From positions 10,180 through 74,179 of the forward strand of contig JAEDKA010000008.1 in assembly GCA_016296065.1 (NCBI GenBank): a DNA stretch of 64,000 nucleotides. The letters run 5' to 3'. Positions 1 to 64,000 of the stretch are shown here, one piece after another. This DNA comes from Kiritimatiellia bacterium (GTDB taxonomy: Bacteria; Verrucomicrobiota; Kiritimatiellia; RFP12; UBA1067). Positions within the stretch are counted from its first letter, which is position 1. Each line of letters begins with the position of its first letter. Below the pieces are notes generated by a model. That model did not search any database, was not told the origin of the DNA, and saw only the letters and a list, made by a program, of their open reading frames with translations. Position numbers and translations under genes: made by a program.

Positions 1-51
1 TCCGCCGACAATCATCACGAGCGAAAGCCAGAATGGAATATCCGTATACAT
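1..51 (-). CDS. 5' end of a gene running off the left edge (MYTDIPFWLSLVMIVGG..., hydrophobic N-terminus)
   Basis: ATG at 51 lies 8 nt downstream of a TGGTATAAT box at 60-68. Only 17 codons are visible. Confidence 0.35.
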   Translation of the reverse strand, partial: MYTDIPFWLSLVMIVGG

Positions 52-59
52 AGTTTTAT

Positions 60-68
60 ATTATACCA
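60..68 (-). promoter_or_regulatory. Extended -10 TGGTATAAT, 8 nt before ATG 51
   Basis: Read directly from the sequence. Confidence 0.55.
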
Positions 69-173
69 TTTCTGCGGCCATCGCGCCGAAGGCGGTTGGC
101 ATCAAGGACTGAGCTGGCCCGCTCGCCCGACCTGGCGGAGCCGTTCGGCCCCGTGACGACATTGGAAACTATG

Positions 174-2342
174 TCATTTCCGGCGGAAGACCGGAATACG
201 GTCGATTGGCGTCGCGACGCGAATGACGCGTCCGCCCTCAAGGCGCTTGCCCGTGAAGAAGTCCTCCCACTCGCCCGCAGGGAGATACACGTCCATCTCC
301 TCGACGTCCGCCGTCACCGGGCAGACGAGCAATTCGCGTCCGAACATGTACTCTGTCTCGAAGCCGGCGGGAGCGTCGAAAAGCGGAGTCATCATCGGCG
401 CGTTTGCGCGCACCGCCTCGTCCGCAGTCGCCTTTACGTAGGGCCTGATGCGCTCCCTGAGGCGCACCTGCTCGGACAGCAGACGCTCCGTCTTCGCGCC
501 AAAGCGCGAGAATGTGTTGTCCGTCTTGTGTCCGTGCACGCGCTGGATCGGACAGAACGTCGCCCACTGCACCCAGCGCACGAAGCGCTTCTGGAATTCG
601 GCGTTCGTATACTGGTCGTGCGGACGGAAGAACCCGCCGCCGTCAGTCGTCCAATATGGGACACCCGCCATCGACGCGCCGAGCCCGGCGATCACCTGAG
701 TGCGGAGATCCTTCCACTCGCTCCCGACGTCGCCGCTCCACACGACGCACGCGGTGCGGCACTGCCCGGCGAACGCGCAGCGCGTGAGCACAAGCGGCTC
801 CCTGCCCATCTCGCGCTGCTTGCGGTCCGCAGCGAGGTTTACGAGGAGCGGATACACGTTGCGGAACTCGTCGCCGCTGCCGAGAGTCCAGGTGCGCCCG
901 TGGAGATCGTCGTTCTCGGGCTCCACGGCGTCAAGCCACCACGCGTCGATTCCGACTGATGCAAGATTGCGCTCCACCCACCTCCAGAAGAGGTCCACCG
1001 ACTCCTTCTTCGAGTAGTCGATCCAGCTCGTTCCGGGGATGAATCCGCCGATAGCCTCGACCTCCTTCGTGAACTGGCACTCGCCCGTCGCCTTCGGCCA
1101 GACGCTGAGCATGACACGTACCCCCGCGTCGTGGCATTCGTCCAGCATCGCCTTCGGGTCCGGATAGCGCGCCTTGCTCCACTCCATCGAGTTCCACGTG
1201 TCGTCAAGCCACCAGAACCAGTCCTGGACGAGCACAGAAAGCGGCAGATCGTTTTTCTTGAAGTAGTGCAGCGCGTCGAGAAGCTCCTGCTGCGTCGCGA
1301 AGCGCTCCTGGCAGTGCCAGTAGCCCCACGCCCAGTCGGGAAGCGCGGCAGTTCCGCCGCAGTCGCGCCTGAACGCGGCGACGGCCTTCGTCGGCTCGAA
1401 CGGATACACGACGTAGTCCGTGCCCCTGGCGAAGTCGCTCACGAAGCGCGACTCTCCGCGGTCGGGGCGGATTCCGAGCGTCGGGGAGTCGCGCGAATCC
1501 GCGAGGACACGCACGGTGTGGCGTCCCTTCGCGAGGCGCAGGCGGAAGCCTACGGTCGGCGGAAGCCACACGTTGCGGTTAGAGACGATGCGCTTCCCGT
1601 CAATGTCAACGACCTGCTGTCGCGACATCTTCTCCCCGCTGTCGAGGTCGAACGCGTATTCCCCGTCGGACGGAACGTCGAACGTCCCGACGAGCGACAC
1701 TTCAACACGCTCCTCCTTCGCGTTGCCGGCGTTCGTCGTGACGTCTACGGAGCGTCCCTCCGCCGCGTTACCCTCGCGCTCGAGCTTCACGAAATCCGTG
1801 CATGGGTTGAAGTCGACGCGCGCGTACGAATGCCAGTGGAGTCCCCAGCCGCGCGTCGAGACCATGAACGGAACAGACGCCTGGGTGTTGACCTGGACCA
1901 GACGGCGCGGAAGGTTGCGGATATCGAGCGCGCCGTCCTGGAACTGCCCGAGTCCGTACAGCCTCTCGCCCTCCGGAGAATCGAACGCCACGCCCTTCTC
2001 GAAGACCTCCCTTTCGGAGAGGATCGTCTTCCCTCCGGACACGAATGCCACAAGCCCGGTCTTCTTGTCGACATTCGCGACGAGCCCTCCGCCGGACACC
2101 GAAACGACATCGCCCTTCTCCTCGCGCTTCAACTGCGCAGAGAACCCGTCGGTGAACACAAGCTCTGGGCTTTCGGCCTCGCCGCGCGTCACGCGCATTC
2201 CGCCTGCCGCAGACATGGAGAATGACACCGCACCGCGCGCAGTCTCGACACGGACCGGCTCCGCGTCGGCAATTGTCGCTCCGCAGAAGAATGCGGATGC
2301 CGTGATCGTCAGAAGATGCAGTTTACTTGTAATGGTTTGCAT
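174..2342 (-). CDS. Glycoside hydrolase family 31 (alpha-glucosidase/alpha-xylosidase type), secreted
   Basis: 722 aa. N-terminal signal peptide. GH31-type catalytic region (GIDAWWLDAVEPEND; WSGDVGSEW). Confidence 0.8.
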   Translation of the reverse strand: MQTITSKLHLLTITASAFFCGATIADAEPVRVETARGAVSFSMSAAGGMRVTRGEAESPELVFTDGFSAQLKREEKGDVVSVSGGGLVANVDKKTGLVAFVSGGKTILSEREVFEKGVAFDSPEGERLYGLGQFQDGALDIRNLPRRLVQVNTQASVPFMVSTRGWGLHWHSYARVDFNPCTDFVKLEREGNAAEGRSVDVTTNAGNAKEERVEVSLVGTFDVPSDGEYAFDLDSGEKMSRQQVVDIDGKRIVSNRNVWLPPTVGFRLRLAKGRHTVRVLADSRDSPTLGIRPDRGESRFVSDFARGTDYVVYPFEPTKAVAAFRRDCGGTAALPDWAWGYWHCQERFATQQELLDALHYFKKNDLPLSVLVQDWFWWLDDTWNSMEWSKARYPDPKAMLDECHDAGVRVMLSVWPKATGECQFTKEVEAIGGFIPGTSWIDYSKKESVDLFWRWVERNLASVGIDAWWLDAVEPENDDLHGRTWTLGSGDEFRNVYPLLVNLAADRKQREMGREPLVLTRCAFAGQCRTACVVWSGDVGSEWKDLRTQVIAGLGASMAGVPYWTTDGGGFFRPHDQYTNAEFQKRFVRWVQWATFCPIQRVHGHKTDNTFSRFGAKTERLLSEQVRLRERIRPYVKATADEAVRANAPMMTPLFDAPAGFETEYMFGRELLVCPVTADVEEMDVYLPAGEWEDFFTGKRLEGGRVIRVATPIDRIPVFRRK

Positions 2343-2385
2343 GGCTTATATATCGTGATATCGGAGTTTATGGCCTTCTGAAACA

Positions 2386-2394
2386 ATTGTACCA
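2386..2394 (-). promoter_or_regulatory. Extended -10 TGGTACAAT, 43 nt before the GH31 ATG
   Basis: Read directly from the sequence. Confidence 0.45.
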
Positions 2395-2459
2395 TTTCCC
2401 CATTGCTACGCCTACCCCCCTGAGCGTGGGGGGAGTAGGAAGCGAGTGCAAACGGGCAA

Positions 2460-5400
2460 TCAGCGGATTGCTAATTCGAAGATGGAGATGCCGTATGGAG
2501 TGTTCCGTTTGAGGCCGACAATTCGCAGGCGCCGCGCCTTTACCGCCGGCCAGGACAGCATCTCGAGCTTGCCCTCGGGCTTCGGCTTCTCCGCCACGCG
2601 GCGCCATGTCGCGCCGTCATCCGAAACCTCTACGACATAATGCTCGGCACGCGCGTTCTCCCAGTCGATTTCGACCTTCGAAACCGTGCGTTCCTTCCCG
2701 AAGTCGAAGCATATCCACTCTCCGTCACGGTGCCTGCTCGACCAGCGCGTCTTCATGTCGCCGTCAGCGGCATATGCGGCGAGGAGTCCTCCGTTCTCCT
2801 CCCCTGACGCCGTTATCGCCGCGAGCCGGGCGAGATTGACCTCCCCGATCGCGCACGCCTCGATGCGAGATTCCGCGGACATCCCGCCGAACTCCGTGCG
2901 GAGCACATACGTGCCCTTCGCCAGCGGGATGAAGATTCCGCCCTTCGCCGTCTTGTAGTCCTTGCCTGCCACGGCGGGCTTGCCCGACGGCGCGGTAACG
3001 GATGTCTTGCTGCCCTTGAGGGACATCTTTCCTCCGAACTGGTCTTCGCAGGAGACGGACATCTTGACGCCTTCACCCACGATCGCCGAAATGTTCGCCG
3101 GCGAGTACGCAAGCTTCCTCGCAACAAGCGCCTCCTCGACGGGAAGACGGCGGGAAACGGAAAGTCCATTTGCCTTCGCCTCCACGGTGGCAAAACCGTT
3201 CCCGCGCGGCGTGAACTCATCGCCGTCGAACTCGCCGTCCGAGCTGGACCATTCCGCCTTGCAAGGCGTGAACTTGCCGCCGCGTCTGACCCTCGCGGAC
3301 AGCCTGCACGGCTCGCCCTCCTTGAGCACGGTCTTCTCGGACTCAATCACAATGTCTTGAGAAACCTTGTCCGCGGGAGCGTGAAAATCGAACTTCGGCA
3401 CTCCGGCGCTCTTCAGGCCCTGGACGGTAAGGCAGTGCGGAGCGGCGTCGATCTCTCCGACGCTTTTCCCGTCCGCAGCAAAGAACCTGACTTTGCGCGG
3501 CCTGTCGCCGCAGTTGTAGGCCATGAGGGTGCGCTTTCCGTTCTTTACGAACGCCCTCGCGCACGGATAGTCGGCGCGCACGCCGAAATCGAGCTCGCCC
3601 CAGGCGATGTGCGAATGCGTCGCCCAGTACGTCATGTGCGCAGTGTCGGCGTTCATCGCCGCGTTCATCTTCTTCGCGCGGAGATTGTCGAACACCTCGG
3701 CGGCCTGCGCGGGATCGTGCCTCTGGAGATAGGACAGCAGCACGTTGCCGAGCGACTCGTTCCCGACTGGCGGCGTCTCGTGTCCGTCGCGCGTGCGGCC
3801 CTTCTCGAACCATCCGCCGATCTCCTTCGTCTTCCACATCGTCTCCCAGTCCCACTTCGCGAACTTCAGGTCCTCGCTCAGGTAGTCTAGCGCAGGCGTG
3901 TTGGGAAGCCACTGGATCGAATGCATCCACACGGGATCGCCGCTGAAGTACGTCCACCAGCCTACGCCGTGACAGGTGAGGTTGGAGTTGTACGGATGCT
4001 TGTACTTCGTGTAGTCGATGTTCTCGCGGTCGCGGTCGAACCAGTACTCGGCCGTGGCGCGCGACTCGGAAACATAGCCGAAGATGCCGGCGTCGCGCAT
4101 CGCGTCGTCACCCAGGGCGAGCCCGAGCAGATAGAGTCCGCCCCAGCCCTGCATCGCCTCGCTGGACGACTCCTGTCCGTTCCCCGCGCCGTCGCCGACT
4201 CCGCCGGCGAAGGAGTGTCCCGCCCACGGATCGAACGTGCGGAAAAGAGGGAATCGCTTCTCGGTCCTGTCCCAGTTCGCATAGTCCTTCGCGATCATCG
4301 TGAGCATCGAACCGAACTTCTTCCTGAAATCGTCGTCGACCATGCACAGCAGCGCGCCGGAGTAGGTGAAGTATCCGTAGTGGAAATGGTGGTCGTTGAA
4401 CGCGTCTGAATCGTAGCTCGTGTCTTCTCCGACGAGTCCGCCCCATTTCGGAACATACGAGAAGTAGAAGCGCTGCTCGCCCGGCGTCCACGTCAGCCAG
4501 TCCTCGAACTTCGCGCGCAGCTTCGCGTGCGCGTCGCGGAACGACTTTTCGTCACCCGTCTCCCGCGCCGCCATCATGGCGAACGCCATCTGGAGAAGCC
4601 CCTTGCCGCCCCAGTACGTGTCGCCTCCGAACGAACCACGGTTGGCGTAGTCGGATATGAGGTCCATGAAAAGCGCCGCGTCGTATTTCTCCGATCCCCT
4701 TGCCTCGGGCGCCGCCCAGTACGGAAGCATCCCGGGGAAGTCGTACGCGACCGAAAGCGAATTGCCCGCCGCCACTCGCTGTTTCCCGCGCGGAGTGTTC
4801 CAGACAAGACCGTCCACTGTTTTGAATCCGGGATGCGTCCGCTTGAGATGGTGCGGCTGGAAGCCCTGTAGCGCGACGGGGTTCTTTTCCTTCCCCGCAA
4901 GGTCCTCGGTCTCGACATTCCACGTCGTCGTCAGAACGGCCTTCGGCTCGTCGTACTTCCAGTCGACGCGCGTGCTTCTCACGACGGCGCGCGCATAGGG
5001 CGCGAGCTTGTCGAACGCGTCGGCGGACGGCAGGACGGCGACGGCGATCCACTGCGCGTCCTTCGGTCCGCCGCGCCAGACGCCGTAAGATTCTTCGCCG
5101 ACGGATATCACCTCGCCGCCTCCGCGCTTTTCGCGCTTCACGTCTGCGCCCGCGTCGTTCTCGACGGACACCGCGAGCTCGACGCCCTTCGCCTCGACCC
5201 AGGTGAACGGCGAGCCGTGCACAAGCGTCGTCCTGATTTCCCGCCCGCCGTCATCAGCAAGCAACATCTCGACATCCCAGTCGTGCCAGTCGTCGACGAG
5301 CGTCGCCTCGGGCGCAAAATTCCCAGCCGCTCCGACGACGACGGCGGAGCGCTCCTTCATCTCCGTACCGTTGTCGATCCAGCGCGACGGATTCGCCACG

Positions 5401-5720
5401 CGCACTCCGCCCTGTCCGATGCGTACCTTCGCCGGATAGCTCCAGAGCTTCCCTGTCCAGCGCGAAACGAGCGCGTCCGTCCACCAGTCGTTAGTCGGAA
5501 TCGGCTCGCCCTTGCGCCGCGCGGTCATGTAGACGGGGCGGTTCTGCATGAAACGGCTCTGGTCGCCACGACGTTTTCCGTCCGCAGTGCGCGCCTTCGC
5601 CCACGGCGTGTAGGAGGCGTAGCTCCCGGCGCCGCACGGAACGATCTCCTGCGCGAAAAGTCCGCAGAAAGCGAAAGCCACGGCCGCAGCCGTGGCATGT
5701 TTTGTCATTCCTTTTGTCAT
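2460..5720 (-). CDS. Glycoside hydrolase family 81 (endo-beta-1,3-glucanase) with C-terminal Ig-like and discoidin/F5-8 type C (CBM32-like) domains
   Basis: 1086 aa. Signal peptide. GH81 hallmark FNDHHFHYGYF. C-terminal MKTRWSS...ISIFE region typical of discoidin domains. Confidence 0.75.
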   Translation of the reverse strand: MTKGMTKHATAAAVAFAFCGLFAQEIVPCGAGSYASYTPWAKARTADGKRRGDQSRFMQNRPVYMTARRKGEPIPTNDWWTDALVSRWTGKLWSYPAKVRIGQGGVRVANPSRWIDNGTEMKERSAVVVGAAGNFAPEATLVDDWHDWDVEMLLADDGGREIRTTLVHGSPFTWVEAKGVELAVSVENDAGADVKREKRGGGEVISVGEESYGVWRGGPKDAQWIAVAVLPSADAFDKLAPYARAVVRSTRVDWKYDEPKAVLTTTWNVETEDLAGKEKNPVALQGFQPHHLKRTHPGFKTVDGLVWNTPRGKQRVAAGNSLSVAYDFPGMLPYWAAPEARGSEKYDAALFMDLISDYANRGSFGGDTYWGGKGLLQMAFAMMAARETGDEKSFRDAHAKLRAKFEDWLTWTPGEQRFYFSYVPKWGGLVGEDTSYDSDAFNDHHFHYGYFTYSGALLCMVDDDFRKKFGSMLTMIAKDYANWDRTEKRFPLFRTFDPWAGHSFAGGVGDGAGNGQESSSEAMQGWGGLYLLGLALGDDAMRDAGIFGYVSESRATAEYWFDRDRENIDYTKYKHPYNSNLTCHGVGWWTYFSGDPVWMHSIQWLPNTPALDYLSEDLKFAKWDWETMWKTKEIGGWFEKGRTRDGHETPPVGNESLGNVLLSYLQRHDPAQAAEVFDNLRAKKMNAAMNADTAHMTYWATHSHIAWGELDFGVRADYPCARAFVKNGKRTLMAYNCGDRPRKVRFFAADGKSVGEIDAAPHCLTVQGLKSAGVPKFDFHAPADKVSQDIVIESEKTVLKEGEPCRLSARVRRGGKFTPCKAEWSSSDGEFDGDEFTPRGNGFATVEAKANGLSVSRRLPVEEALVARKLAYSPANISAIVGEGVKMSVSCEDQFGGKMSLKGSKTSVTAPSGKPAVAGKDYKTAKGGIFIPLAKGTYVLRTEFGGMSAESRIEACAIGEVNLARLAAITASGEENGGLLAAYAADGDMKTRWSSRHRDGEWICFDFGKERTVSKVEIDWENARAEHYVVEVSDDGATWRRVAEKPKPEGKLEMLSWPAVKARRLRIVGLKRNTPYGISIFELAIR

Positions 5721-5755
5721 GACTTGCCGATTTCTGTCGGTGGACGGAGTCTGGT

Positions 5756-7804
5756 TTACGCCTTGCGGCCGGTGAGGGCGCGGATGAAGCCCTCGATGTT
5801 CGCGGACTCCTCTAGCGTGATAACGCCGTCAGCCCGCGCGGCATCGAGCGCCTTTCGGAACTCCTCCTGTCCCTCGATCTTGGCGAGCAGTTCGGACAGC
5901 TGCGCGGCCTCCTTCTCGTCGATGCGTCCGTCCGCGAGAATCGCGTCCGCCATGTGCGAGAGCTGCGCGGCGAACGCCCTGTTGTTGACGCTCTGGGCGA
6001 ACTTGCGGAACACGGCGGGCATGGAACCCTCCGCGACCGCGCCCTTGACGACGAGCTTCAGGAAGAAGAGCGTCGCGAGCATGAACAGCACCGCGAGCGG
6101 CAGCGCGACCCACGCCGAGCCGACGAACGGCGCCACGATGTAGGCGACGAACGAGACGGCCGCGACGACGAGCGCGTACGGAAGCTGCGTGTTGACGTGC
6201 ACTATGTGGTTGCACTGCGCACCGGCGGACGCCATGATCGTCGTGTCGGAGATCGGCGAGCAGTGGTCGCCGCAAACAGCGCCGGCCATGCAGGCAGAGA
6301 CGGCGATGATCGTCATGGACGAGCCCGGAATCGCGGCGAGGACGATCGGGATGAGGATTCCGAACGTGCCCCAGCTCGTGCCCGTGGAGAACGCGAGGAT
6401 GATCGCGATGACGAAGATGATCGCCGGGAGGAAGTTCCAGAGTCCGGCGGCGGGTCCGCTTATGATGTCGGAGATGAACACCTTCGCGCCGAGCGAGTCG
6501 GTCATCGCCTTGAGCGTCCACGCGCAGCAGAGGATCATGATCGCGGGGACCATCGCCTTGAAGCCCTCCGGGAACGCGTCCATGCAGTCGCGGAACGAGA
6601 TGACGCGGCGGCAGATGTAGAACACGACGGCGAACACAATCGCCGCGATCGAGCCGAGCGCGAGGCCGACGGACGCGTCGGAGTCGGAGAACGCCTTGAC
6701 GAACCCGGGCTTGTCCGCGCCGAAGTATCCGCCGGAGTAGATCATGCCGACCATGCAGCACGCGATGAGGACGACGACTGGGATTACCAGGTCGATGACG
6801 CGTCCGCGGTCGTTCTTCGCGAGGGCCTCGGTTGCGTCCTCTATCGCGCCGAGGTCGGGTCCGCCGGCAGAGGTCGCCGCCTCGTGGCGCTTCATCGGGC
6901 CGAAGTCGAATTTCATGAACGCGAACGCGAACATGGCGACGATGGTGAGGATCGCGTAGAAGTTGTACGGGATCGCGCTGATGAAGAGCGAGAAGCCGCT
7001 CTCCGCGCCTGCGCCCTTGGCGAAGCCCGCGACGGCCGCGGCCCAGCTGGAGATCGGCGCGATGATGCAGATCGGGGCTGCCGTCGCGTCGATGAGGTAC
7101 GCGAGCTTGGCGCGCGAGACCCCCTTCGCGTCGGTGACCGGACGCATCACGCTGCCGACGGTGAGGCAGTTGAAGTAGTCGTCGACGAAGATGAGCATGC
7201 CGAGGACTATCGTCGCGACCTGCGCGCCGATCCTGGACTTGATGTGCGTCTGCGCCCATCTTCCGAACGCCGCTGACGCGCCCGTCTTGTTCATCATCGC
7301 GACGAGCGAGCCCAGGAGGACGAGGAAGAGCAGAATGCCGACGTTGTATCCGTCCGCGACCGAGTCGATGAAGCCGTCCTTTACGACGTGCATCATCGTC
7401 CCCTCGAACGCGAAGCCGGAGTAGAGAAGCCCGCCGGAGACAATGCCGATGAAGAGCGACGAGTACACCTCCTTCGTGATGAGCGCGAGGAAGATCGCCA
7501 GAAGCGGCGGGAAGATCGCCCACCACGTGCCGAAGAAGCGGTTCTCGGTGCGGATCGCCGCAAGGGCCTTCGCCTCGTTCGCCTTGAACTCCTTGTCGTT
7601 CTGGACGTTGTCCGCGTAGGCGTCGATGTACGACTTTGCGCCCTTGACGTCGTCGGCGTCTGCGATCACCGCAAGGTTGTATGCGTTCGTGGCGTCGTCT
7701 ACTACGACGGAAACGGGATACGCCGGCGTTTCCGCCGGCGTATCGCCCTCCGCGAACGCGAACGATGCCGACAGCACCGCAACCGCGATCAGGATGTTCT
7801 TCAT
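5756..7804 (-). CDS. NhaC-family Na+/H+ antiporter-like membrane protein with a C-terminal TerB/DjlA-like soluble tail
   Basis: 682 aa. About 12 predicted TM segments with NhaC-like sequence. Last ~75 aa are amphipathic (ADAILADGRIDEKEAAQL...DGVITLEESANI), resembling TerB-type repeats. Confidence 0.6.
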   Translation of the reverse strand: MKNILIAVAVLSASFAFAEGDTPAETPAYPVSVVVDDATNAYNLAVIADADDVKGAKSYIDAYADNVQNDKEFKANEAKALAAIRTENRFFGTWWAIFPPLLAIFLALITKEVYSSLFIGIVSGGLLYSGFAFEGTMMHVVKDGFIDSVADGYNVGILLFLVLLGSLVAMMNKTGASAAFGRWAQTHIKSRIGAQVATIVLGMLIFVDDYFNCLTVGSVMRPVTDAKGVSRAKLAYLIDATAAPICIIAPISSWAAAVAGFAKGAGAESGFSLFISAIPYNFYAILTIVAMFAFAFMKFDFGPMKRHEAATSAGGPDLGAIEDATEALAKNDRGRVIDLVIPVVVLIACCMVGMIYSGGYFGADKPGFVKAFSDSDASVGLALGSIAAIVFAVVFYICRRVISFRDCMDAFPEGFKAMVPAIMILCCAWTLKAMTDSLGAKVFISDIISGPAAGLWNFLPAIIFVIAIILAFSTGTSWGTFGILIPIVLAAIPGSSMTIIAVSACMAGAVCGDHCSPISDTTIMASAGAQCNHIVHVNTQLPYALVVAAVSFVAYIVAPFVGSAWVALPLAVLFMLATLFFLKLVVKGAVAEGSMPAVFRKFAQSVNNRAFAAQLSHMADAILADGRIDEKEAAQLSELLAKIEGQEEFRKALDAARADGVITLEESANIEGFIRALTGRKA

Positions 7805-7833
7805 CGTCGTTATCCCCGTTTTTCGGACTTAGA

Positions 7834-8736
7834 TCAGAACGCGAGGCTGACGGAGACTCCGCCGTAGAGGAGGCCGTCGTGCGAGCCGTGCCTGCTGTCG
7901 ACCGAATAGGAGTCCCAGCCCGGGCAGTGGCGCACGCGGTGGTCGAGCTTGTAGAGGTAGTTGAGGTGCGCGCCGAGCGAGATGTTGTCGGTGAGCGCGT
8001 AGCTCAGCGCGATGCCGTTGTCCCAGCCGCCGAACACGGTGTCGGTCAGTGCGCCGCCGGAGATGTACTTCGCGTACTCCGAGGTGTAGAGCGTCGTCTT
8101 GGAGGTGAGCTTGAGCGAGAGGTCCTCGGTGATCTCAAAGCCCTTGGAGAGCGCGAAGTCGATCATGAACGCCTCGTCCGGCTTGCTGTTGTGCGCATAC
8201 TCCCAGAAGAACTTGACGCTCGGGACGACGAACTCGTTGTCGTACTCGGCGCCGATCGTCCAGAACTTCTGAGACGCCCATCCGCAGCGCGGGTAGGTGT
8301 ACCAGAGGTGGGACGCCGTGAGGTTCACCGGCCCGATGGAGTTGCCGTACACGATCTCGTAGTCGAACTCGCCGATGCCGCCGAGCTGCTTGCCGCCGTT
8401 GCCGCGCTTGCGCGAGCTGTGGCGCTTGTTGAGCTCCTGGCTGGCCCAGACGTCGGCAGCGATCCACCCGAACTTCTCGGGGAGGTTCAGCTGCATCCAG
8501 ACGTCGTACTGCGCGACCGGCGTGTCGGAGAAGATGCGGTTGTGGGACACGTACGCCGAGTTGACGTCGAGCTGGAGCGCGACCTCGAACAGCGGGGTCT
8601 CATCCTCCGACTCGGACTCCTCCGCCTCCGCCGCCTCGGGCTTCGCGGACTCGTTCTGGACGGGCTGCTCCTCGGCCTGCACCGTGAGTGCGGCGGCGGC
8701 GGCCATCGCTCCGAGCGTGATCATCAGTTTCTTCAT
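7834..8736 (-). CDS. Predicted outer-membrane beta-barrel protein
   Basis: 300 aa. Signal peptide ending TVQA. Acidic linker, alternating beta-strand pattern, C-terminal ...VSVSLAF with terminal Phe. AAGGAGAAAG SD upstream. Confidence 0.55.
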   Translation of the reverse strand: MKKLMITLGAMAAAAALTVQAEEQPVQNESAKPEAAEAEESESEDETPLFEVALQLDVNSAYVSHNRIFSDTPVAQYDVWMQLNLPEKFGWIAADVWASQELNKRHSSRKRGNGGKQLGGIGEFDYEIVYGNSIGPVNLTASHLWYTYPRCGWASQKFWTIGAEYDNEFVVPSVKFFWEYAHNSKPDEAFMIDFALSKGFEITEDLSLKLTSKTTLYTSEYAKYISGGALTDTVFGGWDNGIALSYALTDNISLGAHLNYLYKLDHRVRHCPGWDSYSVDSRHGSHDGLLYGGVSVSLAF

Positions 8737-8770
8737 GTGACTTTCTCCTTTGGTGTTTTTGTCGGGGGGA

Positions 8771-9637
8771 TCAGTTCGCTTCGCCGGTTCCCCCGCCGGC
8801 GAGCATATCCTTGAGCCGCGCGAGCTCCTCCTCGGAGACTTCGCGGTCCTTGAGAATGTCGAAGAGCTCGGACTTTACCTTGTCGCGGAACTCGGTGCCT
8901 ACCCGCACCTTGCCTAGGAACTCGCCGAGGCGTCCGTCGTGTTTCGCGTCGAAGATCTCCGCCGGCGTCCCCTCCGCGGCGATCCTGCCGCCCTCGAGGA
9001 ACAGCACGCGCGTCGCCACGTCGCGCGCGAAGCGCATCTCGTGCGTGACGACGACCATCGTCATGCCGTGCTTCGCGAGGTCCTTCATGACGTCCAGAAC
9101 CTCGCCAACCATCTCCGGGTCGAGCGCGGACGTCGGCTCGTCGAAGAGCATCACCTTGGGCTCCATCGCGAGCGAACGCACTATGGCGACGCGCTGCTTC
9201 TGTCCGCCGGAAAGCTGCTGCGGATACGCCGTTGCCTTGTCCGCGAGGCCTACGAGCTCAAGCAACTCCATCGCCTTCTTCTCGGCGTCCGCGGCGGATA
9301 CGCCGCGCACGAGCTTCGGGGCGAGGGTGATGTTGTCAAGGATCGTAAGGTGCGGGAAGAGGTTGAAGTGCTGGAAGACCATCCCCATCTCGCTGCGGAC
9401 GCGGTTCTTCGTCTTGTCATCCGCCTTCACGATGTCGATCCCGTCGAATATGATGGACCCCTCGGTCGGTTGCTCCAGGAGGTTCATGCAGCGGAGGAAG
9501 GTGGACTTGCCGCCGCCGGACGGGCCGATCATGACTACGACCTCACCCTTGCATATCTCGGTAGAAAGCCCTTTCAACACCTCGAGCTTTCCGAAGTTCT
9601 TCTTCAGATTCTCGATTTTAAGCAATATTTCTTTCAT
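8771..9637 (-). CDS. ABC transporter ATP-binding protein (polar amino-acid GlnQ/ArtP type) with ~45-aa C-terminal extension. No permease or binding protein is adjacent.
   Basis: Walker [10 protein letters not shown], signature [11 protein letters not shown], Walker [12 protein letters not shown]. Confidence 0.8.
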
Positions 9638-9705
9638 AATCTGGACAATATTATCCTAAAATCCGCCACGAATGTCAAGCGGACGGACCATGCCAGATCA
9701 TTCCG

Positions 9706-11358
9706 TCATTCCGTGCGCGGCTCCACTATGGCGGCGAAACCGCCGTTCGCGGCGCAATTTACGGACAGAGAATCCACTTCGAGTGTCTCATCGGCGACAG
9801 GTGCGCATCCTCGGACTGCGGCGGGATCGGCATCTCGGCAGAGCCAGACCTTGCAAGTTCCGTTCCCAGCGAACCCGAGGGGAAGCACGATAGTGCGCGC
9901 CTGCCCCGCATTTATGGCGCCGACGAACCAGACGTTGCCCTTGCGCCGCGCGACGACGGCGAACTTTCCGATCTCGCCCTGAAGGAAACGCGTCTCGTCA
10001 AACGACACCGGCAGCCTGCGCCAGAAGTCAAGCGCAGGGTTCGACTCGTCAATCTGGTCCGGCCGACTGTACCAGAACAGGAACTGCCATCCGCTCGTGT
10101 AGACACACGGCAGCGCAAGCTGGTGTGCGAGGGTGTTCTTAACTCGCGCGTTCTTCCAGCACGGGGTGTAGTCGCCGGGTCCGTCGAGATAGCGGGTGAA
10201 GGGCAACGCGCAGTCGTGCGCGGCATCGGGCATCTCCTCGTTGCCGCGAATCCCCTCGACCGTCATGACGTTAGGATACGTCTTCTGTATTCCCGTGAGC
10301 CTGTATTCGTCGTGGATGTCGACGAGGAGCCTGCGTTCCGCGGCGGCCGCGATCGCGTCCGTGACCCACTTGCGCCACTCCTGGCTGCCGACGTTGACGA
10401 AACCGTACTTCACGCCCTTCACGCCCCACTCCACAAGCCTGTCCAGAATCGCGTCGCGGTTCTTCTTGAGTGGTTCGCGGTTGACATAGAGGATGACTCC
10501 AACATCCTTCTCCCTGGCATAGCGCAGTATCTCGAAGAAGTCGAACTTCTCGCCTTTCGCCACGCGTTCGGGCGCAAGCCCAGGCTTAAGGGGGTCGCCC
10601 GTATGCTCCTGTCCGTACCATCCGCAGTCAAGCTCGATGTACTGCATGCCATTGCGCCTGACGAAGTCGACGGCATCCTTGGCGCAGTCGGTGCTGAGTT
10701 TTGCGACGCGCAGGACCTTCCCGGGCCTTATCCAGCTCGTGTCGGCAATGCGCGACGGCGCGTTGAGCGCGTCCATTACGCCTGGCTGCGCGTTTGCGAG
10801 CGACGCAGCGTCCTTCGCGACGTGTATATAGCGCCACGGCGTCGTGTAAGGGGCATGCACCTTCGATGTACCCTCGAGCAGGGTCTTGACCTGCCCCTTC
10901 CCGGCCCCGCTCGCGAACCTGATGCGTGAGTAGTCGAGGCATCCGGCATCGCCGATTGCCGCAACAAAGCCAGCGCCTTCGACGACGAGCGGGCCTTCAG
11001 CCGTTCCTGGGTAGGACGTCGCATAGTTGTGCATCTCGCCTATTCCGGCGGCGACGGGCGCGAAGCCGGGACGCGGCGCCATCTCGGCGATGGTAGACAA
11101 CGTCTTCGGCACATATTCGCCCTGCGCGTGGGAGACAGGCCAGCACCTCAGGTCGGCGCCAAAGTCGAACGTCCACTCCTCGTTCTCGACTACGCGTTCG
11201 CCGTCGCCCTCGAACCGAATACGCCAGGCGACGGCGCCTACGAGATTTGTCGTCTCTATGACAGCACCTTCGCCAAGGGACGGCGGGGTGACATCGCAGA
11301 CCTTCTCCCCTCCCGGGCAGAACACGGCAAACGCCGCAAGTAGAGTGATTGTGTTCAT
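9706..11358 (-). CDS. Glycoside hydrolase family 97-like (alpha-glucosidase/alpha-galactosidase), secreted
   Basis: GH97-like blocks YIELDCGWYG, GVKGVKYGFVN, DIHDEYRLTGIQKTYPNVMTVEGIRGNEE. Start moved to MNTITLL (signal peptide), 6 nt downstream of TGGTATAAT. The ORF-track N-terminus ..LWYNCG is translated promoter. Confidence 0.65.
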   Translation of the reverse strand: MNTITLLAAFAVFCPGGEKVCDVTPPSLGEGAVIETTNLVGAVAWRIRFEGDGERVVENEEWTFDFGADLRCWPVSHAQGEYVPKTLSTIAEMAPRPGFAPVAAGIGEMHNYATSYPGTAEGPLVVEGAGFVAAIGDAGCLDYSRIRFASGAGKGQVKTLLEGTSKVHAPYTTPWRYIHVAKDAASLANAQPGVMDALNAPSRIADTSWIRPGKVLRVAKLSTDCAKDAVDFVRRNGMQYIELDCGWYGQEHTGDPLKPGLAPERVAKGEKFDFFEILRYAREKDVGVILYVNREPLKKNRDAILDRLVEWGVKGVKYGFVNVGSQEWRKWVTDAIAAAAERRLLVDIHDEYRLTGIQKTYPNVMTVEGIRGNEEMPDAAHDCALPFTRYLDGPGDYTPCWKNARVKNTLAHQLALPCVYTSGWQFLFWYSRPDQIDESNPALDFWRRLPVSFDETRFLQGEIGKFAVVARRKGNVWFVGAINAGQARTIVLPLGFAGNGTCKVWLCRDADPAAVRGCAPVADETLEVDSLSVNCAANGGFAAIVEPRTE

Positions 11359-11364
11359 GCCGCA

Positions 11365-11373
11365 ATTATACCA
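11365..11373 (-). promoter_or_regulatory. Extended -10 TGGTATAAT, 6 nt before the GH97 ATG 11358
   Basis: Read directly from the sequence. Confidence 0.6.
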
Positions 11374-11393
11374 AAGCTGCGCAGAGATGGGCA

Positions 11394-11411
11394 CTCCCAC
11401 TTACGGGGGAT
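11394..11411. promoter_or_regulatory. CTCCC-N8-GGGAT variant, 23 nt upstream of the GH97 -10 box
   Basis: ctcccacttacgggggat. Confidence 0.45.
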
Positions 11412-11452
11412 AAGATTTCCCTGGGATGCGAGGCGACAGCCAAGGCAAGCGA

Positions 11453-13471
11453 TCAGTCTTCGTCGGAGGCGTCGGGGTCCTTTAGCTTCACGCCGAGGTC
11501 CCTGAGCCGTATCGTCACCAACTCCTCGGGCGACGGGTCGGCAAGGTCGGTGACGCGCAGGGCCTGGCGCTCCACGGACTTCTCGAACAGGTTCCTAGCC
11601 CAGCGTGCGTTGCCGAAGTTCTTGTCCCGCGTCTCGGTGAGCATCGAGATGTAAGGCAGGAGATAGTGGTCGGCCTGTTCCGAAAGCCTGTATTTCGCCT
11701 TCTTCGCCATCGAGCGATACACCTCCGCCAGTTCCTTCGCGCTGTAGTCGGGAAACTCCACCGTCCTGTTGAACCGGCTTTCAAGCCCGGAGTTGATGGA
11801 CATGAATCGCTTCATCTCCTCCTTGTATCCGGCGATGATAACGACCATCGAGCCGCGCGCGTCCTCCATGCGCTTCAAGAGCGTCGCGACGGCCTCCGCG
11901 CCGTACTGGTCGTTCTCGCCCTGGTTGAGCTGGTAAGCCTCGTCTATGAAGAGGATGCCGCCCATCGCGGAGTCGATGAGCTTGTTCGTCTTCGCGGCCG
12001 TCTGGCCCTCGTACTTCGCGACGAGCCCAGAGCGGTCGGTTTCGACGAAATTCGCGCGGTCCAGCACGCCGAGGGCGCGGAACGCCTTGCCGAGTATGCG
12101 CGCGACGGTCGTCTTGCCGGTGCCGGGATTGCCGGTGAACACGAAGTTGTAGCTCATCGTGACGTTGTTGTCCAGTCCCTTCTCGGCGCGCAACTTGTTC
12201 GCGCGTACGGTCGCGACGAGACGCCGCACCTCGTCCTTCACAGGCTGAAGCCCCACGAGCGCATCGAGCTCCGCAAGCACGTCCTCGATCTTCGGCGCGC
12301 GGATGTCCTCCTTCTTCTCGCCTGCGGAAAGGTCCGCGAGAGCGAGCGTCTTCAGCGCCTCGGCGTCCATGTCACCAGACTCCGCGAGCCGCGTCGCCTG
12401 GCGCGCAGTGGCGTCTTCGAAAAGCTGGCGGACGAACCTGGCGTTGCCGAACGTGCGGTCGCGCTTCGCCGTGAGCTTCGCGATCGCCGCGTCGAGCCCG
12501 GCATCGAGATCCGGAGCGAGCACGAACTCGTTCTTCTTCGCCATCGAGCGGAATATCGCCGCGAGCTCCGGCGCAGTGTAGTCGGCAAATTCTATCGTCT
12601 TGGGGAAGCGGCTCATCAGCCCGGAATTGGCGTCGAGGAAATCGCGCATCTCGTCCGTGTAGCCCGCCGCGATGACGATAAGCTTGTCGCGATCGTCCTC
12701 CATGCGCTTCAGGAGCGTCGCGATCGCCTCCTTGCCGTAGTCGTCGTTTTCTCCGCTCACCAGCTGATACGCCTCGTCGACGAAGAGGATTCCGCCAATC
12801 GCCTCGTCTATCTTCTCGTTCGTCTTGACCGCTGTTTCGCCCGCATAGCGTCCGACGAGCCCTGAGCGGTCCGTCTCAACAAGCTGGCCCGTCTTCGCGA
12901 TTCCGAGCGCGCGGAACGCGCGCGCGACGATGCGCGCGACGGTCGTCTTGCCCGTACCGGGGTTGCCGGTGAAGACCATGTGGTATGTCATCGGCGGAAC
13001 CTTGAGCCCCTGCGCACGGCGCGCTTCGTTGACCTTCGCGAGATTGACGATCTTCTTGACCTCGGACTTCACTTCCTCGAGCCCGACAAGCGAGTCAAGC
13101 TCCGCGAGGACTTCCTCCACCGACTCGACCTGGTTCGTGGACTGCGTATCGCTTTTCGCGCCTTGAGGTCCGTCGTTCGCGACCGGCGGCTCGTCCGTTT
13201 CCGTCGAGTCGAGCGAAATCGGACACACTAGCGCCAACGCCAGGCAGACGAGCATGCCGATCGGTCCTATGAGGACACGCGCCCACTGCGGCGTGCGTTC
13301 GTTGAAGACGGCGATGCGGATGATCCACACCGGGATCGTCATCAGCATCATGTAGATGATCGCGGAAACGGCGCAGTCCTCCGAAAACGCGAGGACGAGC
13401 ACCACGAACAGCGCGACGTCGACCAGACATCCGAATCCGATCGACGCCGCGTTCTTGCCAGATATGTTCAT
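11453..13471 (-). CDS. Membrane-anchored tandem AAA+ ATPase (two CbxX/SpoVK-type modules)
   Basis: 672 aa. 3-4 N-terminal TM helices. Two copies of ..L(A/D)ELD.LVGL..VK.. followed by FTGNPGTGKTTVARI Walker A and ILFVDEAYQL / ILFIDEAYQL Walker B. Confidence 0.8.
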   Translation of the reverse strand: MNISGKNAASIGFGCLVDVALFVVLVLAFSEDCAVSAIIYMMLMTIPVWIIRIAVFNERTPQWARVLIGPIGMLVCLALALVCPISLDSTETDEPPVANDGPQGAKSDTQSTNQVESVEEVLAELDSLVGLEEVKSEVKKIVNLAKVNEARRAQGLKVPPMTYHMVFTGNPGTGKTTVARIVARAFRALGIAKTGQLVETDRSGLVGRYAGETAVKTNEKIDEAIGGILFVDEAYQLVSGENDDYGKEAIATLLKRMEDDRDKLIVIAAGYTDEMRDFLDANSGLMSRFPKTIEFADYTAPELAAIFRSMAKKNEFVLAPDLDAGLDAAIAKLTAKRDRTFGNARFVRQLFEDATARQATRLAESGDMDAEALKTLALADLSAGEKKEDIRAPKIEDVLAELDALVGLQPVKDEVRRLVATVRANKLRAEKGLDNNVTMSYNFVFTGNPGTGKTTVARILGKAFRALGVLDRANFVETDRSGLVAKYEGQTAAKTNKLIDSAMGGILFIDEAYQLNQGENDQYGAEAVATLLKRMEDARGSMVVIIAGYKEEMKRFMSINSGLESRFNRTVEFPDYSAKELAEVYRSMAKKAKYRLSEQADHYLLPYISMLTETRDKNFGNARWARNLFEKSVERQALRVTDLADPSPEELVTIRLRDLGVKLKDPDASDED

Positions 13472-13474
13472 ATG

Positions 13475-14422
13475 TTACGCTGGCTTGGTGGGAAGCTTGA
13501 GCCCGGGCTTAATGCCGGGCTTCGGCGGGAGCTTGAGACCCGTCGGTATGGAGCCCTTCGGCGGAAGCTTGAGCCCTGTCGGCATCGCGCCAGGCTTGGT
13601 GGGAAGCTTAAGGCCTGGCTTGAGGCCGCCCTTCATGCCGGGGAGCGTAGGACGGCGCAGCGCAGTCCCTCCCGGACGCGGCGCGCTGGCAGGAGCGGCA
13701 GGCTTCGCCTCTTCGACGGGCTTGAGCTCCTCAACCGGGGTGAGCTCCTCAAGCGGCGTAAGTTCGGCTACAGGAGTCAGTTCCGCAACCGGCTCGACCG
13801 GCTTGAGCTCCTCGACCGGCGCAAGGGGCTTGACCGGCTTGAGCTCCTCGACAGGCGCGAGGGGCTTGACGGGCTCGACCTTGGGTTCGGACTTGGCGGG
13901 CGCAATCGGAGAAAGCGGGGAAACGGGCTTTGCGACTTCCGCCGGCTTGATGGGCTCAACGGGAGCGACCGGCTTCGGGGTGACCTCGGTCTTGCGCGGA
14001 GTTATAAGCGACGGCGTGTTGGGGCGATGGGCCTCGACGAGCTTCACGACAGTCGGCGCGACCGCCGGGATGGGCTTCGGCGCCGCGGCGTCCGCATCCG
14101 TCATGGGTGCGACGGGATCGCCTGCCTGGAAATCGAAAGACGCAATCTCCATGAGACCGCAGCGAATGGAATCGCCCTTCTCTATTTTCTCCGGGGCCTC
14201 GATCTTGACGCGGTTGCGGTAGGTGCCGTTCGTGCTCCCGAGATCCTCGATATACCAGTCGCCGTCCCTAAAGAAGATGCGCGCATGGTGGCGTGAGAAG
14301 CCATCCACGTTGATGGGCGCAATCGTGTTGCCGATTTCGCGCCCGATTGTTATCACTGCGGACTGGTCAAAGGTGTACCCAAGGTAGATACCCTTGATGT
14401 TTGCGATGAATTGAATCTTCAT
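13475..14422 (-). CDS. FHA-domain protein with long Pro/Lys/Glu-rich repetitive tail
   Basis: FHA core ITIGRE...SRHHARIFFRDGDWYIEDLGSTNGTYRN. Start moved to MKIQF, 10 nt downstream of TGCTATAAT. Stop is 3 nt from the AAA+ start. Confidence 0.8.
   Translation of the reverse strand: MKIQFIANIKGIYLGYTFDQSAVITIGREIGNTIAPINVDGFSRHHARIFFRDGDWYIEDLGSTNGTYRNRVKIEAPEKIEKGDSIRCGLMEIASFDFQAGDPVAPMTDADAAAPKPIPAVAPTVVKLVEAHRPNTPSLITPRKTEVTPKPVAPVEPIKPAEVAKPVSPLSPIAPAKSEPKVEPVKPLAPVEELKPVKPLAPVEELKPVEPVAELTPVAELTPLEELTPVEELKPVEEAKPAAPASAPRPGGTALRRPTLPGMKGGLKPGLKLPTKPGAMPTGLKLPPKGSIPTGLKLPPKPGIKPGLKLPTKPA
13798..13870 (-). repeat. Two tandem ~36-bp coding repeats (KPLAPVEELKPV) in the FHA protein tail. Further GLKLP(P/T)KPG repeats lie at about 13484-13640.
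   Basis: Read directly from the sequence and from the translation. Confidence 0.7.
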
Positions 14423-14432
14423 GGTATTAGCA

Positions 14433-14441
14433 ATTATAGCA
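14433..14441 (-). promoter_or_regulatory. Extended -10 TGCTATAAT, 10 nt before the FHA ATG 14422
   Basis: Read directly from the sequence. Confidence 0.6.
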
Positions 14442-14485
14442 CAATTCAGGACGGGTGGCAACGGGACACACGTGGCAAATTTCGG

Positions 14486-15313
14486 TCAGCGGGACTGCGC
14501 GAAGAGCCAGCCAAGGACGTCGTCGTTCGCATACGTGCGCGTCCAGCAGTCGTGGTTGACGTTCGGATACTCCGTGTAGAGGTGCGGAATTCCCGCCTCC
14601 GAAAGCGCCTTGTCCATGCGGCGCGAGTAGTCGACCGGCACTGCGCCGTCCACCGAGCCGTGGAAGAACCTCAGCGGCAGCCCGCGGTATAGCTCCACGG
14701 TGGACTCGTCGACTCCGCCGCAGATTGGCATCGCCGCGGCGAAGAAACCGGGCATGCGCGAGGAGATGTCCCACGTGCCGAAGCCGCCCATCGAGATGCC
14801 GGTGACGTACACCCTCGACGGATCGACCGGAAGCGTCGCGACGAGCTCGCGCAGGAGAGCCATGACGGCCGTCATCTCAGCGCTCGGCGTCTCGGGGCGC
14901 TTCATCGACGGAGTGCTCCAGTCCTGGTTGACCCACTTCTTGTCGCTCGGACACTGCGGAGCGACGACGAACGCGTCGCCGTGGCGCATCGCGTACCTGC
15001 AAATCGGCAAGACACCATGCACCAGGGTGGCGGTGTTGTCGTTCCCGCGCTCGCCCGCGCCGTGGAGGAATAGGACGAGCGGATACTTCACGCCCTGCTC
15101 GCACTTCGGCGAATGGCGGCGGTAGAGAAGCGTGTAACCGTCCTTCTCGAACGTGCACTTCTCCGTAAGCTCGTCGCCCTTCATCGCCGCAATGGCGGAA
15201 ATCTCGGCCACGGGACGGTCGGCGGGACGGACGACCTTCGTCCCGGAGTTGAGGACGCATCCAGCCAGCGTGAGCGCGACGAGGGCGGATACTGCGATGT
15301 TTTTCGTTTTCAT
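14486..15313 (-). CDS. Alpha/beta-hydrolase esterase (phospholipase/carboxylesterase, CE1-like) lipoprotein
   Basis: Lipobox LTLAGC. LFLHGAGERGNDN and nucleophile elbow GISMGGFG. Confidence 0.7.
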   Translation of the reverse strand: MKTKNIAVSALVALTLAGCVLNSGTKVVRPADRPVAEISAIAAMKGDELTEKCTFEKDGYTLLYRRHSPKCEQGVKYPLVLFLHGAGERGNDNTATLVHGVLPICRYAMRHGDAFVVAPQCPSDKKWVNQDWSTPSMKRPETPSAEMTAVMALLRELVATLPVDPSRVYVTGISMGGFGTWDISSRMPGFFAAAMPICGGVDESTVELYRGLPLRFFHGSVDGAVPVDYSRRMDKALSEAGIPHLYTEYPNVNHDCWTRTYANDDVLGWLFAQSR

Positions 15314-15345
15314 GGGATGGCCTTTACATGATGTCTAAATGAGTG

Positions 15346-16704
15346 CTACTTCTTCGAAACGCTCTGGCCTTCCTTGGAGTCCTTGACGACCCAGCCGGCT
15401 GCGGCGATCGCATCGCGGAGGCGATCAGACTCGGCCCAGTTCTTCGCCTTCCTTGCCTCGGCGCGCTGGTCGAGCATCGCCTGGATCTCGGCAGGTATCT
15501 CCACCGCCTTCTTCTCGTTCTCGAAGAAGATCACGCCCAGAACCTCGTCCATGCGCTTGAACACGCCGAGCGTTCCCGCCGCGCCCTTGCCGTTGGCGTC
15601 GCGAACGAGCGCGAAGAGGGCCGCGAACGCGCTCGGAATGTTCAGGTCGTCGTTCACCGCAGCGGTGAAGTCCGCCAGGTGCTTCTGCGCCCAGTCCGGC
15701 GCCGCGCCCTCGGTCGCCTGCGCGACGCACGCGTCGATGCGAGCGAGCGCCTTGCGCGCGTCCTCAAGCGCGGAAAACGCGAAGTTGAGCCCGGTGCGGT
15801 AGTGCGCGTTGATCAGCACGTAGCGTATCTCGCGCCCGGTGTAGCCCTTCTCGAGAAGGTCGCGGAGAGTGAAGAAGTTGCCCGCGGACTTCGACATCTT
15901 CTCGCCGTTGACGCGAAGGTGCGCGCAGTGCATCCACGTCCTGACGAACTCCTTGCCCGTCGCGGCCTCGGCCTGGGCGATCTCATTCTCGTGGTGCGGG
16001 AAGAGGTTGTCGATCCCGCCCGTATGGAGGTCGAACGTCTCGCCGAGGTACTTCATGGACATCGCGGAGCACTCGATGTGCCAGCCGGGGCGTCCGCGTC
16101 CCCACGGGGAATCCCAGCCGACGGGGCCGTCGGACTCCTCCCACGCCTTCCAGAGCGCGAAGTCGCCGACGTTCTCCTTGTCGTATTCGTCCGCCGCGCA
16201 CCTAAGGCCCGTGCGCTGGTTGTCGAAGTCGATGTGCGCGAGCTTGCCGTAGCCAGGAAACTCGCGGACCTTGAAGTAGACCGAACCGTCCTCGCTCTGG
16301 TACGCGACGCCCTTCTCCATGAGCTTTTGGACGAGCGCGATCATCTCGGGGATGTGGTCCGTCGCCGCGGGATAGACCTCGGCAGGCTGGATGTTGAGCT
16401 TCTTGAGGTCGGCGAAGAACGCGTCCTTGTACGTCTTCGTGTAGTCGGTGAGCGCGACGCCCGCGGCGTTTGCGCCGCGGATCGTCTTGTCGTCGACGTC
16501 GGTGAGGTTCATCACCTGGCGTATCTTCATTCCGTTGAACTGCACGACGCGGCGGAGGATGTCCTCGAACGCGTATGCGCGGAAGTTGCCTATGTGGGCG
16601 AAGTTGTAGACCGTAGGTCCGCACGTATAGAGGCGGATCGTGTTGCCCTCCAGGGGCTTGAGTTCCTCGACTCTTCTCGACAGGGAGTTGTAGACATTCA
16701 TCAT
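15346..16704 (-). CDS. cysS: Cysteine--tRNA ligase
   Basis: CGPTVYNFAHIGNFR (HIGH region) and KMSKSAGN (KMSKS). 452 aa. Confidence 0.95.
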   Translation of the reverse strand: MMNVYNSLSRRVEELKPLEGNTIRLYTCGPTVYNFAHIGNFRAYAFEDILRRVVQFNGMKIRQVMNLTDVDDKTIRGANAAGVALTDYTKTYKDAFFADLKKLNIQPAEVYPAATDHIPEMIALVQKLMEKGVAYQSEDGSVYFKVREFPGYGKLAHIDFDNQRTGLRCAADEYDKENVGDFALWKAWEESDGPVGWDSPWGRGRPGWHIECSAMSMKYLGETFDLHTGGIDNLFPHHENEIAQAEAATGKEFVRTWMHCAHLRVNGEKMSKSAGNFFTLRDLLEKGYTGREIRYVLINAHYRTGLNFAFSALEDARKALARIDACVAQATEGAAPDWAQKHLADFTAAVNDDLNIPSAFAALFALVRDANGKGAAGTLGVFKRMDEVLGVIFFENEKKAVEIPAEIQAMLDQRAEARKAKNWAESDRLRDAIAAAGWVVKDSKEGQSVSKK

Positions 16705-16712
16705 GATTGTGT

Positions 16713-16721
16713 ATTATACCA
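16713..16721 (-). promoter_or_regulatory. Extended -10 TGGTATAAT, 8 nt before the cysS ATG
   Basis: Read directly from the sequence. Confidence 0.6.
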
Positions 16722-16739
16722 AAACAGCGGCGCGATTGG

Positions 16740-17396
16740 CTACACGGCCTTGACGCGGTAGCCTATGCCGCGCACCGTCTCGATGTGGTCCGCCCACGCG
16801 CCCAGTTTCTGCCTGAGCTTAGCGACCTGCACATCGACGGTGCGCTCGTCCGGCGGACGGACGAACACTCGCCCCCTGTGTGCAACAAGGCGCACGAGGA
16901 GCGAGAACTCGCCTGGGGTAAGGTCGAGCGCGGCGCCGTGCAGCGTAGCGGCCCGCGCGGACTCGTCGATCCTTAGTCCGTCGAAGTCCACTCCCTCGGT
17001 GACCGGCAACCCCCTTCTCAGGACGGCCTTGACCCTCGCGAGCAGCACCTTGCGGTCAAACGGCTTCGTGACATAGTCGTCGGCGCCGCTTTCAAGTCCG
17101 CTGACGATGTCCTCCGGCGCAGTCCGCGCAGTGAGCATTATGATGCGCGTGGCCGCAAGCTCCTCCCTCGCGCGCACGCTGCGGGCGAGGGCGAAGCCGT
17201 CCATGCCGGGAAGCATTACGTCGAGCAGGATGAGATCCGGCCTGTCGCGCTTGACCATCTCCATTCCCTCGTCGCCGCGCGCCGAAGAGGCAATGTCGGA
17301 ATACCCAGCGCCCAGCAGTGCCATCTCCAGGAGCGCGCGGATTGTCGCATCGTCCTCTATGATCCTTATCTTCGCGGATTCTCCCAAGTGAACCAC
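16740..17396 (-). CDS. OmpR-family response regulator (receiver + winged helix). No cognate kinase is adjacent.
   Basis: DLILLDVMLPGMDG receiver motif. C-terminal ...ETVRGIGYRV. GTG start. Confidence 0.8.
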   Translation of the reverse strand: MVHLGESAKIRIIEDDATIRALLEMALLGAGYSDIASSARGDEGMEMVKRDRPDLILLDVMLPGMDGFALARSVRAREELAATRIIMLTARTAPEDIVSGLESGADDYVTKPFDRKVLLARVKAVLRRGLPVTEGVDFDGLRIDESARAATLHGAALDLTPGEFSLLVRLVAHRGRVFVRPPDERTVDVQVAKLRQKLGAWADHIETVRGIGYRVKAV

Positions 17397-17414
17397 CCCT
17401 GACCTTTCAACTTT

Positions 17415-18764
17415 TCACCCGAGCGCCTCCAAGATGCGCCTTCCCCATTCGCGGGCCTTGCCGAACTGAACAAGTGAGTAGCTTTCGTTCGGGGAATGGA
17501 TGCGGTCCTCGCTCTGCCCCCACCCAACGACGAGCGGAGCCGCGCCAGACGCCTCGCGAAGGACGGACAGCACCGGGATCGACGCACCATCCCACTGGAA
17601 AAGCGCCCCTCGGCCGTCCATCTCGCCCAACACGTCGGCGGCAAGGCGGAACACCGGCGAAGCGAGCGGAAGCCTGAAAGCCGGCGTACCCTGGTTCACC
17701 TCCTCGAACTCGAGCTTCATCCCCTTCGGACACCGATCCTCCAGATGCGTGCGAACCGCGGCAAATGCGCCGCGCGGAGACTGGCCCGGGACAAGGCGCA
17801 TCGACATCTTTGCCACTGCCTCGCTGGGAATCACCGTCTTCGCGCCCGGCCCGCCGTACCCGGAGTGGATTCCGTTCACCTCTATCGTCGGCTCGAACGA
17901 CGTGCGCTGCGCAAGAGTCTTGCCCATCTGTCCGCCGACGGGGTCGCATCCGATGTCCGCAGCACAGTCGGACTCCGACGGCGTGCTCGCCTCGGCCGCC
18001 GAAAGCTCCTCGTGAGTCGGCGGCTCGATCCCGTCGCGAAACCCCGCGACCGCGATCGACCCGTCCGGATGGTGCAGACTCGCGAGGAGCTCCGCAAGGC
18101 CCTGTGCAGGATTTGGCGAGACGCCGCCGTACTCCCCGGAGTGGAGGTCGCGGTTCGGACCCGTCAGGCGCAGCGTGAAATGCGCAACGCCGCGAAGCCC
18201 CGCGACGATCGCAGGGCGCATCCCTGGCGCAGCGGACGTGTCACACACGAGCATGACGTCCGCCGCGAGGCGCCGTCGCATCTCAGGCGCGAGAGCGGAA
18301 AGCGCCGCGCTGCCCGATTCCTCCTGTCCGTCGAGAACTATCTTGATGTTGAGCTTCGGACCTTCCCCGGCGAGATAGTCGCGCATTCCGCACAGGAACG
18401 CGAAAGTCTGCCCCTTGTCGTCGTTCGCCCCGCGGCAGTAAACGCGGCCGTCGACGAGCGTCGGCTCGAACGGAGGCGTCTTCCATTCAGAGACAGGGTC
18501 CGCAGGCTGCACGTCGTAGTGTCCGTACACCAGCGCCGTGGGCGCGCCCTCAGCGCCATCCCTCTGCGCAAAGACCACTGGCGGCGGCGGCGCCGAGCCA
18601 GGTTCCTGCCTAGGGTAGACGAGCTCGACGGAGAAGCCGAGCTTGCCAAGCCACTTCCTTAGCCAGGACGCGCACGAAACGCAGTCGCGAAGGTGCGCAG
18701 GGTCCGCTCCGACGGATTCGTAGCGGAGCAGTTCGAAATATTCCGCAAGGGCTTTGTCTTCCAT
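17415..18764 (-). CDS. M20-family metallopeptidase (dipeptidase/ArgE-DapE type)
   Basis: 449 aa. YGHYDVQP, GANDDKGQ, EESGS motifs typical of M20. Confidence 0.75.
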   Translation of the reverse strand: MEDKALAEYFELLRYESVGADPAHLRDCVSCASWLRKWLGKLGFSVELVYPRQEPGSAPPPPVVFAQRDGAEGAPTALVYGHYDVQPADPVSEWKTPPFEPTLVDGRVYCRGANDDKGQTFAFLCGMRDYLAGEGPKLNIKIVLDGQEESGSAALSALAPEMRRRLAADVMLVCDTSAAPGMRPAIVAGLRGVAHFTLRLTGPNRDLHSGEYGGVSPNPAQGLAELLASLHHPDGSIAVAGFRDGIEPPTHEELSAAEASTPSESDCAADIGCDPVGGQMGKTLAQRTSFEPTIEVNGIHSGYGGPGAKTVIPSEAVAKMSMRLVPGQSPRGAFAAVRTHLEDRCPKGMKLEFEEVNQGTPAFRLPLASPVFRLAADVLGEMDGRGALFQWDGASIPVLSVLREASGAAPLVVGWGQSEDRIHSPNESYSLVQFGKAREWGRRILEALG

Positions 18765-18800
18765 GTTTTCCTTATTGCAAGAATGCGTTCTTTACGGAAC

Positions 18801-18809
18801 ATTATACCA
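18801..18809 (-). promoter_or_regulatory. Extended -10 TGGTATAAT, 36 nt before the M20 ATG (leader carries AAGGA)
   Basis: Read directly from the sequence. Confidence 0.5.
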
Positions 18810-18851
18810 CAATCCGCGACACTTCGGGCGACAGGAATCTGATGCGCCGCG

Positions 18852-19367
18852 TCAGATGCGCTCGACGTCGGACGGCGGTATCACGACCTCCACCGAGCTG
18901 CCGAGTATCTCCACGTTGAGATAGAGGAGCGCCCGGTCTCCGTCACGCTTGACGTAGCCTTCCGTTCCGCGCATCGGCCCCGTCGTGACCCGCACATGGT
19001 CGCCCTCGTGGTAGGTGCGCGACAGCACGCGCATCTCGGATGCAAGCGCGACGCCGCGCCTGAGCTGGCGGAGCTGGTGTATCGTCTCGCGCGGACGAGG
19101 GATCGGCAGCGTCCGCACTATGTAGTTCGTGCGCAGCATCTCGACGCGCTGGTCCGCGTTCATCCTGGCGAACACGTAGCCGGGGAAGAGCGGAAGCTCC
19201 CTTCTCACCTTGCGTCTCTGCACCTTGCGGACGACGGTCTTGGTCGGCAGGTGCCAGAAGCACCTGTACCTGCCGAGGTACCAGGCCACCTTCTTCTCGG
19301 CGCGCGGCTTCGTGTGGATCACATACCACCGCGGGACCGCGGGGTCAATCGTCTCCAAATCTTCCAT
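18852..19367 (-). CDS. NusG/RfaH-like specialised transcription antitermination factor paralog (NGN + KOW)
   Basis: WYVIHTKPRAEKKV...LFPGYVF (NGN) and GDHVRVTTGPMRGTEGYV (KOW). Start moved to MEDLE at 19367. The ORF-track N-terminal 63 aa is Arg-rich and overlaps the upstream gene. Confidence 0.75.
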   Translation of the reverse strand: MEDLETIDPAVPRWYVIHTKPRAEKKVAWYLGRYRCFWHLPTKTVVRKVQRRKVRRELPLFPGYVFARMNADQRVEMLRTNYIVRTLPIPRPRETIHQLRQLRRGVALASEMRVLSRTYHEGDHVRVTTGPMRGTEGYVKRDGDRALLYLNVEILGSSVEVVIPPSDVERI

Positions 19368-19372
19368 ATGCG

Positions 19373-20440
19373 TCACTTTGCGGCGCCGCGCTCCGGGAGA
19401 TTGAACTCGCAGAGGACGGTCGTGCCCGTCGGCACGGTCGACTTGATGTCGAACACGTCTGCGACGCGCTTGGAGTTGGAAAGCCCCATTCCGGCGCCGA
19501 AGCCCATGGAGCGTATCCAGTCGTTCGCGGTGGAGGTCCCGTCCCGTAGCGCCCACTCCACGTCCTTGATTCCAGGCCCCTTGTCCTTCGCTATGACCGT
19601 CGCCTTGTGGCTGTCGAGGATGAAGGTTATGGACCCCCCGAGGGAATGGATGCAGATGTTGATCTCCAGCTCATACGCGGCGACCGCTATGCGGCGGATG
19701 ATCTTCTTCTCGACCCCCGCGTCGCCCAGCATCTTCTTGATCGCGTTCGCAGCCTTGCCGGCGTTAGTGAGGTCGTTCCGCACGACTACGAACTGCCGCA
19801 TCGAGTAGTACGGCAGGACGGGCTCGCTCTTGCTCGACTCCTGGCCATGCTCCGCGCCCTGCTGTTCCGTCCCCGGCGCGCCCTCGAGCCTTGCGAGCTC
19901 ATTCGTGAGCTCGCGCATCAGCACTCGCGTGACGTCGCGCTGCGAGACAATGCCCACGAGATCGCGCTCCTTGTTCAGCACCGGGAAGCGCCCGAAGATG
20001 TAGTTCTCGAAGTACTTGAGCGCGAAGGCGAGCGGCATGTCCTCCTCCAGGACGACGAGGTTCGTCGCCATGTGCTTCTGGCACTGCTCGCCGATCCACC
20101 CGCCCTCGAGAGCGAGGATGATGTCGTTTATCGAGACGATTCCGAAGAGGCGCTTGCCCTCCACCACCGGGACGCCGGAGATGTGGTTGCGCTTCATCAG
20201 GTTCTGCGCGAAATGCATCGTGTCTGTCCTGACGACCGAGATGATGTCGTGGTCGCGCATGACGTCCTTCACGCGCAGGCGCTGCAGGAGCTCCATGATG
20301 ACGAGCGGCTCGCCCTGCCCGCCCGAGCCCGGCAGGCCCGGACCAGACACGCGCTTGACGTGCTTGCGCTCGTGCGCGGCCATAATCTGGTCGTCGCTGA
20401 GCTTCTCGCCGCCTGTCAGGATCGTCGGACGGTACTCCAT
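19373..20440 (-). CDS. CBS-pair + GHKL ATPase (RsbW-like anti-sigma-type Ser/Thr kinase) fusion
   Basis: Two CBS motifs (VKDVM...GVPVV; ...GRFPVL...GIVSQRDV). Followed by AAYELEINICIH, DKGPGI and GFGAGMGL boxes. Start MEYRP at 20440 overlaps the upstream stop (ATGA). Confidence 0.7.
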   Translation of the reverse strand: MEYRPTILTGGEKLSDDQIMAAHERKHVKRVSGPGLPGSGGQGEPLVIMELLQRLRVKDVMRDHDIISVVRTDTMHFAQNLMKRNHISGVPVVEGKRLFGIVSINDIILALEGGWIGEQCQKHMATNLVVLEEDMPLAFALKYFENYIFGRFPVLNKERDLVGIVSQRDVTRVLMRELTNELARLEGAPGTEQQGAEHGQESSKSEPVLPYYSMRQFVVVRNDLTNAGKAANAIKKMLGDAGVEKKIIRRIAVAAYELEINICIHSLGGSITFILDSHKATVIAKDKGPGIKDVEWALRDGTSTANDWIRSMGFGAGMGLSNSKRVADVFDIKSTVPTGTTVLCEFNLPERGAAK

Positions 20441-20778
20441 CAGCCCTCCTTGGCGAGGAAGTCGTGGATGCGCACGCAGCTTTCGTACTTCGAGAGCGGC
20501 GAACTCACGAGCGGAATGCCGAGAGTGTCCGCGACCTGGCACATCGTCTGCGGCAGCGGCTTCGCGTTGTGCACGACCACGCACATCGCGCCGACGATGT
20601 TCGCCGTGCGGATCGCCTGGTCGGACGCAAGGGACGTAAGCAGCAGGATGTCGTCGCCGTCGTTGAGCAGAACGTCGCTCATGAGGTCGTTCGCAACCAC
20701 AGTGCCGACCGTCCGGTCGGACTCCCCACCCGCGACGAGCGTGCCGTCAAGGGTCTTAACAATGTCAGTGATGTTCAT
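20440..20778 (-). CDS. Small DRTGG-domain protein
   Basis: 112 aa. NDLMSDVL...ILLLTSLASDQAIRTANIVGAMCVVV...GIPLVSS pattern. ATG is 9 nt downstream of TGCTATACT. Confidence 0.6.
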   Translation of the reverse strand: MNITDIVKTLDGTLVAGGESDRTVGTVVANDLMSDVLLNDGDDILLLTSLASDQAIRTANIVGAMCVVVHNAKPLPQTMCQVADTLGIPLVSSPLSKYESCVRIHDFLAKEG

Positions 20779-20787
20779 TTGGCGTAT

Positions 20788-20796
20788 AGTATAGCA
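20788..20796 (-). promoter_or_regulatory. Extended -10 TGCTATACT, 9 nt before the DRTGG ATG 20778
   Basis: Read directly from the sequence. Back-to-back with the plus-strand box at 20812-20820. Confidence 0.55.
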
Positions 20797-20811
20797 AAAA
20801 AAATCCGCATT

Positions 20812-20820
20812 TGCTATAAT
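20812..20820 (+). promoter_or_regulatory. Extended -10 TGCTATAAT, 7 nt before the PHP GTG 20828
   Basis: Read directly from the sequence. Confidence 0.55.
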
Positions 20821-20827
20821 AGGCGGC

Positions 20828-21589
20828 GTGAAGTTTGATTTACACATACACAGCTGCCTGTCGCCGTGCGCCAATCTGGAGATGGCGCCGTCGGAGATAG
20901 TGCGACAGGCGGTCGCGGCCGGGATGGACGGAATCGCCCTCACGGACCACCAGTCCGCACGCAATACCCCCGCGATCGCCGAATGCGCCAGGCGCGCCGG
21001 CCTCAAGTGCCTCTTCGGCATGGAGGTCCAGACCGCCGAGGAAGTCCATACCCTCGCCCTCTTCGACACCGTCGAGCAGGCGCTGGATATGACGGACTGG
21101 GTCTATGCCGCCATGCCCAAGCGCGTGAACGACCCAGAGACCTTCGGCGACCAGCCCGTCGTGACTTGGGACGACGACATCGTCGAGATGGAGTGGCGCA
21201 TCCTCGCGATGGGCTGCCGCCGCACGATACCCGAGACGGCGACGAAGGTGCACGAGCTGGGCGGACTCTTCATCGCCGCGCACGTCGACCGCAGAAACCA
21301 CTCAGTGCTGGGCACCCTCGGGACGATCCCGCGTCCGCTCGTCGACACGGAGATCCAGCCAGGCGGCGGACTCTTCTTCGACGCCGTCGAGCTCTCGCGC
21401 ACCGCCGACGAAACACTGTGGCTCCCGAAAGTCGAGGGCTACGCAGTGACGCGCTCATCCGATGCGCACAACATCGACGACGTAGCGCGCGTCTGGACCG
21501 AAGCCGACGGCGAATTCTCGGTCGCGGGACTCAAGGCCATCTTCGCCGCGAAGTCAACCCGCATCTCCCCCCGCCTGACAAGCTTTTAA
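20828..21589 (+). CDS. PHP-domain metal-dependent phosphoesterase
   Basis: MKFDLHIHSCLSPC..., ALTDH, AAHVDR, SDAH motifs. GTG start 7 nt downstream of TGCTATAAT. Confidence 0.75.
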   Translation: MKFDLHIHSCLSPCANLEMAPSEIVRQAVAAGMDGIALTDHQSARNTPAIAECARRAGLKCLFGMEVQTAEEVHTLALFDTVEQALDMTDWVYAAMPKRVNDPETFGDQPVVTWDDDIVEMEWRILAMGCRRTIPETATKVHELGGLFIAAHVDRRNHSVLGTLGTIPRPLVDTEIQPGGGLFFDAVELSRTADETLWLPKVEGYAVTRSSDAHNIDDVARVWTEADGEFSVAGLKAIFAAKSTRISPRLTSF

Positions 21590-21594
21590 TAAAT

Positions 21595-21652
21595 TCCAAA
21601 CCTCCAAACCTCCAAACTTCCAAACTTCCAACCCTCCAACCCTCCACCAACC
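21595..21652 (+). repeat. G-free tandem 8-mers (TCCAAACC x2, TCCAAACT x2, TCCAACCC x2, then TCCACCAACC) filling the PHP-DRTGG spacer up to the ATG
   Basis: Read directly from the sequence. Confidence 0.8.
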
Positions 21653-21988
21653 ATGACCTTCAACGAACTCAAAGACCGCGTCGGCGGCACAGTAGTCGTA
21701 GACAATCCCGAAGCAGCAATAAGCGCCGCCTACACCTCGGACCTTCTCTCCGACGTCATGGGACACTGCGGAGACGAATCGGTTCTCATAACGATCCAGA
21801 ACCACCTGAACGCAATAGCCGTCTGCACGCTCGCCGGAATCGAGGCGATCGTCCTCTGCCACGACAGGCCTGCCCCGGACGACATGATCGAGGCCGCGAA
21901 ACGCGAGGGCGTCGGCATAATGACGACTCCACTTTCCCAGTTCGAGGCATCCGTGAAGCTCGCCGACCTCGCTCCGGCAAAACGTTAA
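21653..21988 (+). CDS. Small DRTGG-domain protein (second copy)
   Basis: 111 aa. SDLLSDVMGH...VLITIQNHLNAIAVCTLAGIEAIVL...GVGIMTT, colinear with the 20440-20778 product. Confidence 0.6.
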   Translation: MTFNELKDRVGGTVVVDNPEAAISAAYTSDLLSDVMGHCGDESVLITIQNHLNAIAVCTLAGIEAIVLCHDRPAPDDMIEAAKREGVGIMTTPLSQFEASVKLADLAPAKR

Positions 21989-22017
21989 ACTGCAAGCAGG
22001 AGAATAGAAGGGCCTTC

Positions 22018-22061
22018 CGGGGACAGTCCCCGTGGTTTTCGGGGACAGTCCCCGTGGTCTT
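22018..22061. terminator. Tandem 22-bp units, each with hairpin GGGGAC-A-GTCCCC followed by GTGGTTTT / GTGGTCTT, between the convergent DRTGG and miaA genes. Likely bidirectional terminator.
   Basis: Read directly from the sequence. Confidence 0.5.
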
Positions 22062-22745
22062 TCAGAACGAAACGGACCAGGGGCCCTTGTCGCACCAGCA
22101 GCGGCGCACCGACTCAACCGTCGGCTCGACATAGAGCGGTGTCGCCTGGTGGCGGAACCACGTGTCCTGGCGCTTTGCAAGCTGGCACGTACGCGTAAGT
22201 ATCTTCGCGCGGTCGTCTCCCTCGCGGTAGCCTATGGCGAGCGAGGCCGTGCGAGACCACTCGGGATATTCAGCGTGAAGCGCACGCTTCTCCTCGTCAA
22301 GCCCTTCCATGAACATCCCGTCGAGCCTCGCGGCAATGCGCGCGCGCACGACCGCGCGGTCGATCTTGATCACAGGATACTCGGGCGGAGGCTTCTCCCA
22401 CCTGCGGTCGAGTCCACGAAGAAGCGCCGAAAAATACAACCCCGTTCCTCCCACGATGACGATCGGCACGTCTTGTGGAACTTTCGCCGCCCACTCTGCT
22501 GCCGCCCTTAGCCACGCACCTGACGAAAACTCCTCTGCCGGCGTCACTATGTCGACGCCGCCCATGTGGAACTCCTCGCGCTCCTCGCGCGGAGGCTTCG
22601 CCGTGCCGATGTCCATTCCGCGGTACACGAGCATGGAGTCCGCGCTCAGTATCCACGCGCCCATCTCGCGCGCGAGCTCGGCGGCGATCGCGCTCTTGCC
22701 GCTCGCGGTGGGGCCGGCTAGGATGTACGCTTCCCGAACGAGCAT
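22062..22745 (-). CDS. miaA: tRNA dimethylallyltransferase (short form)
   Basis: GPTASGKS P-loop and LSADSMLVYRGMDIGTAKP. Start moved to MLVREAY. Confidence 0.75.
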   Translation of the reverse strand: MLVREAYILAGPTASGKSAIAAELAREMGAWILSADSMLVYRGMDIGTAKPPREEREEFHMGGVDIVTPAEEFSSGAWLRAAAEWAAKVPQDVPIVIVGGTGLYFSALLRGLDRRWEKPPPEYPVIKIDRAVVRARIAARLDGMFMEGLDEEKRALHAEYPEWSRTASLAIGYREGDDRAKILTRTCQLAKRQDTWFRHQATPLYVEPTVESVRRCWCDKGPWSVSF

Positions 22746-23182
22746 AGGATCAGAATCCCCGCCGCGACTGTGATGAACGTATCGGCGAGGTTGAAGCACG
22801 GAAAGTGATATGCCGACTTCCAGTGGAAGTCGAGAAAGTCTATGACATATCCCCGGAACACTCGGTCGATCAGGTTGCCGACGATCCCCGCGTAGAGCAG
22901 CGCCTCGCAGACCGCGGCGCATTTGCCGCGCCCGAACACGGACTCGCGCTTCCACACGAGAAGCGCGAGCGCCACAATGGCGAACGCCGCGAGGGGCCAG
23001 ACCTGGCCCTGGAACATCCCCCACGCGCAGCCGCGGTTCTCGACATAGGCGAGATTGAAGAAGCCCGGAATCACGGAAACCGGACCGGACTCCTTCAGAT
23101 ACCCGGAGGCCAGTTCCTTCGAGACCGCATCCGCGAGGACGAGGTGCACGACGGCGACGAAGCAAAGCAGAAGCCGCTTCAT
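22718..23182 (-). CDS. lspA: Lipoprotein signal peptidase II
   Basis: NRGCAWG, GNLIDR, VIDFLDF, FNLAD motifs. ATG overlaps the upstream stop (ATGA). Confidence 0.9.
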   Translation of the reverse strand: MKRLLLCFVAVVHLVLADAVSKELASGYLKESGPVSVIPGFFNLAYVENRGCAWGMFQGQVWPLAAFAIVALALLVWKRESVFGRGKCAAVCEALLYAGIVGNLIDRVFRGYVIDFLDFHWKSAYHFPCFNLADTFITVAAGILILCSFGKRTS

Positions 23183-23967
23183 CAGCTGCGGGTACGCTCC
23201 ATCTCGCTCTGGCACTCCATGCACGTCATCACGAACGGCTGGTTCAGGAGTCGCGGCTTGCGGATGAGCTGGCCGCACGCCGTGCAGACGCCGTAAGTGC
23301 CGTCGTCGATGCGGTGAAGCGCCTCCTCGATCTGCTGAATCGTGCGGTTGATGTTGCCCATCTGGCCGAGAGCCTGCAGACGGAGCGTCTGGTTCGTGCC
23401 GTCGCCTCCGTCGGCCTCATAGTCGTCCGATTCGTTGAAACCCGTAGCCTTCATCGCGTCGACACCGCTGAGAGCCTCCTCGCGCGCCTCGAGAAGCCGC
23501 TTGCGGAACTCCTCGAGATCGGAAGCCGGAAACTTCGCAGTCGCCTCGCCCTGAACACGGGAAGTCGGCCTGCGAGTGAGCTTGATCTCGCTCTCGACGC
23601 GCTCCTGCTCAGCAGCCGCGGCCGAACGCTTCATCTCCTCGGCGATCGACATCGCGAAGGCCACGGCCTTTGCGGTTGCCTCCTCGGAGACAATATCATC
23701 CTGCGGCTTTACGACGGGCACGGGCTTGCGGCTGACATGCGGCGGGACGCGCTTGGCCTCGGCCTTCTTCGCAACCGGCTTCGCGGGCTCGGGCTTCTTG
23801 GCCGCGGGCTTCGCGACCGGCTTCGCAGACGCCGACTTTGCGGCGGGTTTCGCCGCAGGCTTCTTGGCGGCCGGCTTGGCGGGCGCAGGCTTCTTCGCCG
23901 GCGCCTTCTTGGGCGCGGGCTTCTTTGCGGACGTTTTCGTTGAAGGTTCTGCTATCGTGAATCCCAT
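23182..23967 (-). CDS. DksA/TraR-type C4 zinc-finger protein with N-terminal Lys/Ala/Pro-rich (histone H1-like) region
   Basis: C-terminal YGVCTACGQLI...MTCMECQ. N-terminal ~70 aa are KKPAPKKAPAKKPAPAKPAAKKPAAKPAAK... GAGGAGG SD upstream. Confidence 0.75.
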   Translation of the reverse strand: MGFTIAEPSTKTSAKKPAPKKAPAKKPAPAKPAAKKPAAKPAAKSASAKPVAKPAAKKPEPAKPVAKKAEAKRVPPHVSRKPVPVVKPQDDIVSEEATAKAVAFAMSIAEEMKRSAAAAEQERVESEIKLTRRPTSRVQGEATAKFPASDLEEFRKRLLEAREEALSGVDAMKATGFNESDDYEADGGDGTNQTLRLQALGQMGNINRTIQQIEEALHRIDDGTYGVCTACGQLIRKPRLLNQPFVMTCMECQSEMERTRS

Positions 23968-24017
23968 GACTTGCCTCCTCTCTTCTTGAGAACGGTGCCT
24001 GTTCGGCGTCTGAGGTA

Positions 24018-24026
24018 ATTATATCA
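24018..24026 (-). promoter_or_regulatory. Extended -10 TGATATAAT whose TGA is the greA stop codon. 50-nt leader with GAGGAGG SD before the dksA-like ATG.
   Basis: Read directly from the sequence. Confidence 0.5.
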
Positions 24027-26120
24027 TATCTGCATGCCGGGCGGAAGCTTCATCCACTCGCGAATTTCATCGGAGAGCGGACGTATCTCCTTGACCGACG
24101 CGAACTTGACCTCCCCGTCCTGGCCGGGAAGCTCGAACTGGTCGCCGACTTTCTTGCCGAGCATGTTCTCGGCGAGACGCGTCTTCGAGGAAAGGATGCC
24201 GCGATTGATGTCGTTGTCCCACTCGCCGAGCACAGAGTAGGTCTTGTCGCCCTCGGCGGTCGCGATCACGACGGTGACGCCGGGCATCACCTCGTCCGTC
24301 GTCGCGTCCGCGAAGTCGCCGGGCTTGACCGACTCCAGCTCCGCCTGCATGACAGTCTGCTTCTGCATGAGCGCGCGCTGCTCGTCCTTCGCGTACTGGT
24401 ACTCCGCGTTTTCGCTGAGGTCGCCGTAGCTCTTCGCGAACTCGATGCGCTTGACGTTCGCGGGCATGTCCTCGTTGATTAGCTTGAGGTACTCCTGCTT
24501 CTTCATCGCGAAGCTGCGGAACGACGTGACGCGCGCGTACTCCTTCTTCTTCTCGACGACGACGAGGTGCTTCGCCAGCGAGGGGACGATGTGCGTCATT
24601 CTCATGACGGTCGCGTGGTGCGTCGAGGGATCCCACGCGATGGACGCCTGGAAGCGCTCGAAGAAGAGCGTCTGGTCAGCCGGCGTGAGCAACTTGAAGA
24701 TCTTCTCCAGCCACGTCTTGTCGCCGAAGAGCCTGCGCACTATGTTCTGCATCTTGAGCGTCTCGCCACCCCGGCGTCCCTCGCCCAGCGCGATTGCGTG
24801 CGTGATGAGGGTCGACACGGGCGGAAGCTCGCTCCAGAGCTCGTACTTCTTGAGGACGCGAATCTTCTTTCCGTCGACCGGAACGTCCTCGTACTCGAAC
24901 TTGCCGAACTGCTCGATCTTGCCGATGATGAGCGTGACGAGCGTCGCCGGAGGCTGCGCGTCCTTCATGAAGTCGCCGATCGCCCTGCGGCAGGTCTCCT
25001 CCGCGCTGAAGCGCGAGACGATCTCCGCGACGGCCGCAAAGCACAGCTTCGGAATCGCCGCGTAAAGCTTGGCCTTCGCCTCGTCGTTCTCGGCGAGGAA
25101 GCCGATCATCGAGCCGACCTCGCGCGAGGGAAGCTCGGCGGCCGCCTTGACGAAGCGCGAACGCTCCCAGAGGTACTCGCGCATCTCAGACGCAGGCGGA
25201 TTCGCGAAGCCGAGCTCGCGCACGAGGCACGCGAGGCGCGCATACAGCGCGTCGTCGACCTTGCGCGCCGCCGTGACGGCGAACGAAAGGCGCTCGGAAA
25301 TCTTGGACTTGGTGGCCTCGTCTGCAACCTTGAACTTGCCCTGCGCGACGTACTCGCGAACGGCCGCGAGAATCGCCTTGGGGTCGGTCTCGTGCGCGAA
25401 CGCCGTGAGCCAGCCGTCGCCGTAGTCCTCGGCCGCGGCCCTGACGCGGATGGGCTCCGCGCGCTTGGCGGGGATCTCGACGAGCTTGTTGTGGCGAAGC
25501 TCCGCGCGCGCGGTGTCCCAGAACTTCTTCCAGTTGACCGCCTTGACGAAGCCGTTCTGCACGCAGACGTCCTCGAGACGGACGATCGGCATGTCGCCGA
25601 AGCTCTTGAGCACCGCGACGACGAATTCGCCAGGCTTGTCCTTGAGAAGCGCCTCGAATCCCGCGGGGTCGACCTCGCGCTTGACGAGGATGTGCCCGTC
25701 GGGAGCGGGCTCGAGCATGTCGCACGCCGCGGCGTACGCGAACTGGTGCCCCCTCTTTGTGCGGAAGTCAACCGTCACGCGCTTGTAGAAGTCGTCGACG
25801 CTCTTGACCTTGCCGAGGCCCCACGCCTTGCTGAGGACGAGCGCACCGGCCTCGCCGGGCTTCTTGGAGACGAGGTAAACGAGCTTCTCGAGCCTGACGA
25901 GCGACTCGTCGAGCGGACGCGCGCCGAATTCGGCCCCGTCCAGAAAAGAAAGAAGAAGGCGATCTTTGGTCGTCTTCTTCAATGCATCGCGTATCCCCGC
26001 CGGCTGAAGCTTCTTGCCAAGCTCCTCCTTGTTCTCGCGAACGAGGCGGAAGGCACCCTCGAAGTCGCCCTTCTCCGCGCATTCGCTAAGCTGTATTACC
26101 AACGATTCCGTATCGGCCAT
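24024..26120 (-). CDS. greA: Long-form GreA-family transcript cleavage factor (large N-terminal extension + C-terminal GreA module)
   Basis: 698 aa. Last ~160 aa carry GreA-like YGDLSENAEYQYAKDEQ and a C-terminal FKBP-like domain. AAGGAGAG SD upstream. Confidence 0.7.
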   Translation of the reverse strand: MADTESLVIQLSECAEKGDFEGAFRLVRENKEELGKKLQPAGIRDALKKTTKDRLLLSFLDGAEFGARPLDESLVRLEKLVYLVSKKPGEAGALVLSKAWGLGKVKSVDDFYKRVTVDFRTKRGHQFAYAAACDMLEPAPDGHILVKREVDPAGFEALLKDKPGEFVVAVLKSFGDMPIVRLEDVCVQNGFVKAVNWKKFWDTARAELRHNKLVEIPAKRAEPIRVRAAAEDYGDGWLTAFAHETDPKAILAAVREYVAQGKFKVADEATKSKISERLSFAVTAARKVDDALYARLACLVRELGFANPPASEMREYLWERSRFVKAAAELPSREVGSMIGFLAENDEAKAKLYAAIPKLCFAAVAEIVSRFSAEETCRRAIGDFMKDAQPPATLVTLIIGKIEQFGKFEYEDVPVDGKKIRVLKKYELWSELPPVSTLITHAIALGEGRRGGETLKMQNIVRRLFGDKTWLEKIFKLLTPADQTLFFERFQASIAWDPSTHHATVMRMTHIVPSLAKHLVVVEKKKEYARVTSFRSFAMKKQEYLKLINEDMPANVKRIEFAKSYGDLSENAEYQYAKDEQRALMQKQTVMQAELESVKPGDFADATTDEVMPGVTVVIATAEGDKTYSVLGEWDNDINRGILSSKTRLAENMLGKKVGDQFELPGQDGEVKFASVKEIRPLSDEIREWMKLPPGMQI

Positions 26121-26148
26121 TTGCTCTCCTTATTGAAATTGGGTAGAT

Positions 26149-26157
26149 ATTATACCA
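26149..26157 (-). promoter_or_regulatory. Extended -10 TGGTATAAT, 28 nt before the greA ATG
   Basis: Read directly from the sequence. Confidence 0.5.
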
Positions 26158-26194
26158 TAAATTCCCGCCGCGTGCGCTCGCCGCCTGTTCATGG

Positions 26195-27025
26195 TCACGG
26201 ACGCGTCGGCGCCGGCGGAAGAGCGGAATCAAAACCCGCAATGGCGATCTCGTTCCTGTTGGCGAAATCCACGACTTTCTCGCGGTCGAGCAGGAGGAGC
26301 CTGCGGGCCTGGAACGCAAGCGCCGTGACGCCGGCCTTCTTCATGGTCTTGAGCGTCTTGAGGCCCACGACCGGAATGTCGAAGCGCCAGTCGTGCCCTG
26401 CGCGGGCGGCCTTGCAGAGGACGGACCCCCTCCCTAGCTTCCCAGCGCGGCGTATCGCAGCGTTTGTCCCCTCGAACGCCTCCACGGCGAGCACCATCCC
26501 CGCCTTCACGAGGACCGTCTGCCCGACGTCGTGGCGTCCGACGTCCTCCGCAACCTGAAAGCCCCGCGCGGCGTCCGTCTTCTCGACTTCCGTAAAACCG
26601 CGCGCAGTGAGAACGCCTTCGCCAGGGATCGAATCCTCCATGAAGGAACTCGCGGGGATCATCCTGACGCCCGCCTTCTCGAACTCCGAGACGAGCTTGC
26701 CGAATATGGTGTGCGCGTTCTTGACGGGCATCTCGGCAAGCCACTGCCTGACGACGGGGCCGAACTTGCCGCGGAAAAGCGAGAGCGGGCTGACCTGTCC
26801 GGCCAGCACCGCGCCGTCGTAGCCCTGCGATGCCGTCCAGCGTATCGCCACTTCGCTCTCACCAACCGCAAACGGGAACACGTGGTCGGCCGCGCGCGCG
26901 GTCGCGCGCTCGCAGGAGCCCTTCACTGCCATGACGTCTACAGTCTCGACCCCGGCGCGCCTCGCGCCCTCGACAAGGAGCCGCGGGTACTCGCCCGCCC
27001 CTGCGATGACGATGAGCTTCTTCAT
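26195..27025 (-). CDS. lpxI: LpxI-family (DUF1009) UDP-2,3-diacylglucosamine hydrolase-like protein
   Basis: MKKLIVIAGAGEYPRLL... and ...DWRFDIPVVGLKTLKTMKKAGVTALAFQA. The Ser/Arg-rich ORF-track N-terminal extension was discarded. Confidence 0.55.
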   Translation of the reverse strand: MKKLIVIAGAGEYPRLLVEGARRAGVETVDVMAVKGSCERATARAADHVFPFAVGESEVAIRWTASQGYDGAVLAGQVSPLSLFRGKFGPVVRQWLAEMPVKNAHTIFGKLVSEFEKAGVRMIPASSFMEDSIPGEGVLTARGFTEVEKTDAARGFQVAEDVGRHDVGQTVLVKAGMVLAVEAFEGTNAAIRRAGKLGRGSVLCKAARAGHDWRFDIPVVGLKTLKTMKKAGVTALAFQARRLLLLDREKVVDFANRNEIAIAGFDSALPPAPTRP

Positions 27026-27050
27026 TTCGCCGCGCGGCGCATCTGCCGCG

Positions 27051-28643
27051 TCAGTCCTGGAACTGGGCCTTGACGGAGTCGAACTCGTCCGTGATCTCCT
27101 TCGACGGCTTTGGCGTGAGGAGCGAGACGACGACAGTGACGACGAACGCGAAGAGGAACCCGGGCGCGAGCTCGTAGAGGTGGAAGATCGAATCCGGCGA
27201 GGCCTCGCGCGCAGCATCGGCGAACGGAGCGAACTTCCACACGAAGCACGTCGTCGCGCCGACGAGCATTCCGCTCACCGCGCCGACGAGGTTCACCCTG
27301 CGCCAGAAGAGGGAGAGGAGGATGAGCGGACCGAACGATGCGCCGAATCCGCCCCAGGCGAACGACACCATCTTCATGACGACCTTGAAGAACTCGCTCT
27401 GCGTGTTCATCGCGAGTCCGATCGAGATGAGCGCGACCGCCCCGACGGCGAAGCGCGAGACGAATAGGAGTTCGCGGTTCGAGGCGTCCTTCTTGATGAC
27501 GATCTTGTAGAAGTCGTTGGAGAAGCTCGACGCGGAGACGAGGAGCTGCGAGTCGGCGGTGGACATGATGGCGGCCATGATGGCGGAGAGCAGGATGCCC
27601 GCGAAGACGCGCGCGACGAAGCCCGAGGAGAAGATGCCGTTGATCATGATCATGAAGCACTTCTCGGGATCGCCTCCGACGTCCGCGAGGGTGAGTCCGT
27701 GCTGCTTGAGGTAGATGTGGAAGACGAGTCCGATGACGACCGCCGCGCCGAGCGAGATCGTGACCCAGCTCATCGCGATGCGGCGCGAGCCCTTGACCTC
27801 GGCGGGGTTGTCGATGGACATGAAGCGCACGAGGATGTGGGGCATGCCGAAGTAGCCGAGGCCCCACGCCATGCACGAGGCGAGGCCGATGAAGCCTGCG
27901 GCCTTGCCGGTGGACGCGTTCGTGAAGAGCGACTGGAGGTAGGGGTTGATCTCGTTGAGCGCATCGACCGTGGAGGCGAAGCCGCCCGCGTTGCAGACGA
28001 CGATCGCCGGAACGAGCACGATCGCGACGAACATCAGCGCGCCCTGGATGAAGTCCGTCCAGCACACGGCCATGTATCCGCCCATCAGAGTGTAGCTTAC
28101 GACGACGATCGCGCCGATCCAGAGGCAGAGGGTGTAGCCCGACATCCCGCCGAGCGCGGCGATGTGGTCCGGTATGCCGAACGTCGTCGTGAAGAGCTTC
28201 GCGCACGACACGAACCCGGAGGCCGTGTAGAACGTGAAGAAGACTAGGATGATGAGCGCGGCCAGGATCCTGGATATCCCCGTCCTGTCCCTGAACCGGT
28301 TGCAGATGAAGTCGGGGATCGTTATCGAGTCGCCGCACGCCTGGGAGTACCGCCGGAGCCTGTGCGCGACTATCTTCCAGTTGAGGTACGTGCCGATGAG
28401 AAGCCCGATGCCGATCCACGCCTCGGAGAACCCGCCGACGTATATCGCGCCGGGGAGTCCCATCAGGAGCCAGCCGGACATGTCGGACGCCTGCGCGGAG
28501 AGCGCGACGACCCACTTGTTCATCTTGCGGCCACCAAGGTAGTAGTCGCCGAGGCTCTCCTGCCTGCTAGAGAAGAAAAAGCCTATTCCAAGCATGAGCG
28601 CGAGATATCCCGCGAACGCACCAAGCACGATGTAGTCCAGCAT
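27051..28643 (-). CDS. Sodium:solute symporter (SSS family, PutP-like)
   Basis: 530 aa. About 13 TM segments. YYLGGRKMN...ALSAQASDMSGWLLMGLPG N-terminal signature of the PutP/PanF group. Confidence 0.8.
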   Translation of the reverse strand: MLDYIVLGAFAGYLALMLGIGFFFSSRQESLGDYYLGGRKMNKWVVALSAQASDMSGWLLMGLPGAIYVGGFSEAWIGIGLLIGTYLNWKIVAHRLRRYSQACGDSITIPDFICNRFRDRTGISRILAALIILVFFTFYTASGFVSCAKLFTTTFGIPDHIAALGGMSGYTLCLWIGAIVVVSYTLMGGYMAVCWTDFIQGALMFVAIVLVPAIVVCNAGGFASTVDALNEINPYLQSLFTNASTGKAAGFIGLASCMAWGLGYFGMPHILVRFMSIDNPAEVKGSRRIAMSWVTISLGAAVVIGLVFHIYLKQHGLTLADVGGDPEKCFMIMINGIFSSGFVARVFAGILLSAIMAAIMSTADSQLLVSASSFSNDFYKIVIKKDASNRELLFVSRFAVGAVALISIGLAMNTQSEFFKVVMKMVSFAWGGFGASFGPLILLSLFWRRVNLVGAVSGMLVGATTCFVWKFAPFADAAREASPDSIFHLYELAPGFLFAFVVTVVVSLLTPKPSKEITDEFDSVKAQFQD

Positions 28644-28673
28644 GTTTGCTCCTATTTGTCCTATGTTTGTGGA

Positions 28674-28682
28674 ATTATACTA
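28674..28682 (-). promoter_or_regulatory. -10 TAGTATAAT, 30 nt before the SSS transporter ATG (AGGAG SD in leader)
   Basis: Read directly from the sequence. Confidence 0.45.
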
Positions 28683-28739
28683 TTTTCTGCCGAAAACCGC
28701 AATGCGCGACGGACAGCCAACAACACTCGCGGCGACAAG

Positions 28740-29669
28740 TCATACTATCTGGTACGGCTTGAACCTTTCTCTGTCCGCAGCCGTGGTGCCGCGCACATAG
28801 GCGTTCACCAGCTCCTGCGCGAGCGCAAGGTCGGATTCCGCAGCGAGGACCGGTATCGCCGCCGTCGGACCGACAATGCCGTTCGTCGGCTTCAGAACCG
28901 CCGCGAAGCTCCCCTTCCCCAGGAGCGCGTTTTCCCCCGCGTCGCGCCCGAGGATGACGGAGCTTCCGCCCGGCAGGCGGAACCGGCGCCCAACTGTGAG
29001 AAGATCGAGAAGCGCGCGCGACCCAAGCCCCTCGTGCTCCTTGAGGTCCTTCAGCTTGCGCCCGAAAGCCTCCTCGGTGAGCTTGCACCCTCCGGCCGGA
29101 GACGGATAGTCCGTTATCCCGAACTCCGCCGCAAGAGCGATCTGCCTCTCGCGCGAGCGCCCGGAGATGTCAAGCAGCTTCTCGCGGTCGAGAATGCCCT
29201 CGAGCTCGGGAATCGTCGGCTCCAACAGCTTCGCGGACATCGGACGCACGAGACGTCCCTTCATTCCGGACGCCTTTTCGACCGTGAGCAGCGACTGCGC
29301 GTTCTGCGACATCGGGCGCTGCCCGCGCACCTCGCCGGTCGCGACGAAGTCGTATCCGAGCTCGCGCATCATCTCTCCTGCCCGGCGGATCATCGCCGCG
29401 TGGCAGTCGATGCACGGATTCATCGCGCCGCCGAATCCGTGCGGCGGATTCTCAATAAGCGCAACCTCCTCGTCAGTGAAGTCCACGACATGCAGCTTCA
29501 CCCCCAGCGCCTGCGCGGCCCTCTTAGCCGCGTCCGCCTTGAAGAACGGCGTCTCGAACGCGACCGCCTCCACGTCCGCACCGGCCCGTTGCAAGACCCG
29601 CACCGCAAGCTGGCTGTCGAGCCCTCCGCTCATCAGGGACAGTCCCCTCGCCCTGCGCTTCTCCGTCAT
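28740..29669 (-). CDS. PP-loop ATP pyrophosphatase family protein (MnmA/ThiI-like tRNA sulfurtransferase type)
   Basis: SLMSGGLDS PP-loop and NPCIDCH cysteine motif. Confidence 0.55.
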   Translation of the reverse strand: MTEKRRARGLSLMSGGLDSQLAVRVLQRAGADVEAVAFETPFFKADAAKRAAQALGVKLHVVDFTDEEVALIENPPHGFGGAMNPCIDCHAAMIRRAGEMMRELGYDFVATGEVRGQRPMSQNAQSLLTVEKASGMKGRLVRPMSAKLLEPTIPELEGILDREKLLDISGRSRERQIALAAEFGITDYPSPAGGCKLTEEAFGRKLKDLKEHEGLGSRALLDLLTVGRRFRLPGGSSVILGRDAGENALLGKGSFAAVLKPTNGIVGPTAAIPVLAAESDLALAQELVNAYVRGTTAADRERFKPYQIV

Positions 29670-29717
29670 CTTCCCTTACTGCCTTTCCTGTTGCATTTCC
29701 CGCGCGCACGCCGCGCG

Positions 29718-32093
29718 TCACGCCCCCAAAACCCTCTCCGCGATTCGCACGGACTGCATCGCGTCCTTCGCGTAGAAGTCCGCGCCTATCGAGTCCGCGT
29801 AGTCCTGCGTCACCACCGCTCCGCCGACGAACGTCTTCGCGTCGACGCCTGCGGCCTTGAGCTGGCGGATCGTCTCCGCCATCGCGCCGACCGTCGTCGT
29901 CATAAGCGCCGAAAGTCCGACCATGCCGGCGCCGCACGCCTTCGCGCGTTCGACAATCGCCTCGGGCGCCACGTCCCTGCCGAGGTCTATCACGTCGAAG
30001 CCGTAGTTTTCGAGCAGCGCCCTCACGATGTTCTTGCCGATGTCGTGGATGTCGCCTTTCACCGTGGCTATGACGATCGGACGCCGACCGGAGACGCGCG
30101 ACGCCCCGTCCGCCGCCTTCATGCCATCCCTGCGAACGACCGCGAAAGCGTCGCCCGCGGCGTCCGCAGCCATGAGGAGCTGCGGAAGAAACGCCGTTCC
30201 CTTCTCGAACGCGTCGCCGACGAGTTCGAGTGCCGGGACGATCCCCTTCTCGATCACCTCCATCGCACCAGCGCCAGCGGCGAGCATGGCCTTCGCCGCT
30301 GCGGCCGCGTCGTCCCTGAGTCCGCGCCGTATCGCCGCGCCGAGCGCCTGCGCGCCGCCTTCGGCGCCTTTCGCGGACGCCACGGGCGCTGCTGGCTGTG
30401 CAGCGGCGTTAAGCGCGATCCACTTCTCGCAGTTCCTGTCGCGCGCAAGGAGAACGTCCTCCGCGGCCTGGTCGATTACGTCGCGTATGAGCGTCGGATT
30501 CGCGATTGCCGAGGAAAGTCCGTTCCTCTTCGCGAGCGCGTACATCGCGTTGTTGAGCACAGGGCGGTTCGGGAGCCCGAACGAAACGTTGGAGACTCCG
30601 AGCACAGTGTTGACGCCGAGTTCCTCCGTAAGGCGGCGTACAGTCTCGAGCGTGACGACGGCGGCCTGCGGATCGGCGCTCACGGCAAGCGTAAGCGCGT
30701 CGAAGACGAAGTCCGACTTCGCGAAGCCGTACTTCGCGCCCTCGTCAAGTATCCGCCGCGCGATCGCGATGCGCCCGTCGGCTGTTGCAGGAATCCCCGA
30801 CTCGTCGAGGCAGAGCCCTACGATCGCGCCGCCGTACTTCTTCACGATTGGGAAGACCGCGTCCATCGACTCGCGCTTTCCGTTCACCGAGTTGACGAGC
30901 GGCTTTCCGTTCACGCGCCTCAGCGCGCGCTCTAGCGCGACGGGATCGGCCGTGTCCACCTGTATCGGACACGCGGCGACGCTCTGCACCGTCTCGACGG
31001 TCCGCTCCAGCGTCGCGGCCTCGTCGATTCCAGGAACGCCGCAGTTGACGTCAAGAACCTCAGCCCCCGCGTCGATCTGCTTCACCGCCTCGCGAAGCAC
31101 GTACGCCGTGTCGCCTCGCAGATACGCCTCCTTGAGCAGCTTCTTCCCCGTCGGGTTTATGCGCTCGCCGATGACAAGCCCCGCGTGCGGTCTCAGCTCC
31201 ACTACGCCCGTTCCGGACGAGACGACGGTCCGCGGTACGGGGGCGGGGAGCCGGGCGGCCGAAGCGCCGGAGAGGGAATCGCGGACGGCGGCGATGTGGG
31301 CGGGGGTGGTTCCGCAGCAGCCTCCTACGATCGACGCGCCGGCGTCGACAAGCTTCGCAACGGTCTTGGCGAACTCCTCCGGTCCCACGGTGAACACCGT
31401 CTTCCCGTCCACGATCTTCGGCATCCCCGCGTTGGGCTTCACGATGATCGGCCTCGTCGAGACCTTCGCGAGCCGTTCCACGAACGGAAGCATCCTGTCC
31501 GGACCGAGCCCGCAGTTGAATCCGTACGCGTCGACGCCGAGCGACTCGAGGAGCGTCGCGACGCATTCGACCGACGCGCCGGTCAGGAGCTTGCCCGACT
31601 CGTCGAGTGCAACCGTCGCGTACACGGGAAGGTTCGAGTTCAGCTTCGCGGCGAGGACGGCGGCCTTCAGCTCGCGCGTATCGCCCATCGTCTCGACAAA
31701 CACAAGGTCCGCGCCCGCCTCCGCTCCGAAGCGGACCATCTCCGCGAACGCCTCGTACGCGTCGTCGAAGTCAAGGTCTCCTGCGGGCTTGAGAAGCCTG
31801 CCCGTCGGACCGATGTCGAGTGCGACCTTGGCGGACGCCGCGCCGCGGCGCGCGATGGAGATCGCGGAAGCGACGAGCTCTTTCAGGTCGTAGGGTCCGT
31901 GGTACTTGAGCCGGTTAGCGCCGAACGTGTTCGCAAGCACGATGCGCGAGCCGGACTCTGCATACGCGCGATGGACGGACGCCACTGCGTCCGGATTCTC
32001 CACGTTCCAGTCCGTCGGATCCTTCCCGGGCGGCAGTCCCGCCGCCTGCACCATCGTGCCGAAGCCTCCGTCGAGAAAATCAATCCCTTCCAT
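29718..32093 (-). CDS. metH: Cobalamin-dependent methionine synthase, three-module form (Hcy-binding, pterin-binding, B12-binding) lacking the reactivation domain
   Basis: 791 aa. GGCCGTTP, pterin-binding barrel, DIHDIGKNIV B12 motif. Confidence 0.85.
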   Translation of the reverse strand: MEGIDFLDGGFGTMVQAAGLPPGKDPTDWNVENPDAVASVHRAYAESGSRIVLANTFGANRLKYHGPYDLKELVASAISIARRGAASAKVALDIGPTGRLLKPAGDLDFDDAYEAFAEMVRFGAEAGADLVFVETMGDTRELKAAVLAAKLNSNLPVYATVALDESGKLLTGASVECVATLLESLGVDAYGFNCGLGPDRMLPFVERLAKVSTRPIIVKPNAGMPKIVDGKTVFTVGPEEFAKTVAKLVDAGASIVGGCCGTTPAHIAAVRDSLSGASAARLPAPVPRTVVSSGTGVVELRPHAGLVIGERINPTGKKLLKEAYLRGDTAYVLREAVKQIDAGAEVLDVNCGVPGIDEAATLERTVETVQSVAACPIQVDTADPVALERALRRVNGKPLVNSVNGKRESMDAVFPIVKKYGGAIVGLCLDESGIPATADGRIAIARRILDEGAKYGFAKSDFVFDALTLAVSADPQAAVVTLETVRRLTEELGVNTVLGVSNVSFGLPNRPVLNNAMYALAKRNGLSSAIANPTLIRDVIDQAAEDVLLARDRNCEKWIALNAAAQPAAPVASAKGAEGGAQALGAAIRRGLRDDAAAAAKAMLAAGAGAMEVIEKGIVPALELVGDAFEKGTAFLPQLLMAADAAGDAFAVVRRDGMKAADGASRVSGRRPIVIATVKGDIHDIGKNIVRALLENYGFDVIDLGRDVAPEAIVERAKACGAGMVGLSALMTTTVGAMAETIRQLKAAGVDAKTFVGGAVVTQDYADSIGADFYAKDAMQSVRIAERVLGA

Positions 32094-32520
32094 CGCATCC
32101 TCCGATCTCGCATATGGCCGTCACGCTCTTTGACGGAACAAGCAGACAGGAATCCGTCACGGCGACTCCGATGCGGCGCGTCGCCTCGAGCCGGTCGACT
32201 ATCTCGCGGCTGAGCGAGAGCGGCATCTCGCCGTAGCCCGGCGAGCGGCGCGGCATGAGCTTCTCGCCCGGAGCGAGCGACGCGCGCGCCTCCGCCTCTA
32301 GTCGGTCCATCTCGCGCTCGACGGCGTCGAGCCCTATCTGCTGCGAAAAGTACGCGTCTGCGCCGCTCAGCGCGGCGAGCCTGCGCTGCCAGGCGTCGAA
32401 AGCAGCACCGAGCGTGCCGCACATGTACACGCGCCCGCCGAAGCGCGCCCACACGCCCTTGGCCTCTACCGGCGCCTCGCGCTCGAGCTCGGCCCTTCTG
32501 ATGTCGCACGCGCCGCTCAT
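32080..32520 (-). CDS. Stand-alone methionine synthase activation (AdoMet-binding)-like domain protein
   Basis: 146 aa (..RRSPGYGEMPLS..). Start overlaps the metF stop, and its 3' end overlaps the metH start by 14 nt. Only the C-terminal third of ORF 32080-33177 is credible. Confidence 0.5.
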   Translation of the reverse strand: MSGACDIRRAELEREAPVEAKGVWARFGGRVYMCGTLGAAFDAWQRRLAALSGADAYFSQQIGLDAVEREMDRLEAEARASLAPGEKLMPRRSPGYGEMPLSLSREIVDRLEATRRIGVAVTDSCLLVPSKSVTAICEIGGCDGRD

Positions 32521-33386
32521 CGGACGAGTATTCCCGCGAGGTTGTCCATTATGCGGCGGGCGAGCTCTGGCTTGTTCATCGTGTAGACATGGACATGTCC
32601 GACGCCGTTCGCGAAAAGGTCGATAATCTGCTCCGTCGCATAGGCTACGCCCGCGTCGAGCATCGCCGCCGGATCGTCCCCGAAGCGGTCCACGATCGCG
32701 CGAAAACGCGGCGGCAGGCTCGTCCCCGAAAGCTCGCAGATGCGCGCGATCTGGCGTCCGTTGGTGACGGGCATTATGCCCGCCACGACCGGAACCGTCA
32801 CGCCGGCGTCCCGCAGCCTCGCGAGGTAGTGGAAGTAGACGTTGTTGTCGAAGAACATCTGCGTAGTGAGGAAATCCAGCCCTGCGTCGACCTTCTCCTT
32901 CACGTGCGCTATGTCGTCGGTGAAGTGCGCGCTCTCGGGGTGCACCTCGGGATAGCACGCCCCGCCGAGGCAGAATCCCTTCCCGGAAAGCTCCCTTACG
33001 AGATCCGACGCGTGCATGAACGCCGCGTTGCCGGGGAACTCGATTCCGGGGGGACAGTCCCCGCGCAAGCAGAGGATGTTCTCGATTCCCGCCTCGCGGA
33101 AGGACTCCACCTCGCGCCCTATCGACTCGCGCGTCGCCCCGACGCAGGTGAGATGCGCGAGGACGGGAACTCCGCACGACTTCTGGACGTGCTCGGCGAT
33201 CGCGCGCGTGTTCGCGCCGGTCGAACCGCCCGCCGCGCCGTACGTCACGGACATGAACGAAGGCGCCGCCGCGGCGATCTGCGCGACAATCTCCTTCGTG
33301 CCCTCGAGCGGACGGTCCTTCTTCGGCGGGAAGACCTCGAACGAGACCGACGGACCTCCCTTTGCAAGTATCTCTGATATCTTCAT
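32517..33386 (-). CDS. metF: 5,10-methylenetetrahydrofolate reductase
   Basis: SFEVFPPK, ENILCLRGD, FLTTQMFFD motifs. ATG is 6 nt downstream of TGGTATAAT. Confidence 0.9.
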   Translation of the reverse strand: MKISEILAKGGPSVSFEVFPPKKDRPLEGTKEIVAQIAAAAPSFMSVTYGAAGGSTGANTRAIAEHVQKSCGVPVLAHLTCVGATRESIGREVESFREAGIENILCLRGDCPPGIEFPGNAAFMHASDLVRELSGKGFCLGGACYPEVHPESAHFTDDIAHVKEKVDAGLDFLTTQMFFDNNVYFHYLARLRDAGVTVPVVAGIMPVTNGRQIARICELSGTSLPPRFRAIVDRFGDDPAAMLDAGVAYATEQIIDLFANGVGHVHVYTMNKPELARRIMDNLAGILVR

Positions 33387-33392
33387 GTGCGT

Positions 33393-33401
33393 ATTATACC
33401 A
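33393..33401 (-). promoter_or_regulatory. Extended -10 TGGTATAAT, 6 nt before the metF ATG
   Basis: Read directly from the sequence. Confidence 0.6.
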
Positions 33402-33431
33402 TTTCCCGACAATCGATTGCCGCGTTTGCGG

Positions 33432-34334
33432 TCAGATAAGGCAGAGGAGCGCTACGCCGGCGAGGATTGCCGCAAGCGCGAACGCCTTGCGGCGCAGGTT
33501 TGACTCACGGAACACGGCCCCTCCAAGGAAGAATGTTAGGACTACGCTCGAGCGGCGTATCATGCTGAGAACTGATATCCGCGCCCCCTCCGAGCCCACG
33601 GCATTGAAATAGCATGCGTCCGACAGCGCCAGCAGGATTCCCACGAGCGGAATCGTCCAGCGGAAGGCGAACGGATGCGTTGCAAGCGCCGCACCGTCCG
33701 GAACGCGTCCGCGGAGCCTCCGCCCCAGCGTCGCCGCCGCGTATATTGCGCACATCCCGCCCATGAACCACCAGAGGACGGTTCCGGTCGGAATCGCCAG
33801 GTCCTTGAGAAGATGCTTGTCGTAAAGCGCCGAGCAGCTGCCGAGGACGGTCCCGAGGAACGCAAGCCACACCGCCCTGTCGCGCCTGAAGTCAATCCCC
33901 TCGTGGGCCGCGGAGCGCGAAAAGAGCACACAGCCCGCGACAACCAGCGCCATGCCAAGCGCCTGGACGGGGGTGGGGACTTCCGCGAAGAGCACGACGG
34001 CACCGATAAGAGTCCACAGCGGACCAGTTGCGCGGATTGGCGCGGCGCAGGTTATCGGAAGCGTTCTGAGCGCCATGTAGGTAGCCGTCCAGCTCGCGCC
34101 GACTATGCAGCTCTTCACGAGAAGCAGGGCGACATGGGCGGGCGGCAGCGACACGGCCGCGGCAAATGTGCCGCGCCAGACGAGACACGCCGTCACGGCG
34201 AGCCACCCCGACGCCGTACTCCCGAGCAGCGTCGGGAACACGGCGTTGCCGCTCACCGACGCCTTCTTGCTTAGGTCGTAGAGGCTTAGGACGACGCACG
34301 AGGCGAGTATCCAGCCGAGCCAGTGCTGCTGCAT
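33432..34334 (-). CDS. EamA/DMT-family transporter
   Basis: 300 aa. Ten hydrophobic segments in two EamA-like halves. Confidence 0.7.
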   Translation of the reverse strand: MQQHWLGWILASCVVLSLYDLSKKASVSGNAVFPTLLGSTASGWLAVTACLVWRGTFAAAVSLPPAHVALLLVKSCIVGASWTATYMALRTLPITCAAPIRATGPLWTLIGAVVLFAEVPTPVQALGMALVVAGCVLFSRSAAHEGIDFRRDRAVWLAFLGTVLGSCSALYDKHLLKDLAIPTGTVLWWFMGGMCAIYAAATLGRRLRGRVPDGAALATHPFAFRWTIPLVGILLALSDACYFNAVGSEGARISVLSMIRRSSVVLTFFLGGAVFRESNLRRKAFALAAILAGVALLCLI

Positions 34335-34353
34335 GGAATCGCCGCAGAGTCCG

Positions 34354-35577
34354 TCAGAGGACTTTCCTGATGCGCTCGACCGCCTCGAGGACGTTGGCGC
34401 GGGAGTTGAATGAGGAGATGCGGATGTATCCCTCTCCTGCCTTTCCGAATCCGGCGCCAGGAGTCGTGACGACGTTGGCCTCCTTGAGGAGCTTGTCGAA
34501 GAACTCCCAGCTGTCGCCCTTCACGTTCACCCAGAGATACGGCGAGTTGCCTCCGCCCGTCACCTCGTACCCGAGCGCGGAGAGAGCCTCCTTCATGAGT
34601 CGTCCGTTCTCGAGATAGAAGTCGATCGTCGCCTTCGTCTGCGCCTGGCCCTCGGGCGAATAGATAGCCTCCGCGCCGCGCTGGGTGATGTAGCTCGCAC
34701 CGTTGAACTTCGTCGTCTGGCGGCGCGTCCACATGGGACGGAGCTCGACCGGCGAACCGTCCGACGCGAAAGCGACAAGCCCCTTCGGGACAACGGTGTA
34801 TCCGCAGCGCACTCCGGTGAAACCGGCGGTCTTCGAATAGCTGCGGAACTCTATCGCGCACTTGCGCGCACCCTCGCACTCGTAGATGGAGTGGGGAATC
34901 CCGGGCGTCCTGATGAACGCCTCGTACGCCGCGTCGAAGAGGATGAGCGACTTCCTGTCGTTCGCCCAGTCGACCCACTTCTGAAGCTGCGCCTTAGTCG
35001 CGACAGCGCCGGTCGGGTTGTTCGGATAGCAAAGGTACACGATGTCCGCATCGCCTGCCGCCTCCGGGCCGGGGACGAATCCGTTGGACGCGTCGCACGT
35101 GAGGTACGTAAGCCCGCCGTAGCGTCCGCCCTCGTTCGCGCCCGTGCGGCCCGCCATCACGTTCGTGTCGACGTACACCGGATAGACGGGATCGCCGACC
35201 GCAATCTTGACGTCGTTTCCGAAGAGTTCCTGTATGTTGCCGCAGTCGCACTTCGCGCCGTCGGAGATGAATATCTCGTCAGCGGCGATGTCGATGCCGC
35301 GGTCCTGGAAGTCGACCTTCGACGCCTTCTCGCGCAGGAACGCGTAGCCCTGCTCGGGGCCGTAGCCGTGGAAGTTCTCGCGCGCCGCCTCGTCGTCGAC
35401 TGCCTTGTGCATGGCCTTCACGACTGCGTCGCAGAGAGGCTCGGTGACGTCGCCTATTCCGAGGCGGATGATCTTCGCGTCCGGGTTCGCCGCCTGGTGC
35501 GCGGAGACGCGGTGCGCTATTTCGGTAAACAGGTAGCTGGCCTGGATCTTGGAGTAGTTTTCGTTAACGTGGAGCAT
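34354..35577 (-). CDS. dapL: LL-diaminopimelate aminotransferase
   Basis: N-terminal [17 protein letters not shown], and [15 protein letters not shown] with the PLP lysine. 407 aa. Confidence 0.8.
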
Positions 35578-35621
35578 AGGGTTAAATCATGAATTATGGA
35601 TGATGAACTGTGGGTTGTGGA

Positions 35622-37229
35622 TTACGAATGGTGGCGATTGTCGTCGCGCTTCTTAAGGCGTGGAAGGAATCCGTCTATGCACGCGAGCGAGACGAAGAAC
35701 AGCGAAAGCACTGCCGGCGAACGCAGGGGACAGTCCCCGAAGCCGTGGATGAAAGTGGCGACCGCAGTCGCGAGGATGCAGAACACCGGCGCGGGGATGA
35801 CGAACAGCTGCACAGGCTGCGGCGGCTGCTCCTTCGTCGGGATAAACCGGACGGAATCGACCATAGCCCTCCACACCCTGCCGATGGGCATGAGCAGAAG
35901 CACCACGATTGCCACCATGAGTCCGAATCCGACGAGTCCGTGCTCGGCCAGGAACTGGAGGTAGTCGTTATGGACGTTCACGCCGCCGACCATCTGGATC
36001 TGCCGCAGCTCCTTGTCCGTCATGTACTGGAGGCAGAAGTGCTTGTAGCCCCAGCCGCCTATGCCGAACGCAAAGTTGTCCTTCCATATCTCGGTGGCGA
36101 CGCGGACGTGGTACTGCCCCTTGCCCGTGACGCGGTCCAGGACCTCCGTCGTGTTCAGCGTGTTGACCTCGCGCTGGAGGTCCTCCGGCATGAACATCAC
36201 CGCACACATCGCAATCAGCGCGAGGACGAGCACGCTAAGCGCGCCGGCCCTCACGCGCTGCGCCTTCTTCATCTTCGCAAAGGAGCAGACGAACGTGTGG
36301 AGGAAGAAAACAATCGCGAGGCCCGTCACGAGCATCACCGCCGCACGGGAGAGCGTGTCGAGCGCGCAGAAGAAGAATATGACGGCGGGGATGAGGTAGT
36401 AGTGCCGCTTCCAGAACTGACCTTCCTTCTTCGGCGCGGACGAACCGTGGTGGTGGTGGTGGTGATGCGACTGCACCGCCTCGCCGCCCGGCGCTACCTC
36501 GGCGCCAGGCGCCGGTGCGGGCGAAGGCGCCTTGATCGTCGATGGGGTGCGGGCGGACTCGTCAAGCTGCCAGCGCCAGAGCCCCACTGACAGTCCGAAC
36601 AGCGTCGTAAAGTAGTCGCCGGCCATGTTCGGATACCCGAACGTCGAGAAGAAATAGGCGCTCTGGTAGCATTCCTCCACCCACAGCGGCCCCTTTGCCT
36701 CAGTCATCTGCTGTATCGCGCCTATCACTCCGAGGGCAAGTCCGTTCCACACAATCATCGCAAGGAACGTCCGCTTGCCCTTCTTCAGGAGCGCATGCTT
36801 TGCCGCGACGGTGGCGGTGAGAGTCGGGACGAACCACATGACGACGTTCAGATGCTCCATGCGGTTCACGCAGAACGGAATGAACGGAATCAGCGGCTTG
36901 GGATCCGCCCCCGCCTGTATCGCGGGATAGTCGCACACCGGACACAGCCCGACGTTGAAGAACGGCACAAGGAGCAGCAGGACGAGCCCAAGCGACACCC
37001 ACACGAGCGGATCACCGCGCATCGCCTCCCAGACGCGCGAGCGCGCCTCGTATGTGGTCTCCCCCTCGTGCCTCTGCGGAAAGCACAGCATGACCTCCAG
37101 CAGAAAGGCCGTAAGCCACGGCATGACAGGAAGGATGTAGTCCGCCTTGGCGCCGCCGAACAGCCAAGCGAACGCCGCGCAAACCGCGAACACATGGAAC
37201 ACCGCTATGTTATTGTAGAGAAACTGCAT
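35622..37229 (-). CDS. O-antigen ligase/polymerase-like (Wzy_C) integral membrane protein with internal His7 run
   Basis: HNDYLQFLAEHGLVGFGLM motif, polytopic. Start moved to MQFLYNN. Confidence 0.65.
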   Translation of the reverse strand: MQFLYNNIAVFHVFAVCAAFAWLFGGAKADYILPVMPWLTAFLLEVMLCFPQRHEGETTYEARSRVWEAMRGDPLVWVSLGLVLLLLVPFFNVGLCPVCDYPAIQAGADPKPLIPFIPFCVNRMEHLNVVMWFVPTLTATVAAKHALLKKGKRTFLAMIVWNGLALGVIGAIQQMTEAKGPLWVEECYQSAYFFSTFGYPNMAGDYFTTLFGLSVGLWRWQLDESARTPSTIKAPSPAPAPGAEVAPGGEAVQSHHHHHHHGSSAPKKEGQFWKRHYYLIPAVIFFFCALDTLSRAAVMLVTGLAIVFFLHTFVCSFAKMKKAQRVRAGALSVLVLALIAMCAVMFMPEDLQREVNTLNTTEVLDRVTGKGQYHVRVATEIWKDNFAFGIGGWGYKHFCLQYMTDKELRQIQMVGGVNVHNDYLQFLAEHGLVGFGLMVAIVVLLLMPIGRVWRAMVDSVRFIPTKEQPPQPVQLFVIPAPVFCILATAVATFIHGFGDCPLRSPAVLSLFFVSLACIDGFLPRLKKRDDNRHHS

Positions 37230-38280
37230 ACTCGACCACCTTTCCGACGGCATCCTCCTCGGACACCCTGCAAACCTGCTTACCACGAACGTACAAGACA
37301 AATTCACCGTCCGCGCCGCAAAGCGCTATGTCCGCGCCCTTCGCCTCGCCCGGACCGTTCACGACGCACCCCATGACAGCCACATGCGGAAGCTTCACGC
37401 CGTCCTTCGCCAGCGTCTCCAGCGCTATCTCGACCTGCGACGCGACATGCATAAGGTCGACCTTGGTGCGTCCGCACGTCGGACAAGACGTGATCGCCGG
37501 ACCAGGCGCGCGCAGTCCGAGCGCGCGCAAGATCTCCATGCCGACGCGCACTTCCTTCTCCGGCTTCGCCGTGAGCGAGACGCGTATCGTGTCGCCGATC
37601 CCCTCGCTCAGAAGGATCCCCAGCGCAACGGAATTCCTCACGGCGCCGGGGATGAGCGTGCCGGCCTCCGTCACGCCTACGTGCAGCGGACAGTCCGTCC
37701 GCTCCGCAAGAAGCCTGTACGTCGCGATCGTGTCCGGAACGTTCGACGCCTTTGCGGATATCACGACATCGCGGAAATCTTCGTCCTCAAGTATCTTCAG
37801 ATGCCCCATTGCGGACCTGACGAGCGCCTCGGGCACGCCAATCGCCCCCGCGTCAAGTTCGCCGCGAAGCCCCTTCTCGAGCGAGCCCAGGTTGACGCCG
37901 ATCCTTATCGGGACTTTCTTCGCCTTAGCCGCCCTCACTACGGCCTCGACCCTGTCGCGCGAGCCGATGTTGCCGGGGTTTATGCGCAGCGCGTCCGCCC
38001 CCGCCTCTATCGCCGCTAACGCGCAGCGGTAGTCGAAGTGTATGTCGGCGACGATCGGAATCGGCGAAGTGCGCCTCACCTCGCCCAGGACCTTCGCCGC
38101 GTCGACATCGGGAACCGTCAGCCTGAAGATGTCGCAGCCGAGCGCCGCGCATTCGGAAATCTGCGCGGAAAGCGCCGACGCGTCGTGCGGATCGGCGTTC
38201 GCCATCGACTGGACGCTCACCGGGGCACCCCCGCCCACGGCAACTCCGCCGACGTCAATTGCTCGCGTTGTCCGTCGCAT
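37210..38280 (-). CDS. ispG: 4-hydroxy-3-methylbut-2-enyl diphosphate synthase
   Basis: VGGGAPVSVQSM, RINPGNIG, ITSCPTCGR, VMGCVVNGPGE motifs. Start moved to MRRTTRAIDV. Confidence 0.9.
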   Translation of the reverse strand: MRRTTRAIDVGGVAVGGGAPVSVQSMANADPHDASALSAQISECAALGCDIFRLTVPDVDAAKVLGEVRRTSPIPIVADIHFDYRCALAAIEAGADALRINPGNIGSRDRVEAVVRAAKAKKVPIRIGVNLGSLEKGLRGELDAGAIGVPEALVRSAMGHLKILEDEDFRDVVISAKASNVPDTIATYRLLAERTDCPLHVGVTEAGTLIPGAVRNSVALGILLSEGIGDTIRVSLTAKPEKEVRVGMEILRALGLRAPGPAITSCPTCGRTKVDLMHVASQVEIALETLAKDGVKLPHVAVMGCVVNGPGEAKGADIALCGADGEFVLYVRGKQVCRVSEEDAVGKVVEYAVSLQ

Positions 38281-39436
38281 TGGTCCCCGTGTTCTCCCCG
38301 GCCGCGGCTCCAGCCGTCTCCGCGGCGTCCGGCTTGTAGGTGTGAATCCTCCAGCTCCTGTGCGCGTCACGGAAGATAAGCAGACCCATCGCGCCGAGGA
38401 GAAGGAACATGAAACCCGTGGAAAGCACGGCGACGATCCTCTCGGGAACGCGCCTGCGGAAGATTAGCGCGTAGAGCGCGAAGAGGATGAGCCCTCCGTC
38501 CAGCACGGGAATCGGCAGGAGGTTCAGCACCGCGAGGTTGACGTTGAGGAATCGCAGGAAACCCACGCCGTCCCAGAAATCGTGGCGGACCGACCTATAG
38601 ATGCCCTCGACGATCATCTGCGGCCCGCCGAGCGCCTTCGCCGTGTTCTTCGCCTCCTTCGGCGTGACGAGCCCCTTGAGGACGCGGAATATCGAGCCCG
38701 CGTCCCACGCGAGCTGCCTGAACGGATTGCGGTGCGGCATCCAGCTCGACGCGCCGTTCTCCTTCGGCACGCTCACCGCGTTGATCATGTAGATTCCCGT
38801 CACCTCGTCCGCCTCCGGCGTTACGAGCGCCGTGCGCTCCACTCCCGCCTCGTCGCGGAGAACAAGCTCCGTCTCCTGCGCGCCGACGATCTGGAACTCG
38901 ACCTGCATCTCCGACCAGTTGGCGACAGGCTTGCCTCCGACGGAAACCACCGTGTCGCCCTTCTTGATGCCGGCCTTCTCGGCGGGGCCGCCCTTGAGCG
39001 TGTAGGCGATCTTGGCGGGAAGCTCGCCGAACTTGACGGACGGAATCGCGGCGAGGGTGAACGCGAGCACCACGGCGAGGACCAGATTCATGCCAGGTCC
39101 AGCGACCGCGACGGCGATCTCCTTCCACGCAGGCACCTCCTTGCGCCCCCTTCCAGGTCCCTTCTTGCCATCCCCACCTCCCTCGAGCTTCTTCGTGCCC
39201 TCGGGATCGACGTCGGGAATCATGACGTATCCGCCAAGCGGAATCCAGCTTAGACGGTACTCGACGCCGCGCCATGTCTTCTTGACTATGGCAGGGCCGA
39301 ACCCGATCGAGAAGCGCTCGACCTTGAGCCCAAGCTTGAGCGCGACGATGAAGTGCCCGAACTCGTGAATCGCAATCGCGAGCGAGAAAAAGAGCACACA
39401 CAGGGCAATGTAGCCGATTGTTATTAAAATCTCCAT
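38255..39436 (-). CDS. rseP: RIP site-2 metalloprotease (M50, RseP-type, PDZ-containing)
   Basis: HEFGHFIVA zinc motif, internal PDZ (GIKKGDTVVSVGG), NLLPIPVLDGG. Confidence 0.85.
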   Translation of the reverse strand: MEILITIGYIALCVLFFSLAIAIHEFGHFIVALKLGLKVERFSIGFGPAIVKKTWRGVEYRLSWIPLGGYVMIPDVDPEGTKKLEGGGDGKKGPGRGRKEVPAWKEIAVAVAGPGMNLVLAVVLAFTLAAIPSVKFGELPAKIAYTLKGGPAEKAGIKKGDTVVSVGGKPVANWSEMQVEFQIVGAQETELVLRDEAGVERTALVTPEADEVTGIYMINAVSVPKENGASSWMPHRNPFRQLAWDAGSIFRVLKGLVTPKEAKNTAKALGGPQMIVEGIYRSVRHDFWDGVGFLRFLNVNLAVLNLLPIPVLDGGLILFALYALIFRRRVPERIVAVLSTGFMFLLLGAMGLLIFRDAHRSWRIHTYKPDAAETAGAAAGENTGTNATDNASN

Positions 39437-39530
39437 TTATCTGATGCTGTTCTGCTTTCTTCTTGAAACGACACTCCAACACAACGCACTGCCGGTCCTT
39501 TTCCACCGACAGCGGATGCATTGACTGAAT

Positions 39531-39539
39531 ATTATATCA
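39531..39539 (-). promoter_or_regulatory. Extended -10 TGATATAAT, 94 nt before the rseP ATG
   Basis: Read directly from the sequence. Confidence 0.4.
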
Positions 39540-39586
39540 AACTTTTGCAGAGGTTGACGGGTGAAGGTTTACAAAAGTTCACGCAA

Positions 39587-41074
39587 CTACATCATGGGGT
39601 CGGGGGAGAACTCGCCTTGCATGGGCTCAGGCTCGGACGACTGGAACGCCTCGACGCCGGCATGCTCTATGGGCCTGTCACCGAAGCGCGTGAACTCGCG
39701 GTAGAAGTTCACCTTCACCTCTCCGATTTCGCCGTTGCGGTTCTTCGCGACGTCTATGATGGCGAGCTGCTCGTCCGCAGCGTCCTTCGACGTGGCGGTA
39801 CGCGACGGGCGGCGCAGCAGGAACACGACGTCCGCGTCCTGCTCGATGGCGCCCGAGTCGCGGAGGTCCGAGAGCTTCGGCTTCTCCTCCTTGTCGCCGC
39901 GCTGCTCGTTGGCGCGGGAGAGCTGGGAGAGGACTATCACCGGTATCTTCAGCTCCTTCGCCATGGCCTTGATCTGCTGGGAGATCATCGAGACCTCTAT
40001 CTGGCGGCTTCCCATGCGGGCAGCCTCGCGACAGGTGCACAGCTGCAGGTAGTCGATCACAATGAGCTCGATGCCGTGCTGCTTCTTCGCGCGGCGCGCA
40101 CGGGCGCGGAGATCCATGACGTCAAGCCCGGCAGTGTCGTCGACGATGAGGTTCGCGCCCCTGAGCTCCTCGGCCGCGATGGAAAGGTTCTGGAGAAGCC
40201 TGCGCTTCTCGTCCTTCGTGCACAGTCCGCGGTTGAGTCGCCACGTGTTCACCTGCGCCCTTCCGGCGATCATGCGCTTCGCGAGAGCCTCGACGGGCAT
40301 TTCCAGCGAGAATATCATCACCGGATGCCGCTTGCCGTCGTCGGTCTTCACCGGCACGTTGTTCATGTCGAGCCCCAGCGCACAGCTCTCCGCGATGTTC
40401 ATCGCAAGCGAGGTCTTGCCGACCGACGGACGCGCGGCGATGACGATCATTTCGGAATTCTTGAGCCCCTGCAGCTTCTCGTCTAGGTGCGTAAGGCCGG
40501 TGGAGAGGCCTTCGAGCGTCTTTCCGTTCGAGTCGAACATCGCGTCGATGCGCTGGAAGCTGAGGTCGATCGCCGACGCCCACGGCATCGTCGTGTCGCC
40601 GCGCACGCCGATTTCGAGAAACGACTTCTCGGCGTCGCCGAGAACTGCCTGCGCGTCAGGATACTCCCTTTCGTCGAAGCACTTCTCGATCGTCTTCGTG
40701 GCGCTCTCGATCATCGTGCGCCTAAGGTGCTTGCCGAGGATGATGTTCATGTAGTACTCGGCGTGCGCCGTGGTCGGCGTCTGGTCGATCAGCGTCTGGA
40801 TGTACGCCGCGCCGCCGACGGCCTCGAGCGTCCCCGCCTTCATCAGCTCCTCGGTGAGCGTAAGCGCGTCCAGCGGCTTCGACTCGCGGGCCATGCGCTG
40901 CATGGCGGCGTAGATGGTGCGGTTGCGTGGATCGAAAAACGACTCCGGCACGACCCCTGCGGACTGGCACAGGTCCATGACGCGCTCGTCGCGTCCGGTG
41001 GTGTCCAAAAGAATGGAGCCAATGACGGCTCTCTCTGCCTCAATGCTGTTAGGCGGCGTCTTCATGTCGTTCAT
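39587..41074 (-). CDS. dnaB: Replicative DNA helicase
   Basis: PNSIEAERAVIGS N-terminus, ARPSVGKTS Walker A, LIVIDYLQL, SQLSR. Start moved to MNDMK, 7 nt downstream of TGGTATAAT. Confidence 0.92.
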   Translation of the reverse strand: MNDMKTPPNSIEAERAVIGSILLDTTGRDERVMDLCQSAGVVPESFFDPRNRTIYAAMQRMARESKPLDALTLTEELMKAGTLEAVGGAAYIQTLIDQTPTTAHAEYYMNIILGKHLRRTMIESATKTIEKCFDEREYPDAQAVLGDAEKSFLEIGVRGDTTMPWASAIDLSFQRIDAMFDSNGKTLEGLSTGLTHLDEKLQGLKNSEMIVIAARPSVGKTSLAMNIAESCALGLDMNNVPVKTDDGKRHPVMIFSLEMPVEALAKRMIAGRAQVNTWRLNRGLCTKDEKRRLLQNLSIAAEELRGANLIVDDTAGLDVMDLRARARRAKKQHGIELIVIDYLQLCTCREAARMGSRQIEVSMISQQIKAMAKELKIPVIVLSQLSRANEQRGDKEEKPKLSDLRDSGAIEQDADVVFLLRRPSRTATSKDAADEQLAIIDVAKNRNGEIGEVKVNFYREFTRFGDRPIEHAGVEAFQSSEPEPMQGEFSPDPMM

Positions 41075-41081
41075 GCCCCCC

Positions 41082-41090
41082 ATTATACCA
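41082..41090 (-). promoter_or_regulatory. Extended -10 TGGTATAAT, 7 nt before the dnaB ATG 41074
   Basis: Read directly from the sequence. Confidence 0.6.
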
Positions 41091-41118
41091 AACGCCCCCA
41101 AGTCGACGCGCCGCAAAA

Positions 41119-41158
41119 TGTCTACAGATGTCTAAAGGTTGTCGACATGTTGTCTACA
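41119..41158. promoter_or_regulatory. Four direct repeats TGTC(T/G)A(C/A)A starting at 41119, 41129, 41140 and 41151 (10-11 bp phasing), upstream of the dnaB -10 box
   Basis: Read directly from the sequence. Confidence 0.5.
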
Positions 41159-41191
41159 GCCCCTGCGCCAAATTGCGCCGCCGCAAAGCCA

Positions 41192-42172
41192 CTATTTTGG
41201 CAGCGCGTCGATTATCGAGGCGCTGACGGGGAACGCGGTCCCGTGACGGATGCCCCTGGGGAACGAAACTTCCCTGGATACGTCGCGCCACGTCCTGCCG
41301 AGGTCGTCGGAACGCACCGCGCCGTAGCGTCCCCTCCTGTAGCAGTCGAAGTACACGAAGATCGAGCCGCCAACCATGAGCGCACTCGGACCCTCCACCC
41401 AGTTGCCAGTTATCGGCGCGAGCGCCGCATCGCCGGGAATATCGGCGGACAGGTCGTCGATCCACACCGGACGGATGTTCTTCTCCACTGGAGTGTGGTT
41501 CTCGTTCTTTACGACCATGAGCCATTTCTTCTCCCCTCCCGGAACGCGCAGAAGGGCCGCGTCAATCGCGCTGAACTTCGGATTGAACCAAAGCCGCGTC
41601 GGAGTGAACTCCTTCCAGTCGCGCGTGGTCGTGAGGTAGATGCGGTGGTTCAACCCAGCCTCCTTCTCGCCCATACCCGAAATCTCGGAATGCCTCCCCG
41701 GGATAGTCGTCGCCCAGTAGATGTAGAAAAGACCGTCGTCCGGATTGTACGTCACTTCGGGCGCCCAGGTGTTTCGTGCCGTCGGTTCGTGCCCCATAAC
41801 GGGGAGTGCGCGCTGCTCGGACCAGTGGACGAGATCCTTCGACGACGCGTAGCCGATGATCCTGTCGTGCCAGCTCGAAGTCCACACCATATGGAACGTC
41901 CCGTCCGGCCCCTGGCAGATGGACGGATCGCGCATAAGCTTGTCATTCCCCACTTCCGGCACAAGGAACGGCCTGTCGCCGTTAAGCGCCGTCCATGAAA
42001 GGCCGTCGCGGGAATAGGCAAGGTGCAGTCCGGCCGCCTCGCCCTTCCTGTCTCCGTAGCCGTTGTTGCTGAAGTAGGCGAAAAGGTAGGCGCCGCCGTC
42101 CGCAGCGCGGACGGCGGATATGCCGGCAGACAGCATGGCAGCTGCAACGATGTATTTGATTATAGGGCTCAT
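41192..42172 (-). CDS. Glycoside hydrolase family 43-like five-bladed propeller, secreted
   Basis: 326 aa. Signal peptide. LHLAYSRDGLSW, MRDPSI, FHMVW repeats. Confidence 0.6.
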   Translation of the reverse strand: MSPIIKYIVAAAMLSAGISAVRAADGGAYLFAYFSNNGYGDRKGEAAGLHLAYSRDGLSWTALNGDRPFLVPEVGNDKLMRDPSICQGPDGTFHMVWTSSWHDRIIGYASSKDLVHWSEQRALPVMGHEPTARNTWAPEVTYNPDDGLFYIYWATTIPGRHSEISGMGEKEAGLNHRIYLTTTRDWKEFTPTRLWFNPKFSAIDAALLRVPGGEKKWLMVVKNENHTPVEKNIRPVWIDDLSADIPGDAALAPITGNWVEGPSALMVGGSIFVYFDCYRRGRYGAVRSDDLGRTWRDVSREVSFPRGIRHGTAFPVSASIIDALPK

Positions 42173-42181
42173 TGTGCCGAC

Positions 42182-42190
42182 ATTATAGCA
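42182..42190 (-). promoter_or_regulatory. Extended -10 TGCTATAAT, 9 nt before the GH43 ATG 42172
   Basis: Read directly from the sequence. Confidence 0.6.
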
Positions 42191-42232
42191 CAGAGCCGCA
42201 GCCCTGCACCATACCCCTTTTGGGGCATTGGG

Positions 42233-44716
42233 CTAGTCGAGGCGCAGATAGTCGAAGTCGGCGTGTCCGCCGGGGGCCTTCGTGGAGTACATGAAGAGCG
42301 CGAAGCGGTAGCCCGTGAAGTGCGGAATGGTGTAGACGAGGCCGATGCTGCGTCCGATCGGAAGCCACGTCTGCCCGTCGGCGGAGTAGAAGAAGCGTCC
42401 GAGATCGGAGCCCGCAGGATTCCCCCTGAAGTCCGCACCAGGCAGACGAGTGAAGTCTCCCGTCGCCTTGAGGTGCACCTCGCGGACGCCCTTCGGCAGC
42501 TTCGCGCGCGCAATCTCCCTCACCTTGCCCTGCGGCGCATGCCGCAGCACGACAAAGAAGTCTTCACCCTCCTTCACCACCGCAGCCTCGGCGTACTCGC
42601 GCTGGAAGAGCGCAAGGCCGGCGCAGTCGCCGTCGTTGAGCGCCGAAACATCCACCTTCGTGGTCGCTCGGCAGGTCGGACCCCAGCAGCGCTGCGTGAG
42701 CGAGTTGCGCGCCATGTCGAGCGAGGCGTCGGTCCTGTCCGTGCGCAGGCGCATCCACCCCTCGCGCTCGACAAGGGACCAGAGCGCGTCTGCCGGATTG
42801 TGGTTCCACTGCCAGACGGGGCCGAGCGCCTTCTCGCCGAACTCGTCGGACGCAACGACGCCGGGGATTCCGCCCTTCGACGGATGCAGGCATTCTTCGG
42901 CCTTCACGACGGGCCAGCCGTCGCGCCACTCGACCGGAAGCATGTACGGACAGCGTCCGACCGCGCCTCTGTCGCCGAAGAGGTACGCGTACCACTTTCC
43001 GTCAGGCGAGTCGATGAACGAGCCCTGCGCGATGCCCTCGTGCTGAAAGACAATCCTCCCCTCCCAGGGACCCTTCATGGTCCGCGAACGGTGAACGATC
43101 ACGGTGCGGCACTTTCCGCGCGGCCAGCCGATGTTGACGAGATAGTACATCCCGTCATGCTTGAAGACCTGCGAACCCTCGCCGAGCCCGGAACCTCCCG
43201 CGCAGTCCGTGACGTTGTCAAGCACGATCTCGCCTCCGTCGACAAAGCCGGAGAAGTCGCTCTTCATCTCCGTGAGGCGCACCTTGTACGGACGCCCCGG
43301 GACTGTCGCATAGACCCAGAAGCGCCCGTCCTCGATCCAAAGCGACTCGTCGTACTGCTTAGGGTGCAGGCGGAAGAACTCCCATCCGCCCTTCTCCGGG
43401 TCCCTGCAGCGGAAGAAGTAGGTCGCATCAACCTTGTTGTTGAAGCTTGTCACGTAGAAGCAGTCCGTCTTCTCGTCGTACCTTATCGAACTCGCCCACG
43501 TCCCGAGCATGTAGTCGCTCTCGCCGTTCTCGAGCCTGTCCTTCGGACGGTTCTCGACCGTCGCGTAGCAGTAGCTCGCGATCTTCCAGTCCGCGAGATT
43601 CTCCGAGACCATCACGGGGATTCCCGGATTGAAGTGCATCGTCGTGGAGACCATGTAGTACTTGTCACCCTTGCGGCACATCGCGATGTCAGGAACATCC
43701 GCCCAGAGCGTCGGCTCGATAGAACCATGGACGGAGATGCCGGCCTTCGTCTGGGGAATGTACGGAATCGACCCGTCCGCTCCACGCTCGTAGCGCTCTA
43801 CGCAGAAGCTCCTGCGGCAGTCCGCGCCGTTCGGAAGGTTCGCGTTGTGGTAGAACATGTACCACTGCCCCTTGAAGAAGACGCTCCCGCCGTGGATCGT
43901 CCCGGTGTTCTCAGGCTCGTCCATGATGCGGCCGCGGTAGGTCCACGGACCGTGCACCGACTTCGCGGTCGAATACGCCCAATGCTCCGGCACCCCGCCC
44001 GCCGCGTACTCAAGGTAGTACGTGTCGCCGAGCTTGTAGATCCACGGCGCCTCCTCGAAGTTCGTGTCGATCGGCTTGCGCGCGCCCGCTCCGCGCGCCT
44101 TCTTTAGCGGCTTGCCGAACGCGGACTCGTCCATGAGTCCGGGCACCGGCCTTATCTCGCCCGCGCACTCGACCATGTTGTCCTTGAGCTCGACATACCA
44201 GCACCCAGGATCTCCTCCGCAGTTGCCCCAGAAGAGATACGCCTTCCCGTCGTCGTCGATGAAGACGCTCGGATCTATGAAGCCCCAGCCGTTGCCCACG
44301 ACAGACCTGCCGATCGGATCGGTCCACGGCCCCTCCACCGAGTCAGCCGTCGCTACGCCTATCGCGTCGCGTCCGGTCTTCCCGTCCTGCACGGCGACGT
44401 ACCAGTACCATTTGCCGTCGCGCTTTATCGCCTGCGACGCCCACGCCTTGTCGCCCTGGCGCGCCCACTTGAAGGTCGATGTGTCCATCACGATGCCGAA
44501 GTCGACCCAGTCGGTCATGTTCGTCGTGCCGAACACCTGCCAGTCCTTCATGTGGTATCCGCGGGCGTCCGGCTCATCGTGGCCCGTGAAGACGTAGAGC
44601 CAGTCCCCGTCCACTACGGGGGCCGGATCTGGAGTGAATCTGCTCTTGACGACGGGATTTGTTCCGTCGTAGCCGGCAAGGGCGGCGGCAGCCGCAAGCA
44701 TTGTTACGATGTTCAT
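42233..44716 (-). CDS. Two-module GH43 enzyme (beta-xylosidase/alpha-L-arabinofuranosidase type) with C-terminal concanavalin-like domain
   Basis: FTPDPAPVV..., AIGVATADSVEGPW. A second propeller begins WADVPDIAMCRKGDKYYMVSTT. Start moved to MNIVTML, 6 nt downstream of TGGTATAAT. Confidence 0.75.
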   Translation of the reverse strand: MNIVTMLAAAAALAGYDGTNPVVKSRFTPDPAPVVDGDWLYVFTGHDEPDARGYHMKDWQVFGTTNMTDWVDFGIVMDTSTFKWARQGDKAWASQAIKRDGKWYWYVAVQDGKTGRDAIGVATADSVEGPWTDPIGRSVVGNGWGFIDPSVFIDDDGKAYLFWGNCGGDPGCWYVELKDNMVECAGEIRPVPGLMDESAFGKPLKKARGAGARKPIDTNFEEAPWIYKLGDTYYLEYAAGGVPEHWAYSTAKSVHGPWTYRGRIMDEPENTGTIHGGSVFFKGQWYMFYHNANLPNGADCRRSFCVERYERGADGSIPYIPQTKAGISVHGSIEPTLWADVPDIAMCRKGDKYYMVSTTMHFNPGIPVMVSENLADWKIASYCYATVENRPKDRLENGESDYMLGTWASSIRYDEKTDCFYVTSFNNKVDATYFFRCRDPEKGGWEFFRLHPKQYDESLWIEDGRFWVYATVPGRPYKVRLTEMKSDFSGFVDGGEIVLDNVTDCAGGSGLGEGSQVFKHDGMYYLVNIGWPRGKCRTVIVHRSRTMKGPWEGRIVFQHEGIAQGSFIDSPDGKWYAYLFGDRGAVGRCPYMLPVEWRDGWPVVKAEECLHPSKGGIPGVVASDEFGEKALGPVWQWNHNPADALWSLVEREGWMRLRTDRTDASLDMARNSLTQRCWGPTCRATTKVDVSALNDGDCAGLALFQREYAEAAVVKEGEDFFVVLRHAPQGKVREIARAKLPKGVREVHLKATGDFTRLPGADFRGNPAGSDLGRFFYSADGQTWLPIGRSIGLVYTIPHFTGYRFALFMYSTKAPGGHADFDYLRLD

Positions 44717-44722
44717 GCCGCC

Positions 44723-44731
44723 ATTATACCA
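44723..44731 (-). promoter_or_regulatory. Extended -10 TGGTATAAT, 6 nt before the GH43 ATG 44716
   Basis: Read directly from the sequence. Confidence 0.6.
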
Positions 44732-44798
44732 AACCCCGCCGCCAAACGCACTAACCCAAATGGGGGGCGGCAACCGAGGAAAGTTGCGCAATAAGGCG

Positions 44799-46430
44799 TC
44801 AAAGTTCCCGCACAAGCGCGAGCGACCAGGGCGAGAGCGTACGGCGGAGGACAAGCCTGCCGTCGCCGTCCGCCCTGACGATCTCGCGCAGCGTCGCGTC
44901 GCCGGCCGCCCTGAGCGCTGCCGTCTCTTCACGCGTGGGCGAGCGCGGCGAACCCATCGCGCGCCACGCCTTGATTGCGTTGCCGTGATCGTCGTCGAGC
45001 GTCTCTATCTCGAACGCCGCGCCTTTCGCAAGGCCGGTCAGCGTCAGGTCGAGCTCCATCGGCGAGGCTTCCATGTACCTGCCGCAGTCGGACGTCGCGG
45101 GCACGTGGCTTTCGTATTCATTCGGGTAGGCGTATGCGAGCGCGGCACATTTGCCGCGCTTTGCGTCGCGCGTCACCGTCACGTTGCCGGCGTTCCAGAG
45201 AAGTTCGTCGCCGAGCGAGTTCATCATGCGGTATGCGTGGTAGGACGGCTTCGCGACGCCCTGGAAGTTAAGCATGCCGAATCCCCCGTGGAAGATGTCC
45301 TTGCCGCCGCCCTTCTCCTCGAAAATGTCCGTAAAGGTCCAGTACATGAGCGAATCGACCTTGCCCACGTTCTCGAGCGAGACCTTTGCGATGTAGGCGG
45401 CGGGCGGAAGCGTGTCGTGCAGCGCGTCGCGGCTGTTCGGCGACGTGCTCCACTCGGTGATGTGGATTTCCGCGTTCGGATAGGCGCTCGCGGAGAGCGT
45501 CTTTTTGAGATACGCGAAGTCGTCACGCACGGAATGGACGTAGCGGATCGCGTTCTTGCCGCGCCCCGACACGGGATCGAGCGCGTAGTCCGTCGGATAC
45601 GTATGGCACGAAATGAAATCGACCGGAAGCTTCTCCTTCTCGCAGAACGCGAGGAACTCTTCTATCCAGACGCCCTTCCATTCCTGGTCGTTGATCGTCT
45701 CCTGCGGATAGAACACGCTCTTCTTGTTGTCCTGTATCTCGCCCTCGTGCCGCGCGTCGGCGATGAAGTTCGAGGTGGCGGGTCCGCCGACCTTGAGCGA
45801 CGGATGCACCGCCTTGACCGCCCGCGCGCTTTCCGCGTAGAGCCGGAAGTAGTCGCTCTTCGTCCCCTCGAGGAATCCGCGGTAGAGATTCGGTTCGTTC
45901 CAGACCTCGAAGTACCACTTCTGGATCTCCTCAAGGCCATAGCGGTCGACGAGGTGCCGGACAAACGCCTTGCAGAGGTCGTGCCACGCGCCGAACTTCT
46001 CCCTGTCGACCGTGATGCAGTTGCGGTACCACATCTGCTTTATCGTGTTTGTCGCCGCGAGGCACGACGGAAAGAACGAGAACTCCACGAACGGCCTTAC
46101 GCCCTCCGCGATCATCCTGTCGTATACCTCGTCGATGTACTGCCAGTTGTAGACGATCGAGCCGTTCTTCTGCGGGAAGCAGACGAACATGTCGTCGTTG
46201 AACGTGTCGTGCATGCGCACGTAGCGGAAGCCGCATTCCGCCTTCGCGCGCACGAGGTGTTCGTGCCACGCCGCGCGCAGCCCCTCGTTGACGCGTCCCG
46301 CGCCGACGCCGAAGCTCCAGTAGTGCTCAAGCGGCGAACCCTTTGCGCCGACATCGACGACAATCGGCGCGGCGTTCAGCGAAATCGCGGCGACCGCCGC
46401 GGCGAGAAGAGACAGAGTACGTGTTTTCAT
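44799..46430 (-). CDS. Glycoside hydrolase family 39 (beta-xylosidase-like), secreted
   Basis: WYFEVWNEPNL acid/base block and IHITEWSTS nucleophile block. Start moved to MKTRTLS, 6 nt downstream of TATAAT. Confidence 0.75.
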   Translation of the reverse strand: MKTRTLSLLAAAVAAISLNAAPIVVDVGAKGSPLEHYWSFGVGAGRVNEGLRAAWHEHLVRAKAECGFRYVRMHDTFNDDMFVCFPQKNGSIVYNWQYIDEVYDRMIAEGVRPFVEFSFFPSCLAATNTIKQMWYRNCITVDREKFGAWHDLCKAFVRHLVDRYGLEEIQKWYFEVWNEPNLYRGFLEGTKSDYFRLYAESARAVKAVHPSLKVGGPATSNFIADARHEGEIQDNKKSVFYPQETINDQEWKGVWIEEFLAFCEKEKLPVDFISCHTYPTDYALDPVSGRGKNAIRYVHSVRDDFAYLKKTLSASAYPNAEIHITEWSTSPNSRDALHDTLPPAAYIAKVSLENVGKVDSLMYWTFTDIFEEKGGGKDIFHGGFGMLNFQGVAKPSYHAYRMMNSLGDELLWNAGNVTVTRDAKRGKCAALAYAYPNEYESHVPATSDCGRYMEASPMELDLTLTGLAKGAAFEIETLDDDHGNAIKAWRAMGSPRSPTREETAALRAAGDATLREIVRADGDGRLVLRRTLSPWSLALVREL

Positions 46431-46436
46431 GCCTCC

Positions 46437-46442
46437 ATTATA
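46437..46442 (-). promoter_or_regulatory. -10 TATAAT, 6 nt before the GH39 ATG 46430
   Basis: Read directly from the sequence. Confidence 0.55.
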
Positions 46443-46464
46443 AGGCATAAGCCACCGCCCCGCC

Positions 46465-46482
46465 ATCCCCCCATGAAGGGAT
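46465..46482. promoter_or_regulatory. ATCCC-N8-GGGAT inverted repeat, 22 nt upstream of the GH39 -10 box
   Basis: atccccccatgaagggat. Confidence 0.55.
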
Positions 46483-47087
46483 TACGCCCGCAGGAGGCCG
46501 AGCTCGAAGGCGCGGGTGATTGCGCCGGCGGTGTTCTGCACCTCGAGCTTCTGCAGAATGGATTTCGCGTGGGTCTTGACGGTCTCGAGTCCGATGCCGA
46601 GGATTATGGACGTCTCCTCGCGGCTCTTCCCCTGCGCGAGCCACTTGAGCACATCCATCTCGCGCTGCGTCAGCAGGGAGTCCTGCGGCTGCTCCGGCGC
46701 AGAATCCTCGATGAAAACGTTCCGCTCCGAAAGTATGCGCCTGATCGCGGTGACGAGTCCGTGGCGCTTCGTGGACTTGGAGATGTATCCGCTCGCACCC
46801 TCGGCCTTCGCGCGCTCAAGCTCCATGCGGAGAGGCATTCCGGCGAGGAAGAGCACCTTGATGTCCGGATACCACACCTTCATCTCCTTGAAGACGTCGA
46901 AACCGCTGCCGCCGGGCATGCGAATGTCCATCAAGACGATGTCGGGATGCACCTTCGCCTTGAAGAACGAAATGGCCTCCGTGCCGTCCGATGCGAGCGC
47001 GCAGACCTCGAAGCCCGCGGCGTCCAGCATCGCCTCAAGCCCTTCCCTGACCATCGGGTGGTCGTCGACAACCATTACCTTGCTCAT
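46482..47087 (-). CDS. NarL/LuxR-family response regulator
   Basis: VMVVDDHPMVREG, DIVLMDIRMPG, C-terminal LTQREMDVLKWLAQGKSREE HTH. GGAGGAGG SD. ATG overlaps the upstream stop (ATGA). Confidence 0.85.
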   Translation of the reverse strand: MSKVMVVDDHPMVREGLEAMLDAAGFEVCALASDGTEAISFFKAKVHPDIVLMDIRMPGGSGFDVFKEMKVWYPDIKVLFLAGMPLRMELERAKAEGASGYISKSTKRHGLVTAIRRILSERNVFIEDSAPEQPQDSLLTQREMDVLKWLAQGKSREETSIILGIGLETVKTHAKSILQKLEVQNTAGAITRAFELGLLRA

Positions 47088-48319
47088 TTCGCCTCCTCCG
47101 ACGGACCTTCCATCTCCGCCAGCTTTTCGTTCATTCCCCAAAGCCTCTTGCGCAGGAGATCCTGCGTGTACACAAGCCAGTGCTGCACCTTGCCGATCTG
47201 CTCCTTAGCCTTATCGTCGTCGCGTCCGAGCCATTCGGCCGCAGCCTCGAGGCGGAACTGGCAACTCCCCAGGAGCTGCTGGAAATCGTCGTGCAGCTCA
47301 TAGCTGAGGCGAAGCCGCTCGCGCCTGATCGCCTCGAACTCCAGCTTCTCCAGCTGCTTCTCCCGCTGCGTGAGCTTCAGCTTCATCGAAACCAGCGCGA
47401 GGACAACGGCGATAGCCGCGAGCAGCAGCCAGACGCGCCCCGCAGTCCAGAACGGCGCCTTGGAAAGAACCTCGACGCCGTTTATGTCCATTGGCATCAC
47501 GCTGACGTCGGTGAAGTCGGTCATAACGTGCCGCACCGGATCGTCCACCGGCGAATATAGCATGACGCCCCCGACCAGAACCTTCGCGCCGAGCTTGAGG
47601 TCGTCTGGCAGCGGAGTGTCGATGTTGATCCGCACTGCGGACTGAAAGCTCCTGTTCCCCTCTCCGAGCTGAATCTGCGTGAACGTCTGGCGTCTGTTGA
47701 TGTCGCGCACCGTACCTGCGCATCGCACCATCCGCCCCCACAGATCGTCCGCGCCGGGAACCGTGAGCGGATGCGAATAAAGGTCCGCAATCGTCACGTC
47801 CTTCGGGCGCGGCAGATCCGCCGCTACGTCCTTCAGCTCTGCGACATAAGCGTGGTTGACGCGCCGCGTTGTGTACGTCGCGCGTGACTCCCCGTTCGTC
47901 ACCGAGACAACCGTGCCGACCTTGTAGGCGAAGGCGTCCTTCTCGCGCTCGATGCGCCATGTTCCCGAGCCGTCCGTCGCGGACATGAAGAAATACCTGT
48001 CCCCCGGACGCGAAAAGGTGACTACGCCGTCGAGCGGCAGCTCATGCGCCGAGTTCTGCCTGTAGCCATTCACTTCCCCTGAAAAAACACTCACCGCAAG
48101 CAGAACAAAAAACAAAGACACGACAAAATGACTGGGGGAAGCGGCGTCCCGCCGCTTAGCATCACCACCCTGACTGGGGGAAGCGGCGTCCCGCCGCTTA
48201 GCATGCAAACACGAAACACCACCCTGACTGGGGGAAGCGGCGTCCCGCCGCTTCATGCCAAAAGAAAAAAAGACTCTTTCCCGAAGCGGCGAGACGCCGC
48301 TTCCCCCAGTCATATTCAT
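47084..48319 (-). CDS. Membrane sensor with periplasmic domain and HisKA_3 (DHp) domain but no recognisable ATPase domain. Start is uncertain (ATG 48319/48313 or GTG 48120).
   Basis: TM - ~270-aa extracytoplasmic region - TM - coiled coil - SYELHDDFQQLL H-box. The protein ends ~65 aa later. The 5' 200 nt is made of hairpin repeats. Confidence 0.6.
   Translation of the reverse strand: MNMTGGSGVSPLRERVFFSFGMKRRDAASPSQGGVSCLHAKRRDAASPSQGGDAKRRDAASPSHFVVSLFFVLLAVSVFSGEVNGYRQNSAHELPLDGVVTFSRPGDRYFFMSATDGSGTWRIEREKDAFAYKVGTVVSVTNGESRATYTTRRVNHAYVAELKDVAADLPRPKDVTIADLYSHPLTVPGADDLWGRMVRCAGTVRDINRRQTFTQIQLGEGNRSFQSAVRINIDTPLPDDLKLGAKVLVGGVMLYSPVDDPVRHVMTDFTDVSVMPMDINGVEVLSKAPFWTAGRVWLLLAAIAVVLALVSMKLKLTQREKQLEKLEFEAIRRERLRLSYELHDDFQQLLGSCQFRLEAAAEWLGRDDDKAKEQIGKVQHWLVYTQDLLRKRLWGMNEKLAEMEGPSEEAK
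48129..48312. repeat. Cluster of four 29-nt hairpin units TGACTGGGGGAAGCGGCGTCCCGCCGCTT. Three are direct (48129, 48171, 48225) and one is inverted (ends 48312). The last two form an 88-bp inverted-repeat (MITE-like) element.
   Basis: Read directly from the sequence. Confidence 0.8.
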
Positions 48320-48353
48320 GCAACTTTGCTGTGCTGTTTTTTTCACAAGATCA

Positions 48354-48362
48354 ATTATATCA
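48354..48362 (-). promoter_or_regulatory. Extended -10 TGATATAAT whose TGA is the lyase stop codon. Promoter of the sensor/regulator pair.
   Basis: Read directly from the sequence. Confidence 0.5.
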
Positions 48363-50846
48363 TTTCGGACGGTATTCATCCACCACCCTCCCATTGCGAT
48401 ATGCAACCACCGAAAACCCTGTTTTCGTCGAATGGATGATTTCATCGCTGCGATTATTGTTCCTGTAGCGCACCGTCACCTTCACGCCTTCAGGATCGCC
48501 CTTGAGCGGTTCGCTCGCAACGCTTTCTATCATCGCGTCGACACCCTCTCCGCTCGGCTCGTACACGGCGACGAACGGACGCCGCCATGCTTCGCCTTTT
48601 TGCCGCACAAGAAACGCAGGGCACGGCTTTTCGGAGACTCTGCGGTCGTAGTGGCGGAAAGCCTTCGGCCCTTCCAGCGCATACGCCTCGCGTCCCTCGC
48701 CGCCGTTCGCGACAAACGCACGCATCACGATGCCGCCGCCATAGTCGAAGTCCGCGGTGAAATCGCCGCGCATAGTCCCAAGCGTCTTGAAATATCCGTA
48801 CCCCTTCCCGCTCTGCGGATCCAGGCTGCCCGTTCCCCATTTCCCGTCCCCGGCCCCCCAATCTCCCAGGCAATGGAATATGTAGTCGTGATACTTCTCG
48901 TCTCCCTCGATCACCTTCGAGCGGAAGATGTCGACATAGTAGCCCGTCTTCGATCCGCTGCGCACGATCGCGACCGTGCGGCGCTGGCGAGCCTTCACGT
49001 TCCCTGTGTCACATAGGCTTTCGACGTCGACAAACTGGCGATGCGGCGAGAGCGAGGCGCACACGTCTTCGCCTGCTTTTACGGACGGCTCTGCGGCCTT
49101 TATGTCGAAGACCATCTCGCGGCGATCGTCGAGTCCGAGTCCGTTTACCGCGACCGTGTTGTGCGCCGCTACCTGGCGATAGTATTCGTGCGTGTCGGCG
49201 GACCAGTAGTTCGCACCCGCGCCGGTATCGGGCGCAAGTATTTCGCCTCGTCCGTAAAGCTCGACGGAAAGTCCGTTCGGATGCCTGTGCCCCATCTTAT
49301 CCGAAAAGCCTGCGAGCGAGAACGCGAGCGCATCCGCCGCGTCGCCGCTCTTCGACGGATTGCGCGCCAGAATCACCGGATAGCACGGCGCGTAAGAGAC
49401 GCGGGACAGCTTCGGCGGGGCGACCTGCGGGAGTTCCGAAAGATAGAAAAAGAACGCGATGTCGTCCTTCGCGCTACGACCGCCGGCGAGGCTGACGAGT
49501 CCGGCGCAGCGTTCGAGCAATTCGCGATCTCCCTTCGCGTGCGCATAGGCGGCCATCAGCTCCAGCTGATCCGTGAAGATGCGGTGGTAGGACGAGTCGC
49601 CGATGTTCGTGACGTATCCGTTCGGGAAGATCATCTGCGGCATTGCGCGAGATGCCTTGAAGAGAAGCGGATCGCGCGAGAGAACGTCGAGTCCGTTCTT
49701 CCAGTACAGAAAGCCGAACTTGACGAGCTGCGCTATCGAGCCCTGGCCGTATCCGCCCGGCGCCTCGGGCCACATTCCGGTCGACTCCTCGATGTTCGCA
49801 CGAAGGACGTCGATGTACGCGCCGTGGCGCTCTGTCGTCGGACCTTTCACGAGCCTGCGGACGTAATACTTGCGCCCCTTGCCGTCCGCATATGTCCTGT
49901 CGTCGTCGAGCGCCAGCGCATAGAGCATTGCGCTTTGCTGTTCGTTGAGGTTCCAGTTGCCGACAAGTCCGCCGCCGCGCGTCAATTTGTTGTCGATGAA
50001 CTTCTTGAAGAAAACCTCGAACTGGCGCGAAGCCCACGCCGCGCCTTCGGGGTGGCCCGGACACCACGTCTCGCCCGGAATGCCCCCCGTGAATTCCTTG
50101 CTTGTGAAATACGTATTCTGGAAATAATCGTACAGCATATCCCAGACGAGCGGAATCGTCCAGTAGCGACGCGTGTCGCCCAGAGTCTCCCACGAAAGGA
50201 ATCCGCAGTTGTCGACAGCACCGGGATTGATCTCCTCCTGTTGCGCACCGCCGCGCACGAGCGTCCAGACGATGTCGGCGGCGAACTTCGCATAGCGCGC
50301 ATCGCTTTCCAGCGCATAGAGAATCGCCGATTTGTAGGCGAGGTCGAGAAGCTTTTCGTTTATCAGTTCGGCGGCCATTCCGGAATGCTCGAGCGGCACT
50401 AGGTTGCCGGGGAACTCCGTCGGCTTGTCATTGAGAAACACACCGTCGTCTGTCGTATATGGCGGATTCTTCTCCCATGCGACGCTGCGATAGGGACAGT
50501 CCCCCCATGTACGCGCGTAGGCGACGCGGATCGTCGGATACTTCGCGTTCCCTTCGCGACGCGGGATGAAGTTGCCCTGCGTCCACGCCTTTGTGTAGCG
50601 TCGCCCTTCCATCCAGTTCATCTGAAGACGGCTCGGCGCGAAACTCGGATCGTCCGCATGGCGCAAGACCGCAGAATCTACGTCTCGATGCCAGCGCTTG
50701 ACGATATCACGCGCCCACGCAACATCCTGCGCCTTCTCGCGCAGTGACGGCAGCTCGCCCGCGCGAAAATATACGCACGGATGGCGGCTTTCTGCGAACG
50801 CGCCCCAAATCGCCACGCAGGCGAACATAGCGGTGACAAACTTCAT
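48360..50846 (-). CDS. Heparinase II/III-family polysaccharide lyase, secreted
   Basis: 828 aa. Signal peptide. GHRHPNGLSVELYGRGEILAPDTG...AHNTVAVNG block typical of Hepar_II_III. ATG is 6 nt downstream of TGATATACT. Confidence 0.7.
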   Translation of the reverse strand: MKFVTAMFACVAIWGAFAESRHPCVYFRAGELPSLREKAQDVAWARDIVKRWHRDVDSAVLRHADDPSFAPSRLQMNWMEGRRYTKAWTQGNFIPRREGNAKYPTIRVAYARTWGDCPYRSVAWEKNPPYTTDDGVFLNDKPTEFPGNLVPLEHSGMAAELINEKLLDLAYKSAILYALESDARYAKFAADIVWTLVRGGAQQEEINPGAVDNCGFLSWETLGDTRRYWTIPLVWDMLYDYFQNTYFTSKEFTGGIPGETWCPGHPEGAAWASRQFEVFFKKFIDNKLTRGGGLVGNWNLNEQQSAMLYALALDDDRTYADGKGRKYYVRRLVKGPTTERHGAYIDVLRANIEESTGMWPEAPGGYGQGSIAQLVKFGFLYWKNGLDVLSRDPLLFKASRAMPQMIFPNGYVTNIGDSSYHRIFTDQLELMAAYAHAKGDRELLERCAGLVSLAGGRSAKDDIAFFFYLSELPQVAPPKLSRVSYAPCYPVILARNPSKSGDAADALAFSLAGFSDKMGHRHPNGLSVELYGRGEILAPDTGAGANYWSADTHEYYRQVAAHNTVAVNGLGLDDRREMVFDIKAAEPSVKAGEDVCASLSPHRQFVDVESLCDTGNVKARQRRTVAIVRSGSKTGYYVDIFRSKVIEGDEKYHDYIFHCLGDWGAGDGKWGTGSLDPQSGKGYGYFKTLGTMRGDFTADFDYGGGIVMRAFVANGGEGREAYALEGPKAFRHYDRRVSEKPCPAFLVRQKGEAWRRPFVAVYEPSGEGVDAMIESVASEPLKGDPEGVKVTVRYRNNNRSDEIIHSTKTGFSVVAYRNGRVVDEYRPK

Positions 50847-50852
50847 GCCTAA

Positions 50853-50861
50853 AGTATATCA
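50853..50861 (-). promoter_or_regulatory. Extended -10 TGATATACT, 6 nt before the lyase ATG 50846
   Basis: Read directly from the sequence. Confidence 0.6.
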
Positions 50862-50880
50862 CTGAACTCCACCATCTCCC

Positions 50881-50898
50881 ATCCCCCCGTGGGGGGAG
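50881..50898. promoter_or_regulatory. ATCCC-N8-GGGAG inverted repeat, 22 nt upstream of the lyase -10 box
   Basis: atccccccgtggggggag. Confidence 0.55.
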
Positions 50899-50954
50899 CG
50901 CCACCCCATACACTACGGAAACTCGCTTATACATTCGCCAGAGTTTTACCAATG

Positions 50955-51054
50955 CTAGGGGGTCCGTCGCTCCGCGACGGACAACAAATCCCGATTCAAC
51001 AGCACCTCCATTGTCCCCGCATTGCTCCGTCGCGGAGCGACGGAGCCCCCTGAG
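50955..51054. repeat. Inverted pair of GGGGG + 9-bp-stem hairpins (GTCCGTCGC-TCC-GCGACGGAC and CTCCGTCGC-GGA-GCGACGGAG) around a ~44-nt spacer
   Basis: Read directly from the sequence. Confidence 0.7.
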
Positions 51055-51139
51055 GCGACCTCAACCCATAGTGGGGGTCGCCCCGTGTGGCAAAAGTCCT
51101 GTATGCCGCGAGCGCCGAGCCTTCCGTCGGTTGGAACTT

Positions 51140-51541
51140 CTACGGGTGCTCAAGTCGGCGGAATTCGTATGTCGTCTCGCAGGACGCTTTGCGATCATAG
51201 GCGCAGAGCGTGACGAATGCCGGACGCTTCGCGCGGGGCGGAAGCGGCAGGAACGTGATTTCACCGCGATCGTTTACACGCGCTGCACCCTCGCGGATGT
51301 AGAATCCGTTGGGATTCTCCACCTTGCCTTCGCGCGCCCTCAAGGGAAAGCGCACGATCGCCTGCTGCACCGAGCGCCTGAACTCGCCGTCTCCGGGATA
51401 AACCGCGGCAAGAACGATTTCCCGCGCCCTGTAGCCCTCGAAGCCGTGGCGGTTGAAGCGAACCTCCAACCCCTCGCGTCCCGTCTTCACGCCCGGTCCC
51501 TGCACCACGAACCAGTCGATCAACGTTTCCGGCGGTTTCAT
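51140..51541 (-). CDS. Hypothetical protein (133 aa), no recognisable domain
   Basis: GC3-rich codon pattern and balanced composition. However, the ATG sits inside a repeated hairpin element and no promoter or SD is seen. Confidence 0.4.
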   Translation of the reverse strand: MKPPETLIDWFVVQGPGVKTGREGLEVRFNRHGFEGYRAREIVLAAVYPGDGEFRRSVQQAIVRFPLRAREGKVENPNGFYIREGAARVNDRGEITFLPLPPRAKRPAFVTLCAYDRKASCETTYEFRRLEHP

Positions 51542-51558
51542 CGAAACCGCCCTACCAT
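51531..51558. repeat. 28-nt element GGCGGTTTCATCGAAACCGCCCTACCAT (9-bp stem hairpin), copy 1
   Basis: Identical to 56546-56573. Confidence 0.8.
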
Positions 51559-51612
51559 CGGATTCACCAGGTAGGGCGGCATCGATGATGCCGCCGCCCT
51601 GGGAAAGCCCGA

Positions 51613-53904
51613 TCAGCGGATGATTACGGTCAATCCCGGCTTGACAAAATACGCCGTGAGAACCTTTACGCCGCCATCACCCGCAACCAACTTCGTCCGC
51701 CATGCACCACTTGCAGAAGGTTTGTCTACAACGACCTTCGCCCTGCCGGACGAACCGCTCCCGGCCGTAAGGATCGTGTATTCCTGAGCTGTGTCCAGTT
51801 CGCCCGTCAGCTTCACCGTCAAGTTGGCGACATCGACATCTGTCTCGAATGTCGGCGTGTTTTCCGCTTCGGCCGCGATTTCGACGCACGATCCCGCCTC
51901 GAACGTCGCGCCTTGCGTCGCCGTGAAGCTGCCTGCGAGCGCGCCATGCTCCTTGACGGTGATAGGAACCTTGATAGTGCCGGCCCCCCCAAGGACGGCG
52001 TTCGTGACGATGATTGCCGTTCCCGCAGTGAACTCGGCGGAATCGATGTTGAGCCGTCCGCCCTGCACCGTCGTCGTGCCGCCGTAGACGTGGTTCGTAC
52101 CCGTGAGCGTCCACGTACCGTCGCCGACCTTGACGAGCGAAGTCTTCGTGCCACTCGTCTTTGTCTCATACTGGCGGATGTTGGCCGCAAACGTGCCATC
52201 CTTTCCGAGCGCGCCGACCTCCAACGTGAGGCCGTCCTTGTAGGTACGCAATTCTGAGTTGGTGTAGGCAAGGGCATCTTCCGTCCCCGTGACAAGGTGG
52301 CCGATCCTGAAGACGGTGCCAGCCGTATTCTCCTTGGCGGCAATGTAAAGGAAATTGCGTGCACTCTCTTCCTTGTTCGTCATCACGACAGTTGCATTTA
52401 CGAGAGAGGCCTTTCCGTCCGTAAAGTTGTTGGCGCGCTCCATGTAAACGCCCTTCCAATCCTGCGAACCATCATGCGCATACTCCACATAGAGCGTCCC
52501 CGTGAAATCCGACGTATCTCCGTTCAGGTAGATGGAGGGATGATGTCCGTTGCCGATACATAGTTCACCGTCGCCGAGAATCTTGCCCGTCAACGTAACC
52601 TTTATGTTATCACCCGCATTAGGATCGAAGTTAAGCTTGTTGCCTTTTCCGTATACGTAGATGTCCTGACTCCACGTCCCGTAATCATAGGAAGTGGGGT
52701 TGGTTGTTGCGAACTCGACCCTCGCCCCTTCCGTGAGCGTCACATCACCTGAGCCGAACTGCTTGGGGCTGCGTACGCGCAGCGACACATTTGAGAATAC
52801 CGTCCCGCCTGTATGATAGTTATCGCCCCCCCAAAACTGAACGTTGTCTTTTCCGGTCGTTATGTATTTCAGATTTCCGCCCAACCGACCGAGATAGTTG
52901 CACTTCGCATCACCCCCGAAAACGCCCGCCGTCATTGTCGAAAGCATTGCGTCCACGGAATTGGTTATCATCACGATGTTATCGCCGGAACTCGGAACTC
53001 GCGTCATGGAGCCGATTGTCAGATCATGGCCGTTGAGATCTATCGTCGTGTTTGCGTTGACTTTGATATTCAGATAATGCGTGTCCTTCTCCAGCGTCAA
53101 CTTACCGCCTTCCTCCAGCGTTAGTTCACCCGTCCACACAGGGAAACTCGCCGCGATCCTCGAAATCTGCTCTGCCGTCAACGTCTGGCCGTAGAAACGG
53201 ACATCGTCGAAATAGTTGCTCTTGTTTTCCGTCAAACCTGTCTGTCGGACTCCTCCATTTACGCTGCCGAATTGCCAATGCCCTTCGGCAAGGTCGCTCG
53301 TTATTTCCGAGGCAAGAGGTGTGCCGCCATCGTTCACCAACACACCATCCACATACAGTTTCACATTCTTGTCCTTGTCCATGGTTACGGCGTAGAAATG
53401 ATAGGCGCTTTCGGCATTGGCGACATCTGCTGTGACAAGATCGGCATGTGCGGCATTCGTCCAGAACGGCGATACCGTCACTTTGCCCGCACCGCCGGAT
53501 GCAAGCGCGATGCCACGCGTCTTGGAACCATCGCTGTTGGCGTTGCCGAGTGTAAAGATGGCTCCATTGTCCGTCGAGTTGACCTTGGCCACGACACACA
53601 GCGTCCACTCGAATGCAACGGCAGACTTGACTCCGTTGCCGTAATCGGTATGGCTCGTTATCGCACAGCCTCCCTGCGTCAACGCCCATGTATCGCTGCA
53701 TCTGTTTGTCTCTGGCGAAGCAGAGCCGTAGTTCACCGCATCACAATCGAATTTCCACCATACAACAGGAACGATTCCGTTCTCGTCTTCCTGGTTCTGA
53801 CCTATTGCCAGAGCTCCGCCGAGTGCGGTGCCTCCCGAAAAAAGCGTCAGTGCAGCCAGTATTGGAAAGATTGATCCGGTTTTCATCTTCGATAGTCCTT
53901 TCAT
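51613..53904 (-). CDS. Large secreted protein: LamG/concanavalin-like domain plus autotransporter-associated beta-strand (PATR) repeats
   Basis: Signal peptide. HFYAVTMDKDKNVKLYVDGVLV...DDVRFYGQ (LamG-like). VGDGTWTLTGTNHVYGGTTTVQGGRLNI (PATR-like). Confidence 0.65.
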   Translation of the reverse strand: MKGLSKMKTGSIFPILAALTLFSGGTALGGALAIGQNQEDENGIVPVVWWKFDCDAVNYGSASPETNRCSDTWALTQGGCAITSHTDYGNGVKSAVAFEWTLCVVAKVNSTDNGAIFTLGNANSDGSKTRGIALASGGAGKVTVSPFWTNAAHADLVTADVANAESAYHFYAVTMDKDKNVKLYVDGVLVNDGGTPLASEITSDLAEGHWQFGSVNGGVRQTGLTENKSNYFDDVRFYGQTLTAEQISRIAASFPVWTGELTLEEGGKLTLEKDTHYLNIKVNANTTIDLNGHDLTIGSMTRVPSSGDNIVMITNSVDAMLSTMTAGVFGGDAKCNYLGRLGGNLKYITTGKDNVQFWGGDNYHTGGTVFSNVSLRVRSPKQFGSGDVTLTEGARVEFATTNPTSYDYGTWSQDIYVYGKGNKLNFDPNAGDNIKVTLTGKILGDGELCIGNGHHPSIYLNGDTSDFTGTLYVEYAHDGSQDWKGVYMERANNFTDGKASLVNATVVMTNKEESARNFLYIAAKENTAGTVFRIGHLVTGTEDALAYTNSELRTYKDGLTLEVGALGKDGTFAANIRQYETKTSGTKTSLVKVGDGTWTLTGTNHVYGGTTTVQGGRLNIDSAEFTAGTAIIVTNAVLGGAGTIKVPITVKEHGALAGSFTATQGATFEAGSCVEIAAEAENTPTFETDVDVANLTVKLTGELDTAQEYTILTAGSGSSGRAKVVVDKPSASGAWRTKLVAGDGGVKVLTAYFVKPGLTVIIR

Positions 53905-53946
53905 AAGTTCACGAAGCTATTTTACACCCGGCTGTGCGTCTGCGCC

Positions 53947-53964
53947 ATCCCTTGATGGGGGGAT
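53947..53964. promoter_or_regulatory. ATCCC-N8-GGGAT inverted repeat, 22 nt upstream of the TAAAAT -10 box of the PATR protein gene
   Basis: atcccttgatggggggat. Confidence 0.55.
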
Positions 53965-53987
53965 GGTGCATCCCCCGCAAGACAGAT

Positions 53988-56483
53988 TCAGGGTTCTTCT
54001 TCATGCAGAATCAGCGAAAGCCTGTACTTGCGTCCGGAATGGACGCGAAACTGCGGCAGCGCTCTGGCATGCGCACTCCATGAATCGTCACCGCCCACGC
54101 CCATCTGTGCCGCGTCGATATTTACGGTAAGCGTTCCGTCAGGCTCCGGCAGTTCCTCGACATGACGCGCATGCTCAAGGTCCTGCTGCGTCCACGGCCA
54201 GACATTGAAGCCAAAGGACGAGCCATCCGCCGCTTCAACAACCAGCGTGCCGATTTCAAGTCGTGTCGTCTCCGTCCTGTATCCCTGCTCGCCGGGAATG
54301 ACATAGTTGTTGGGATTGAGCTCCGCTACGCTCATCTGCCATTCGCCGACATTCGTCGCCGCCCTGCGGTCGCAGTAGTTCTCCCACGGCCCGCGCCCCC
54401 TCCAGCGCACCAAGGTGTTCGTGCCGCCGCAAACGCGGAAAGTCAGCCCCGCGCGGGGTATGTCCGGCAATCCCTCCGCCGCGACGAACAGCCATTCGAC
54501 CTTCAAGGATCCATCTGGCAGCTCCTGCGTCGCGATATCGCTTGTGCAACCATCGGGGACTTTCCCCGTTTCGGTCGCATTCTTCCATATCCTGCAGACG
54601 CTCGGCATCTTCCAGCCCCTGTCGTTGTCCGTGGGCGCGCGATAGAAGTTCGGCTTGAACACGATGTCCCCGATCTGCCGGTCTGCGTGCGTGCCGCGGA
54701 GAGATGCGGACTGCCTCAGCGTCGCACCAGGCGCATTCGGCAGGGAAAGCGAACAGGCTCCGAGATTCAGCGCCCGTGCTTCCAGCGCAGAACCGTGCGG
54801 ACGGCGGAAGGCGTCGAAAATCCCGTTGCAGCAGAAGCCGCCGTCATTGGGACTGTCGCCGAAATCGCCGCCGTACTTCAGGTTCCCGTCTGCTCCGAGA
54901 AGCGCCTGATCTGCAAAATCCCAGATGAATCCGCCTTGATAATGCCGGTTTCTCGCGACAAGCTCCCAGTGCGATTCCTGCGAACCGCCCGCATTGCCCA
55001 TCGCATGGAGATATTCACACTGGACAAGCGGCTTCGGCGGCGCGTTCGTCACATATCCCTCGCACCTCGCCGCCGGCCAGTACATCGGAGCCAGAATGTC
55101 CGAATAGGGCACCGGCCTGTCTGTTGAATACTGAACCGGACGGGATTCGTCTATAGACTTGATCGCGTCATATTCAGCCTGAAGATTCTCGCCCTCCCAG
55201 CATTCGTTTCCGAGACTCCAGAAATAAATCGACGGATGATGACGGTAGGTCTTCACCATATTGACGCCTCGCTCCACGAAAGAACCGCGCCATTCCTTTC
55301 GGCAGGCGAGCGACCGACGCGCGTTCCCCTGCCCGGAGCCGTGACACTCCACATTGGCCTCGCAGACAAGCAACAGCCCGTATTTGTCGCACAGGCGATA
55401 CCAGTACGAGTCGTTCGGATAGTGACAAGTCCTTACCGCATTGAACCCATATTCTTTTATGAGTCTGACATCGCGCTCCATCTCCTCATGCGTGACCGCA
55501 TAGCCGCCGCGGGGGGACATCTCGTGCCGGTTGACCCCCCTGACAACGAGCCTCTCGCCATTCACGTAAACAACAGAATTTGAAATGGCGATGTCGCGGT
55601 ATCCGTCCGCCCATGCATACCAGTCGCCGTTTGCGGACTGCCAGGTGCGGACATAGAGCTTCGGGTTCTCCGGAGACCATTTCTCCGGATCCGCAACCGG
55701 CGGCAGATGTGCAGCGTCTCTGACATCGTGCGGCGTGTCGAGACCTTCCGCCTGAAGCCACACGTCGCGATAGATGCCGGAGAGCCTCCAGAAATCCTGA
55801 TCCTCCAGATACGAGCCGTCGCACCATCGATAGACAGAGACCTCGACAAGGTTTCCGCTCTTGTCCAGGTAAGGCGTGACGTCGAACTCCGCAGGCATGC
55901 GCGAATCCTCCGCATAGCCGACCTCTCGCCCGTTCATACGCAGAAAGAACGCCGAGGCGACGCCATTGAATCTCATGACGATGCGACGGCCTTTCCATCG
56001 GTCCGGCAACTTGAACGTGCGGCGATACACGCCAAGCGGATTTCGGTAGACGTACTGCGTGAAATTCGTCGGGGGATCCTCCATGATGTGCGGCGGATTG
56101 TTGACATGCGGGTATGTGTAGTTTGTGTAGATCGGGGGATCGTAATCGCCCTGTAGCTGCCAACATCCGGGCACGGCGATCCTGCCTCGCCTGACCGCGG
56201 CGGAGTCCGGTCTCGCCCGCCACTCGAATTCCCAATCGCCGTTCAACGACATGACATAAGGCGAATCTTCACGGGGTCTCTCGAGATTTGCCCACGCTCT
56301 GGCCGCAGTCTCGTTCGCGAACGGCACAAGCTCATCACGCGGAGCAAGAGTGTTGACGCGACTGACCGCCGGATCCTCCCAACAAGGAATTGCCGCTGTC
56401 TGTGCGCTGTTCGCCGCATCTCCAGCAGCAACCAGAACGCTTGCGAGGCCGATGAACGCTGTCTTTTTTAACAATCCTTTCAT
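53988..56483 (-). CDS. Glycoside hydrolase family 2 beta-galactosidase, secreted
   Basis: SLNGDWEFEW, NAVRTCHYPNDSYWYRLCDKYGLLLVCEANVECHG, FWSLGNE, CEYLHAMGN blocks. Confidence 0.85.
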   Translation of the reverse strand: MKGLLKKTAFIGLASVLVAAGDAANSAQTAAIPCWEDPAVSRVNTLAPRDELVPFANETAARAWANLERPREDSPYVMSLNGDWEFEWRARPDSAAVRRGRIAVPGCWQLQGDYDPPIYTNYTYPHVNNPPHIMEDPPTNFTQYVYRNPLGVYRRTFKLPDRWKGRRIVMRFNGVASAFFLRMNGREVGYAEDSRMPAEFDVTPYLDKSGNLVEVSVYRWCDGSYLEDQDFWRLSGIYRDVWLQAEGLDTPHDVRDAAHLPPVADPEKWSPENPKLYVRTWQSANGDWYAWADGYRDIAISNSVVYVNGERLVVRGVNRHEMSPRGGYAVTHEEMERDVRLIKEYGFNAVRTCHYPNDSYWYRLCDKYGLLLVCEANVECHGSGQGNARRSLACRKEWRGSFVERGVNMVKTYRHHPSIYFWSLGNECWEGENLQAEYDAIKSIDESRPVQYSTDRPVPYSDILAPMYWPAARCEGYVTNAPPKPLVQCEYLHAMGNAGGSQESHWELVARNRHYQGGFIWDFADQALLGADGNLKYGGDFGDSPNDGGFCCNGIFDAFRRPHGSALEARALNLGACSLSLPNAPGATLRQSASLRGTHADRQIGDIVFKPNFYRAPTDNDRGWKMPSVCRIWKNATETGKVPDGCTSDIATQELPDGSLKVEWLFVAAEGLPDIPRAGLTFRVCGGTNTLVRWRGRGPWENYCDRRAATNVGEWQMSVAELNPNNYVIPGEQGYRTETTRLEIGTLVVEAADGSSFGFNVWPWTQQDLEHARHVEELPEPDGTLTVNIDAAQMGVGGDDSWSAHARALPQFRVHSGRKYRLSLILHEEEP

Positions 56484-56525
56484 AAGTTTACGCCACTATT
56501 TTACACCCGGCTTTGCAGTTGTGCC

Positions 56526-56543
56526 ATCCCTTGATGGGGGGAG
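56526..56543. promoter_or_regulatory. ATCCC-N8-GGGAG inverted repeat, 22 nt upstream of the TAAAAT -10 box of the GH2 gene
   Basis: atcccttgatggggggag. Confidence 0.55.
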
Positions 56544-56545
56544 AC

Positions 56546-56573
56546 GGCGGTTTCATCGAAACCGCCCTACCAT
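56546..56573. repeat. 28-nt element GGCGGTTTCATCGAAACCGCCCTACCAT, copy 2, abutting the hipA stop codon
   Basis: Identical to 51531-51558. Confidence 0.8.
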
Positions 56574-57784
56574 TATTCTTTCAAACCCAGCGCCGCCTTC
56601 ACCTCTCGTATCACGCGCGGCGCGGTGCCGAGCGCGAAGCGGTCGGCGACCTGCAAGAGGTCGTCGTCGGTTATCTTCGACTGCTTGCCGTTGACGGAGA
56701 GCTGGTGTCGCCCGCCATGCGCTGACCACGGGTCGTCAGACGGGAATCGCGAGCCTGTCAGGTCGTATGCCGGCGCAAGCCGCCAGACACCATCCTCTTT
56801 CATCATGAACGAAAAGTTCTTCGTGTGGTCGTCGCATTCGTCTATCGCGACATTGAACACAATCCTCCGAAACGCCTGTTCAAGCGCCTCGTAGCCAAGA
56901 TGCAGCGCGTCAACCGTCGCCAGATACTGCTCGTATGTCCTGAATTCCAGCGGCACGGACATCGGAAAGTGAGCCATGGCCGAAAGCGTCTGGACATGAA
57001 AGTGCCGCGAGCCGTCCCTGTCAAAGCGCTTTGTCATGAAATGGCCGAGTCCGTCCAGTTCGTACAGCGTCGACTCGCACATGTCGACCCCGGCATCCCG
57101 CGCCTTTTGATACATCGCGTATTCAGTCGGGCCGCGCCACGGATATTCCCGCGGCGTAAACTTGATTATCCAGTGCTCAAACCCTTCCGGAAGATCACGG
57201 TCGCCGAAAAGAAACTGACCTGTCTCGCGATTCCAGCCGACGAGGGCCTTCGCCTGCGCACCTCCGACCGAAGAGCCTATCCTTATGATCGCCCTGAGAG
57301 CCTCGTCGCCGTCCAGATCTGCAAGCTCGCCGTTGGCAGCTTTCCTGGCCGCTTCCACAAGGTTGCGCATCTCAAATGCCGCCGGCCGCCCGCCAGGGCC
57401 TCGGTCAGGCTCGTACGTCAACGCGCCAACGGCCCGCCGGCCTATGTAGGCAAGCCTGTCCAGCGCCGTGATCTCGGAGCGGACATATCCCTTCTCCGTC
57501 AACCAACGATCGACGAGACCTCTGCCGAACGCATCCGGCAGCGAATCGGCAAATGCCGGCGGAAGTCCCTCGTACTCGCTGCGCGGCAGATCGGCAAACG
57601 CATACGGCTCTCTGCGAAGCGGCATCATCAGCGGCGCAATCTCAAGACCGGACTTGAGAAACTTGCGGTCGTACTGAAAAGCATACGTCTCGCCGCGCGA
57701 GTCTACGGGAACGATGATGCCGACACGCTGTCCCCATAGCGACACCATCACGCGACCGACATGCTTGAATTCAGACATGGACAA
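56573..57784 (-). CDS. hipA: HipA-family serine/threonine kinase toxin
   Basis: 403 aa. N-terminal coupling domain. GSSVGGAQAK P-loop-like motif and DDHTKNFSF catalytic motif. Confidence 0.85.
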   Translation of the reverse strand: MSMSEFKHVGRVMVSLWGQRVGIIVPVDSRGETYAFQYDRKFLKSGLEIAPLMMPLRREPYAFADLPRSEYEGLPPAFADSLPDAFGRGLVDRWLTEKGYVRSEITALDRLAYIGRRAVGALTYEPDRGPGGRPAAFEMRNLVEAARKAANGELADLDGDEALRAIIRIGSSVGGAQAKALVGWNRETGQFLFGDRDLPEGFEHWIIKFTPREYPWRGPTEYAMYQKARDAGVDMCESTLYELDGLGHFMTKRFDRDGSRHFHVQTLSAMAHFPMSVPLEFRTYEQYLATVDALHLGYEALEQAFRRIVFNVAIDECDDHTKNFSFMMKEDGVWRLAPAYDLTGSRFPSDDPWSAHGGRHQLSVNGKQSKITDDDLLQVADRFALGTAPRVIREVKAALGLKE

Positions 57785-58088
57785 CTCCTTTCCCCTTGCG
57801 ACCGGCGCGCTGGCGTCTGGATGCGCCGGACGCCCTTCGCTCGAAAAGCGAATCGTCTATCTCGGGCGGCGCCAATTCCATAAGCCAATCGGTCTTGCGC
57901 AATGTACGACAACAGGATAGAAGAGAAAGCGTAGACGAATTCTCGCCGGCCTCAAGATTGCGTACCGCTTTCAGAGAGATTCCGCTTCTCTCCGCCAATG
58001 TCTGCTGCGATAGATTATCCGCCAATCTTAACGCCCTCAGATTGCTGCCAAGCGTCTTCAGCATTTCATCTCGAGTCTTATATATCAT
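57771..58088 (-). CDS. hipB: XRE-family HTH antitoxin (HipB-like)
   Basis: LSQQTLAERSGISLKAVRNLEAG HTH. 14-nt overlap with hipA. Palindromic operators upstream. Confidence 0.8.
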   Translation of the reverse strand: MIYKTRDEMLKTLGSNLRALRLADNLSQQTLAERSGISLKAVRNLEAGENSSTLSLLSCCRTLRKTDWLMELAPPEIDDSLFERRASGASRRQRAGRKGKGVVHV

Positions 58089-58119
58089 AACATGCCTTAT
58101 AAGGGTGAAAATCGGCTAT

Positions 58120-58128
58120 ATTGTAGCA
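58120..58128 (-). promoter_or_regulatory. Extended -10 TGCTACAAT of hipBA, flanked by palindromes CCTTATAAGG (58095-58104) and CCCTATAAGG (58136-58145)
   Basis: Read directly from the sequence. Confidence 0.6.
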
Positions 58129-58137
58129 CAACATTCC

Positions 58138-58887
58138 CTATAAGGTCAATACTACCTCTGCCACATTCGCGGAAAAAGCGGGTATGATGAGGCTGGAAGC
58201 CGTGAACTCAAGTTCGCGTATCGCAACGGTGTCTGGCGATTCCATTGTGTTCTTCGCATCAAGCGCGATTTCGACGCTCTCCCCTTTTTCAAGACGCCTG
58301 TTGACGTCGATAGTTTCATCGGCGGTAGCGAGAGGATAGCGCGCAATCTCGCGATAGAAGTTGAACTTTGCGTCACGGCCGCAACCGGCATCATGACTGG
58401 GGGAAGCGGCGTCTCGCCGCTTTTCACAACAAGGGAGACTTCCTTTTTGACGAAGCGGCGGGACGCCGCTTCCCCCAGTCAAAGCTCCTCCGTCAATCAA
58501 ATCCACCCGACTTGAGACTTCCACTCTCCACACGAGCTGCTTCATTGACTCCTCGGGTTTGATCCAGGGTCCGCCGCAGGCGGAATATCCAGGCGAGTTG
58601 TGGAGCGAAAGCTCCATCCCGAGTCGCTTCGCCTCGCGGCTCGCCCATGCGACGCAGTCCTTCCACTCCGCGCTCGCGTAGTCCGCCTTGCCGCGCTTCG
58701 CTCCGATGCCGACGTCGAAGATCATCGCCGCCTGGATCCCGCCCGCTTTCATGTACTCCAGGTCGGCGGTGATGCCATCTTTGGAGATATTGCCGTTCAT
58801 CCAGTGCCAGTAGCAGTCGGTCATGACTTCCGAAAACGAAGTCATGGAGAGCGCCACACCGCAGACAACCGCATATAATTTCTTCAT
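58138..58887 (-). pseudogene. Truncated GH106-like (rhamnosidase-family TIM-barrel) glycosidase N-terminal fragment carrying an in-frame 88-bp hairpin-repeat insertion
   Basis: YWHWMNGNISKDGITADLEYMKAGGI...SPGYSACGGPWIKPEESMKQLVW matches N-termini of ~1000-aa enzymes, but the ORF stops after 249 aa at the hipB operator. Repeat at 58394-58481. Confidence 0.5.
58394..58481. repeat. Second 88-bp copy of the same inverted-repeat element (29-nt arms, 30-nt spacer), inside the GH106-like ORF
   Basis: Read directly from the sequence. Confidence 0.8.
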
Positions 58888-58893
58888 GCGACC

Positions 58894-58899
58894 ATTATA
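58894..58899 (-). promoter_or_regulatory. -10 TATAAT, 6 nt before ATG 58887 (GH106-like fragment)
   Basis: Read directly from the sequence. Confidence 0.55.
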
Positions 58900-58921
58900 C
58901 ATCAGGGGCAGGACGCCGCAA

Positions 58922-58939
58922 ATCCCCCTATGAAGGGAT
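58922..58939. promoter_or_regulatory. ATCCC-N8-GGGAT inverted repeat, 22 nt upstream of the -10 box of the GH106-like fragment
   Basis: atccccctatgaagggat. Confidence 0.55.
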
Positions 58940-58992
58940 TATCCGCACCGACAGGCGATTAGATGCCTACGGCACTTGACGATGAACTATCC

Positions 58993-61119
58993 TTAAAGCT
59001 CCACAAGCCCGTCACCGGCTTTGCCTTCGACGCGCTTCATGGTTCCGTCCGGAAGCTTCAGAGCAGCGGAGAAGTCGTCGCCCTGCCATTCAAGGTTTTC
59101 GAGAACGATTCCGCCGCGCAGCAGCAGTCCCTTTATCGAGCCCGACTTCCACTCCGTCGGCTTCGCCGGGAGAAAGCGCACATAGCCTTCCTCGGAATGG
59201 ACGAGCATTTCGGAGATGAGATACGGATATCCGCCGGAGATGTCGGTGTTGAAGCAGTTCTTCCAGTCGTGGCACGAGCCGCCGCCCCTGAGCCAGTTCT
59301 TTTCCGTGAGTAGCTTGAGGCACCGCGCCGCGCGCGCGGCATCGCCGATCTTGCACGCGGCGAGTCCGTTCTGCACGTACCCAAACGCCATCGTGCGCGA
59401 ACGGTTCTCATTGAAGTCCATGCGCGCGTCGATCGTCTTTCCGACGGCCGCGACGAGCGCGGCGTTCGTGAGGATCTCCGCCGGCGCGTCGTCGTAGAGT
59501 GCGTAGAGATGAGAGGCGTGGCGATGCTCGTTGTTGTCCGGCTGCCCCGGCGCGAGCCACTCGGCGAAGAATCCGTTTTCGCTAACCCGGTACGGCGTGA
59601 GGCGTGCGCGCAGCGCGGACCATTTGCCGCGATCCTCCGCGTCAACACCAAGCGCCTCCGCCGCGTGCGCGACCTCGCCGAGGAACTGCTTGGCGATGGC
59701 GACATCCATCGTCGCGTTTACCGCCGTCGGACGCTTCCCCCACGGCCAGTTCTCGGGCGAATAGGACGGATTGAACCCGAGCGTTCCGTCCGGCATTTCC
59801 TTAAGGACGTCCTCGTAGTACTGCGCGACTTCCTTCATGAGCGGATAGATGCGCTTCAGCCACGCAACATCGCGCGTGTGGCGGTATCCGTCGTAGAGAC
59901 GCGAGAGAAGCCACGCCGCGCCGCCGTGCCAGTAGACGTGCGGATAGTTCGCGTTCGAATCGGTCTCCACTCCTGAAACCGTAGTCTGCGCGGCGGCGCG
60001 GAATCCACGCGCGCCGAAGTGACGCCTCGCCGCGTCGCGCATTTCGGGAAGCCGCGCCTCGATCCACTTGAGAAGGCTTTCGTTGAACTCCGGCGTGTTG
60101 CCGCGGCAGAAGAAGGAAATCGCGCACGGAAGGTTCCCGTTCACGGTGAAGCTCGCGAACCAAGGCGCGCTCCAGGTTCCGGCCCACAGTCCCTGGAGGT
60201 TCGGCACGTGGTCGCCTCCAACGGAAGAAATGATGTTGTACCTTCCGGAATTGAAGTTGCGCACGATCTCCGCCGCGTTCGCCGGGCCTTCGAGAGCGAA
60301 CGACACACGGCCCATGAGCTCCTTCTGCTTTGCGGCGCTTTCTGCCAGAAGCGCATCATACCCCTTCTCCGCCGCAGCCGCAAGATGCGCCTCCATCGCC
60401 GCGCGATTGGAAGTCTGTCCCTTCAGCAGCGGTTCTATCGCCACATAAACCTCGGAAATCTTTGCGTCCTTTGCGTTCTTTGCGGCTAACAGCAAAACCT
60501 CATACCCCGCGAGCTTGTTCCACGGGTTCGCGTTCCTGAACTCGCAGCGATAGTAGTCAGGCTCCGAAACGATGCGGCAAATCCCCTTCGCGAACGCGGA
60601 AATATCCATCCTTCCTGAAGGCGCGATTCCGGCGAGCGCAAACGAGGCATCACCCTTCGTCTCGTCATTCACCTTGACGGCGATGATGTTCGCACCGCGC
60701 AGCGCGACGACGCGGCGCTCGTAGCGGCGTCCCTTGCCGTCCTTCGCAAGAACGATGCATTCGCCAGTATCGAAGTCCGTCCGACGCGAATATTCGACAG
60801 GCTTGCCGAACCGCATTGATATCTTGAGGTCGCACGCGGCCATGAATCCGTCGCGGTTGTTGTAGTCGCCTGGATTGCGGCGCGGATGATTGACGAGCGC
60901 GGGCGGCGTGTCGCCCGGTTCGGGAAGATACAGCTTGCAGTGGCTGAGATGGATCGCTTCATCTTCGATCCGCCCCTCGACCATTGCCCCGATCGTGCCG
61001 TTGCCGGTCAGCAGCGACTCCTGCCAGTTGGCGGCAGACGCGTGCTCGATCAATTCCGCGCCGCCAGACGCGCAAGCCACGACGGCCACAGCGCACAAAG
61101 CAAAGAATCTCGTTCTCAT
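58993..61119 (-). CDS. GH95-like (alpha/alpha)6 glycosidase (fucosidase/galactosidase family), secreted
   Basis: 708 aa. Signal peptide. NLQGLWAGTWSAPWFASFTVNGNL resembles the GH95 LQGIWN...PPW...NIN block. Confidence 0.5.
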   Translation of the reverse strand: MRTRFFALCAVAVVACASGGAELIEHASAANWQESLLTGNGTIGAMVEGRIEDEAIHLSHCKLYLPEPGDTPPALVNHPRRNPGDYNNRDGFMAACDLKISMRFGKPVEYSRRTDFDTGECIVLAKDGKGRRYERRVVALRGANIIAVKVNDETKGDASFALAGIAPSGRMDISAFAKGICRIVSEPDYYRCEFRNANPWNKLAGYEVLLLAAKNAKDAKISEVYVAIEPLLKGQTSNRAAMEAHLAAAAEKGYDALLAESAAKQKELMGRVSFALEGPANAAEIVRNFNSGRYNIISSVGGDHVPNLQGLWAGTWSAPWFASFTVNGNLPCAISFFCRGNTPEFNESLLKWIEARLPEMRDAARRHFGARGFRAAAQTTVSGVETDSNANYPHVYWHGGAAWLLSRLYDGYRHTRDVAWLKRIYPLMKEVAQYYEDVLKEMPDGTLGFNPSYSPENWPWGKRPTAVNATMDVAIAKQFLGEVAHAAEALGVDAEDRGKWSALRARLTPYRVSENGFFAEWLAPGQPDNNEHRHASHLYALYDDAPAEILTNAALVAAVGKTIDARMDFNENRSRTMAFGYVQNGLAACKIGDAARAARCLKLLTEKNWLRGGGSCHDWKNCFNTDISGGYPYLISEMLVHSEEGYVRFLPAKPTEWKSGSIKGLLLRGGIVLENLEWQGDDFSAALKLPDGTMKRVEGKAGDGLVEL

Positions 61120-61125
61120 GGCATG

Positions 61126-61134
61126 ATTCTACCA
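61126..61134 (-). promoter_or_regulatory. Extended -10 TGGTAGAAT, 6 nt before the GH95-like ATG 61119
   Basis: Read directly from the sequence. Confidence 0.6.
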
Positions 61135-61153
61135 CAAACCACCTGCGCACGCC

Positions 61154-61174
61154 ATCCCTCATCTGGGGGGGGAT
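61154..61174. promoter_or_regulatory. ATCCC-N11-GGGAT variant, proximal half-site 22 nt upstream of the GH95-like -10 box
   Basis: atccctcatctggggggggat. Confidence 0.45.
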
Positions 61175-61282
61175 AAGCCATGACTTTTTTCCGCCACGGC
61201 GTTCGTCAACTCGTCACGAACATTGCAGTAGTTACCGCACCGCACCGTAATCGTCACTTGCGCACCGATCGTCCGCGGCACA

Positions 61283-61924
61283 TCAGCCGCGGATCTGCTT
61301 CGCGAGCGCCGCCGCGTCGGACGCGAGCTTTTCGATCGCCGCCCAGTCTCCGGACGCGATTGCGTCCTTCGGGGCGATCCACGTTCCGCCGCAGCAAATG
61401 ATCTCCTTGACGGCGAGATAGTCCGCGACATTGGAAAGCTTCACGCCGCCCGTGGGCATGAACTTGACGCCCGTCCAGCGGAACGCACCAAGGAGGTCCT
61501 TGATGTACTTGACTCCTCCCGCGGACTCCGCAGGGAAGAACTTCACCATCTTGCATCCGAGCGCAAGCGCCTGGCTGAGTTCGCTCGCCGTCGCGATACC
61601 GGGGCAGAACGGAATCCCAAGCTCGTTCGCCGCCTTGACGATCGCAGGGTCGAAGCCGGGCGCAACGCACGCCTCCGCGCCCGCCTCCTTCGCGGCGACG
61701 AGCTGCTTCAGCGTGAGAACCGTGCCCGCAATGAGAATCGCGCCCGGAACCTCCGCCTTGATCTTCGCAATCGCCTCCGCCGCGCAGGAGGTGCGGAACG
61801 TCACCTCGAGAACGGGCAACCCGCCCTTCACGAGCGCGTTCGCAAGCGGAACGGCCTTGTCGATGTCTTCGATAACAATGACGGGGATGATTCCCGCGTC
61901 GCCAAGTGTCTTGATCATGTCCAT
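61283..61924 (-). CDS. eda: KDPG/KHG aldolase
   Basis: IIPVIVIEDIDKAVPLANALVKGGLPVLEVTFRT, FMPTGGV. 213 aa. Confidence 0.85.
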   Translation of the reverse strand: MDMIKTLGDAGIIPVIVIEDIDKAVPLANALVKGGLPVLEVTFRTSCAAEAIAKIKAEVPGAILIAGTVLTLKQLVAAKEAGAEACVAPGFDPAIVKAANELGIPFCPGIATASELSQALALGCKMVKFFPAESAGGVKYIKDLLGAFRWTGVKFMPTGGVKLSNVADYLAVKEIICCGGTWIAPKDAIASGDWAAIEKLASDAAALAKQIRG

Positions 61925-61936
61925 GATTTTCTGTCG

Positions 61937-61964
61937 TTAAAGGTTGAAGGTTAAAGGTTGAAGG
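61937..61964 (-). repeat. Two tandem 14-mers (CCTTCAACCTTTAA on the coding strand) between the kdgK stop and the eda start
   Basis: Read directly from the sequence. Confidence 0.8.
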
Positions 61965-63068
61965 TTAGCGGTCGACTCGCGCGGAGCCGCCGCCAACGAG
62001 CTTCTCGACGTCGGCCTTCGTCGCCATCGAGGTGTCACCGGGTGTCGTCATCGCGAGCGCACCGTGCGCGGCTCCGTAGTTGACGGCCTTCTCGGCGTCG
62101 TCGAACGTCATGAAGCCGTAGATGAGTCCAGACGCGAACGAGTCGCCTCCGCCTACGCGGTCGTAGATCTCGAGTCCCGGACGCTGAATCGACTGATGGA
62201 GCTCGCCCTTGTACCAGCAGATCGCAGACCAGTCATTGACCGTTGCGGACTTCACGGAGCGGAGCGTGGTCGCGACCGCCTTGAAGTTGGGATAGATGGA
62301 GACGGCCTTCTCGATCATCTTCCTGAAGCCGTCGATCGGGAGCGTCGTGAGGTTCTTGTCCACGCCTTCGACCTCGATTCCGAGCGCGGCGGTGAAGTCC
62401 TCCTCGTTGCCGATCATCACGTCGACGTACTTCGCGATCTCCTTGTTGACCTCCTGCGCCTTGGCCTGTCCGCCGATGGACTTCCACAGCGACGCGCGGT
62501 AGTTGAGGTCGTAGCTCGTGACCGTTCCGTGCTTCTTCGCAGCCTTGAGCGCCTCAATCACGACGTCCGCCGTCGTCTCGGAAAGCGCGGCGAATATGCC
62601 GCCGGTGTGGAACCACCTCACGCCCTCCTTGCCGAAAAGCTGCTCCCAGTCGACGTCGCCGGGCCTGAGCTGGCTCACCGCCGTAAGCCCGCGGTCCGCG
62701 CAGCTGCGCGCGCCGCGGCATCCGAATCCGCGCTCGACGAAGTTGAGCCCGTTGCGCACCGTGCGTCCGATTCCGTCGTACGGAACCCACTTCACGTGGC
62801 TCGTGTCCACTCCGCCCTGGAGCATGAAGTCCTCGACGAGGCGCCCGACCGGATTGTCGGCGAACGCAGTGACCGCCGTGGTCTTGAGTCCGAAGCAGCG
62901 GCGGAGTCCGCGCACGACGTTGTATTCGCCGCCGCCCTCCCACGCCCTGAACTCGCGGGCGGTGTGGATTCGCCCGTCGCCCGGATCGAGACGGAGCATG
63001 ATTTCACCAAGCGACGCCGCGTCCCACATGCAGGATCCGGCGGCTTTCACGTTCAGACTATCAGACAT
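61965..63068 (-). CDS. kdgK: 2-dehydro-3-deoxygluconokinase (PfkB family)
   Basis: PfkB motifs (GGGEYNV; DRVGGGDSFASG). Gene order with eda. Start moved to MSDSLNV. Confidence 0.75.
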   Translation of the reverse strand: MSDSLNVKAAGSCMWDAASLGEIMLRLDPGDGRIHTAREFRAWEGGGEYNVVRGLRRCFGLKTTAVTAFADNPVGRLVEDFMLQGGVDTSHVKWVPYDGIGRTVRNGLNFVERGFGCRGARSCADRGLTAVSQLRPGDVDWEQLFGKEGVRWFHTGGIFAALSETTADVVIEALKAAKKHGTVTSYDLNYRASLWKSIGGQAKAQEVNKEIAKYVDVMIGNEEDFTAALGIEVEGVDKNLTTLPIDGFRKMIEKAVSIYPNFKAVATTLRSVKSATVNDWSAICWYKGELHQSIQRPGLEIYDRVGGGDSFASGLIYGFMTFDDAEKAVNYGAAHGALAMTTPGDTSMATKADVEKLVGGGSARVDR

Positions 63069-63105
63069 TGCGTTTGACCTTTCTTTTTGAAATTCTTCGC
63101 CGCCT

Positions 63106-63114
63106 ATTCTATCA
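63106..63114 (-). promoter_or_regulatory. Extended -10 TGATAGAAT, 37 nt before the kdgK ATG 63068
   Basis: Read directly from the sequence. Confidence 0.5.
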
Positions 63115-63181
63115 CTTGCGTCGATGACACGATATAGCAAAGGTTATTCATATGATTGCACTATTCAATCAGAGGGATTTT

Positions 63182-63190
63182 TGGTAGAAT
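63182..63190 (+). promoter_or_regulatory. Extended -10 TGGTAGAAT, 7 nt before ATG 63198 (XylR-like)
   Basis: Read directly from the sequence. Confidence 0.55.
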
Positions 63191-63197
63191 ATCAGCA

Positions 63198-64000
63198 ATG
63201 GAAAACCACGAAGTACTTGTGCTGGTAAGCCCCGACCCGCCCCACAGGTTCCAGGGCATTGCGCGCCTCGCCGGCGAGCGTGGATGGCACATCCGCACAG
63301 AGAGCCGGCGCCTTCCGCCCTGGGACTGGGAGGGAGATGGCGTACTTGTGATGCTCGAGGACATTCCCGAACTGAAGCGCTTCGTCGCCAAGATGCGCCG
63401 GAAGCGCATTCCCGTCGTCGACCTTCTCGAAGACCAGCCGCAGGTCCCGCTCACGCGCGTCGCCGGGGACAACCCGGCCATCGGCAGGCTCGCGGCGGAG
63501 CACTTCAACGCGCGCGACTTCCGCCACGCCGCGTTCTTCTCCCTGCGCCACAACCACACGCACGACCTGCGAATCGAGGGCTTCAAGGAGGCATGGAAAG
63601 GCGAGCCGCCAAGGCTATGGCTGTGGCCGGACGAGGCGAACGGACAGATCGAGGACTGGAAGCGCATGGGCTCGTGGCTCGCGGGGAGGCTTGCGGACGC
63701 ACCGAAGCCGCTCGCCGTCTTCGCCTGGAACGACTACGACGCGACGCACGTCCTGAACGCCTGCAGAAAGCTAGAGCTCAAGGTCCCAGAGGATGTTGCG
63801 ATTCTCGGGGTGGACGACAACAAGGTGATCTGCGAGCACCAGAGCGTGAACCTCTCGTCGATCGCGCACGACCACGAGCGCGTCGGATACGCCGCAGCCG
63901 CGACACTCGAGCGGCTTATGTGCGGCGGAACCGTCGAGCGCCAGCTCGTGCGCGTCAGGCCGCGCGGCGTCGTGACGCGCGAATCGACGGACACCTTTGC
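63198..64000 (+). CDS. XylR-type regulator, N-terminal periplasmic-binding-protein-like sugar-sensing domain (partial, runs off the right edge). Not in the ORF track.
   Basis: My own translation MENHEVLVLVSPDPPHRFQGIA...GDNPAIGRLAAEHF...FAWNDYDATHVLNACRKLELKVPEDVAILGVDD... is open to the window end. ATG is 7 nt downstream of TGGTAGAAT. Confidence 0.6.
   Translation, partial: MENHEVLVLVSPDPPHRFQGIARLAGERGWHIRTESRRLPPWDWEGDGVLVMLEDIPELKRFVAKMRRKRIPVVDLLEDQPQVPLTRVAGDNPAIGRLAAEHFNARDFRHAAFFSLRHNHTHDLRIEGFKEAWKGEPPRLWLWPDEANGQIEDWKRMGSWLAGRLADAPKPLAVFAWNDYDATHVLNACRKLELKVPEDVAILGVDDNKVICEHQSVNLSSIAHDHERVGYAAAATLERLMCGGTVERQLVRVRPRGVVTRESTDTF

Follow-up and report, generated by a model that had tools for sequence, protein, structure and literature searches.

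Genomes of the 'TA-led' kind, assigned to group C by GeneMarkS-2 and represented by Mycobacterium tuberculosis, Streptomyces and Deinococcus deserti, have a Pribnow box whose hexamer ends 6-8 nt from the start codon. As outlined in the principal accounts, the box is found in these genomes at operon-first genes devoid of a Shine-Dalgarno (SD) sequence, other genes have an SD, and 25-50% of the transcripts of these high-GC genomes are leaderless (PMC3160421; PMC6028130; 10.1101/2022.07.25.500264). The leaderless-rich groups named in the main text of these reports are mainly the Actinobacteria and Deinococcus-Thermus, with no PVC group among them (PMC3160421; PMC6028130; 10.1101/2022.07.25.500264), to which the corresponding section of Zheng 2011 adds the Aquificae, Chloroflexi and Firmicutes (PMC3160421). 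The motif of the Bacteroidota-type group B, as characterised in the GeneMarkS-2 description, precedes all genes including the operon-internal ones and therefore cannot be a promoter (PMC6028130). In the Kiritimatiellae, 63% of the genes are SD-using according to a published survey, leaving roughly one gene in three without an SD, and the CCUCC anti-SD is retained (PMC10783764). A literature search for leaderless genes in PVC taxa gave no report, only this general SD survey.

The window considered here is a stretch of 64,000 nt from a rumen/gut MAG of the Kiritimatiellae (PVC superphylum); together with 80 related loci it forms a pooled set of 1.18 Mb. The original prediction had placed a TGnTATAAT-type box 6-10 nt upstream of the start codons of 15 genes in the window. 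All the 15 sites were located at their predicted coordinates with the predicted hexamer-to-start gaps; the description of the box holds for 13 of them and fails for those at 46430 (CCTTATAAT) and 58887 (ATGTATAAT), where TATAAT lacks a proper TGn. The exact TGNTATAAT is present at nine sites (51, 11358, 14422, 16704, 20828, 33386, 41074, 42172 and 44716), TGNTATACT at two (20778 and 50846) and TGGTAGAAT at two (61119 and 63198). The four variant boxes (TAGAAT or without TGn) are weaker matches. Exact boxes at 48354-48362 and 39531-39539 and ahead of the M20, dksA-like and greA-like genes had been left out of the earlier list, as had the SSS box, a TATAAT without TGn. The boxes of the window are as follows.

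60..68, minus strand: TGGTATAAT box, 8 nt before ATG 51; the gene leaves the window and an upstream in-frame start is impossible
11365..11373, minus strand: TGGTATAAT box, 6 nt before ATG 11358; GH97 with signal peptide
14433..14441, minus strand: TGCTATAAT box, 10 nt before ATG 14422; FHA-domain protein
16713..16721, minus strand: TGGTATAAT box, 8 nt before ATG 16704; cysS, frame closed by the TAA within the box
18801..18809, minus strand: TGGTATAAT box, 36 nt before ATG 18764; M20 peptidase, AAGGA in the leader (leadered contrast class)
20788..20796, minus strand: TGCTATACT box, 9 nt before ATG 20778; DRTGG protein, half of a divergent pair with a 49-nt spacer
20812..20820, plus strand: TGCTATAAT box, 7 nt before GTG 20828; PHP-domain protein, other half of the pair with 20778
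24018..24026, minus strand: TGATATAAT box, 50 nt before ATG 23967; dksA-like, GAGGAGG in the leader
26149..26157, minus strand: TGGTATAAT box, 28 nt before ATG 26120; greA-like, AAGGAG in the leader
28674..28682, minus strand: TAGTATAAT, no TGn, 30 nt before ATG 28643; SSS transporter, AGGAG in the leader
33393..33401, minus strand: TGGTATAAT box, 6 nt before ATG 33386; metF
39531..39539, minus strand: TGATATAAT box, 94 nt before ATG 39436 of rseP
41082..41090, minus strand: TGGTATAAT box, 7 nt before ATG 41074; dnaB
42182..42190, minus strand: TGCTATAAT box, 9 nt before ATG 42172; small GH43, kept in the contig L001
44723..44731, minus strand: TGGTATAAT box, 6 nt before ATG 44716; large GH43
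46437..46445, minus strand: CCTTATAAT, TATAAT without TGn, 6 nt before ATG 46430; GH39
48354..48362, minus strand: TGATATAAT box, 7 nt before GTG 48346; HisKA_3 kinase ORF, overlaps the lyase stop, candidate leaderless start
50853..50861, minus strand: TGATATACT box, 6 nt before ATG 50846; heparinase II/III-like lyase
53919..53927, minus strand: GTGTAAAAT box, 14 nt before ATG 53904; LamG/PATR protein, predicted leader of ~7 nt without SD
56498..56506, minus strand: GTGTAAAAT box, 14 nt before ATG 56483; GH2
58894..58902, minus strand: ATGTATAAT, TG abutting the hexamer and no TGn, 6 nt before ATG 58887; GH106 N-terminal fragment
61126..61134, minus strand: TGGTAGAAT box, 6 nt before ATG 61119; GH95
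63182..63190, plus strand: TGGTAGAAT box, 7 nt before ATG 63198; periplasmic-binding-domain regulator, XylR/LacI-like

The promoter regions of GH2 56483 and LamG/PATR 53904 are nearly identical. Searched in full for Rfam families and tRNAs, the window gave nothing, and hence no riboswitch or sRNA that would account for the long-leader boxes such as that of the 94-nt rseP leader.

Where dinucleotide shuffling predicts 0.10 copies of the exact TGNTATAAT, the window has 14, a number reached in none of 100 shuffles; 13 of the 14 are on the minus strand, which also carries nearly all the genes. The pooled 1.18 Mb contains 221 occurrences, compared with 4-18 for control motifs of equal composition. 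Distances were counted from the hexamer to the first downstream start codon whose ORF spans 100 codons or more. By this measure, such a codon follows 98 of the 221 boxes at 6-10 nt (mode 7), against four in the reverse-strand control, the dnaB orthologs in these pooled statistics being non-independent observations. A histogram of these distances had been proposed as a check in the original prediction; in the pooled set it rises to a sharp peak at 6-10 nt (2, 15, 37, 23, 13, 10 and 5 boxes at distances of 5 to 11 nt, respectively), and the control motifs have no such peak. Of the 747 ORFs with 200 or more codons, 144 (19%) have a box 5-10 nt before a candidate start; the corresponding figure for interior in-frame start-like codons is 3%. 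The start codons of these 144 genes are ATG (123, 85%), GTG (16) and TTG (5). Box-at-start genes in the window number 15-16 of about 48, make up ~60% of the recognisable promoters and include housekeeping genes (cysS, metF and dnaB) as well as those for secreted CAZymes. That AT-rich hexamers and start codons merely coincide in intergenic DNA by chance is scarcely credible in view of the excess in the window, the absence of the sharp distance peak from every control and the preservation of the arrangement across genomes. One clear case of this kind is nevertheless present, in which the box at 39539 is followed by ATG 39521, opening a non-gene ORF. This ATG, 9 nt after the exact box, was rejected as the start of a leaderless gene because it overlaps the frame of rseP, a Peptidase_M50 gene, and opens a 308-aa ORF that no Pfam model matches; its placement is probably fortuitous.

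The sequence logo, for which the selection rule let in boxes without TG too, has T at -17 in 83%, T at -15 in 92% and G at -14 in 93% of the sequences. At the listed sites of the window, TG stands one base before the hexamer in 11 of the 15, or in 13 when hexamer variants with TG are included. From -46 to -19 the information content does not exceed roughly 0.2 bit (maximum 0.23), with nothing at -35. A classical -35/-10 scan of 39-52 kb (TTGACA-N16-18-TATAAT) returned four sites against 2.9 expected, none of them at the box promoters, and neither these nor the terminators sought in the same stretch exceeded shuffles. A palindrome, ATCCCC-N-GGGGAT, is found at the CAZyme promoters of the window; across the 80 related loci it was recovered only in the same-species contig L001, so that comparative support for it is absent.

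Box-type starts show a pyrimidine(-1)/purine(+1) preference: base -1 is a pyrimidine in 75% of the box-type genes, rising to 85% for gaps of 6-7 nt, compared with 48% of the SD-type starts (Fisher p ~1e-9). A pyrimidine before the start codon is what is expected at a transcription start, and the preference thus agrees with initiation there. Back-to-back boxes were also observed in divergent spacers of 49 nt (20778/20828 in the window), 55 nt (L012) and 60 nt (L031), each box being 6-9 nt from its own start codon; with two boxes in so short a spacer, leaders have no room. Folding energies of the 5' ends would not discriminate between the hypotheses, weak structure near the start codon being, to our knowledge, a universal feature.

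As originally predicted, the listed genes have no space for an SD, since a gap of 6-10 nt is too short; the sole GGAGG, at GH39, ends 1 nt from the ATG. Genes without the box at their start have GGAGG-type SDs, in long leaders or within operons, or stop/start overlaps, and a minority of genes have neither box nor SD. GGAGG, AAGGAG or GAGGAGG precedes the NarL, metH, hipA, OMP-like, CBS-HATPase, greA-like, dksA-like, SSS and M20 genes, which bears out the contrast drawn earlier for the OMP-like, NarL, dksA-like, greA-like and SSS genes. The overlaps, all four of which had been described as ATGA, are ATGA at 32520 and 47087 and TGATG at 20440 and 23182. The box is absent from operon-internal genes, where strong GGAGG-type SDs are found. 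The identical box is also present 28-50 nt upstream of genes having an AGGAG-type SD, a position which argues that it acts as a promoter and not as a ribosome-binding signal.

The box does occupy the usual position of a ribosome-binding site, and promoter and RBS motifs share a distance of 6-8 nt in the GeneMarkS-2 description (PMC6028130). It might then be a non-SD ribosome-binding or enhancer element (e.g. an S1-binding AU-rich site) of leadered mRNAs with promoters farther upstream, in the manner of the Bacteroidota-type group B, and several box genes indeed follow closely behind same-strand genes, with no terminator detected in the one stretch scanned. This is improbable, as the conserved T-12, A-11, T-7, TG at -15/-14 and T-17 are the positions read by sigma-70, going beyond a general A/U richness, and as the same motif is also situated 28-94 nt ahead of start codons, separated from them by a canonical SD. 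Operon-internal orthologs have an SD and not the box, promoters upstream of the 49-60 nt divergent spacers would fall inside the coding sequence of the neighbour, and the Y(-1)/R(+1) signature is found. Many box-bearing genes have a same-strand gene ending only 35-120 nt ahead, and no terminators between the two were detected in the stretch scanned (39-52 kb); transcripts that read through from the preceding gene and carry an SD-less leader are therefore probably made as well as those starting at the box.

Comparison of orthologs extends the arrangement beyond the window. TGnTATA(A/C)T lies 6-8 nt before the shared M(N/Q/E)D(M/L)KTPP N-terminus of dnaB in about 40 of 61 loci, and most of the dnaB loci without the box have a GGAGG-like SD. 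The box is 7-10 nt from the start in five metF relatives of 64-71% identity (L083-L086 and L089), while L087 and L088 have a box plus a leader carrying an SD; in most loci whose identity does not exceed 60%, the same MKI... N-terminus is preceded by an AGGAG-type SD, and the closest relatives (L081 and L082) have neither box nor SD. For both genes, the box-to-ATG geometry is kept despite diverging flanks. The sequences show an enriched motif of regular geometry that is conserved across the Kiritimatiellae, and boxes at start codons and SDs are mutually exclusive.

The start calls were made without a trained gene finder, and the N-termini of the histidine kinase 48346, the XylR-like protein 63198 and the protein starting at ATG 51 have no independent support, so that the start codons might be miscalled, with real starts downstream and the boxes driving ordinary short leaders. 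Such an error is very unlikely for the set, since the Pfam models begin at residue 2 (metF), 4 (PHP), 7 (dnaB) or 15 (cysS) of the proposed proteins, ortholog N-termini are conserved right to the Met, and the signal peptides of the CAZymes follow directly after it. No in-frame start exists further upstream at seven of the 15 sites (51, cysS, PHP, metF, small GH43, lyase and GH95). The original prediction had also recognised the W-Y-N-type N-termini LWYNCG, VWYNGG and MPYNGG as the box in translation, and so they proved.

With high probability, the start-codon boxes are extended -10 housekeeping promoters that give rise to leaderless mRNAs. The earlier leaderless reading is supported by the distance peak, the conservation at dnaB and metF, the divergent pairs, the Y(-1)/R(+1) preference and the occurrence of the box on SD-bearing leaders, all of them features of the DNA; where transcription starts and how the box genes are translated are what we infer from them. 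A housekeeping sigma factor of the sigma-70 type would read T at -17, TG at -15/-14 and TATAAT, with no -35 element (rpoD lies outside the window). At gaps of 6-8 nt, RNA polymerase would begin at, or about one base from, the A (or G) of the start codon, and at gaps of 9-10 nt a leader of 1-3 nt is possible; for FHA, DRTGG and the small GH43 (gaps of 9-10 nt), such a leader fits better than a strict 5'-AUG. An mRNA from such a box would have no 5' UTR and no SD, and its translation would presumably follow the leaderless route, in which the ribosome with initiator tRNA binds the 5'-terminal AUG.

A broader, joint reading is favoured with some reservation. The Kiritimatiellia would be a third major leaderless-rich lineage, beside the Actinobacteria and Deinococcus-Thermus, using a -35-less T-N-TG-N-TATAAT promoter; most promoters of some gut/rumen species, including those of secreted polysaccharide-degrading enzymes, would fire at the start codon; and the palindromic ATCCCC-N-GGGGAT would stand in as an operator for the -35 element at those enzyme genes. 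If true, gene-start calls and CAZyme signal-peptide predictions in these MAGs are systematically biased: SD-trained gene finders run ORFs through the box, yielding N-termini such as LWYNCG... and VWYNGG..., and the extended N-termini corrupt signal-peptide and localisation predictions for rumen/gut CAZymes. Better gene-start calls in CAZyme-rich MAGs would be the practical gain, and with so clean a promoter consensus, promoters and operons of these uncultured genomes would be exceptionally easy to predict.

The arrangement resembles group C in that a -10 box stands about 6-8 nt before the start codon of a sizeable share of the genes, the box-type genes lack an SD, the remaining genes mostly have one, ATG predominates and the GC content is high. 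It differs in its host phylum, the Kiritimatiellota (PVC), and in its consensus, the box being a degenerate TANNNT in high-GC group C genomes as reported in the relevant part of PMC3160421, whereas the full T-N-TG-N-TATAAT is kept here at ~60% GC. With Bacteroidota-type initiation (group B) it shares the many SD-less genes and an A/T-rich signal just before the start, but here the box is missing from operon-internal genes, which have strong GGAGG-type SDs, and the Kiritimatiellae keep the CCUCC anti-SD. The TG at -15/-14, the extra T at -17 and the dispensability of a -35 hexamer are those of the extended -10 ('TGn') promoters and the Gram-positive '-16 region'; a TRTG motif was reportedly described in Bacillus subtilis promoters by Voskuil and Chambliss in 1998. 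Unlike the known extended -10 promoters, those described here are apparently the rule, in a Gram-negative PVC bacterium, and are coupled to leaderless starts. The arrangement is thus of a kind already known, as set out in the pertinent parts of Zheng 2011 (PMC3160421) and of GeneMarkS-2 for group C (PMC6028130), and leaves mechanistic understanding unchanged; what appears to be new is the phylum, and as leaderless initiation is known to be taxonomically patchy, the record in Kiritimatiellota widens its map to the PVC superphylum.

The window has a GC content of 62.5% and about 48 genes by Pfam annotation, nearly all of which are carried on the minus strand. These include housekeeping and other non-CAZyme genes (among them cysS, dnaB, metF, metH, ispG, rseP, miaA, lpxI, greA-like and dksA-like), regulator genes and numerous secreted glycoside hydrolases and lyases (GH31, GH81, GH97, two GH43, GH39, GH2, GH95, a GH106 fragment and a heparinase-like lyase). 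Judged by its DnaB, the source is a Kiritimatiellae (PVC superphylum) MAG of the rumen or gut; in the DnaB comparison contig JAEEOY010000119 (Kiritimatiellae Tb.RUG.298) is 99% identical to the window. Eighty related loci with DnaB identities of 68-99% (L001-L080, 1.12 Mb in total) were used for comparison and, together with the window, form a pooled set of 1.18 Mb.

The original prediction had placed an extended -10 element of the TGnTATAAT type (hereafter the box) 6-10 nt before the start codons of 15 genes and had proposed these genes to be leaderless. A box was present with the stated gap at all 15 sites, two of which lack a proper TGn. Nine sites carry the exact form TGNTATAAT, two TGNTATACT and two more TGGTAGAAT, while GH39 (CCTTATAAT) and GH106 (ATGTATAAT) have only TATAAT. 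The exact form occurs 14 times in the window against 0.10 expected, with a maximum of one in any of 100 shuffles, and 13 of the 14 copies sit on the gene-bearing strand. At seven of the 15 sites the frame offers no start codon further upstream than the proposed one, and the Pfam matches begin at residue 2 in metF, 4 in PHP, 7 in dnaB and 15 in cysS, so the starts of these four genes cannot be moved far. The ORF N-termini LWYNCG, VWYNGG and MPYNGG had correctly been recognised as translated boxes, but the ATGA overlaps claimed at 20440 and 23182 read TGATG in the actual sequence. Leaderless-type genes number 15-16 of the about 48 in the window, or roughly 60% of the recognisable promoters.

A histogram of box-to-start distances, suggested as a check of the prediction, was built on the pooled set, each hexamer being measured to the next downstream start codon that begins an ORF of 100 codons or more. 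The 221 copies of TGNTATAAT (4-18 for each of five motifs of the same composition) gave counts of 2, 15, 37, 23, 13, 10 and 5 at distances of 5 to 11 nt; thus 98 of the 221 lie at 6-10 nt, as compared with four for the same sites on the opposite strand. TGNTATACT behaves in the same manner (26 of 54). A strong box was found 5-10 nt before a candidate start in 144 of 747 ORFs of at least 200 codons (19%), as against 3% of interior in-frame start-like codons taken as a control. Boxes next to a start account for 75% of all boxes in the window and for 29% in the quarter of loci most distant from it; on these sequences, the trait runs through the entire clade.

Several features support the box being a promoter rather than a signal for the ribosome. 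The logo of the 144 sites displays the positions read by sigma-70, of which T-12, A-11 and T-7 are fixed by the selection rule and T-15 (92%), G-14 (93%) and T-17 (83%) are not required by it. No -35 signal was seen in this logo, and a classical -35/-10 scan gave nothing above chance. The resulting T-N-TG-N-TATAAT resembles the '-16 TRTG' promoters of Gram-positive bacteria. The M20, dksA-like, greA-like and SSS genes have an identical box 28-50 nt before their start codons, with a Shine-Dalgarno (SD) sequence in the intervening leader (AAGGA, GAGGAGG, AAGGAG and AGGAG, respectively). In divergent gene pairs two boxes stand back to back, each 6-9 nt from its own start codon, across spacers of 49 nt (DRTGG/PHP in the window), 55 nt (L012) and 60 nt (L031), so any promoter further upstream would fall inside the coding sequence of the neighbour. 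The base at -1 is a pyrimidine in 75% of box-type starts and in 85% of those with gaps of 6-7 nt (C alone 75%), versus 48% of SD-type starts (Fisher p ~1e-9), the Y(-1)/R(+1) preference typical of transcription start sites. ATG makes up 85% of box-type starts. As a side observation, the second codon is Lys or Asn at 10 of the 15 window sites and in 54% of box-type versus 25% of SD-type starts in the pooled set, and A occupies +5 in 72% versus 38%, a difference inflated by the non-independent dnaB orthologs; it may mean that A-rich sequence is favoured behind a 5'-terminal AUG.

Orthologs were compared at two genes. About 40 of the 61 loci with a complete dnaB N-terminus have TGnTATA(A/C)T 6-8 nt before the ATG; the N-terminus M-x-D-x-K-T-P-P is conserved, and the flanks of the box-bearing loci have diverged completely. 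Loci lacking the box mostly have coding sequence upstream and a GGAGG- or GGGAGG-like SD. An independent replication was provided by metF relatives from metagenome contigs. Among those of 64-71% identity, five (L083-L086 and L089) have a box 7-10 nt from the MKI... start, L087 and L088 have a box followed by a leader of 24-36 nt with AGGAG or GGAGG, and low-GC relatives (up to 60% identity) have the same N-terminus preceded in most loci by an AGGAG-type SD. Box and SD are thus alternative solutions at one start codon. The closest relatives, L081 and L082 (87-88% identity), have neither before the same MKIS... start, with an in-frame stop 11 nt upstream in L081, so the signal used for metF initiation has changed even among very close relatives. 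Before the dnaB box, TGT(A/C)GACA is repeated four times with a period of 11 nt (41118-41159, minus strand), and relatives have similar repeats in this position (TGTAGACA in L002-L004; four TTGACAA in L070); the repeats possibly form an array to which a regulator or a DnaA-like protein binds.

The leaderless interpretation is therefore supported at the level of sequence by a conserved geometry that excludes an SD, the divergent pairs and the -1 pyrimidine, the distance from this -35-less extended -10 promoter to the start codon being the usual distance from a -10 element to its start site. With a gap of 6-8 nt the first transcribed base would be the A or G of the start codon, and with 9-10 nt it may lie 1-3 nt further upstream; the mRNAs would then be translated in the way that leaderless messages are in Actinobacteria, Deinococcus and archaea. 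Genes with a box frequently lie close behind another gene of the same strand, and the single stretch scanned showed no terminator between such genes. Read-through transcripts with leaders probably exist beside the leaderless ones, in which case the boxes would be internal promoters supplying translatable leaderless copies.

Further boxes were observed outside the original list. An exact box, TGATATAAT, in the 48344-48362 region overlaps the lyase stop codon, and 7 nt after it comes GTG 48346 of the histidine-kinase frame; should translation start at this GTG, the kinase/NarL operon would have a leaderless start of its own, and ATG 48445, from which the ORF would overlap the lyase gene by 86 nt, would not be the kinase start. 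Another exact copy lies at 39531-39539. The ATG 9 nt after it opens only a chance ORF, the real gene being rseP, which starts 94 nt downstream. No Rfam family matches the rseP leader (39437-39539), in which a terminator-like hairpin lies at 39487-39514; the region may represent a regulatory leader of an uncharacterised type or else a small RNA. The promoter regions of GH2 (56484-56572) and LamG/PATR (53905-53987) are nearly identical, with a palindrome, GTGTAAAAT and a 14-nt gap ending in AACTT-ATG-AAAGG. With predicted leaders of about 7 nt and no SD, these two would form a third class beside the strictly leaderless and the SD-led genes.

G-free tandem repeats fill two intercistronic spacers completely: (TCCAAACC) x6.5 separates the PHP gene from the second DRTGG gene (21595-21646, plus strand), and (CTTCAACCTTTAAC) x2.3 separates kdgK from eda (61936-61967, minus strand). 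The genes downstream have neither SD nor box, and the spacers may be unstructured C/A-rich translation enhancers. The GH106-like gene (58138-58887) has only 249 codons, matches positions 6-112 of the 743-position GH106 model and appears to be truncated, perhaps because a hipBA module was inserted; the next gene, for a hipA toxin (56573-57778), is preceded by a good AAGGAG SD.

Of the additional observations the most interesting is that the CAZyme promoters have an inverted repeat in common, (A)TCCCC-N3-8-GGGGAT:

Copies of the CAZyme promoter palindrome in the window
61154-61174, minus strand, palindrome
58922-58939, minus strand, palindrome
56526-56542, minus strand, palindrome
53947-53964, minus strand, palindrome
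50881-50897, minus strand, palindrome
46465-46482, minus strand, palindrome
upstream of 44716, degenerate copy
upstream of 42172, degenerate copy
upstream of 11358, degenerate copy
upstream of 2342, degenerate copy

The repeat ends 22 nt before the -10 hexamer and is thus centred at about -43.5, in the position expected for a -35 element. The pattern was matched 13 times (4.2 expected) and is found at none of the housekeeping leaderless promoters. Of the window and the 80 related loci, only the window itself and the same-species contig L001 contain it. It looks like an operator or activator site of a CAZyme regulon, for which the nearby XylR-like and NarL-type regulators are candidates.

The leaderless arrangement is already known as a class. 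The widespread 'TA-led genes' of Zheng et al. 2011, with TANNNT about 10-12 nt upstream of the start, are leaderless and exceed 20% of genes in Actinobacteria and Deinococcus-Thermus (PMC3160421), and group C of GeneMarkS-2 has a Pribnow box 6-8 nt from the first genes of operons, SD elsewhere and 25-50% leaderless transcripts (PMC6028130). A published survey found 63% of Kiritimatiellae genes to be SD-using (PMC10783764), which fits the leaderless share in the window. Beyond this general survey, the literature searched contains no paper linking leaderless mRNAs to Kiritimatiellota, Lentisphaerota, Verrucomicrobiota or Planctomycetota, and an earlier group C listing of a PVC genome is possible. 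The main value of the present finding is practical, for the annotation of gene starts and signal peptides in CAZyme-rich MAGs. Every sequence-level feature that defines the TA-led and group C genes is present here. Two differences set the arrangement apart, namely the lineage and the full consensus: high-GC group C genomes show a degenerate TANNNT (PMC3160421), whereas the Kiritimatiellae lineage keeps the full T-N-TG-N-TATAAT.

Follow-up and report, generated by a model that had tools for sequence, protein, structure and literature searches.

A palindrome at fixed distance from the -10 box of exported glycan-degrading genes in a Kiritimatiellia genome fragment: a candidate operator for a NarL/FixJ-type regulator

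The stretch of DNA analysed as a whole (the window, 64,000 nucleotides) is a Kiritimatiellia genome fragment with 62.5% GC, 94% of which is coding. The host group is an uncultured gut or rumen Kiritimatiellia lineage. The following genes, assigned by Pfam, are central to the analysis:

9706..11358, minus strand, GH97 behind a subtype-B site, putative regulon member (also from orthologous promoters)
44799..46430, minus strand, GH39 with signal peptide, putative regulon member (leaderless start)
46482..47087, minus strand, NarL/FixJ-type response regulator (REC plus GerE helix-turn-helix), candidate binder
47084..48346, minus strand, HisKA_3 sensor kinase, start codon uncertain
48360..50846, minus strand, heparinase II/III-like lyase, putative regulon member
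51613..53904, minus strand, PATR/LamG surface protein, putative regulon member
53988..56483, minus strand, GH2, putative regulon member
58138..58887, minus strand, truncated GH106 (first ~110 of 743 profile positions only), putative regulon member
58993..61119, minus strand, GH95 behind an N11 variant, possible regulon member

The lyase gene is followed downstream by the kinase and regulator genes, and the stop codon of the kinase overlaps the ATG of the regulator. Upstream of the enzyme genes lies an 18 bp palindrome with the invariant core TCCC-N8-GGGA and the consensus ATCCC-yyCATGrr-GGGAT. The canonical sites are on the coding (minus) strand and read [A/C]TCCC-N8-GGGAT, then 22 nt, then the -10 hexamer. 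The sites and their variants are given below with the scores of a position weight matrix (PWM) trained on the promoter sites.

2411..2439, minus strand, long C-run/G-run palindrome upstream of GH31, operator-family membership uncertain; 19 nt to TACAAT
11394..11411, minus strand, putative subtype-B operator ATCCCCCGTAAGTGGGAG, GH97 promoter, PWM 16.1; then 23 nt, TATAAT (11370-11365), 6 nt, ATG at 11358
42211..42228, minus strand, variant palindrome ATGCCCCAAAAGGGGTAT, promoter of the GH43 gene 41192-42172 (GH43a), PWM 11.9; 23 nt to TATAAT (42187-42182)
44751..44768, minus strand, degenerate palindrome (C)GCCCCCCATTTGGGTTA, promoter of the GH43 gene 42233-44716 (GH43b), below the PWM threshold; 23 nt to TATAAT (44728-44723), then 6 nt, ATG
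46465..46482, minus strand, putative operator palindrome ATCCCTTCATGGGGGGAT, GH39 promoter, PWM 26.2; then 22 nt, TATAAT (46442-46437), 6 nt, ATG at 46430
50881..50898, minus strand, putative operator palindrome CTCCCCCCACGGGGGGAT, heparinase II/III-like lyase promoter, PWM 18.3; then 22 nt, TATACT (50858-50853), 6 nt, ATG at 50846
53947..53964, minus strand, putative operator palindrome ATCCCCCCATCAAGGGAT, PATR/LamG protein promoter, PWM 25.1; then 22 nt, TAAAAT (53924-53919)
56526..56543, minus strand, putative operator palindrome CTCCCCCCATCAAGGGAT, GH2 promoter, PWM 22.1; then 22 nt, TAAAAT (56503-56498)
58922..58939, minus strand, putative operator palindrome ATCCCTTCATAGGGGGAT, promoter of the truncated GH106 gene, PWM 26.2; then 22 nt, TATAAT (58899-58894), 6 nt, ATG at 58887
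61154..61174, minus strand, N11 variant ATCCCCCCCCAGATGAGGGAT, GH95 promoter; then 22 nt, TAGAAT (61131-61126), 6 nt, ATG at 61119

An earlier note on this DNA had described these sites, and all coordinates listed there hold on checking, as does the 22-nt spacing at five promoters, i.e. each -10 hexamer was located 22 nt downstream. Three of the five repeats that had been called exact copies of ATCCC-N8-GGGAT are perfect; in the lyase and GH2 sites the distal half is CTCCC. The GH97 site, 35 kb from the main cluster, has the N8 centre and the 23-nt spacing ascribed to it, with an imperfect proximal half-site (GGGAG). The N11 variant was found as described, 22 nt from the GH95 -10 box, and does not fit a rigid dimer. 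The looser C-run/G-run palindromes reported at GH31, GH43a and GH43b are also present: the GH43a palindrome is similar to those beside a paralogous two-component system in a related locus (L072), and the GH31 palindrome, a strong potential hairpin, may belong to another kind of element. The GH2 site has a separate GC hairpin immediately upstream of it.

In the window TCCC-N8-GGGA occurs seven times against 1.06 expected, a number reached in none of 100 shuffles, and for six of the seven matches, all of them in promoters, a TATAAT-like -10 box follows after 22-23 nt. The PWM scan of the window gave six sites scoring at least 16, all of them non-coding (P about 6e-8), and the six strong sites all lie 22-23 nt from the -10 box; no further site of at least 14 was found in the rest of the window, including the greA-like, rseP and FHA regions. 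The canonical motif is present at 6/10 promoters of CAZyme or exported-protein genes vs 0/11 other recognisable promoters (Fisher P=0.004), and its reported absence at cysS, metF and dnaB is borne out. We note that the PATR and GH2 promoters share a duplicated segment of 81 nt (81% identity) and therefore do not count as independent cases.

The distance to the -10 box, whose measurement had been proposed earlier, was followed in a sample of 375 kb from 42 related loci, in which CAZyme clusters are over-represented. Here each of the 35 near-unique sites is followed after 21-23 nt by a -10-like hexamer (5 at 21 nt, 15 at 22 nt and 15 at 23 nt), a distance found for 1.6% of random positions. The -10 box of the motif promoters is good and in many cases preceded by a TG, and no TTGACA-like -35 element was seen in them, as previously stated; the GH39 promoter has neither a -35 nor the TG of an extended -10. 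Since the majority of the motif promoters read TATAAT-N6/7-ATG, their mRNAs are probably leaderless, i.e. at most of them transcription would begin at the A of the ATG. Taking such starts, the site would extend from about -52 to -35 and be centred on -43.5.

The genes behind the motif also have a common destination. Among 54 strong leaderless promoters, 27 with the core and 27 without, a signal peptide or membrane anchor is encoded behind 27/27 of the former vs 16/27 of the latter (P=1.4e-4); within this set the motif occurs solely before exported-protein genes.

Phylogenetic footprinting, likewise suggested earlier, recovered the site before orthologs of GH39, lyase, PATR and GH97 with protein identities as low as about 60%. 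The GH39 site is kept in L001, L011, L051, L058, L080 and L005, the lyase site at the orthologous lyase promoters of L001, L004 and L066, and the PATR site at the PATR promoters of L001, L004 and L005/L064; the footprint of these three extends to a relative with 53% GC. In GH97 orthologs (61-92% identity), which were retrieved by protein similarity alone, the site is kept as ATCCC-nnnAAAGTGGGA with a spacing of 22-23 nt. The central bases differ by family, being CATG-like at GH39, lyase and PATR and AAAGT at GH97. The site is retained even where the upstream gene differs: the first base of the window GH39 site overlaps the stop codon of the response-regulator gene, in L005 the site is 125 nt downstream of an unrelated protein-kinase gene, and in L017 it is found between divergent promoters. 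The site follows the promoter, not the upstream gene.

Positions T2, C3, C5, G14, G16 and A17 do not vary in the alignment of the sites. About half of the sites have the inner three pairs unpaired, covariation across the sites was not above that of shuffles, and the asymmetric inner bases TT/AA are found in both orientations. Judged by this alignment, conservation acts on the bases and not on pairing. The palindrome appears to be a genuine and apparently undescribed operator, of a known kind. The earlier proposal of a dimeric DNA-binding site serving a polysaccharide-degradation regulon is supported by the 35/35 spacing, the lack of a TTGACA-like -35, the base conservation, the footprint and the exported genes.

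Three candidate binders had been named. For the NarL-type regulator, synteny in five lineages and the paralogous pairs found beside variant palindromes speak in its favour; no evidence was found for the OmpR-type and XylR-like proteins. The nearest solved homologues of the NarL-type regulator are VraR, DesR, NarL and DevR (DevR match in the PDB, E=3e-16), and its Asp54 and Lys104 are conserved. In the recognition helix the L004 and L066 orthologs have Ser at the position of a Lys in the window protein, and the L004 half-sites are unchanged. The HisKA_3 kinase has two transmembrane segments, and about 220 aa make up its periplasmic domain. In the window and L001 this partner kinase is without an HATPase_c domain, which makes canonical phosphorylation by it doubtful in the window lineage; its orthologs in L064, L004 and L066 (482-491 aa) have the domain.

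The kinase-regulator pair shows synteny with PATR, lyase, GH39 and GH95 and is found inside or beside a motif-headed operon in five lineages (window, L001, L004, L005/L064 and L066). L005/L064 have just two sites in about 31 kb, and these head both operons of the two-component cluster. Paralogous systems are arranged as motif-kinase-regulator (L060, L017), regulator-palindrome-GH43 (L072) and kinase-regulator-palindrome-GH97 (L079); the GH97 gene of the window has no two-component system nearby. The kinase gene's own leaderless promoter is without the motif in L001, L064 and L072, so autoregulation is not required.

We lean, with moderate confidence, to the view that the palindrome is a double-stranded DNA operator to which a NarL/FixJ-type regulator binds for class II activation of exported glycan-degrading genes; the start sites, the identity of the binder and the choice of activation over repression are here read from sequence. 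A dimer of a regulator of this family (GerE helix-turn-helix) would bind the two half-sites, the leading candidate being the cluster-encoded protein (46482-47087) and, for the variant palindromes, paralogous regulators. The bound dimer would recruit RNA polymerase via sigma region 4 and the alpha C-terminal domain, as demonstrated for DosR-controlled hspX, and the partner HisKA_3 membrane kinase may make activation depend on a signal in the periplasm, presumably a product of glycan degradation.

It is possible, if unlikely, that an unlinked global regulator from a different family, e.g. a CRP/FNR-like protein or a lineage-specific factor co-ordinating all exported CAZymes, occupies the operator and that the adjacent two-component systems are incidental. 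The core is common to promoters beside at least three paralogous two-component systems and to the window GH97 promoter without one, the sites are well preserved in the window lineage although its kinase is truncated, and the half-sites of the NarL 7-2-7 site are closer together than the roughly 12 bp seen here. Against this stand the synteny in five lineages, the three paralogous systems with the palindrome at or beside their own genes, and L005/L064, whose only two sites are those of the two-component cluster; no other transcription-factor gene is consistently linked. Moreover, the subtype differences track gene families, which fits paralogous regulators better than a single factor.

Somewhat less probable is that the site serves a repressor, be it this regulator or a different protein, whose binding at -35 to -52 would block RNA polymerase on promoters that are intrinsically active through a strong or extended -10 until the inducing glycan lifts repression. 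Repression is conceivable because several promoters, those of the GH97 type in particular, carry a TGn extended -10 that could suffice for transcription with no activator bound; many motif promoters, again the GH97 type above all, carry TGGTATAAT, the extended -10 of the motif-less dnaB, metF and cysS, and a kinase without an ATPase domain could still be a phosphatase or leave the regulator unphosphorylated. However, phasing to the -10 within 1 bp is typical of activators that touch the polymerase, repressor sites being usually more freely placed and often overlapping the -10 or the start site. With neither -35 nor extended -10, the GH39 promoter does not fit, and DosR and LuxR, which set the family precedent for a site placed here, both activate.

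We consider it very unlikely that RNA polymerase itself reads the palindrome as an atypical core-promoter element, either a -35-like or UP-like element that has been displaced or a site for an alternative sigma factor reserved for exported CAZymes. The proximal GGGAT is slightly better kept (T18 in 25/32 sites vs A1 in 21/32), and in the GH95 variant it is the proximal half that stays in register with the -10 box. Yet the 22-nt gap exceeds the 16-18 nt range of -35 recognition by the sigma-70 family, the -10 is the same TATAAT as in housekeeping genes, the dyad symmetry indicates a dimeric protein, and invariance is as strict in the distal core TCCC as in the proximal GGGA.

Some copies can fold (PATR site -19.7 kcal/mol, z=-4.5) and the GH39 copy begins at the upstream gene's stop codon, but an RNA/DNA hairpin (a U-tract-less terminator or insulator of the upstream gene or a stabilising 3' stem-loop, its nearness to the next promoter reflecting only a compact genome) is scarcely credible, since no copy is followed by a T-run or called terminator-like, fold energies relative to shuffles are inconsistent (z -4.5 to +0.6), the inner stem is often unpaired without covariation, the upstream stop codon is 0 to >100 nt away while the -10 distance is fixed, one palindrome separates divergent promoters, the GH2 copy is preceded by a hairpin of its own, and an Rfam search of the palindrome gave no match.

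As a putative DNA site for an activating NarL/FixJ-type regulator, the palindrome resembles the DosR/DevR box of Mycobacterium tuberculosis hypoxic promoters such as hspX, likewise a palindrome for a dimeric GerE helix-turn-helix regulator. The DosR box has its centre at -43.5, the -35 of the promoter being suboptimal, and DosR touches both sigma region 4 and the alpha C-terminal domain (PMC13486717); the centre at about -43.5, the poor -35 and the good -10 are matched here, as inferred from sequence. Each half of the DevR palindrome contains a GGGACT motif that the C-terminal domain of the protein reads (PMC3177182), and a G/C triplet is present in each half-site here as well. The half-site order is opposite (TCCC...GGGA here, GGGAC...GTCCC in the Dev box), and the length is 18 bp with an 8-bp centre vs 20 bp. 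There is one box per promoter here, whereas DevR promoters require at least two (PMC3177182). Unlike in the DosR/DevR system, the targets are exported CAZymes with leaderless mRNAs in a PVC-group bacterium, and binding is predicted.

The palindrome is also like the NarL 7-2-7 site in being an inverted repeat whose C-run precedes its G-run. NarL belongs to the same regulator family, is paired with a HisKA_3 kinase, and in E. coli has the site TACYYMT-N2-AKRRGTA, to which the GH43a variant of the window, read as ATACCCCTTTTGGGGCAT, is close. The recognition helix pattern T-V-K-x-H-x-K is common to NarL and the window regulator. The half-sites are 2 bp wider apart here (TCCC-N8-GGGA vs ACCC-N6-GGGT), and NarL sites occur in many positions and arrangements relative to promoters, whereas the position here is fixed.

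The lux and tra boxes of LuxR and TraR are likewise inverted repeats of 18-20 bp for a GerE-type dimer, at about -42.5 and overlapping the -35 region; the lux box has 20 bp, is centred at -42.5 and requires both arms (PMC3376562). LuxR-type proteins, however, sense acyl-homoserine lactones with their N-terminal domain, have no phosphorylated receiver and bind a DNA sequence unrelated to the palindrome described here.

The polysaccharide utilization loci (PULs) of Bacteroidota have SusC/SusD genes, which are absent here. Their regulators, i.e. hybrid two-component systems with AraC-type domains, SusR and ECF sigma/anti-sigma pairs, differ in protein families, DNA sites and promoter types. The analogy is a functional one only: PUL regulators are encoded within the glycan cluster and induce exported CAZymes on the glycan.

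The 18-bp palindrome TCCC-N8-GGGA that stands upstream of the -10 box at the CAZyme promoters is, with high probability, a protein-binding promoter operator. The window has a GC content of 62.5% and carries nearly every gene on the minus strand, and its 13-41 kb portion is a block of housekeeping genes. The gene names proposed in the earlier note were borne out by Pfam (GH31, GH81, GH97, two GH43, GH39, the REC-GerE regulator, the HisKA_3 kinase, the heparinase II/III-like lyase, the PATR/LamG protein, GH2, HipA, the GH106 fragment and GH95). The promoters listed there do read, on the coding strand, [A/C]TCCC-N8-GGGAT followed after 22 nt by a TATAAT-like hexamer, and the two departures described for GH97 (a 23-nt gap; the proximal half-site is GGGAG) and for GH95 (an N11 variant at 22 nt) were found as well. 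Five sites had been called exact: all of them carry [A/C]TCCC-N8-GGGAT, but the perfect ATCCC-N8-GGGAT is present in only 3.

TCCC-N8-GGGA was seen 7 times in the window versus 1.06 expected. All 6 sites with a PWM score of at least 16 are non-coding (6/6), and 94% of the window is coding (P about 6e-8); the canonical motif stands at 6/10 promoters of CAZymes or exported proteins as against 0/11 other recognisable promoters of the window (P=0.004). Positions T2, C3, C5, G14, G16 and A17 are invariant across 19 sites and near-invariant in 32 unique sites. The site consists of two short half-sites in inverted repeat, within the 18-20 bp of a NarL/FixJ class II activator site. The N11 variant of GH95 fits poorly to a rigid dimer.

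The arrangement TATAAT-N6-ATG is found in most motif promoters, and dnaB, metF and cysS are alike, with N6-N8. Window positions with a TATAAT-type box, 6-8 nt and an ATG, at CAZyme and housekeeping genes, are as follows.

46428-46442, box to ATG
50844-50858, box to ATG
58885-58899, box to ATG
11356-11370, box to ATG
61117-61131, box to ATG
44714-44728, box to ATG
33384-33398, box to ATG
41072-41087, box to ATG

If transcription is taken to start 7 nt past the -10 box, the A of the ATG becomes +1 and the mRNAs are probably leaderless; in related loci from other genomes and metagenomes (denoted by L numbers below) that A lies at this distance in 23/35 motif promoters. The pattern points to leaderless mRNAs being widespread in this Kiritimatiellia lineage, among CAZyme and housekeeping genes alike; other genes of the window have conventional GGAG leaders. 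The probable leaderless expression of secreted enzymes bears on gene calling, i.e. public predictions mis-call start codons. The public GH39 call has 555 aa versus 543 aa from the leaderless ATG, public calls choosing the longer ORFs, and an exact-protein look-up with the window GH39 gave no match, the public call being the longer ORF.

With starts predicted from the -10 box, the palindrome would span about -52 to -35, and its centre at -43.5 would lie, in fixed register, within the range of class II sites (-41.5 to -43.5). The absence of a TTGACA-like -35 element from the motif promoters, as noted earlier, was confirmed: in a consensus scan only GH2 gave a match (ATGGCA, 9/12), and TGGCGG, TGGGAG and TTTGCG occupy the -35 position, i.e. 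the -35 is poor or absent, as at class II promoters. The GH39 promoter also lacks the extended -10 TG. Motif-less housekeeping promoters bear TGGTATAAT. The predicted binder probably activates rather than represses. At many GH97-type promoters, where the -10 is extended, the site could serve repression instead of activation.

An RNA hairpin or a terminator would be the obvious other use of an inverted repeat, and this reading was ruled out on folding, covariation, Rfam and T-run evidence. No terminator-like call and no T-run after the palindrome was found in any copy, in contrast to the terminators of other phyla that the genome scan returned (e.g. TCCCGC...GCGGGATTTTTT). Fold energies were inconsistent relative to shuffles, 7-10 of 19 sites (about half) have mismatches at the inner three pairs, and covariation over the 19 sites was 0.116 versus 0.123 in shuffles, with no compensatory pairing; Rfam gave no match in the window. 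It is the bases that are conserved, not the pairing. The distance from the upstream stop codon to the site varies from 0 to about 125 nt, so it is not where the upstream gene ends that fixes its position. One palindrome of L017 (~3880-3990) is flanked by divergent TATAAT boxes, 21 nt away on one side and 23 nt on the other. The inner TT/AA asymmetry is seen in either orientation to the gene, as expected of a symmetric protein dimer on DNA.

A dispersed repeat (REP- or MITE-like) is ruled out by spacers and flanks that vary among sites, the sole exception being a duplication at PATR and GH2. This is an 81-nt promoter cassette (53883-53963 and 56462-56542, 81% identity) that contains the palindrome, the spacer, a TAAAAT box, a short leader and the first codons; L082 (~6419) has a third copy before a PATR-like gene. 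A sigma-70-type -35 hexamer would lie 16-18 nt from the -10 box and is excluded by the gap of 21-23 nt, and a UP element, A/T-rich at -40 to -60, is excluded by a palindrome that is G/C-rich and dyad-symmetric. We also note a hairpin-forming sequence, GGTAGGGCGGTTTCGATGAAACCGCC, that occurs twice in the window, at ~56545-56570 (-), just upstream of the GH2 palindrome, and at ~51530-51560 (-), where it overlaps the start of a 133-aa ORF without a Pfam match whose homologues are found in L001, L051, L077 and L081.

The nearest relatives of the window GH39 are metagenomic proteins with 90% identity, and the named matches, at 66%, come from Kiritimatiellia MAGs. The phylogenetic footprinting suggested in the earlier note supports the site: on contigs with GH39 orthologs the palindrome precedes GH39, lyase and PATR genes, 21-23 nt from the -10 box. 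It is also kept in a relative of 53% GC (L004), and in L005, where the gene before it encodes an unrelated Ser/Thr kinase and ends 125 nt upstream. GH97 orthologs, retrieved from JGI metagenomes on protein similarity only, keep the palindrome subtype ATCCC-nnnAAAGTGGGA at 22-23 nt over 61-92% identity, and additional sites near them precede neighbouring GH43, GH39-like and PATR-like genes.

The pooled sample comprised 42 Kiritimatiellia-like loci (375 kb) with 35 near-unique sites. The fixed spacing claimed for the window holds here too: all 35/35 lie at 21-23 nt from the -10 box (5, 15 and 15 sites, respectively), versus 1.6% of random positions. Among 54 strong leaderless promoters, a signal peptide or membrane anchor is encoded downstream of 27/27 that bear the core and of 16/27 that do not (P=1.4e-4). 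When the strict promoter pattern was scanned over 185,579 species genomes, one per species and in a collection without the source species, 56 matches were obtained versus an estimated 50 or so expected, and only 5 of them were true relatives (L011, L051, L058, L060 and L017). A count near chance with so few true relatives indicates that the architecture is confined to one clade.

Several further observations were made in these loci. At lyase and PATR promoters of several relatives, CTAGA-rich tracts (tctagaattctagaatcctag...) lie directly 5' of the palindrome (L001 ~5750-5783; L066 ~4060-4099 and ~11530-11569; L004 ~14-42). They are missing from the window copies and could represent a second regulatory element or a stop-codon-rich insulator. 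L017 is CAVJWR010000033.1, labelled Limosilactobacillus gorillae; it carries a kinase-regulator operon of Kiritimatiellia type with 56% GC, the ortholog of the L060 operon, and is probably a case of bin contamination. The GH2 of L066 (366-2792) is 97.5% identical to that of the window (53988-56483) and its GH95 84%, and the regulator, kinase and lyase beside that GH2 are only 53-59% identical, which points to a recent exchange of single CAZyme genes between lineages. In the Bacteroidales MAGs L016, L034, L037, L038 and L042 we found ATCCCAT-N4-ATGGGAT, 22-23 nt, TATAAT, N6 and ATG conserved, i.e. an identical architecture in another phylum, one that does not normally use TATAAT promoters. The palindrome heads the gene of a 209-aa NarL-type regulator and follows that of a ~1070-aa Reg_prop/Y_Y_Y HisKA_3 kinase, the site lying between both. 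This regulator is only 29% identical to that of the window, and we regard the case as a lead and do not count it as evidence.

Three candidate binders had been named in the earlier note. Synteny speaks for the NarL-type regulator, and no evidence links the OmpR-type regulator (16740-17396) or the XylR-like protein (63198 onwards) to the site. The features concerned are listed here.

46482-47087 (-), window: NarL-type regulator
47084-48445 (-), window: HisKA_3 kinase, 5' end approximate
8340-9383, L001: kinase ortholog

Five lineages, i.e. the window, L001, L004, L005/L064 (GCA_051884805.1) and L066 (GCA_002449695.1), keep the genes of a HisKA_3 membrane kinase and a NarL-type regulator in synteny with PATR, lyase, GH39 and GH95, with regulator identities of 53-98%, and in every one of them the pair lies inside or adjoins a motif-headed operon. 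In L005/L064 the sole two sites in about 31 kb are the heads of the two operons of the cluster (GH39-GH95/GH2-GH3-GH43 and PATR-lyase-kinase-regulator). The window has the same gene set in more transcription units, with one site per unit, as a cluster-specific regulator predicts. On balance we take the NarL-type regulator to be, somewhat more likely than not, the binder.

Paralogous systems show the same association. In L060 and L017 the palindrome heads the kinase-regulator operon, 23 nt from the -10 box; in L079 the kinase-regulator pair is followed by the palindrome and then by a GH97 ortholog; and in L072 the regulator (48% identity) is followed by ACCCCCGAAAAGGGGGAT, 22 nt, TATACT and GH43, with a second similar site after it. 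The looser GH43 palindromes of the window are L072-like, which suggests that paralogous regulators, with genes elsewhere in the genome, read them. In L070 a regulator with 50% identity lies in a type II secretion pseudopilin operon and no motif is nearby, so the members of the family are not all tied to the site. The closest solved relatives of the window regulator are VraR, DesR, NarL and DevR, and its phospho-acceptor residues are intact. A comparison of recognition helices among orthologs and paralogs gave no clean specificity code. In L065 (8765-10620; GCA_965350295.1) an IS110 transposase lies directly 5' of a regulator ortholog that is shortened at its N-terminus (182 aa, 88% identity). 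The genes of the kinase and the lyase are absent there, and in the downstream palindrome the distal half is degenerate (GTACCTTTTTCGGGGGAT); the two-component system seems to be decaying in this genome.

The kinases of the window and of L001 stop right after DHp, without HATPase_c, whereas the orthologs of L064, L004 and L066 have 482-491 aa and include it. This is a caveat for the predicted activation, which regulators of this class normally exert in the phosphorylated state. The truncation is common to the window and a 90-95% identical relative and is thus not a sequencing error. The kinase stop codon overlaps the ATG of the regulator, and in several relatives a separate promoter, without the motif, precedes the kinase gene. 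Within the window ORF, the 5' part (~48100-48330, -) encodes three KRRDAASPSQGG copies before the first membrane segment; they are lacking in the L001 and L064 orthologs, and Tandem Repeats Finder called no DNA repeat in the kinase 5' region.

Two neighbourhoods of the cluster deserve mention. The hipA toxin-kinase gene (56573-57784) adjoins a GH106 gene (58138-58887) cut to the first ~110 profile positions, which suggests disruption by insertion; hipA is 99% identical in L080 (3688-4896), in another CAZyme context. KDPG aldolase and PfkB-type (KDG-like) kinase genes (61283-63140, -) lie beside the cluster, divergent from a Peripla_BP_3-domain protein (63198-64000, +), the XylR-like protein of the earlier note, and neither promoter of these divergent genes has the palindrome. 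The arrangement fits the catabolism of unsaturated uronates freed by the lyase.

Kiritimatiellia are abundant, nearly uncultured degraders of complex glycans in the rumen, hindgut and sediments. In the literature searched there was no account of promoters, operators or CAZyme regulators in Kiritimatiellota, nor of the motif. What is new is the palindrome as putative operator of a response-regulator-type activator, in a lineage with unexplored gene regulation; the kind of operator and the mechanistic principle are known. If this reading is right, the fixed geometry would let co-regulated glycan-degradation regulons be predicted from sequence, directly in MAGs, two-component sensors could be assigned to enzyme sets, and EMSA, DAP-seq and reporter designs become possible without a cultured strain. 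A wider and rather doubtful possibility is that the palindrome is the shared cis element of a paralogous HisKA_3/NarL family, forming a glycan-sensing network of gut and rumen Kiritimatiellia, a counterpart of the Bacteroidota PUL regulators. Were this so, each unit would share one module (TCCC-N8-GGGA at -43.5 with a strong -10 and a leaderless start), the 8-bp centre and the register (22 nt versus 23 nt) would confer paralog specificity, and the ATPase-less kinase of the window lineage would imply non-canonical signalling, e.g. a phosphatase-only sensor or phosphorylation in trans.

The 7-2-7 site of NarL consists of two inverted TACYYMT heptamers with a 2-bp spacer. The main motif ATCCC-N8-GGGAT differs from this arrangement, and only the variant of one GH43 gene (GH43a, 41192-42172) comes close. 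At hspX the box of the NarL-family regulator DosR is palindromic and centred at -43.5; the -10 of this promoter is consensus, its -35 suboptimal, and DosR uses the alpha subunit and sigma region 4 to recruit polymerase (PMC13486717). The C-terminal domain of DosR/DevR reads a GGGACT motif per half-site (PMC3177182), and the lux box, which a GerE-type protein binds, has its centre at -42.5 (PMC3376562). The Kiritimatiellia palindrome has likewise the geometry and the G/C-triplet half-sites of these boxes, a match that favours class II activation, in which a dimer of the NarL-type regulator would occupy the palindrome at -43.5 and activate the CAZyme promoters.

What the first reader, a model, noticed from the sequence alone, without database searches (positions are those of the whole stretch)
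18852..21988. Divergent PHP / DRTGG / CBS-GHKL kinase cluster wired to a NusG paralog: possible uncharacterised signalling-to-antitermination module
**Layout.** A 49-nt intergenic region carries back-to-back extended -10 boxes (20788-20796 minus, 20812-20820 plus).
- Minus arm:
  - a DRTGG protein (112 aa)
  - a CBS-pair + RsbW-like GHKL kinase joined to it by an ATGA overlap
  - a NusG/RfaH-like NGN-KOW paralog after a 5-nt gap
- Plus arm: a PHP phosphoesterase, then a second DRTGG protein behind the G-free repeat leader.

**Background.** As far as I recall, small DRTGG proteins, an anti-sigma-type GHKL kinase and a PHP protein co-occur next to [FeFe]-hydrogenase/NuoEF-like operons in Firmicutes and Thermotogae. 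Their function there has not been established.

**What differs here.** No hydrogenase is in view, the kinase is fused to a CBS adenosyl-ligand sensor, and the downstream gene is a specialised antiterminator.

**Hypothesis.** This could be a partner-switching-like circuit with a kinase (GHKL), a phosphatase (PHP) and two DRTGG proteins as substrates or antagonists. It would report energy or nucleotide status to a NusG paralog that controls read-through of the long co-directional gene array. This is inference.
Basis: partly seen in the sequence, partly recalled or inferred. Interest (0 to 1): 0.7.

Follow-up and report, generated by a model that had tools for sequence, protein, structure and literature searches.

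The report
Rearranged hydrogenase-linked kinase/phosphatase signalling cassette
This is a rearranged copy of a four-gene kinase/phosphatase signalling cassette of untested function that in most anaerobic bacteria sits beside hydrogen-producing enzyme genes; the NusG-type transcription factor next to it here is a local addition found only in this small gut lineage.

Summary
The five genes, their coordinates, their domains and the back-to-back extended -10 boxes are real.

The core is four genes: DRTGG-like D1, a CBS-pair + SpoIIAB-type GHKL kinase, DRTGG-like D2 and a PHP phosphoesterase. This cassette is not peculiar to this genome.
- Eighty species-level loci from more than ten phyla carry D1>kinase>D2>PHP.
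- 28 of the 43 loci with at least 6 kb on both sides also hold NuoE/NuoF/[FeFe]-hydrogenase genes.
- 13 loci have Rex directly upstream of D1.
- The CBS fusion is therefore the norm among these relatives, not a novelty.

Here the cassette is split into two divergent, apparently leaderless units. No hydrogenase gene lies in the 64 kb window.

The UpxY-like NusG paralog follows the kinase only in a shallow rumen/gut Kiritimatiellae clade.
- It is absent from all 80 species loci.
- Its relatives at 58-61% identity sit in unrelated contexts.
- The next gene downstream has its own promoter.

A dedicated signalling-to-antitermination module is thus poorly supported; co-transcription is likely.

The most likely mechanism is inferred, not shown: an adenine-nucleotide-gated phospho-switch acting on a DRTGG partner, tied ancestrally to redox/H2 metabolism.

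The parts
20440..20778 (-). D1: small DRTGG-fold protein (112 aa), first gene of the minus arm. Family-invariant residues are L32, S34, L37 and K73, within a DLMSDVL motif.
   Evidence: Pfam DRTGG 20 bits, end to end but below cutoff. AF2 pLDDT 90.5; Foldseek top hit 2IOJ, TM 0.82. Conservation. The D1 type is the one fused to GHKL in P0194, P0198 and P0252.
19373..20440 (-). CBS-pair + SpoIIAB/RsbW-type GHKL (HATPase_c_2) kinase, 355 aa. It overlaps the D1 stop codon by 1 nt (TGATG) and has an AAGGAGG Shine-Dalgarno sequence.
   Evidence: Pfam CBS 82 bits and HATPase_c_2 28.3 bits. The N box (E258/E260/N262), G1 (D287, G289, G291) and G2 (GFGAGMGL) are invariant in 34 relatives. AF2 pLDDT 84.7; Foldseek top hit is SpoIIAB 1TIL, TM 0.84 normalised to the target length.
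18852..19367 (-). UpxY/RfaH-like NusG paralog (171 aa), 5 nt after the kinase stop codon. It is the last gene of a three-gene unit.
   Evidence: Pfam NusG 53 bits. NCBIfam UpxY matches full length at 89 bits, below the cutoff of 100. The linkage is clade-restricted.
20779..20827 (.). 49-nt divergent control region with back-to-back extended -10 boxes (20788-20796 minus, 20812-20820 plus), 15 nt apart. The -10 to start-codon distance is 9 nt for D1 and 7 nt for PHP, which implies leaderless transcripts.
   Evidence: Sequence read directly. Both boxes are conserved in L007, L008, L009, L089, L091 and L096. The motif is about 60-fold enriched in the window.
20828..21589 (+). PHP-family metal-dependent phosphoesterase (253 aa, GTG start) with an intact set of candidate metal ligands.
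   Evidence: Pfam PHP 44.6 bits. H6, H8, D40, H41, E66, H74, H152, D212 and H214 are at least 95% conserved in 66 relatives.
21590..21652 (+). G-free leader of D2 with 6.5 tandem copies of TCCAAACC and no Shine-Dalgarno sequence.
   Evidence: Tandem Repeats Finder. Relatives carry arrays of other A/C-rich 8-10 nt units, or none at all.
21653..21988 (+). D2: second DRTGG-fold protein (111 aa), a paralogue of D1. Invariant residues include Y27, D30, S33, T47, Q49, H51 and N53.
   Evidence: Pfam DRTGG 20.7 bits. hhalign D1 against D2 gives 99.8% probability. 23 of 24 relatives hit DRTGG. Conservation.
22014..22063 (.). Two tandem copies of a 22-nt unit, each holding a CGGGGACAGTCCCCG hairpin. This is a likely terminator pair closing the PHP-D2 unit, which converges on the next gene.
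   Evidence: Terminator scan. Tandem Repeats Finder.
18801..18809 (-). Extended -10 box TGGTATAAT between the NusG paralog stop codon and the M20 peptidase start (ATG at 18764). It marks a separate promoter for the downstream genes.
   Evidence: Motif search. Sequence read directly.

Best explanation
**What it is (shown by comparison).** The locus is a lineage-specific rearrangement of a widespread four-gene signalling cassette made of two sub-modules:
- D1 (DRTGG fold) plus a CBS-pair/SpoIIAB-type GHKL kinase;
- D2 (DRTGG paralogue) plus a PHP phosphoesterase.

In most anaerobic phyla the gene order is D1>kinase>D2>PHP. The cassette is co-operonic with, or divergent from, the NuoE/NuoF/HydA electron-bifurcating [FeFe]-hydrogenase genes. 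It is often preceded by Rex.

**How it most likely works (inferred).**
- The CBS pair reads adenine-nucleotide or energy status.
- It gates the GHKL domain, which binds D1 and phosphorylates a DRTGG partner. D2 is the best candidate, because kinase>D2>PHP is the most conserved triad.
- The PHP enzyme reverses the modification.
- The output acts post-translationally on fermentative redox/H2 metabolism.

**What is special here.** In this rumen/gut Kiritimatiellae clade the cassette has been detached from the hydrogenase genes. It is split into two divergent, leaderless transcription units. It has also picked up a UpxY-like NusG paralog as the 3' gene of the D1-kinase unit. That paralog is probably just co-expressed, not a component of the cassette.
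For: **Synteny** across 80 species-level loci.
- D2 is directly after the kinase in 66 of 79 loci.
- PHP is within 4.2 kb in 62 of 72 loci.
- D1 is directly upstream in 48 of 76 loci.
- Hyd/Nuo genes are present in 28 of the 43 loci with at least 6 kb on both sides.
- Rex is directly upstream of D1 in 13 loci.
- Close relatives of the window's kinase still sit beside nuoE-fdx-nuoF-hydA (L001, 77% identity).

**Domain fusions.** D1-GHKL fusions and GHKL-2x[4Fe-4S]-Fe_hyd_lg_C-FeS fusions both exist.

**Kinase.** The ATP-binding motifs are invariant. Foldseek places the GHKL domain closest to SpoIIAB.

**PHP.** The candidate metal ligands are conserved.

**CBS pair.** It is structurally closest to nucleotide-binding CBS pairs such as AcuB and MJ0922.

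**Literature.** A Halanaerobium hydrogenase operon lists PHP and anti-sigma Ser/Thr kinase genes (PMC4237134).

**NusG paralog is variable.**

**Promoters.**
Against: - No phosphotransfer, binding or phenotype has been shown for any member of the cassette. None was found in the searched literature.
- The invariant Ser of the DL(M/L)SDV motif appears to line up with the 'AMS' stretch of canonical DRTGG domains. This is my own reading, two positions off the HMMER alignment as printed. If right, the Ser may be a fold feature and not a phospho-acceptor.
- No hydrogenase, NuoE/F or Rex gene lies in the 64 kb window. Many spirochaete loci also lack them. The output therefore need not be hydrogenase-specific.
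- The HATPase_c_2 score is only just above the Pfam cutoff.
Confidence: 0.6

Rival explanations
1. **First reader's model.** The kinase/PHP/DRTGG circuit controls the NusG paralog, by phosphorylating it or by sequestering it as RsbW and SpoIIAB sequester sigma factors. In this way it would set antitermination of downstream genes.
For: - The gap between the kinase stop codon and the NusG start codon is 5 nt in the window and 2 nt in L007.
- The kinase lies directly upstream in 8 of 9 informative contigs that carry NusG relatives of 65-99% identity. The gene downstream of NusG varies among them: an M20 peptidase, LPS-type genes, or a convergent gene.
- SpoIIAB-type GHKL proteins are known binders of transcription proteins (established knowledge). 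Foldseek supports the fold assignment.
Against: - No NusG paralog is present in any of 80 species-level cassette loci.
- Kinase relatives at 85-88% identity lack it (L004, L008).
- NusG relatives at 58-61% identity follow rsmB, T3SS genes, a HEAT/hydrolase gene or a DAHP-synthase-like gene, with no kinase nearby.
- The M20 gene downstream has its own extended -10 promoter, and the 'array' is general strand bias.
- The cassette is far older than this linkage.
Confidence: 0.12
2. **The DRTGG proteins are regulatory subunits, not substrates.** D1 together with the CBS pair, and D2 together with PHP, would rebuild in trans the nucleotide/Ap4A-binding CBS-DRTGG unit of CBS-pyrophosphatases. The kinase and the PHP enzyme would then act on a third party. 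That could be a hydrogenase subunit or a metabolic enzyme, or PHP could hydrolyse a nucleotide signal.
For: - D1's fold matches the DRTGG domain of the C. perfringens CBS-PPase regulatory region, solved with bound nucleotides (3L2B/3L31, TM about 0.7). A profile search also hits these entries.
- D1 replaces the CBS pair at the N-terminus of GHKL in the fusion proteins.
- The conserved Ser appears to line up with the canonical AMS stretch (my reading, two positions off the printed alignment).
- The N-terminal 80 residues of the PHP protein resemble nucleotide phosphoesterases such as 3',5'-bisphosphate nucleotidase and RNase RNM.
Against: - SpoIIAB-type kinases characteristically phosphorylate a small, co-encoded partner protein.
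- The kinase>D2>PHP triad mirrors the kinase/substrate/phosphatase logic of partner switching.
- No third-party substrate gene is conserved across the hydrogenase-less loci.
Confidence: 0.25
3. **No functional unit.** The five genes are neighbours by chance in a gene-dense, strand-biased chromosome.
For: Gene density and strand bias are high throughout the window. The NusG adjacency itself may be of this kind.
Against: The four core genes stay together across more than ten phyla at 30-50% identity. Fusion proteins join D1 and GHKL. The divergent promoter region is conserved.
Confidence: 0.03

Closest known systems
Accessory genes of HydABC-type [FeFe]-hydrogenase operons (DRTGG protein, 'anti-sigma regulatory factor Ser/Thr kinase', PHP protein), for example Halanaerobium hydrogeniformans Halsa_1862-1871 (PMC4237134)
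   Same: The same four protein families occur. The same sub-module pairing holds (D1 with the kinase, D2 with PHP). Relatives of the window's kinase at 34-49% identity (34-37% outside the Kiritimatiellia and spirochaetes) lie in D1>kinase>D2>PHP>nuoE>GHKL>fdx>nuoF>hydA operons.
   Different: Here no hydrogenase, NuoE/F or Rex gene lies within 64 kb. The cassette is split into two divergent units, with PHP before D2. A NusG paralog is appended. In the Firmicute example the kinase is annotated without CBS, and hydrogenase-like Fe-S proteins sit between it and the PHP gene. The function of the cassette is untested anywhere.
Partner-switching modules: SpoIIAB-SpoIIAA-SpoIIE and RsbW-RsbV-RsbU/P
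   Same: The GHKL domain is of the HATPase_c_2/SpoIIAB type (Foldseek TM 0.84 to 1TIL; NCBIfam spIIAB hit). The locus has the same kinase + small alpha/beta partner + phosphatase gene logic.
   Different: The small partners have a DRTGG fold, not STAS. The phosphatase is PHP, not PP2C. No sigma factor gene is linked. The kinase carries an N-terminal CBS pair. Phosphorylation has not been shown.
Regulatory insert of CBS-pyrophosphatases (CBS-DRTGG-CBS; PDB 3L2B/3L31)
   Same: CBS and DRTGG modules occur together. D1's model superposes on the PPase DRTGG domain (TM about 0.7). Adenine nucleotide/Ap4A sensing is established for that insert.
   Different: Here CBS and DRTGG are on separate polypeptides. 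The eponymous T-G-G-D-R stretch is replaced (D1: LTSLASDQ; D2: ITIQNHLN). The effector is a GHKL kinase rather than a DHH phosphoesterase.
Specialised NusG paralogs (UpxY of Bacteroides, RfaH, LoaP)
   Same: An NGN domain is present, and the protein matches the UpxY model over its full length (1-163 of 164, 89 bits).
   Different: The score is below the UpxY cutoff of 100. The gene is the 3'-terminal gene of a signalling operon, not the 5' gene of a long polysaccharide or secondary-metabolite operon. The next gene has its own promoter. Relatives occur in many unrelated contexts.
HydS-type sensory [FeFe]-hydrogenase with Ser/Thr kinase and PP2C phosphatase (Ruminococcus albus; hfsABCD of Thermoanaerobacterium; PMC5707799, PMC11837493)
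   Same: It is a kinase/phosphatase signalling system genetically tied to fermentative hydrogen metabolism. Some relatives of the window's GHKL domain are fused to a hydrogenase-like Fe-S module.
   Different: The component families differ: PAS-hydrogenase and a PP2C-type serine phosphatase there, against CBS, DRTGG and PHP here. No hydrogenase-like domain is present in the window.

Membership tests
HydABC-associated DRTGG/GHKL/PHP accessory cassette | Co-occurrence of a small DRTGG protein, a SpoIIAB-type GHKL kinase and a PHP phosphoesterase as neighbours | tested here: met
   All are present within 3.1 kb. The same set is conserved in 80 species loci.
HydABC-associated DRTGG/GHKL/PHP accessory cassette | Adjacency to nuoE/nuoF/hydA-type [FeFe]-hydrogenase genes | tested here: not met
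   HMM and tblastn searches find no HydA, NuoE, NuoF, Rex or small GHKL in the 64 kb window. The feature is met in 28 of 43 well-flanked homologous loci and in the close relative L001.
Partner-switching module (RsbW/SpoIIAB type) | GHKL serine kinase of the HATPase_c_2/SpoIIAB family with intact ATP-binding motifs | tested here: met
   HATPase_c_2 scores 28.3 bits against a cutoff of 27.4. The N, G1 and G2 boxes are invariant. The top structural match is SpoIIAB.
Partner-switching module (RsbW/SpoIIAB type) | STAS-domain antagonist or substrate (RsbV/SpoIIAA) | tested here: not met
   The small proteins have a DRTGG/HprK-N fold: 2IOJ at TM 0.82, and no STAS protein appears among the 50 Foldseek PDB matches listed. 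Pfam gives no STAS hit.
Partner-switching module (RsbW/SpoIIAB type) | PP2C (SpoIIE/RsbU) phosphatase | tested here: not met
   The linked hydrolase belongs to the PHP family, with conserved metal ligands.
Partner-switching module (RsbW/SpoIIAB type) | A sigma factor as the sequestered output | tested here: not met
   None of the eight flanking or nearby genes I examined (six within about 3 kb, GreA-like and LpxI-like a little further out) is a sigma factor: NusG paralog, M20 peptidase, response regulator, MiaA, LspA, DksA-like, GreA-like, LpxI-like. The M20, response-regulator, DksA-like and GreA-like names rest; MiaA, LspA and LpxI-like are my reading of the translations, not a search.
Partner-switching module (RsbW/SpoIIAB type) | Reversible serine phosphorylation of the small partner | not testable with these tools
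   Only conservation can be reported: S34 (D1) and S33 (D2) are invariant. They may, however, correspond to the canonical DRTGG 'AMS' stretch (my reading).
UpxY/RfaH-type specialised NusG paralog system | NGN + KOW architecture reaching the family threshold | tested here: inconclusive
   The NGN domain scores 53 bits. The UpxY model matches full length, but at 89 bits against a cutoff of 100. RfaH scores 53 bits against 144.5. Pfam gives no separate KOW hit at E <= 0.01.
UpxY/RfaH-type specialised NusG paralog system | For the cis-acting members (UpxY, LoaP): the gene heads the long operon it regulates | tested here: not met
   It is the third and last gene after D1 and the kinase. An extended -10 promoter lies between it and the next gene. 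Downstream genes differ among relatives, and in L091 the next gene is convergent.
UpxY/RfaH-type specialised NusG paralog system | A recruitment element (ops-like or 5'-UTR) in the target operon | not tested
   No consensus is known for this lineage, so no search was attempted.
DRTGG domain (PF07085) | Pfam gathering threshold and the conserved T-G-G-D-R stretch | tested here: inconclusive
   The window proteins score 20 and 20.7 bits against 25.2 and lack the GGDR stretch. The fold, the profile comparisons and the relatives all place them in the family.

The most novel reading that the evidence does not exclude
The D1/CBS-GHKL/D2/PHP cassette is a widespread and so far uncharacterised partner-switching-like phospho-relay of anaerobes. 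It would use DRTGG-fold proteins in place of STAS and a PHP enzyme in place of PP2C. It would couple adenine-nucleotide (energy) status to control of electron-bifurcating hydrogenase and fermentative redox flux. In this Kiritimatiellae clade its output, or at least its expression, would have been re-coupled to a trans-acting NusG paralog.
Probability: 0.3. Interest if true: 0.75.

Novelty: new variant of a known kind. Interest (0 to 1): 0.45.

Why it matters
Electron-bifurcating HydABC hydrogenases set the H2 and redox balance of fermenters in guts, sediments and digesters. How their activity is regulated is largely unknown.

This survey shows that a defined four-gene kinase/phosphatase cassette accompanies them in more than ten phyla. 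In 13 of the 80 species loci surveyed Rex, a redox-sensing transcription regulator, lies directly upstream of it. The cassette also exists as a free-standing module, as here and in spirochaetes.

That gives a concrete and testable candidate for post-translational, energy-charge-dependent control of hydrogen metabolism. Cultured carriers are available for experiments, for example Breznakiella homolactica RmG30 and Sphaerochaeta species.

The specific claim that made the finding look exciting, a dedicated link to antitermination, is mostly not borne out.

Tried and rejected
- **Anti-phage defence system.** PADLOC gave no hits for any of the five proteins. Rejected.
- **Rex control of the divergent promoter.** No Rex operator (TTGTGAANNNNTTCACAA, up to 3 mismatches) occurs anywhere in the window, and no rex gene is present.
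- **Hidden hydrogenase in the window.** HMM and tblastn searches with HydA, NuoE, NuoF, the small GHKL protein and a HAD phosphatase found nothing.
- **hfsABCD/HydS system as the same thing.** The papers describe a PAS-hydrogenase with a serine phosphatase, which are different families. It is a related theme, not the same cassette.
- **Literature on the cassette itself.** Searches for DRTGG + hydrogenase, DRTGG domain, PHP + CBS + hydrogenase + kinase, and HydABC + anti-sigma found only operon listings and no functional study.
- **Invariant Ser of DL(M/L)SDV as proof of a phosphosite.** Weakened, because it appears to line up with the canonical DRTGG 'AMS' stretch of AF1212. This is my reading, two positions off the printed alignment.
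- **Complex prediction (kinase-D1, kinase-NusG).** Not possible: only single chains can be modelled and coordinates are not returned.
- **Intrinsic terminator after the NusG paralog.** None was detected by the simple scan, so read-through into the M20 gene cannot be excluded.

Full report
**1. Observation**

The region holds five tightly packed genes.

Minus strand:
- D1, 20440-20778, 112 aa.
- CBS-GHKL kinase, 19373-20440, 355 aa.
- NusG paralog, 18852-19367, 171 aa.

Plus strand:
- PHP protein, 20828-21589, GTG start, 253 aa.
- D2, 21653-21988, 111 aa.

The D1/kinase junction is TGATG, a 1-nt overlap (stop 20442-20440, ATG 20440-20438). It is not an ATGA overlap. An AAGGAGG Shine-Dalgarno sequence precedes the kinase start.

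Pfam supports NusG/NGN (53 bits), two CBS domains (82 bits), HATPase_c_2 (28.3 bits against a cutoff of 27.4) and PHP (44.6 bits). The two small proteins match DRTGG end to end but below threshold, at 20 and 20.7 bits against 25.2.

I therefore tested the DRTGG fold separately.
- An AF2 model of D1, built on 33 sequences, has pLDDT 90.5.
- Its best PDB matches are AF1212, annotated 'Pfam DRTGG' (2IOJ, TM 0.82), the DRTGG domain of C. perfringens CBS-pyrophosphatase (3L2B/3L31) and the N-domain of HprK/P.
- D1 and D2 family profiles match each other at 99.8% hhalign probability.
- All 120 listed D1 relatives carry PF07085.
- 23 of 24 D2 relatives hit DRTGG.

The kinase model has pLDDT 84.7, with two well-folded domains joined by a disordered linker. 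Its best overall PDB match is SpoIIAB bound to SpoIIAA (1TIL; TM 0.84 normalised to the SpoIIAB chain, so this covers the GHKL domain only). The CBS half matches nucleotide-binding CBS pairs such as MJ0922 and AcuB. The N box, G1 and G2 ATP-binding motifs are invariant in 34 diverse relatives. The PHP family keeps H6, H8, D40, H41, E66, H74, H152, D212 and H214 at 95% or more in 66 relatives. Both enzymes therefore look catalytically competent.

**2. Control region**

- TGNTATAMT occurs 16 times in the window against 0.27 expected, and no shuffle gave more than 2 matches.
- Fifteen of the 16 lie on the gene-rich minus strand.
- In six related loci the two boxes (ATTATAGCA-N15-TGnTATACT) are kept while the flanking bases change.

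The distance from the -10 box to the start codon is 7-9 nt on both arms, which implies leaderless mRNAs. Several other genes in the window show the same geometry. This is therefore the house style of the genome, not a special property of the locus.

A further TGGTATAAT box at 18801-18809 lies between the NusG paralog and the M20 peptidase gene. A pair of tandem hairpins at 22014-22063 closes the PHP-D2 unit.

The transcription map is thus two short divergent units: D1-kinase-NusG and PHP-D2.

**3. What it is: comparative evidence**

A library-wide HMMER search with the kinase returned four kinds of relative:
- CBS-GHKL proteins at 30-66% identity;
- stand-alone GHKL proteins of about 140 aa;
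- D1-type DRTGG-GHKL fusions (P0194, P0198, P0252);
- fusions of GHKL with two [4Fe-4S] clusters, Fe_hyd_lg_C and an FeS domain.

A scan of GTDB species genomes with a 34-sequence alignment returned 80 loci. They come from Kiritimatiellia, Lentisphaerae, Spirochaetota, Anaerolineae/Chloroflexota, Nitrospirota, Cloacimonadota, Atribacterota, Planctomycetota, Verrucomicrobiota, Melioribacter, Fidelibacterota and Desulfobacterota-type MAGs.

I labelled ORFs in these loci with HMMs built from the window's proteins and from a hydrogenase operon found next to a close relative. The canonical order is D1>kinase>D2>PHP>nuoE>(small GHKL)>2Fe-2S ferredoxin>nuoF>hydA.

Counts:
- D2 directly after the kinase: 66 of 79 loci.
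- PHP within 4.2 kb: 62 of 72 loci.
- D1 directly upstream: 48 of 76 loci.
- Hyd/Nuo genes present: 28 of the 43 loci with at least 6 kb on both sides.

Clustering the unlabelled neighbours added two families:
- a Rex-type regulator (Put_DNA-bind_N + CoA_binding) directly upstream of D1 in 13 loci;
- a small HATPase_c protein inside the hydrogenase operon.

Other Kiritimatiellia have the hydrogenase operon divergent from Rex>D1>kinase>D2>PHP. A 77%-identical relative of the window's kinase sits right after nuoE-fdx-nuoF-hydA-secG-pgpA (L001).

Spirochaetes usually carry kinase>D2>PHP without any hydrogenase. In the cultured Breznakiella homolactica a Cof-type HAD phosphatase lies between D1 and the kinase.

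A published operon description for Halanaerobium hydrogeniformans lists the PHP gene, the anti-sigma Ser/Thr kinase gene and an unidentified ORF alongside hydA, nuoF and nuoE (PMC4237134). I found no functional study of these accessory genes.

The window itself holds no HydA, NuoE, NuoF, Rex or small GHKL.

**4. The NusG paralog**

It is UpxY-like: the NCBIfam UpxY model matches full length at 89 bits, against a cutoff of 100.

Searches centred on the kinase:
- The paralog appears only in the window and in L007 (88% kinase identity).
- It is absent from L004 (88%), L008 (85%), L001/L002 (77%), L009 and L010.
- It is absent from all 80 species loci.

Searches centred on the NusG paralog:
- Contigs with relatives of 65-99% identity keep the kinase directly upstream in 8 of 9 informative cases.
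- The gene downstream of NusG varies among them: an M20 peptidase; PglD/KdtA-like LPS genes; or a convergent 1036-aa gene.
- At 58-61% identity the paralog sits elsewhere. It follows rsmB and precedes proC; or precedes a GT4 glycosyltransferase; or lies between T3SS export genes and phosphonate genes; or follows a DAHP-synthase-like gene.

The linkage is therefore real but shallow. It is best read as one of many chromosomal positions of a mobile, probably trans-acting paralog, giving co-transcription in this clade.

The 'long co-directional array' is general strand bias. Thirty-three of 37 ORFs that pass a codon-position G+C filter (a crude coding test) are on the minus strand, and GC skew is negative in most 2-kb blocks, with cumulative skew falling across the window. 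The array is also punctuated by promoters.

**5. Mechanism (inferred)**

The gene-order data define two sub-modules.
- D1 + kinase: translationally coupled here, and fused in some genomes.
- D2 + PHP: adjacent in nearly all loci.

Kinase>D2>PHP is the most conserved triad. This matches the kinase/substrate/phosphatase logic of SpoIIAB-SpoIIAA-SpoIIE, but with a DRTGG fold in place of STAS and PHP in place of PP2C. PHP enzymes acting as protein phosphatases have precedent in CpsB/YwqE (my own knowledge).

The CBS pair has the G-h-h-S-x-x-D ribose-binding signature in both repeats (GIVSIND and GIVSQRD). It is structurally closest to AMP/ADP/ATP/Ap4A-binding CBS pairs.

My best reading is an adenine-nucleotide-gated phospho-switch on a DRTGG partner, with D1 as a kinase-bound regulator.

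The main rival is that D1 and D2 are nucleotide-sensing regulatory subunits, as in the CBS-DRTGG insert of CBS-pyrophosphatases, and that the true substrate lies elsewhere. Two observations support it. The invariant Ser (D1 S34, D2 S33) appears to line up with the 'AMS' stretch of canonical DRTGG domains; this is my reading, two positions off the alignment as printed. And D1 replaces the CBS pair in the fusion proteins.

**6. Verdict**

- The kinase/phosphatase/DRTGG circuit idea stands as a hypothesis.
- The recalled hydrogenase background is the actual explanation of the locus.
- The features held to be distinctive are not. The CBS fusion is the norm, and the wiring to NusG antitermination is at most clade-local.

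This is a new variant of an annotated but uncharacterised cassette: split, divergent, detached from the hydrogenase genes, and carrying an extra NusG paralog. Interest is moderate. It comes mainly from the cassette's breadth and its unexplained link to bifurcating hydrogenases, not from the NusG link.

Noticed in passing
whole window; e.g. 11365-11373, 16713-16721, 33393-33401, 41082-41090, 42182-42190, 50853-50861 (all minus strand): The extended -10 motif TGNTATAMT occurs 16 times against 0.27 expected. Many copies lie only 6-10 nt upstream of a start codon. Leaderless transcription from -35-less extended -10 promoters therefore looks genome-typical for this Kiritimatiellae lineage, and includes GTG-initiated leaderless genes.
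   Followed up: partly
window 21590-21652; L089 1619-1683; L096 3186-3258; L090 3646-3725; L009 2139-2207: The PHP-D2 spacer carries tandem arrays of A/C-rich 8-10 nt units. The unit sequence and copy number differ between close relatives: TCCAAACC here, ACTAACGA-type units in L089/L096, others in L090/L009, and none in L007/L008/L002. There is no Shine-Dalgarno sequence before D2, although the kinase gene has AAGGAGG. This could be an unstructured translation-enhancing leader or a slippage-prone tuning element.
   Followed up: partly
window 22014-22063: A 22-nt unit is repeated 2.2 times. Each copy holds the hairpin CGGGGACAGTCCCCG, and the array lies between the convergent D2 gene and the next gene, which looks MiaA-like by eye.
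   Followed up: no
L012, L013, L023, L025, L028, L029, L030, L040, L041, L045, L051, L055, L065 (just upstream of D1): A Rex-type redox-sensing regulator gene (Put_DNA-bind_N + CoA_binding) lies directly upstream of D1 in 13 species loci. In the Kiritimatiellia and related loci among them, where the hydABC operon is divergent, it lies between that operon and the cassette.
   Followed up: partly
proteins P0203, P0224, P0260, P0226, P0245, P0261: Relatives of the window's GHKL domain are fused C-terminally to two [4Fe-4S] clusters, a partial [FeFe]-hydrogenase large-subunit domain and a PF04060 FeS domain. This amounts to a kinase with a hydrogenase-like sensor in place of the CBS pair.
   Followed up: partly
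window 20828-21589 (PHP), residues 12-14: After the HxH motif this PHP subfamily has a conserved S-P-C (S12 100%, C14 98% of 66 sequences). From memory, many PHP enzymes have S-D-G or a His metal ligand at this position. This suggests an altered metal site.
   Followed up: no
L015 7099-7929; L019 7075-7962 and six other loci in the same cluster (identities not listed): In spirochaetes a Cof-type HAD phosphatase (Hydrolase_3) is inserted directly upstream of the CBS-GHKL kinase. In L015 and L017 it sits between D1 and the kinase.
   Followed up: partly
window 23182-23967 and 24024-26120 (minus strand): Two unusual transcription-factor genes lie just beyond the cluster. One is a DksA/TraR zinc-finger protein with a long Lys/Ala/Pro-rich, histone-H1/Hc2-like N-terminal tail. 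The other is a 698-aa protein whose C-terminal 150 residues are GreA-like.
   Followed up: no
L009 1200-1739; L093 3024-3566: The small HATPase_c-only protein of about 180 aa, typical of hydrogenase operons, also occurs in rumen Kiritimatiellae relatives with no hydrogenase gene among those labelled on the fetched stretch. In L009 it is convergent with D2.
   Followed up: no
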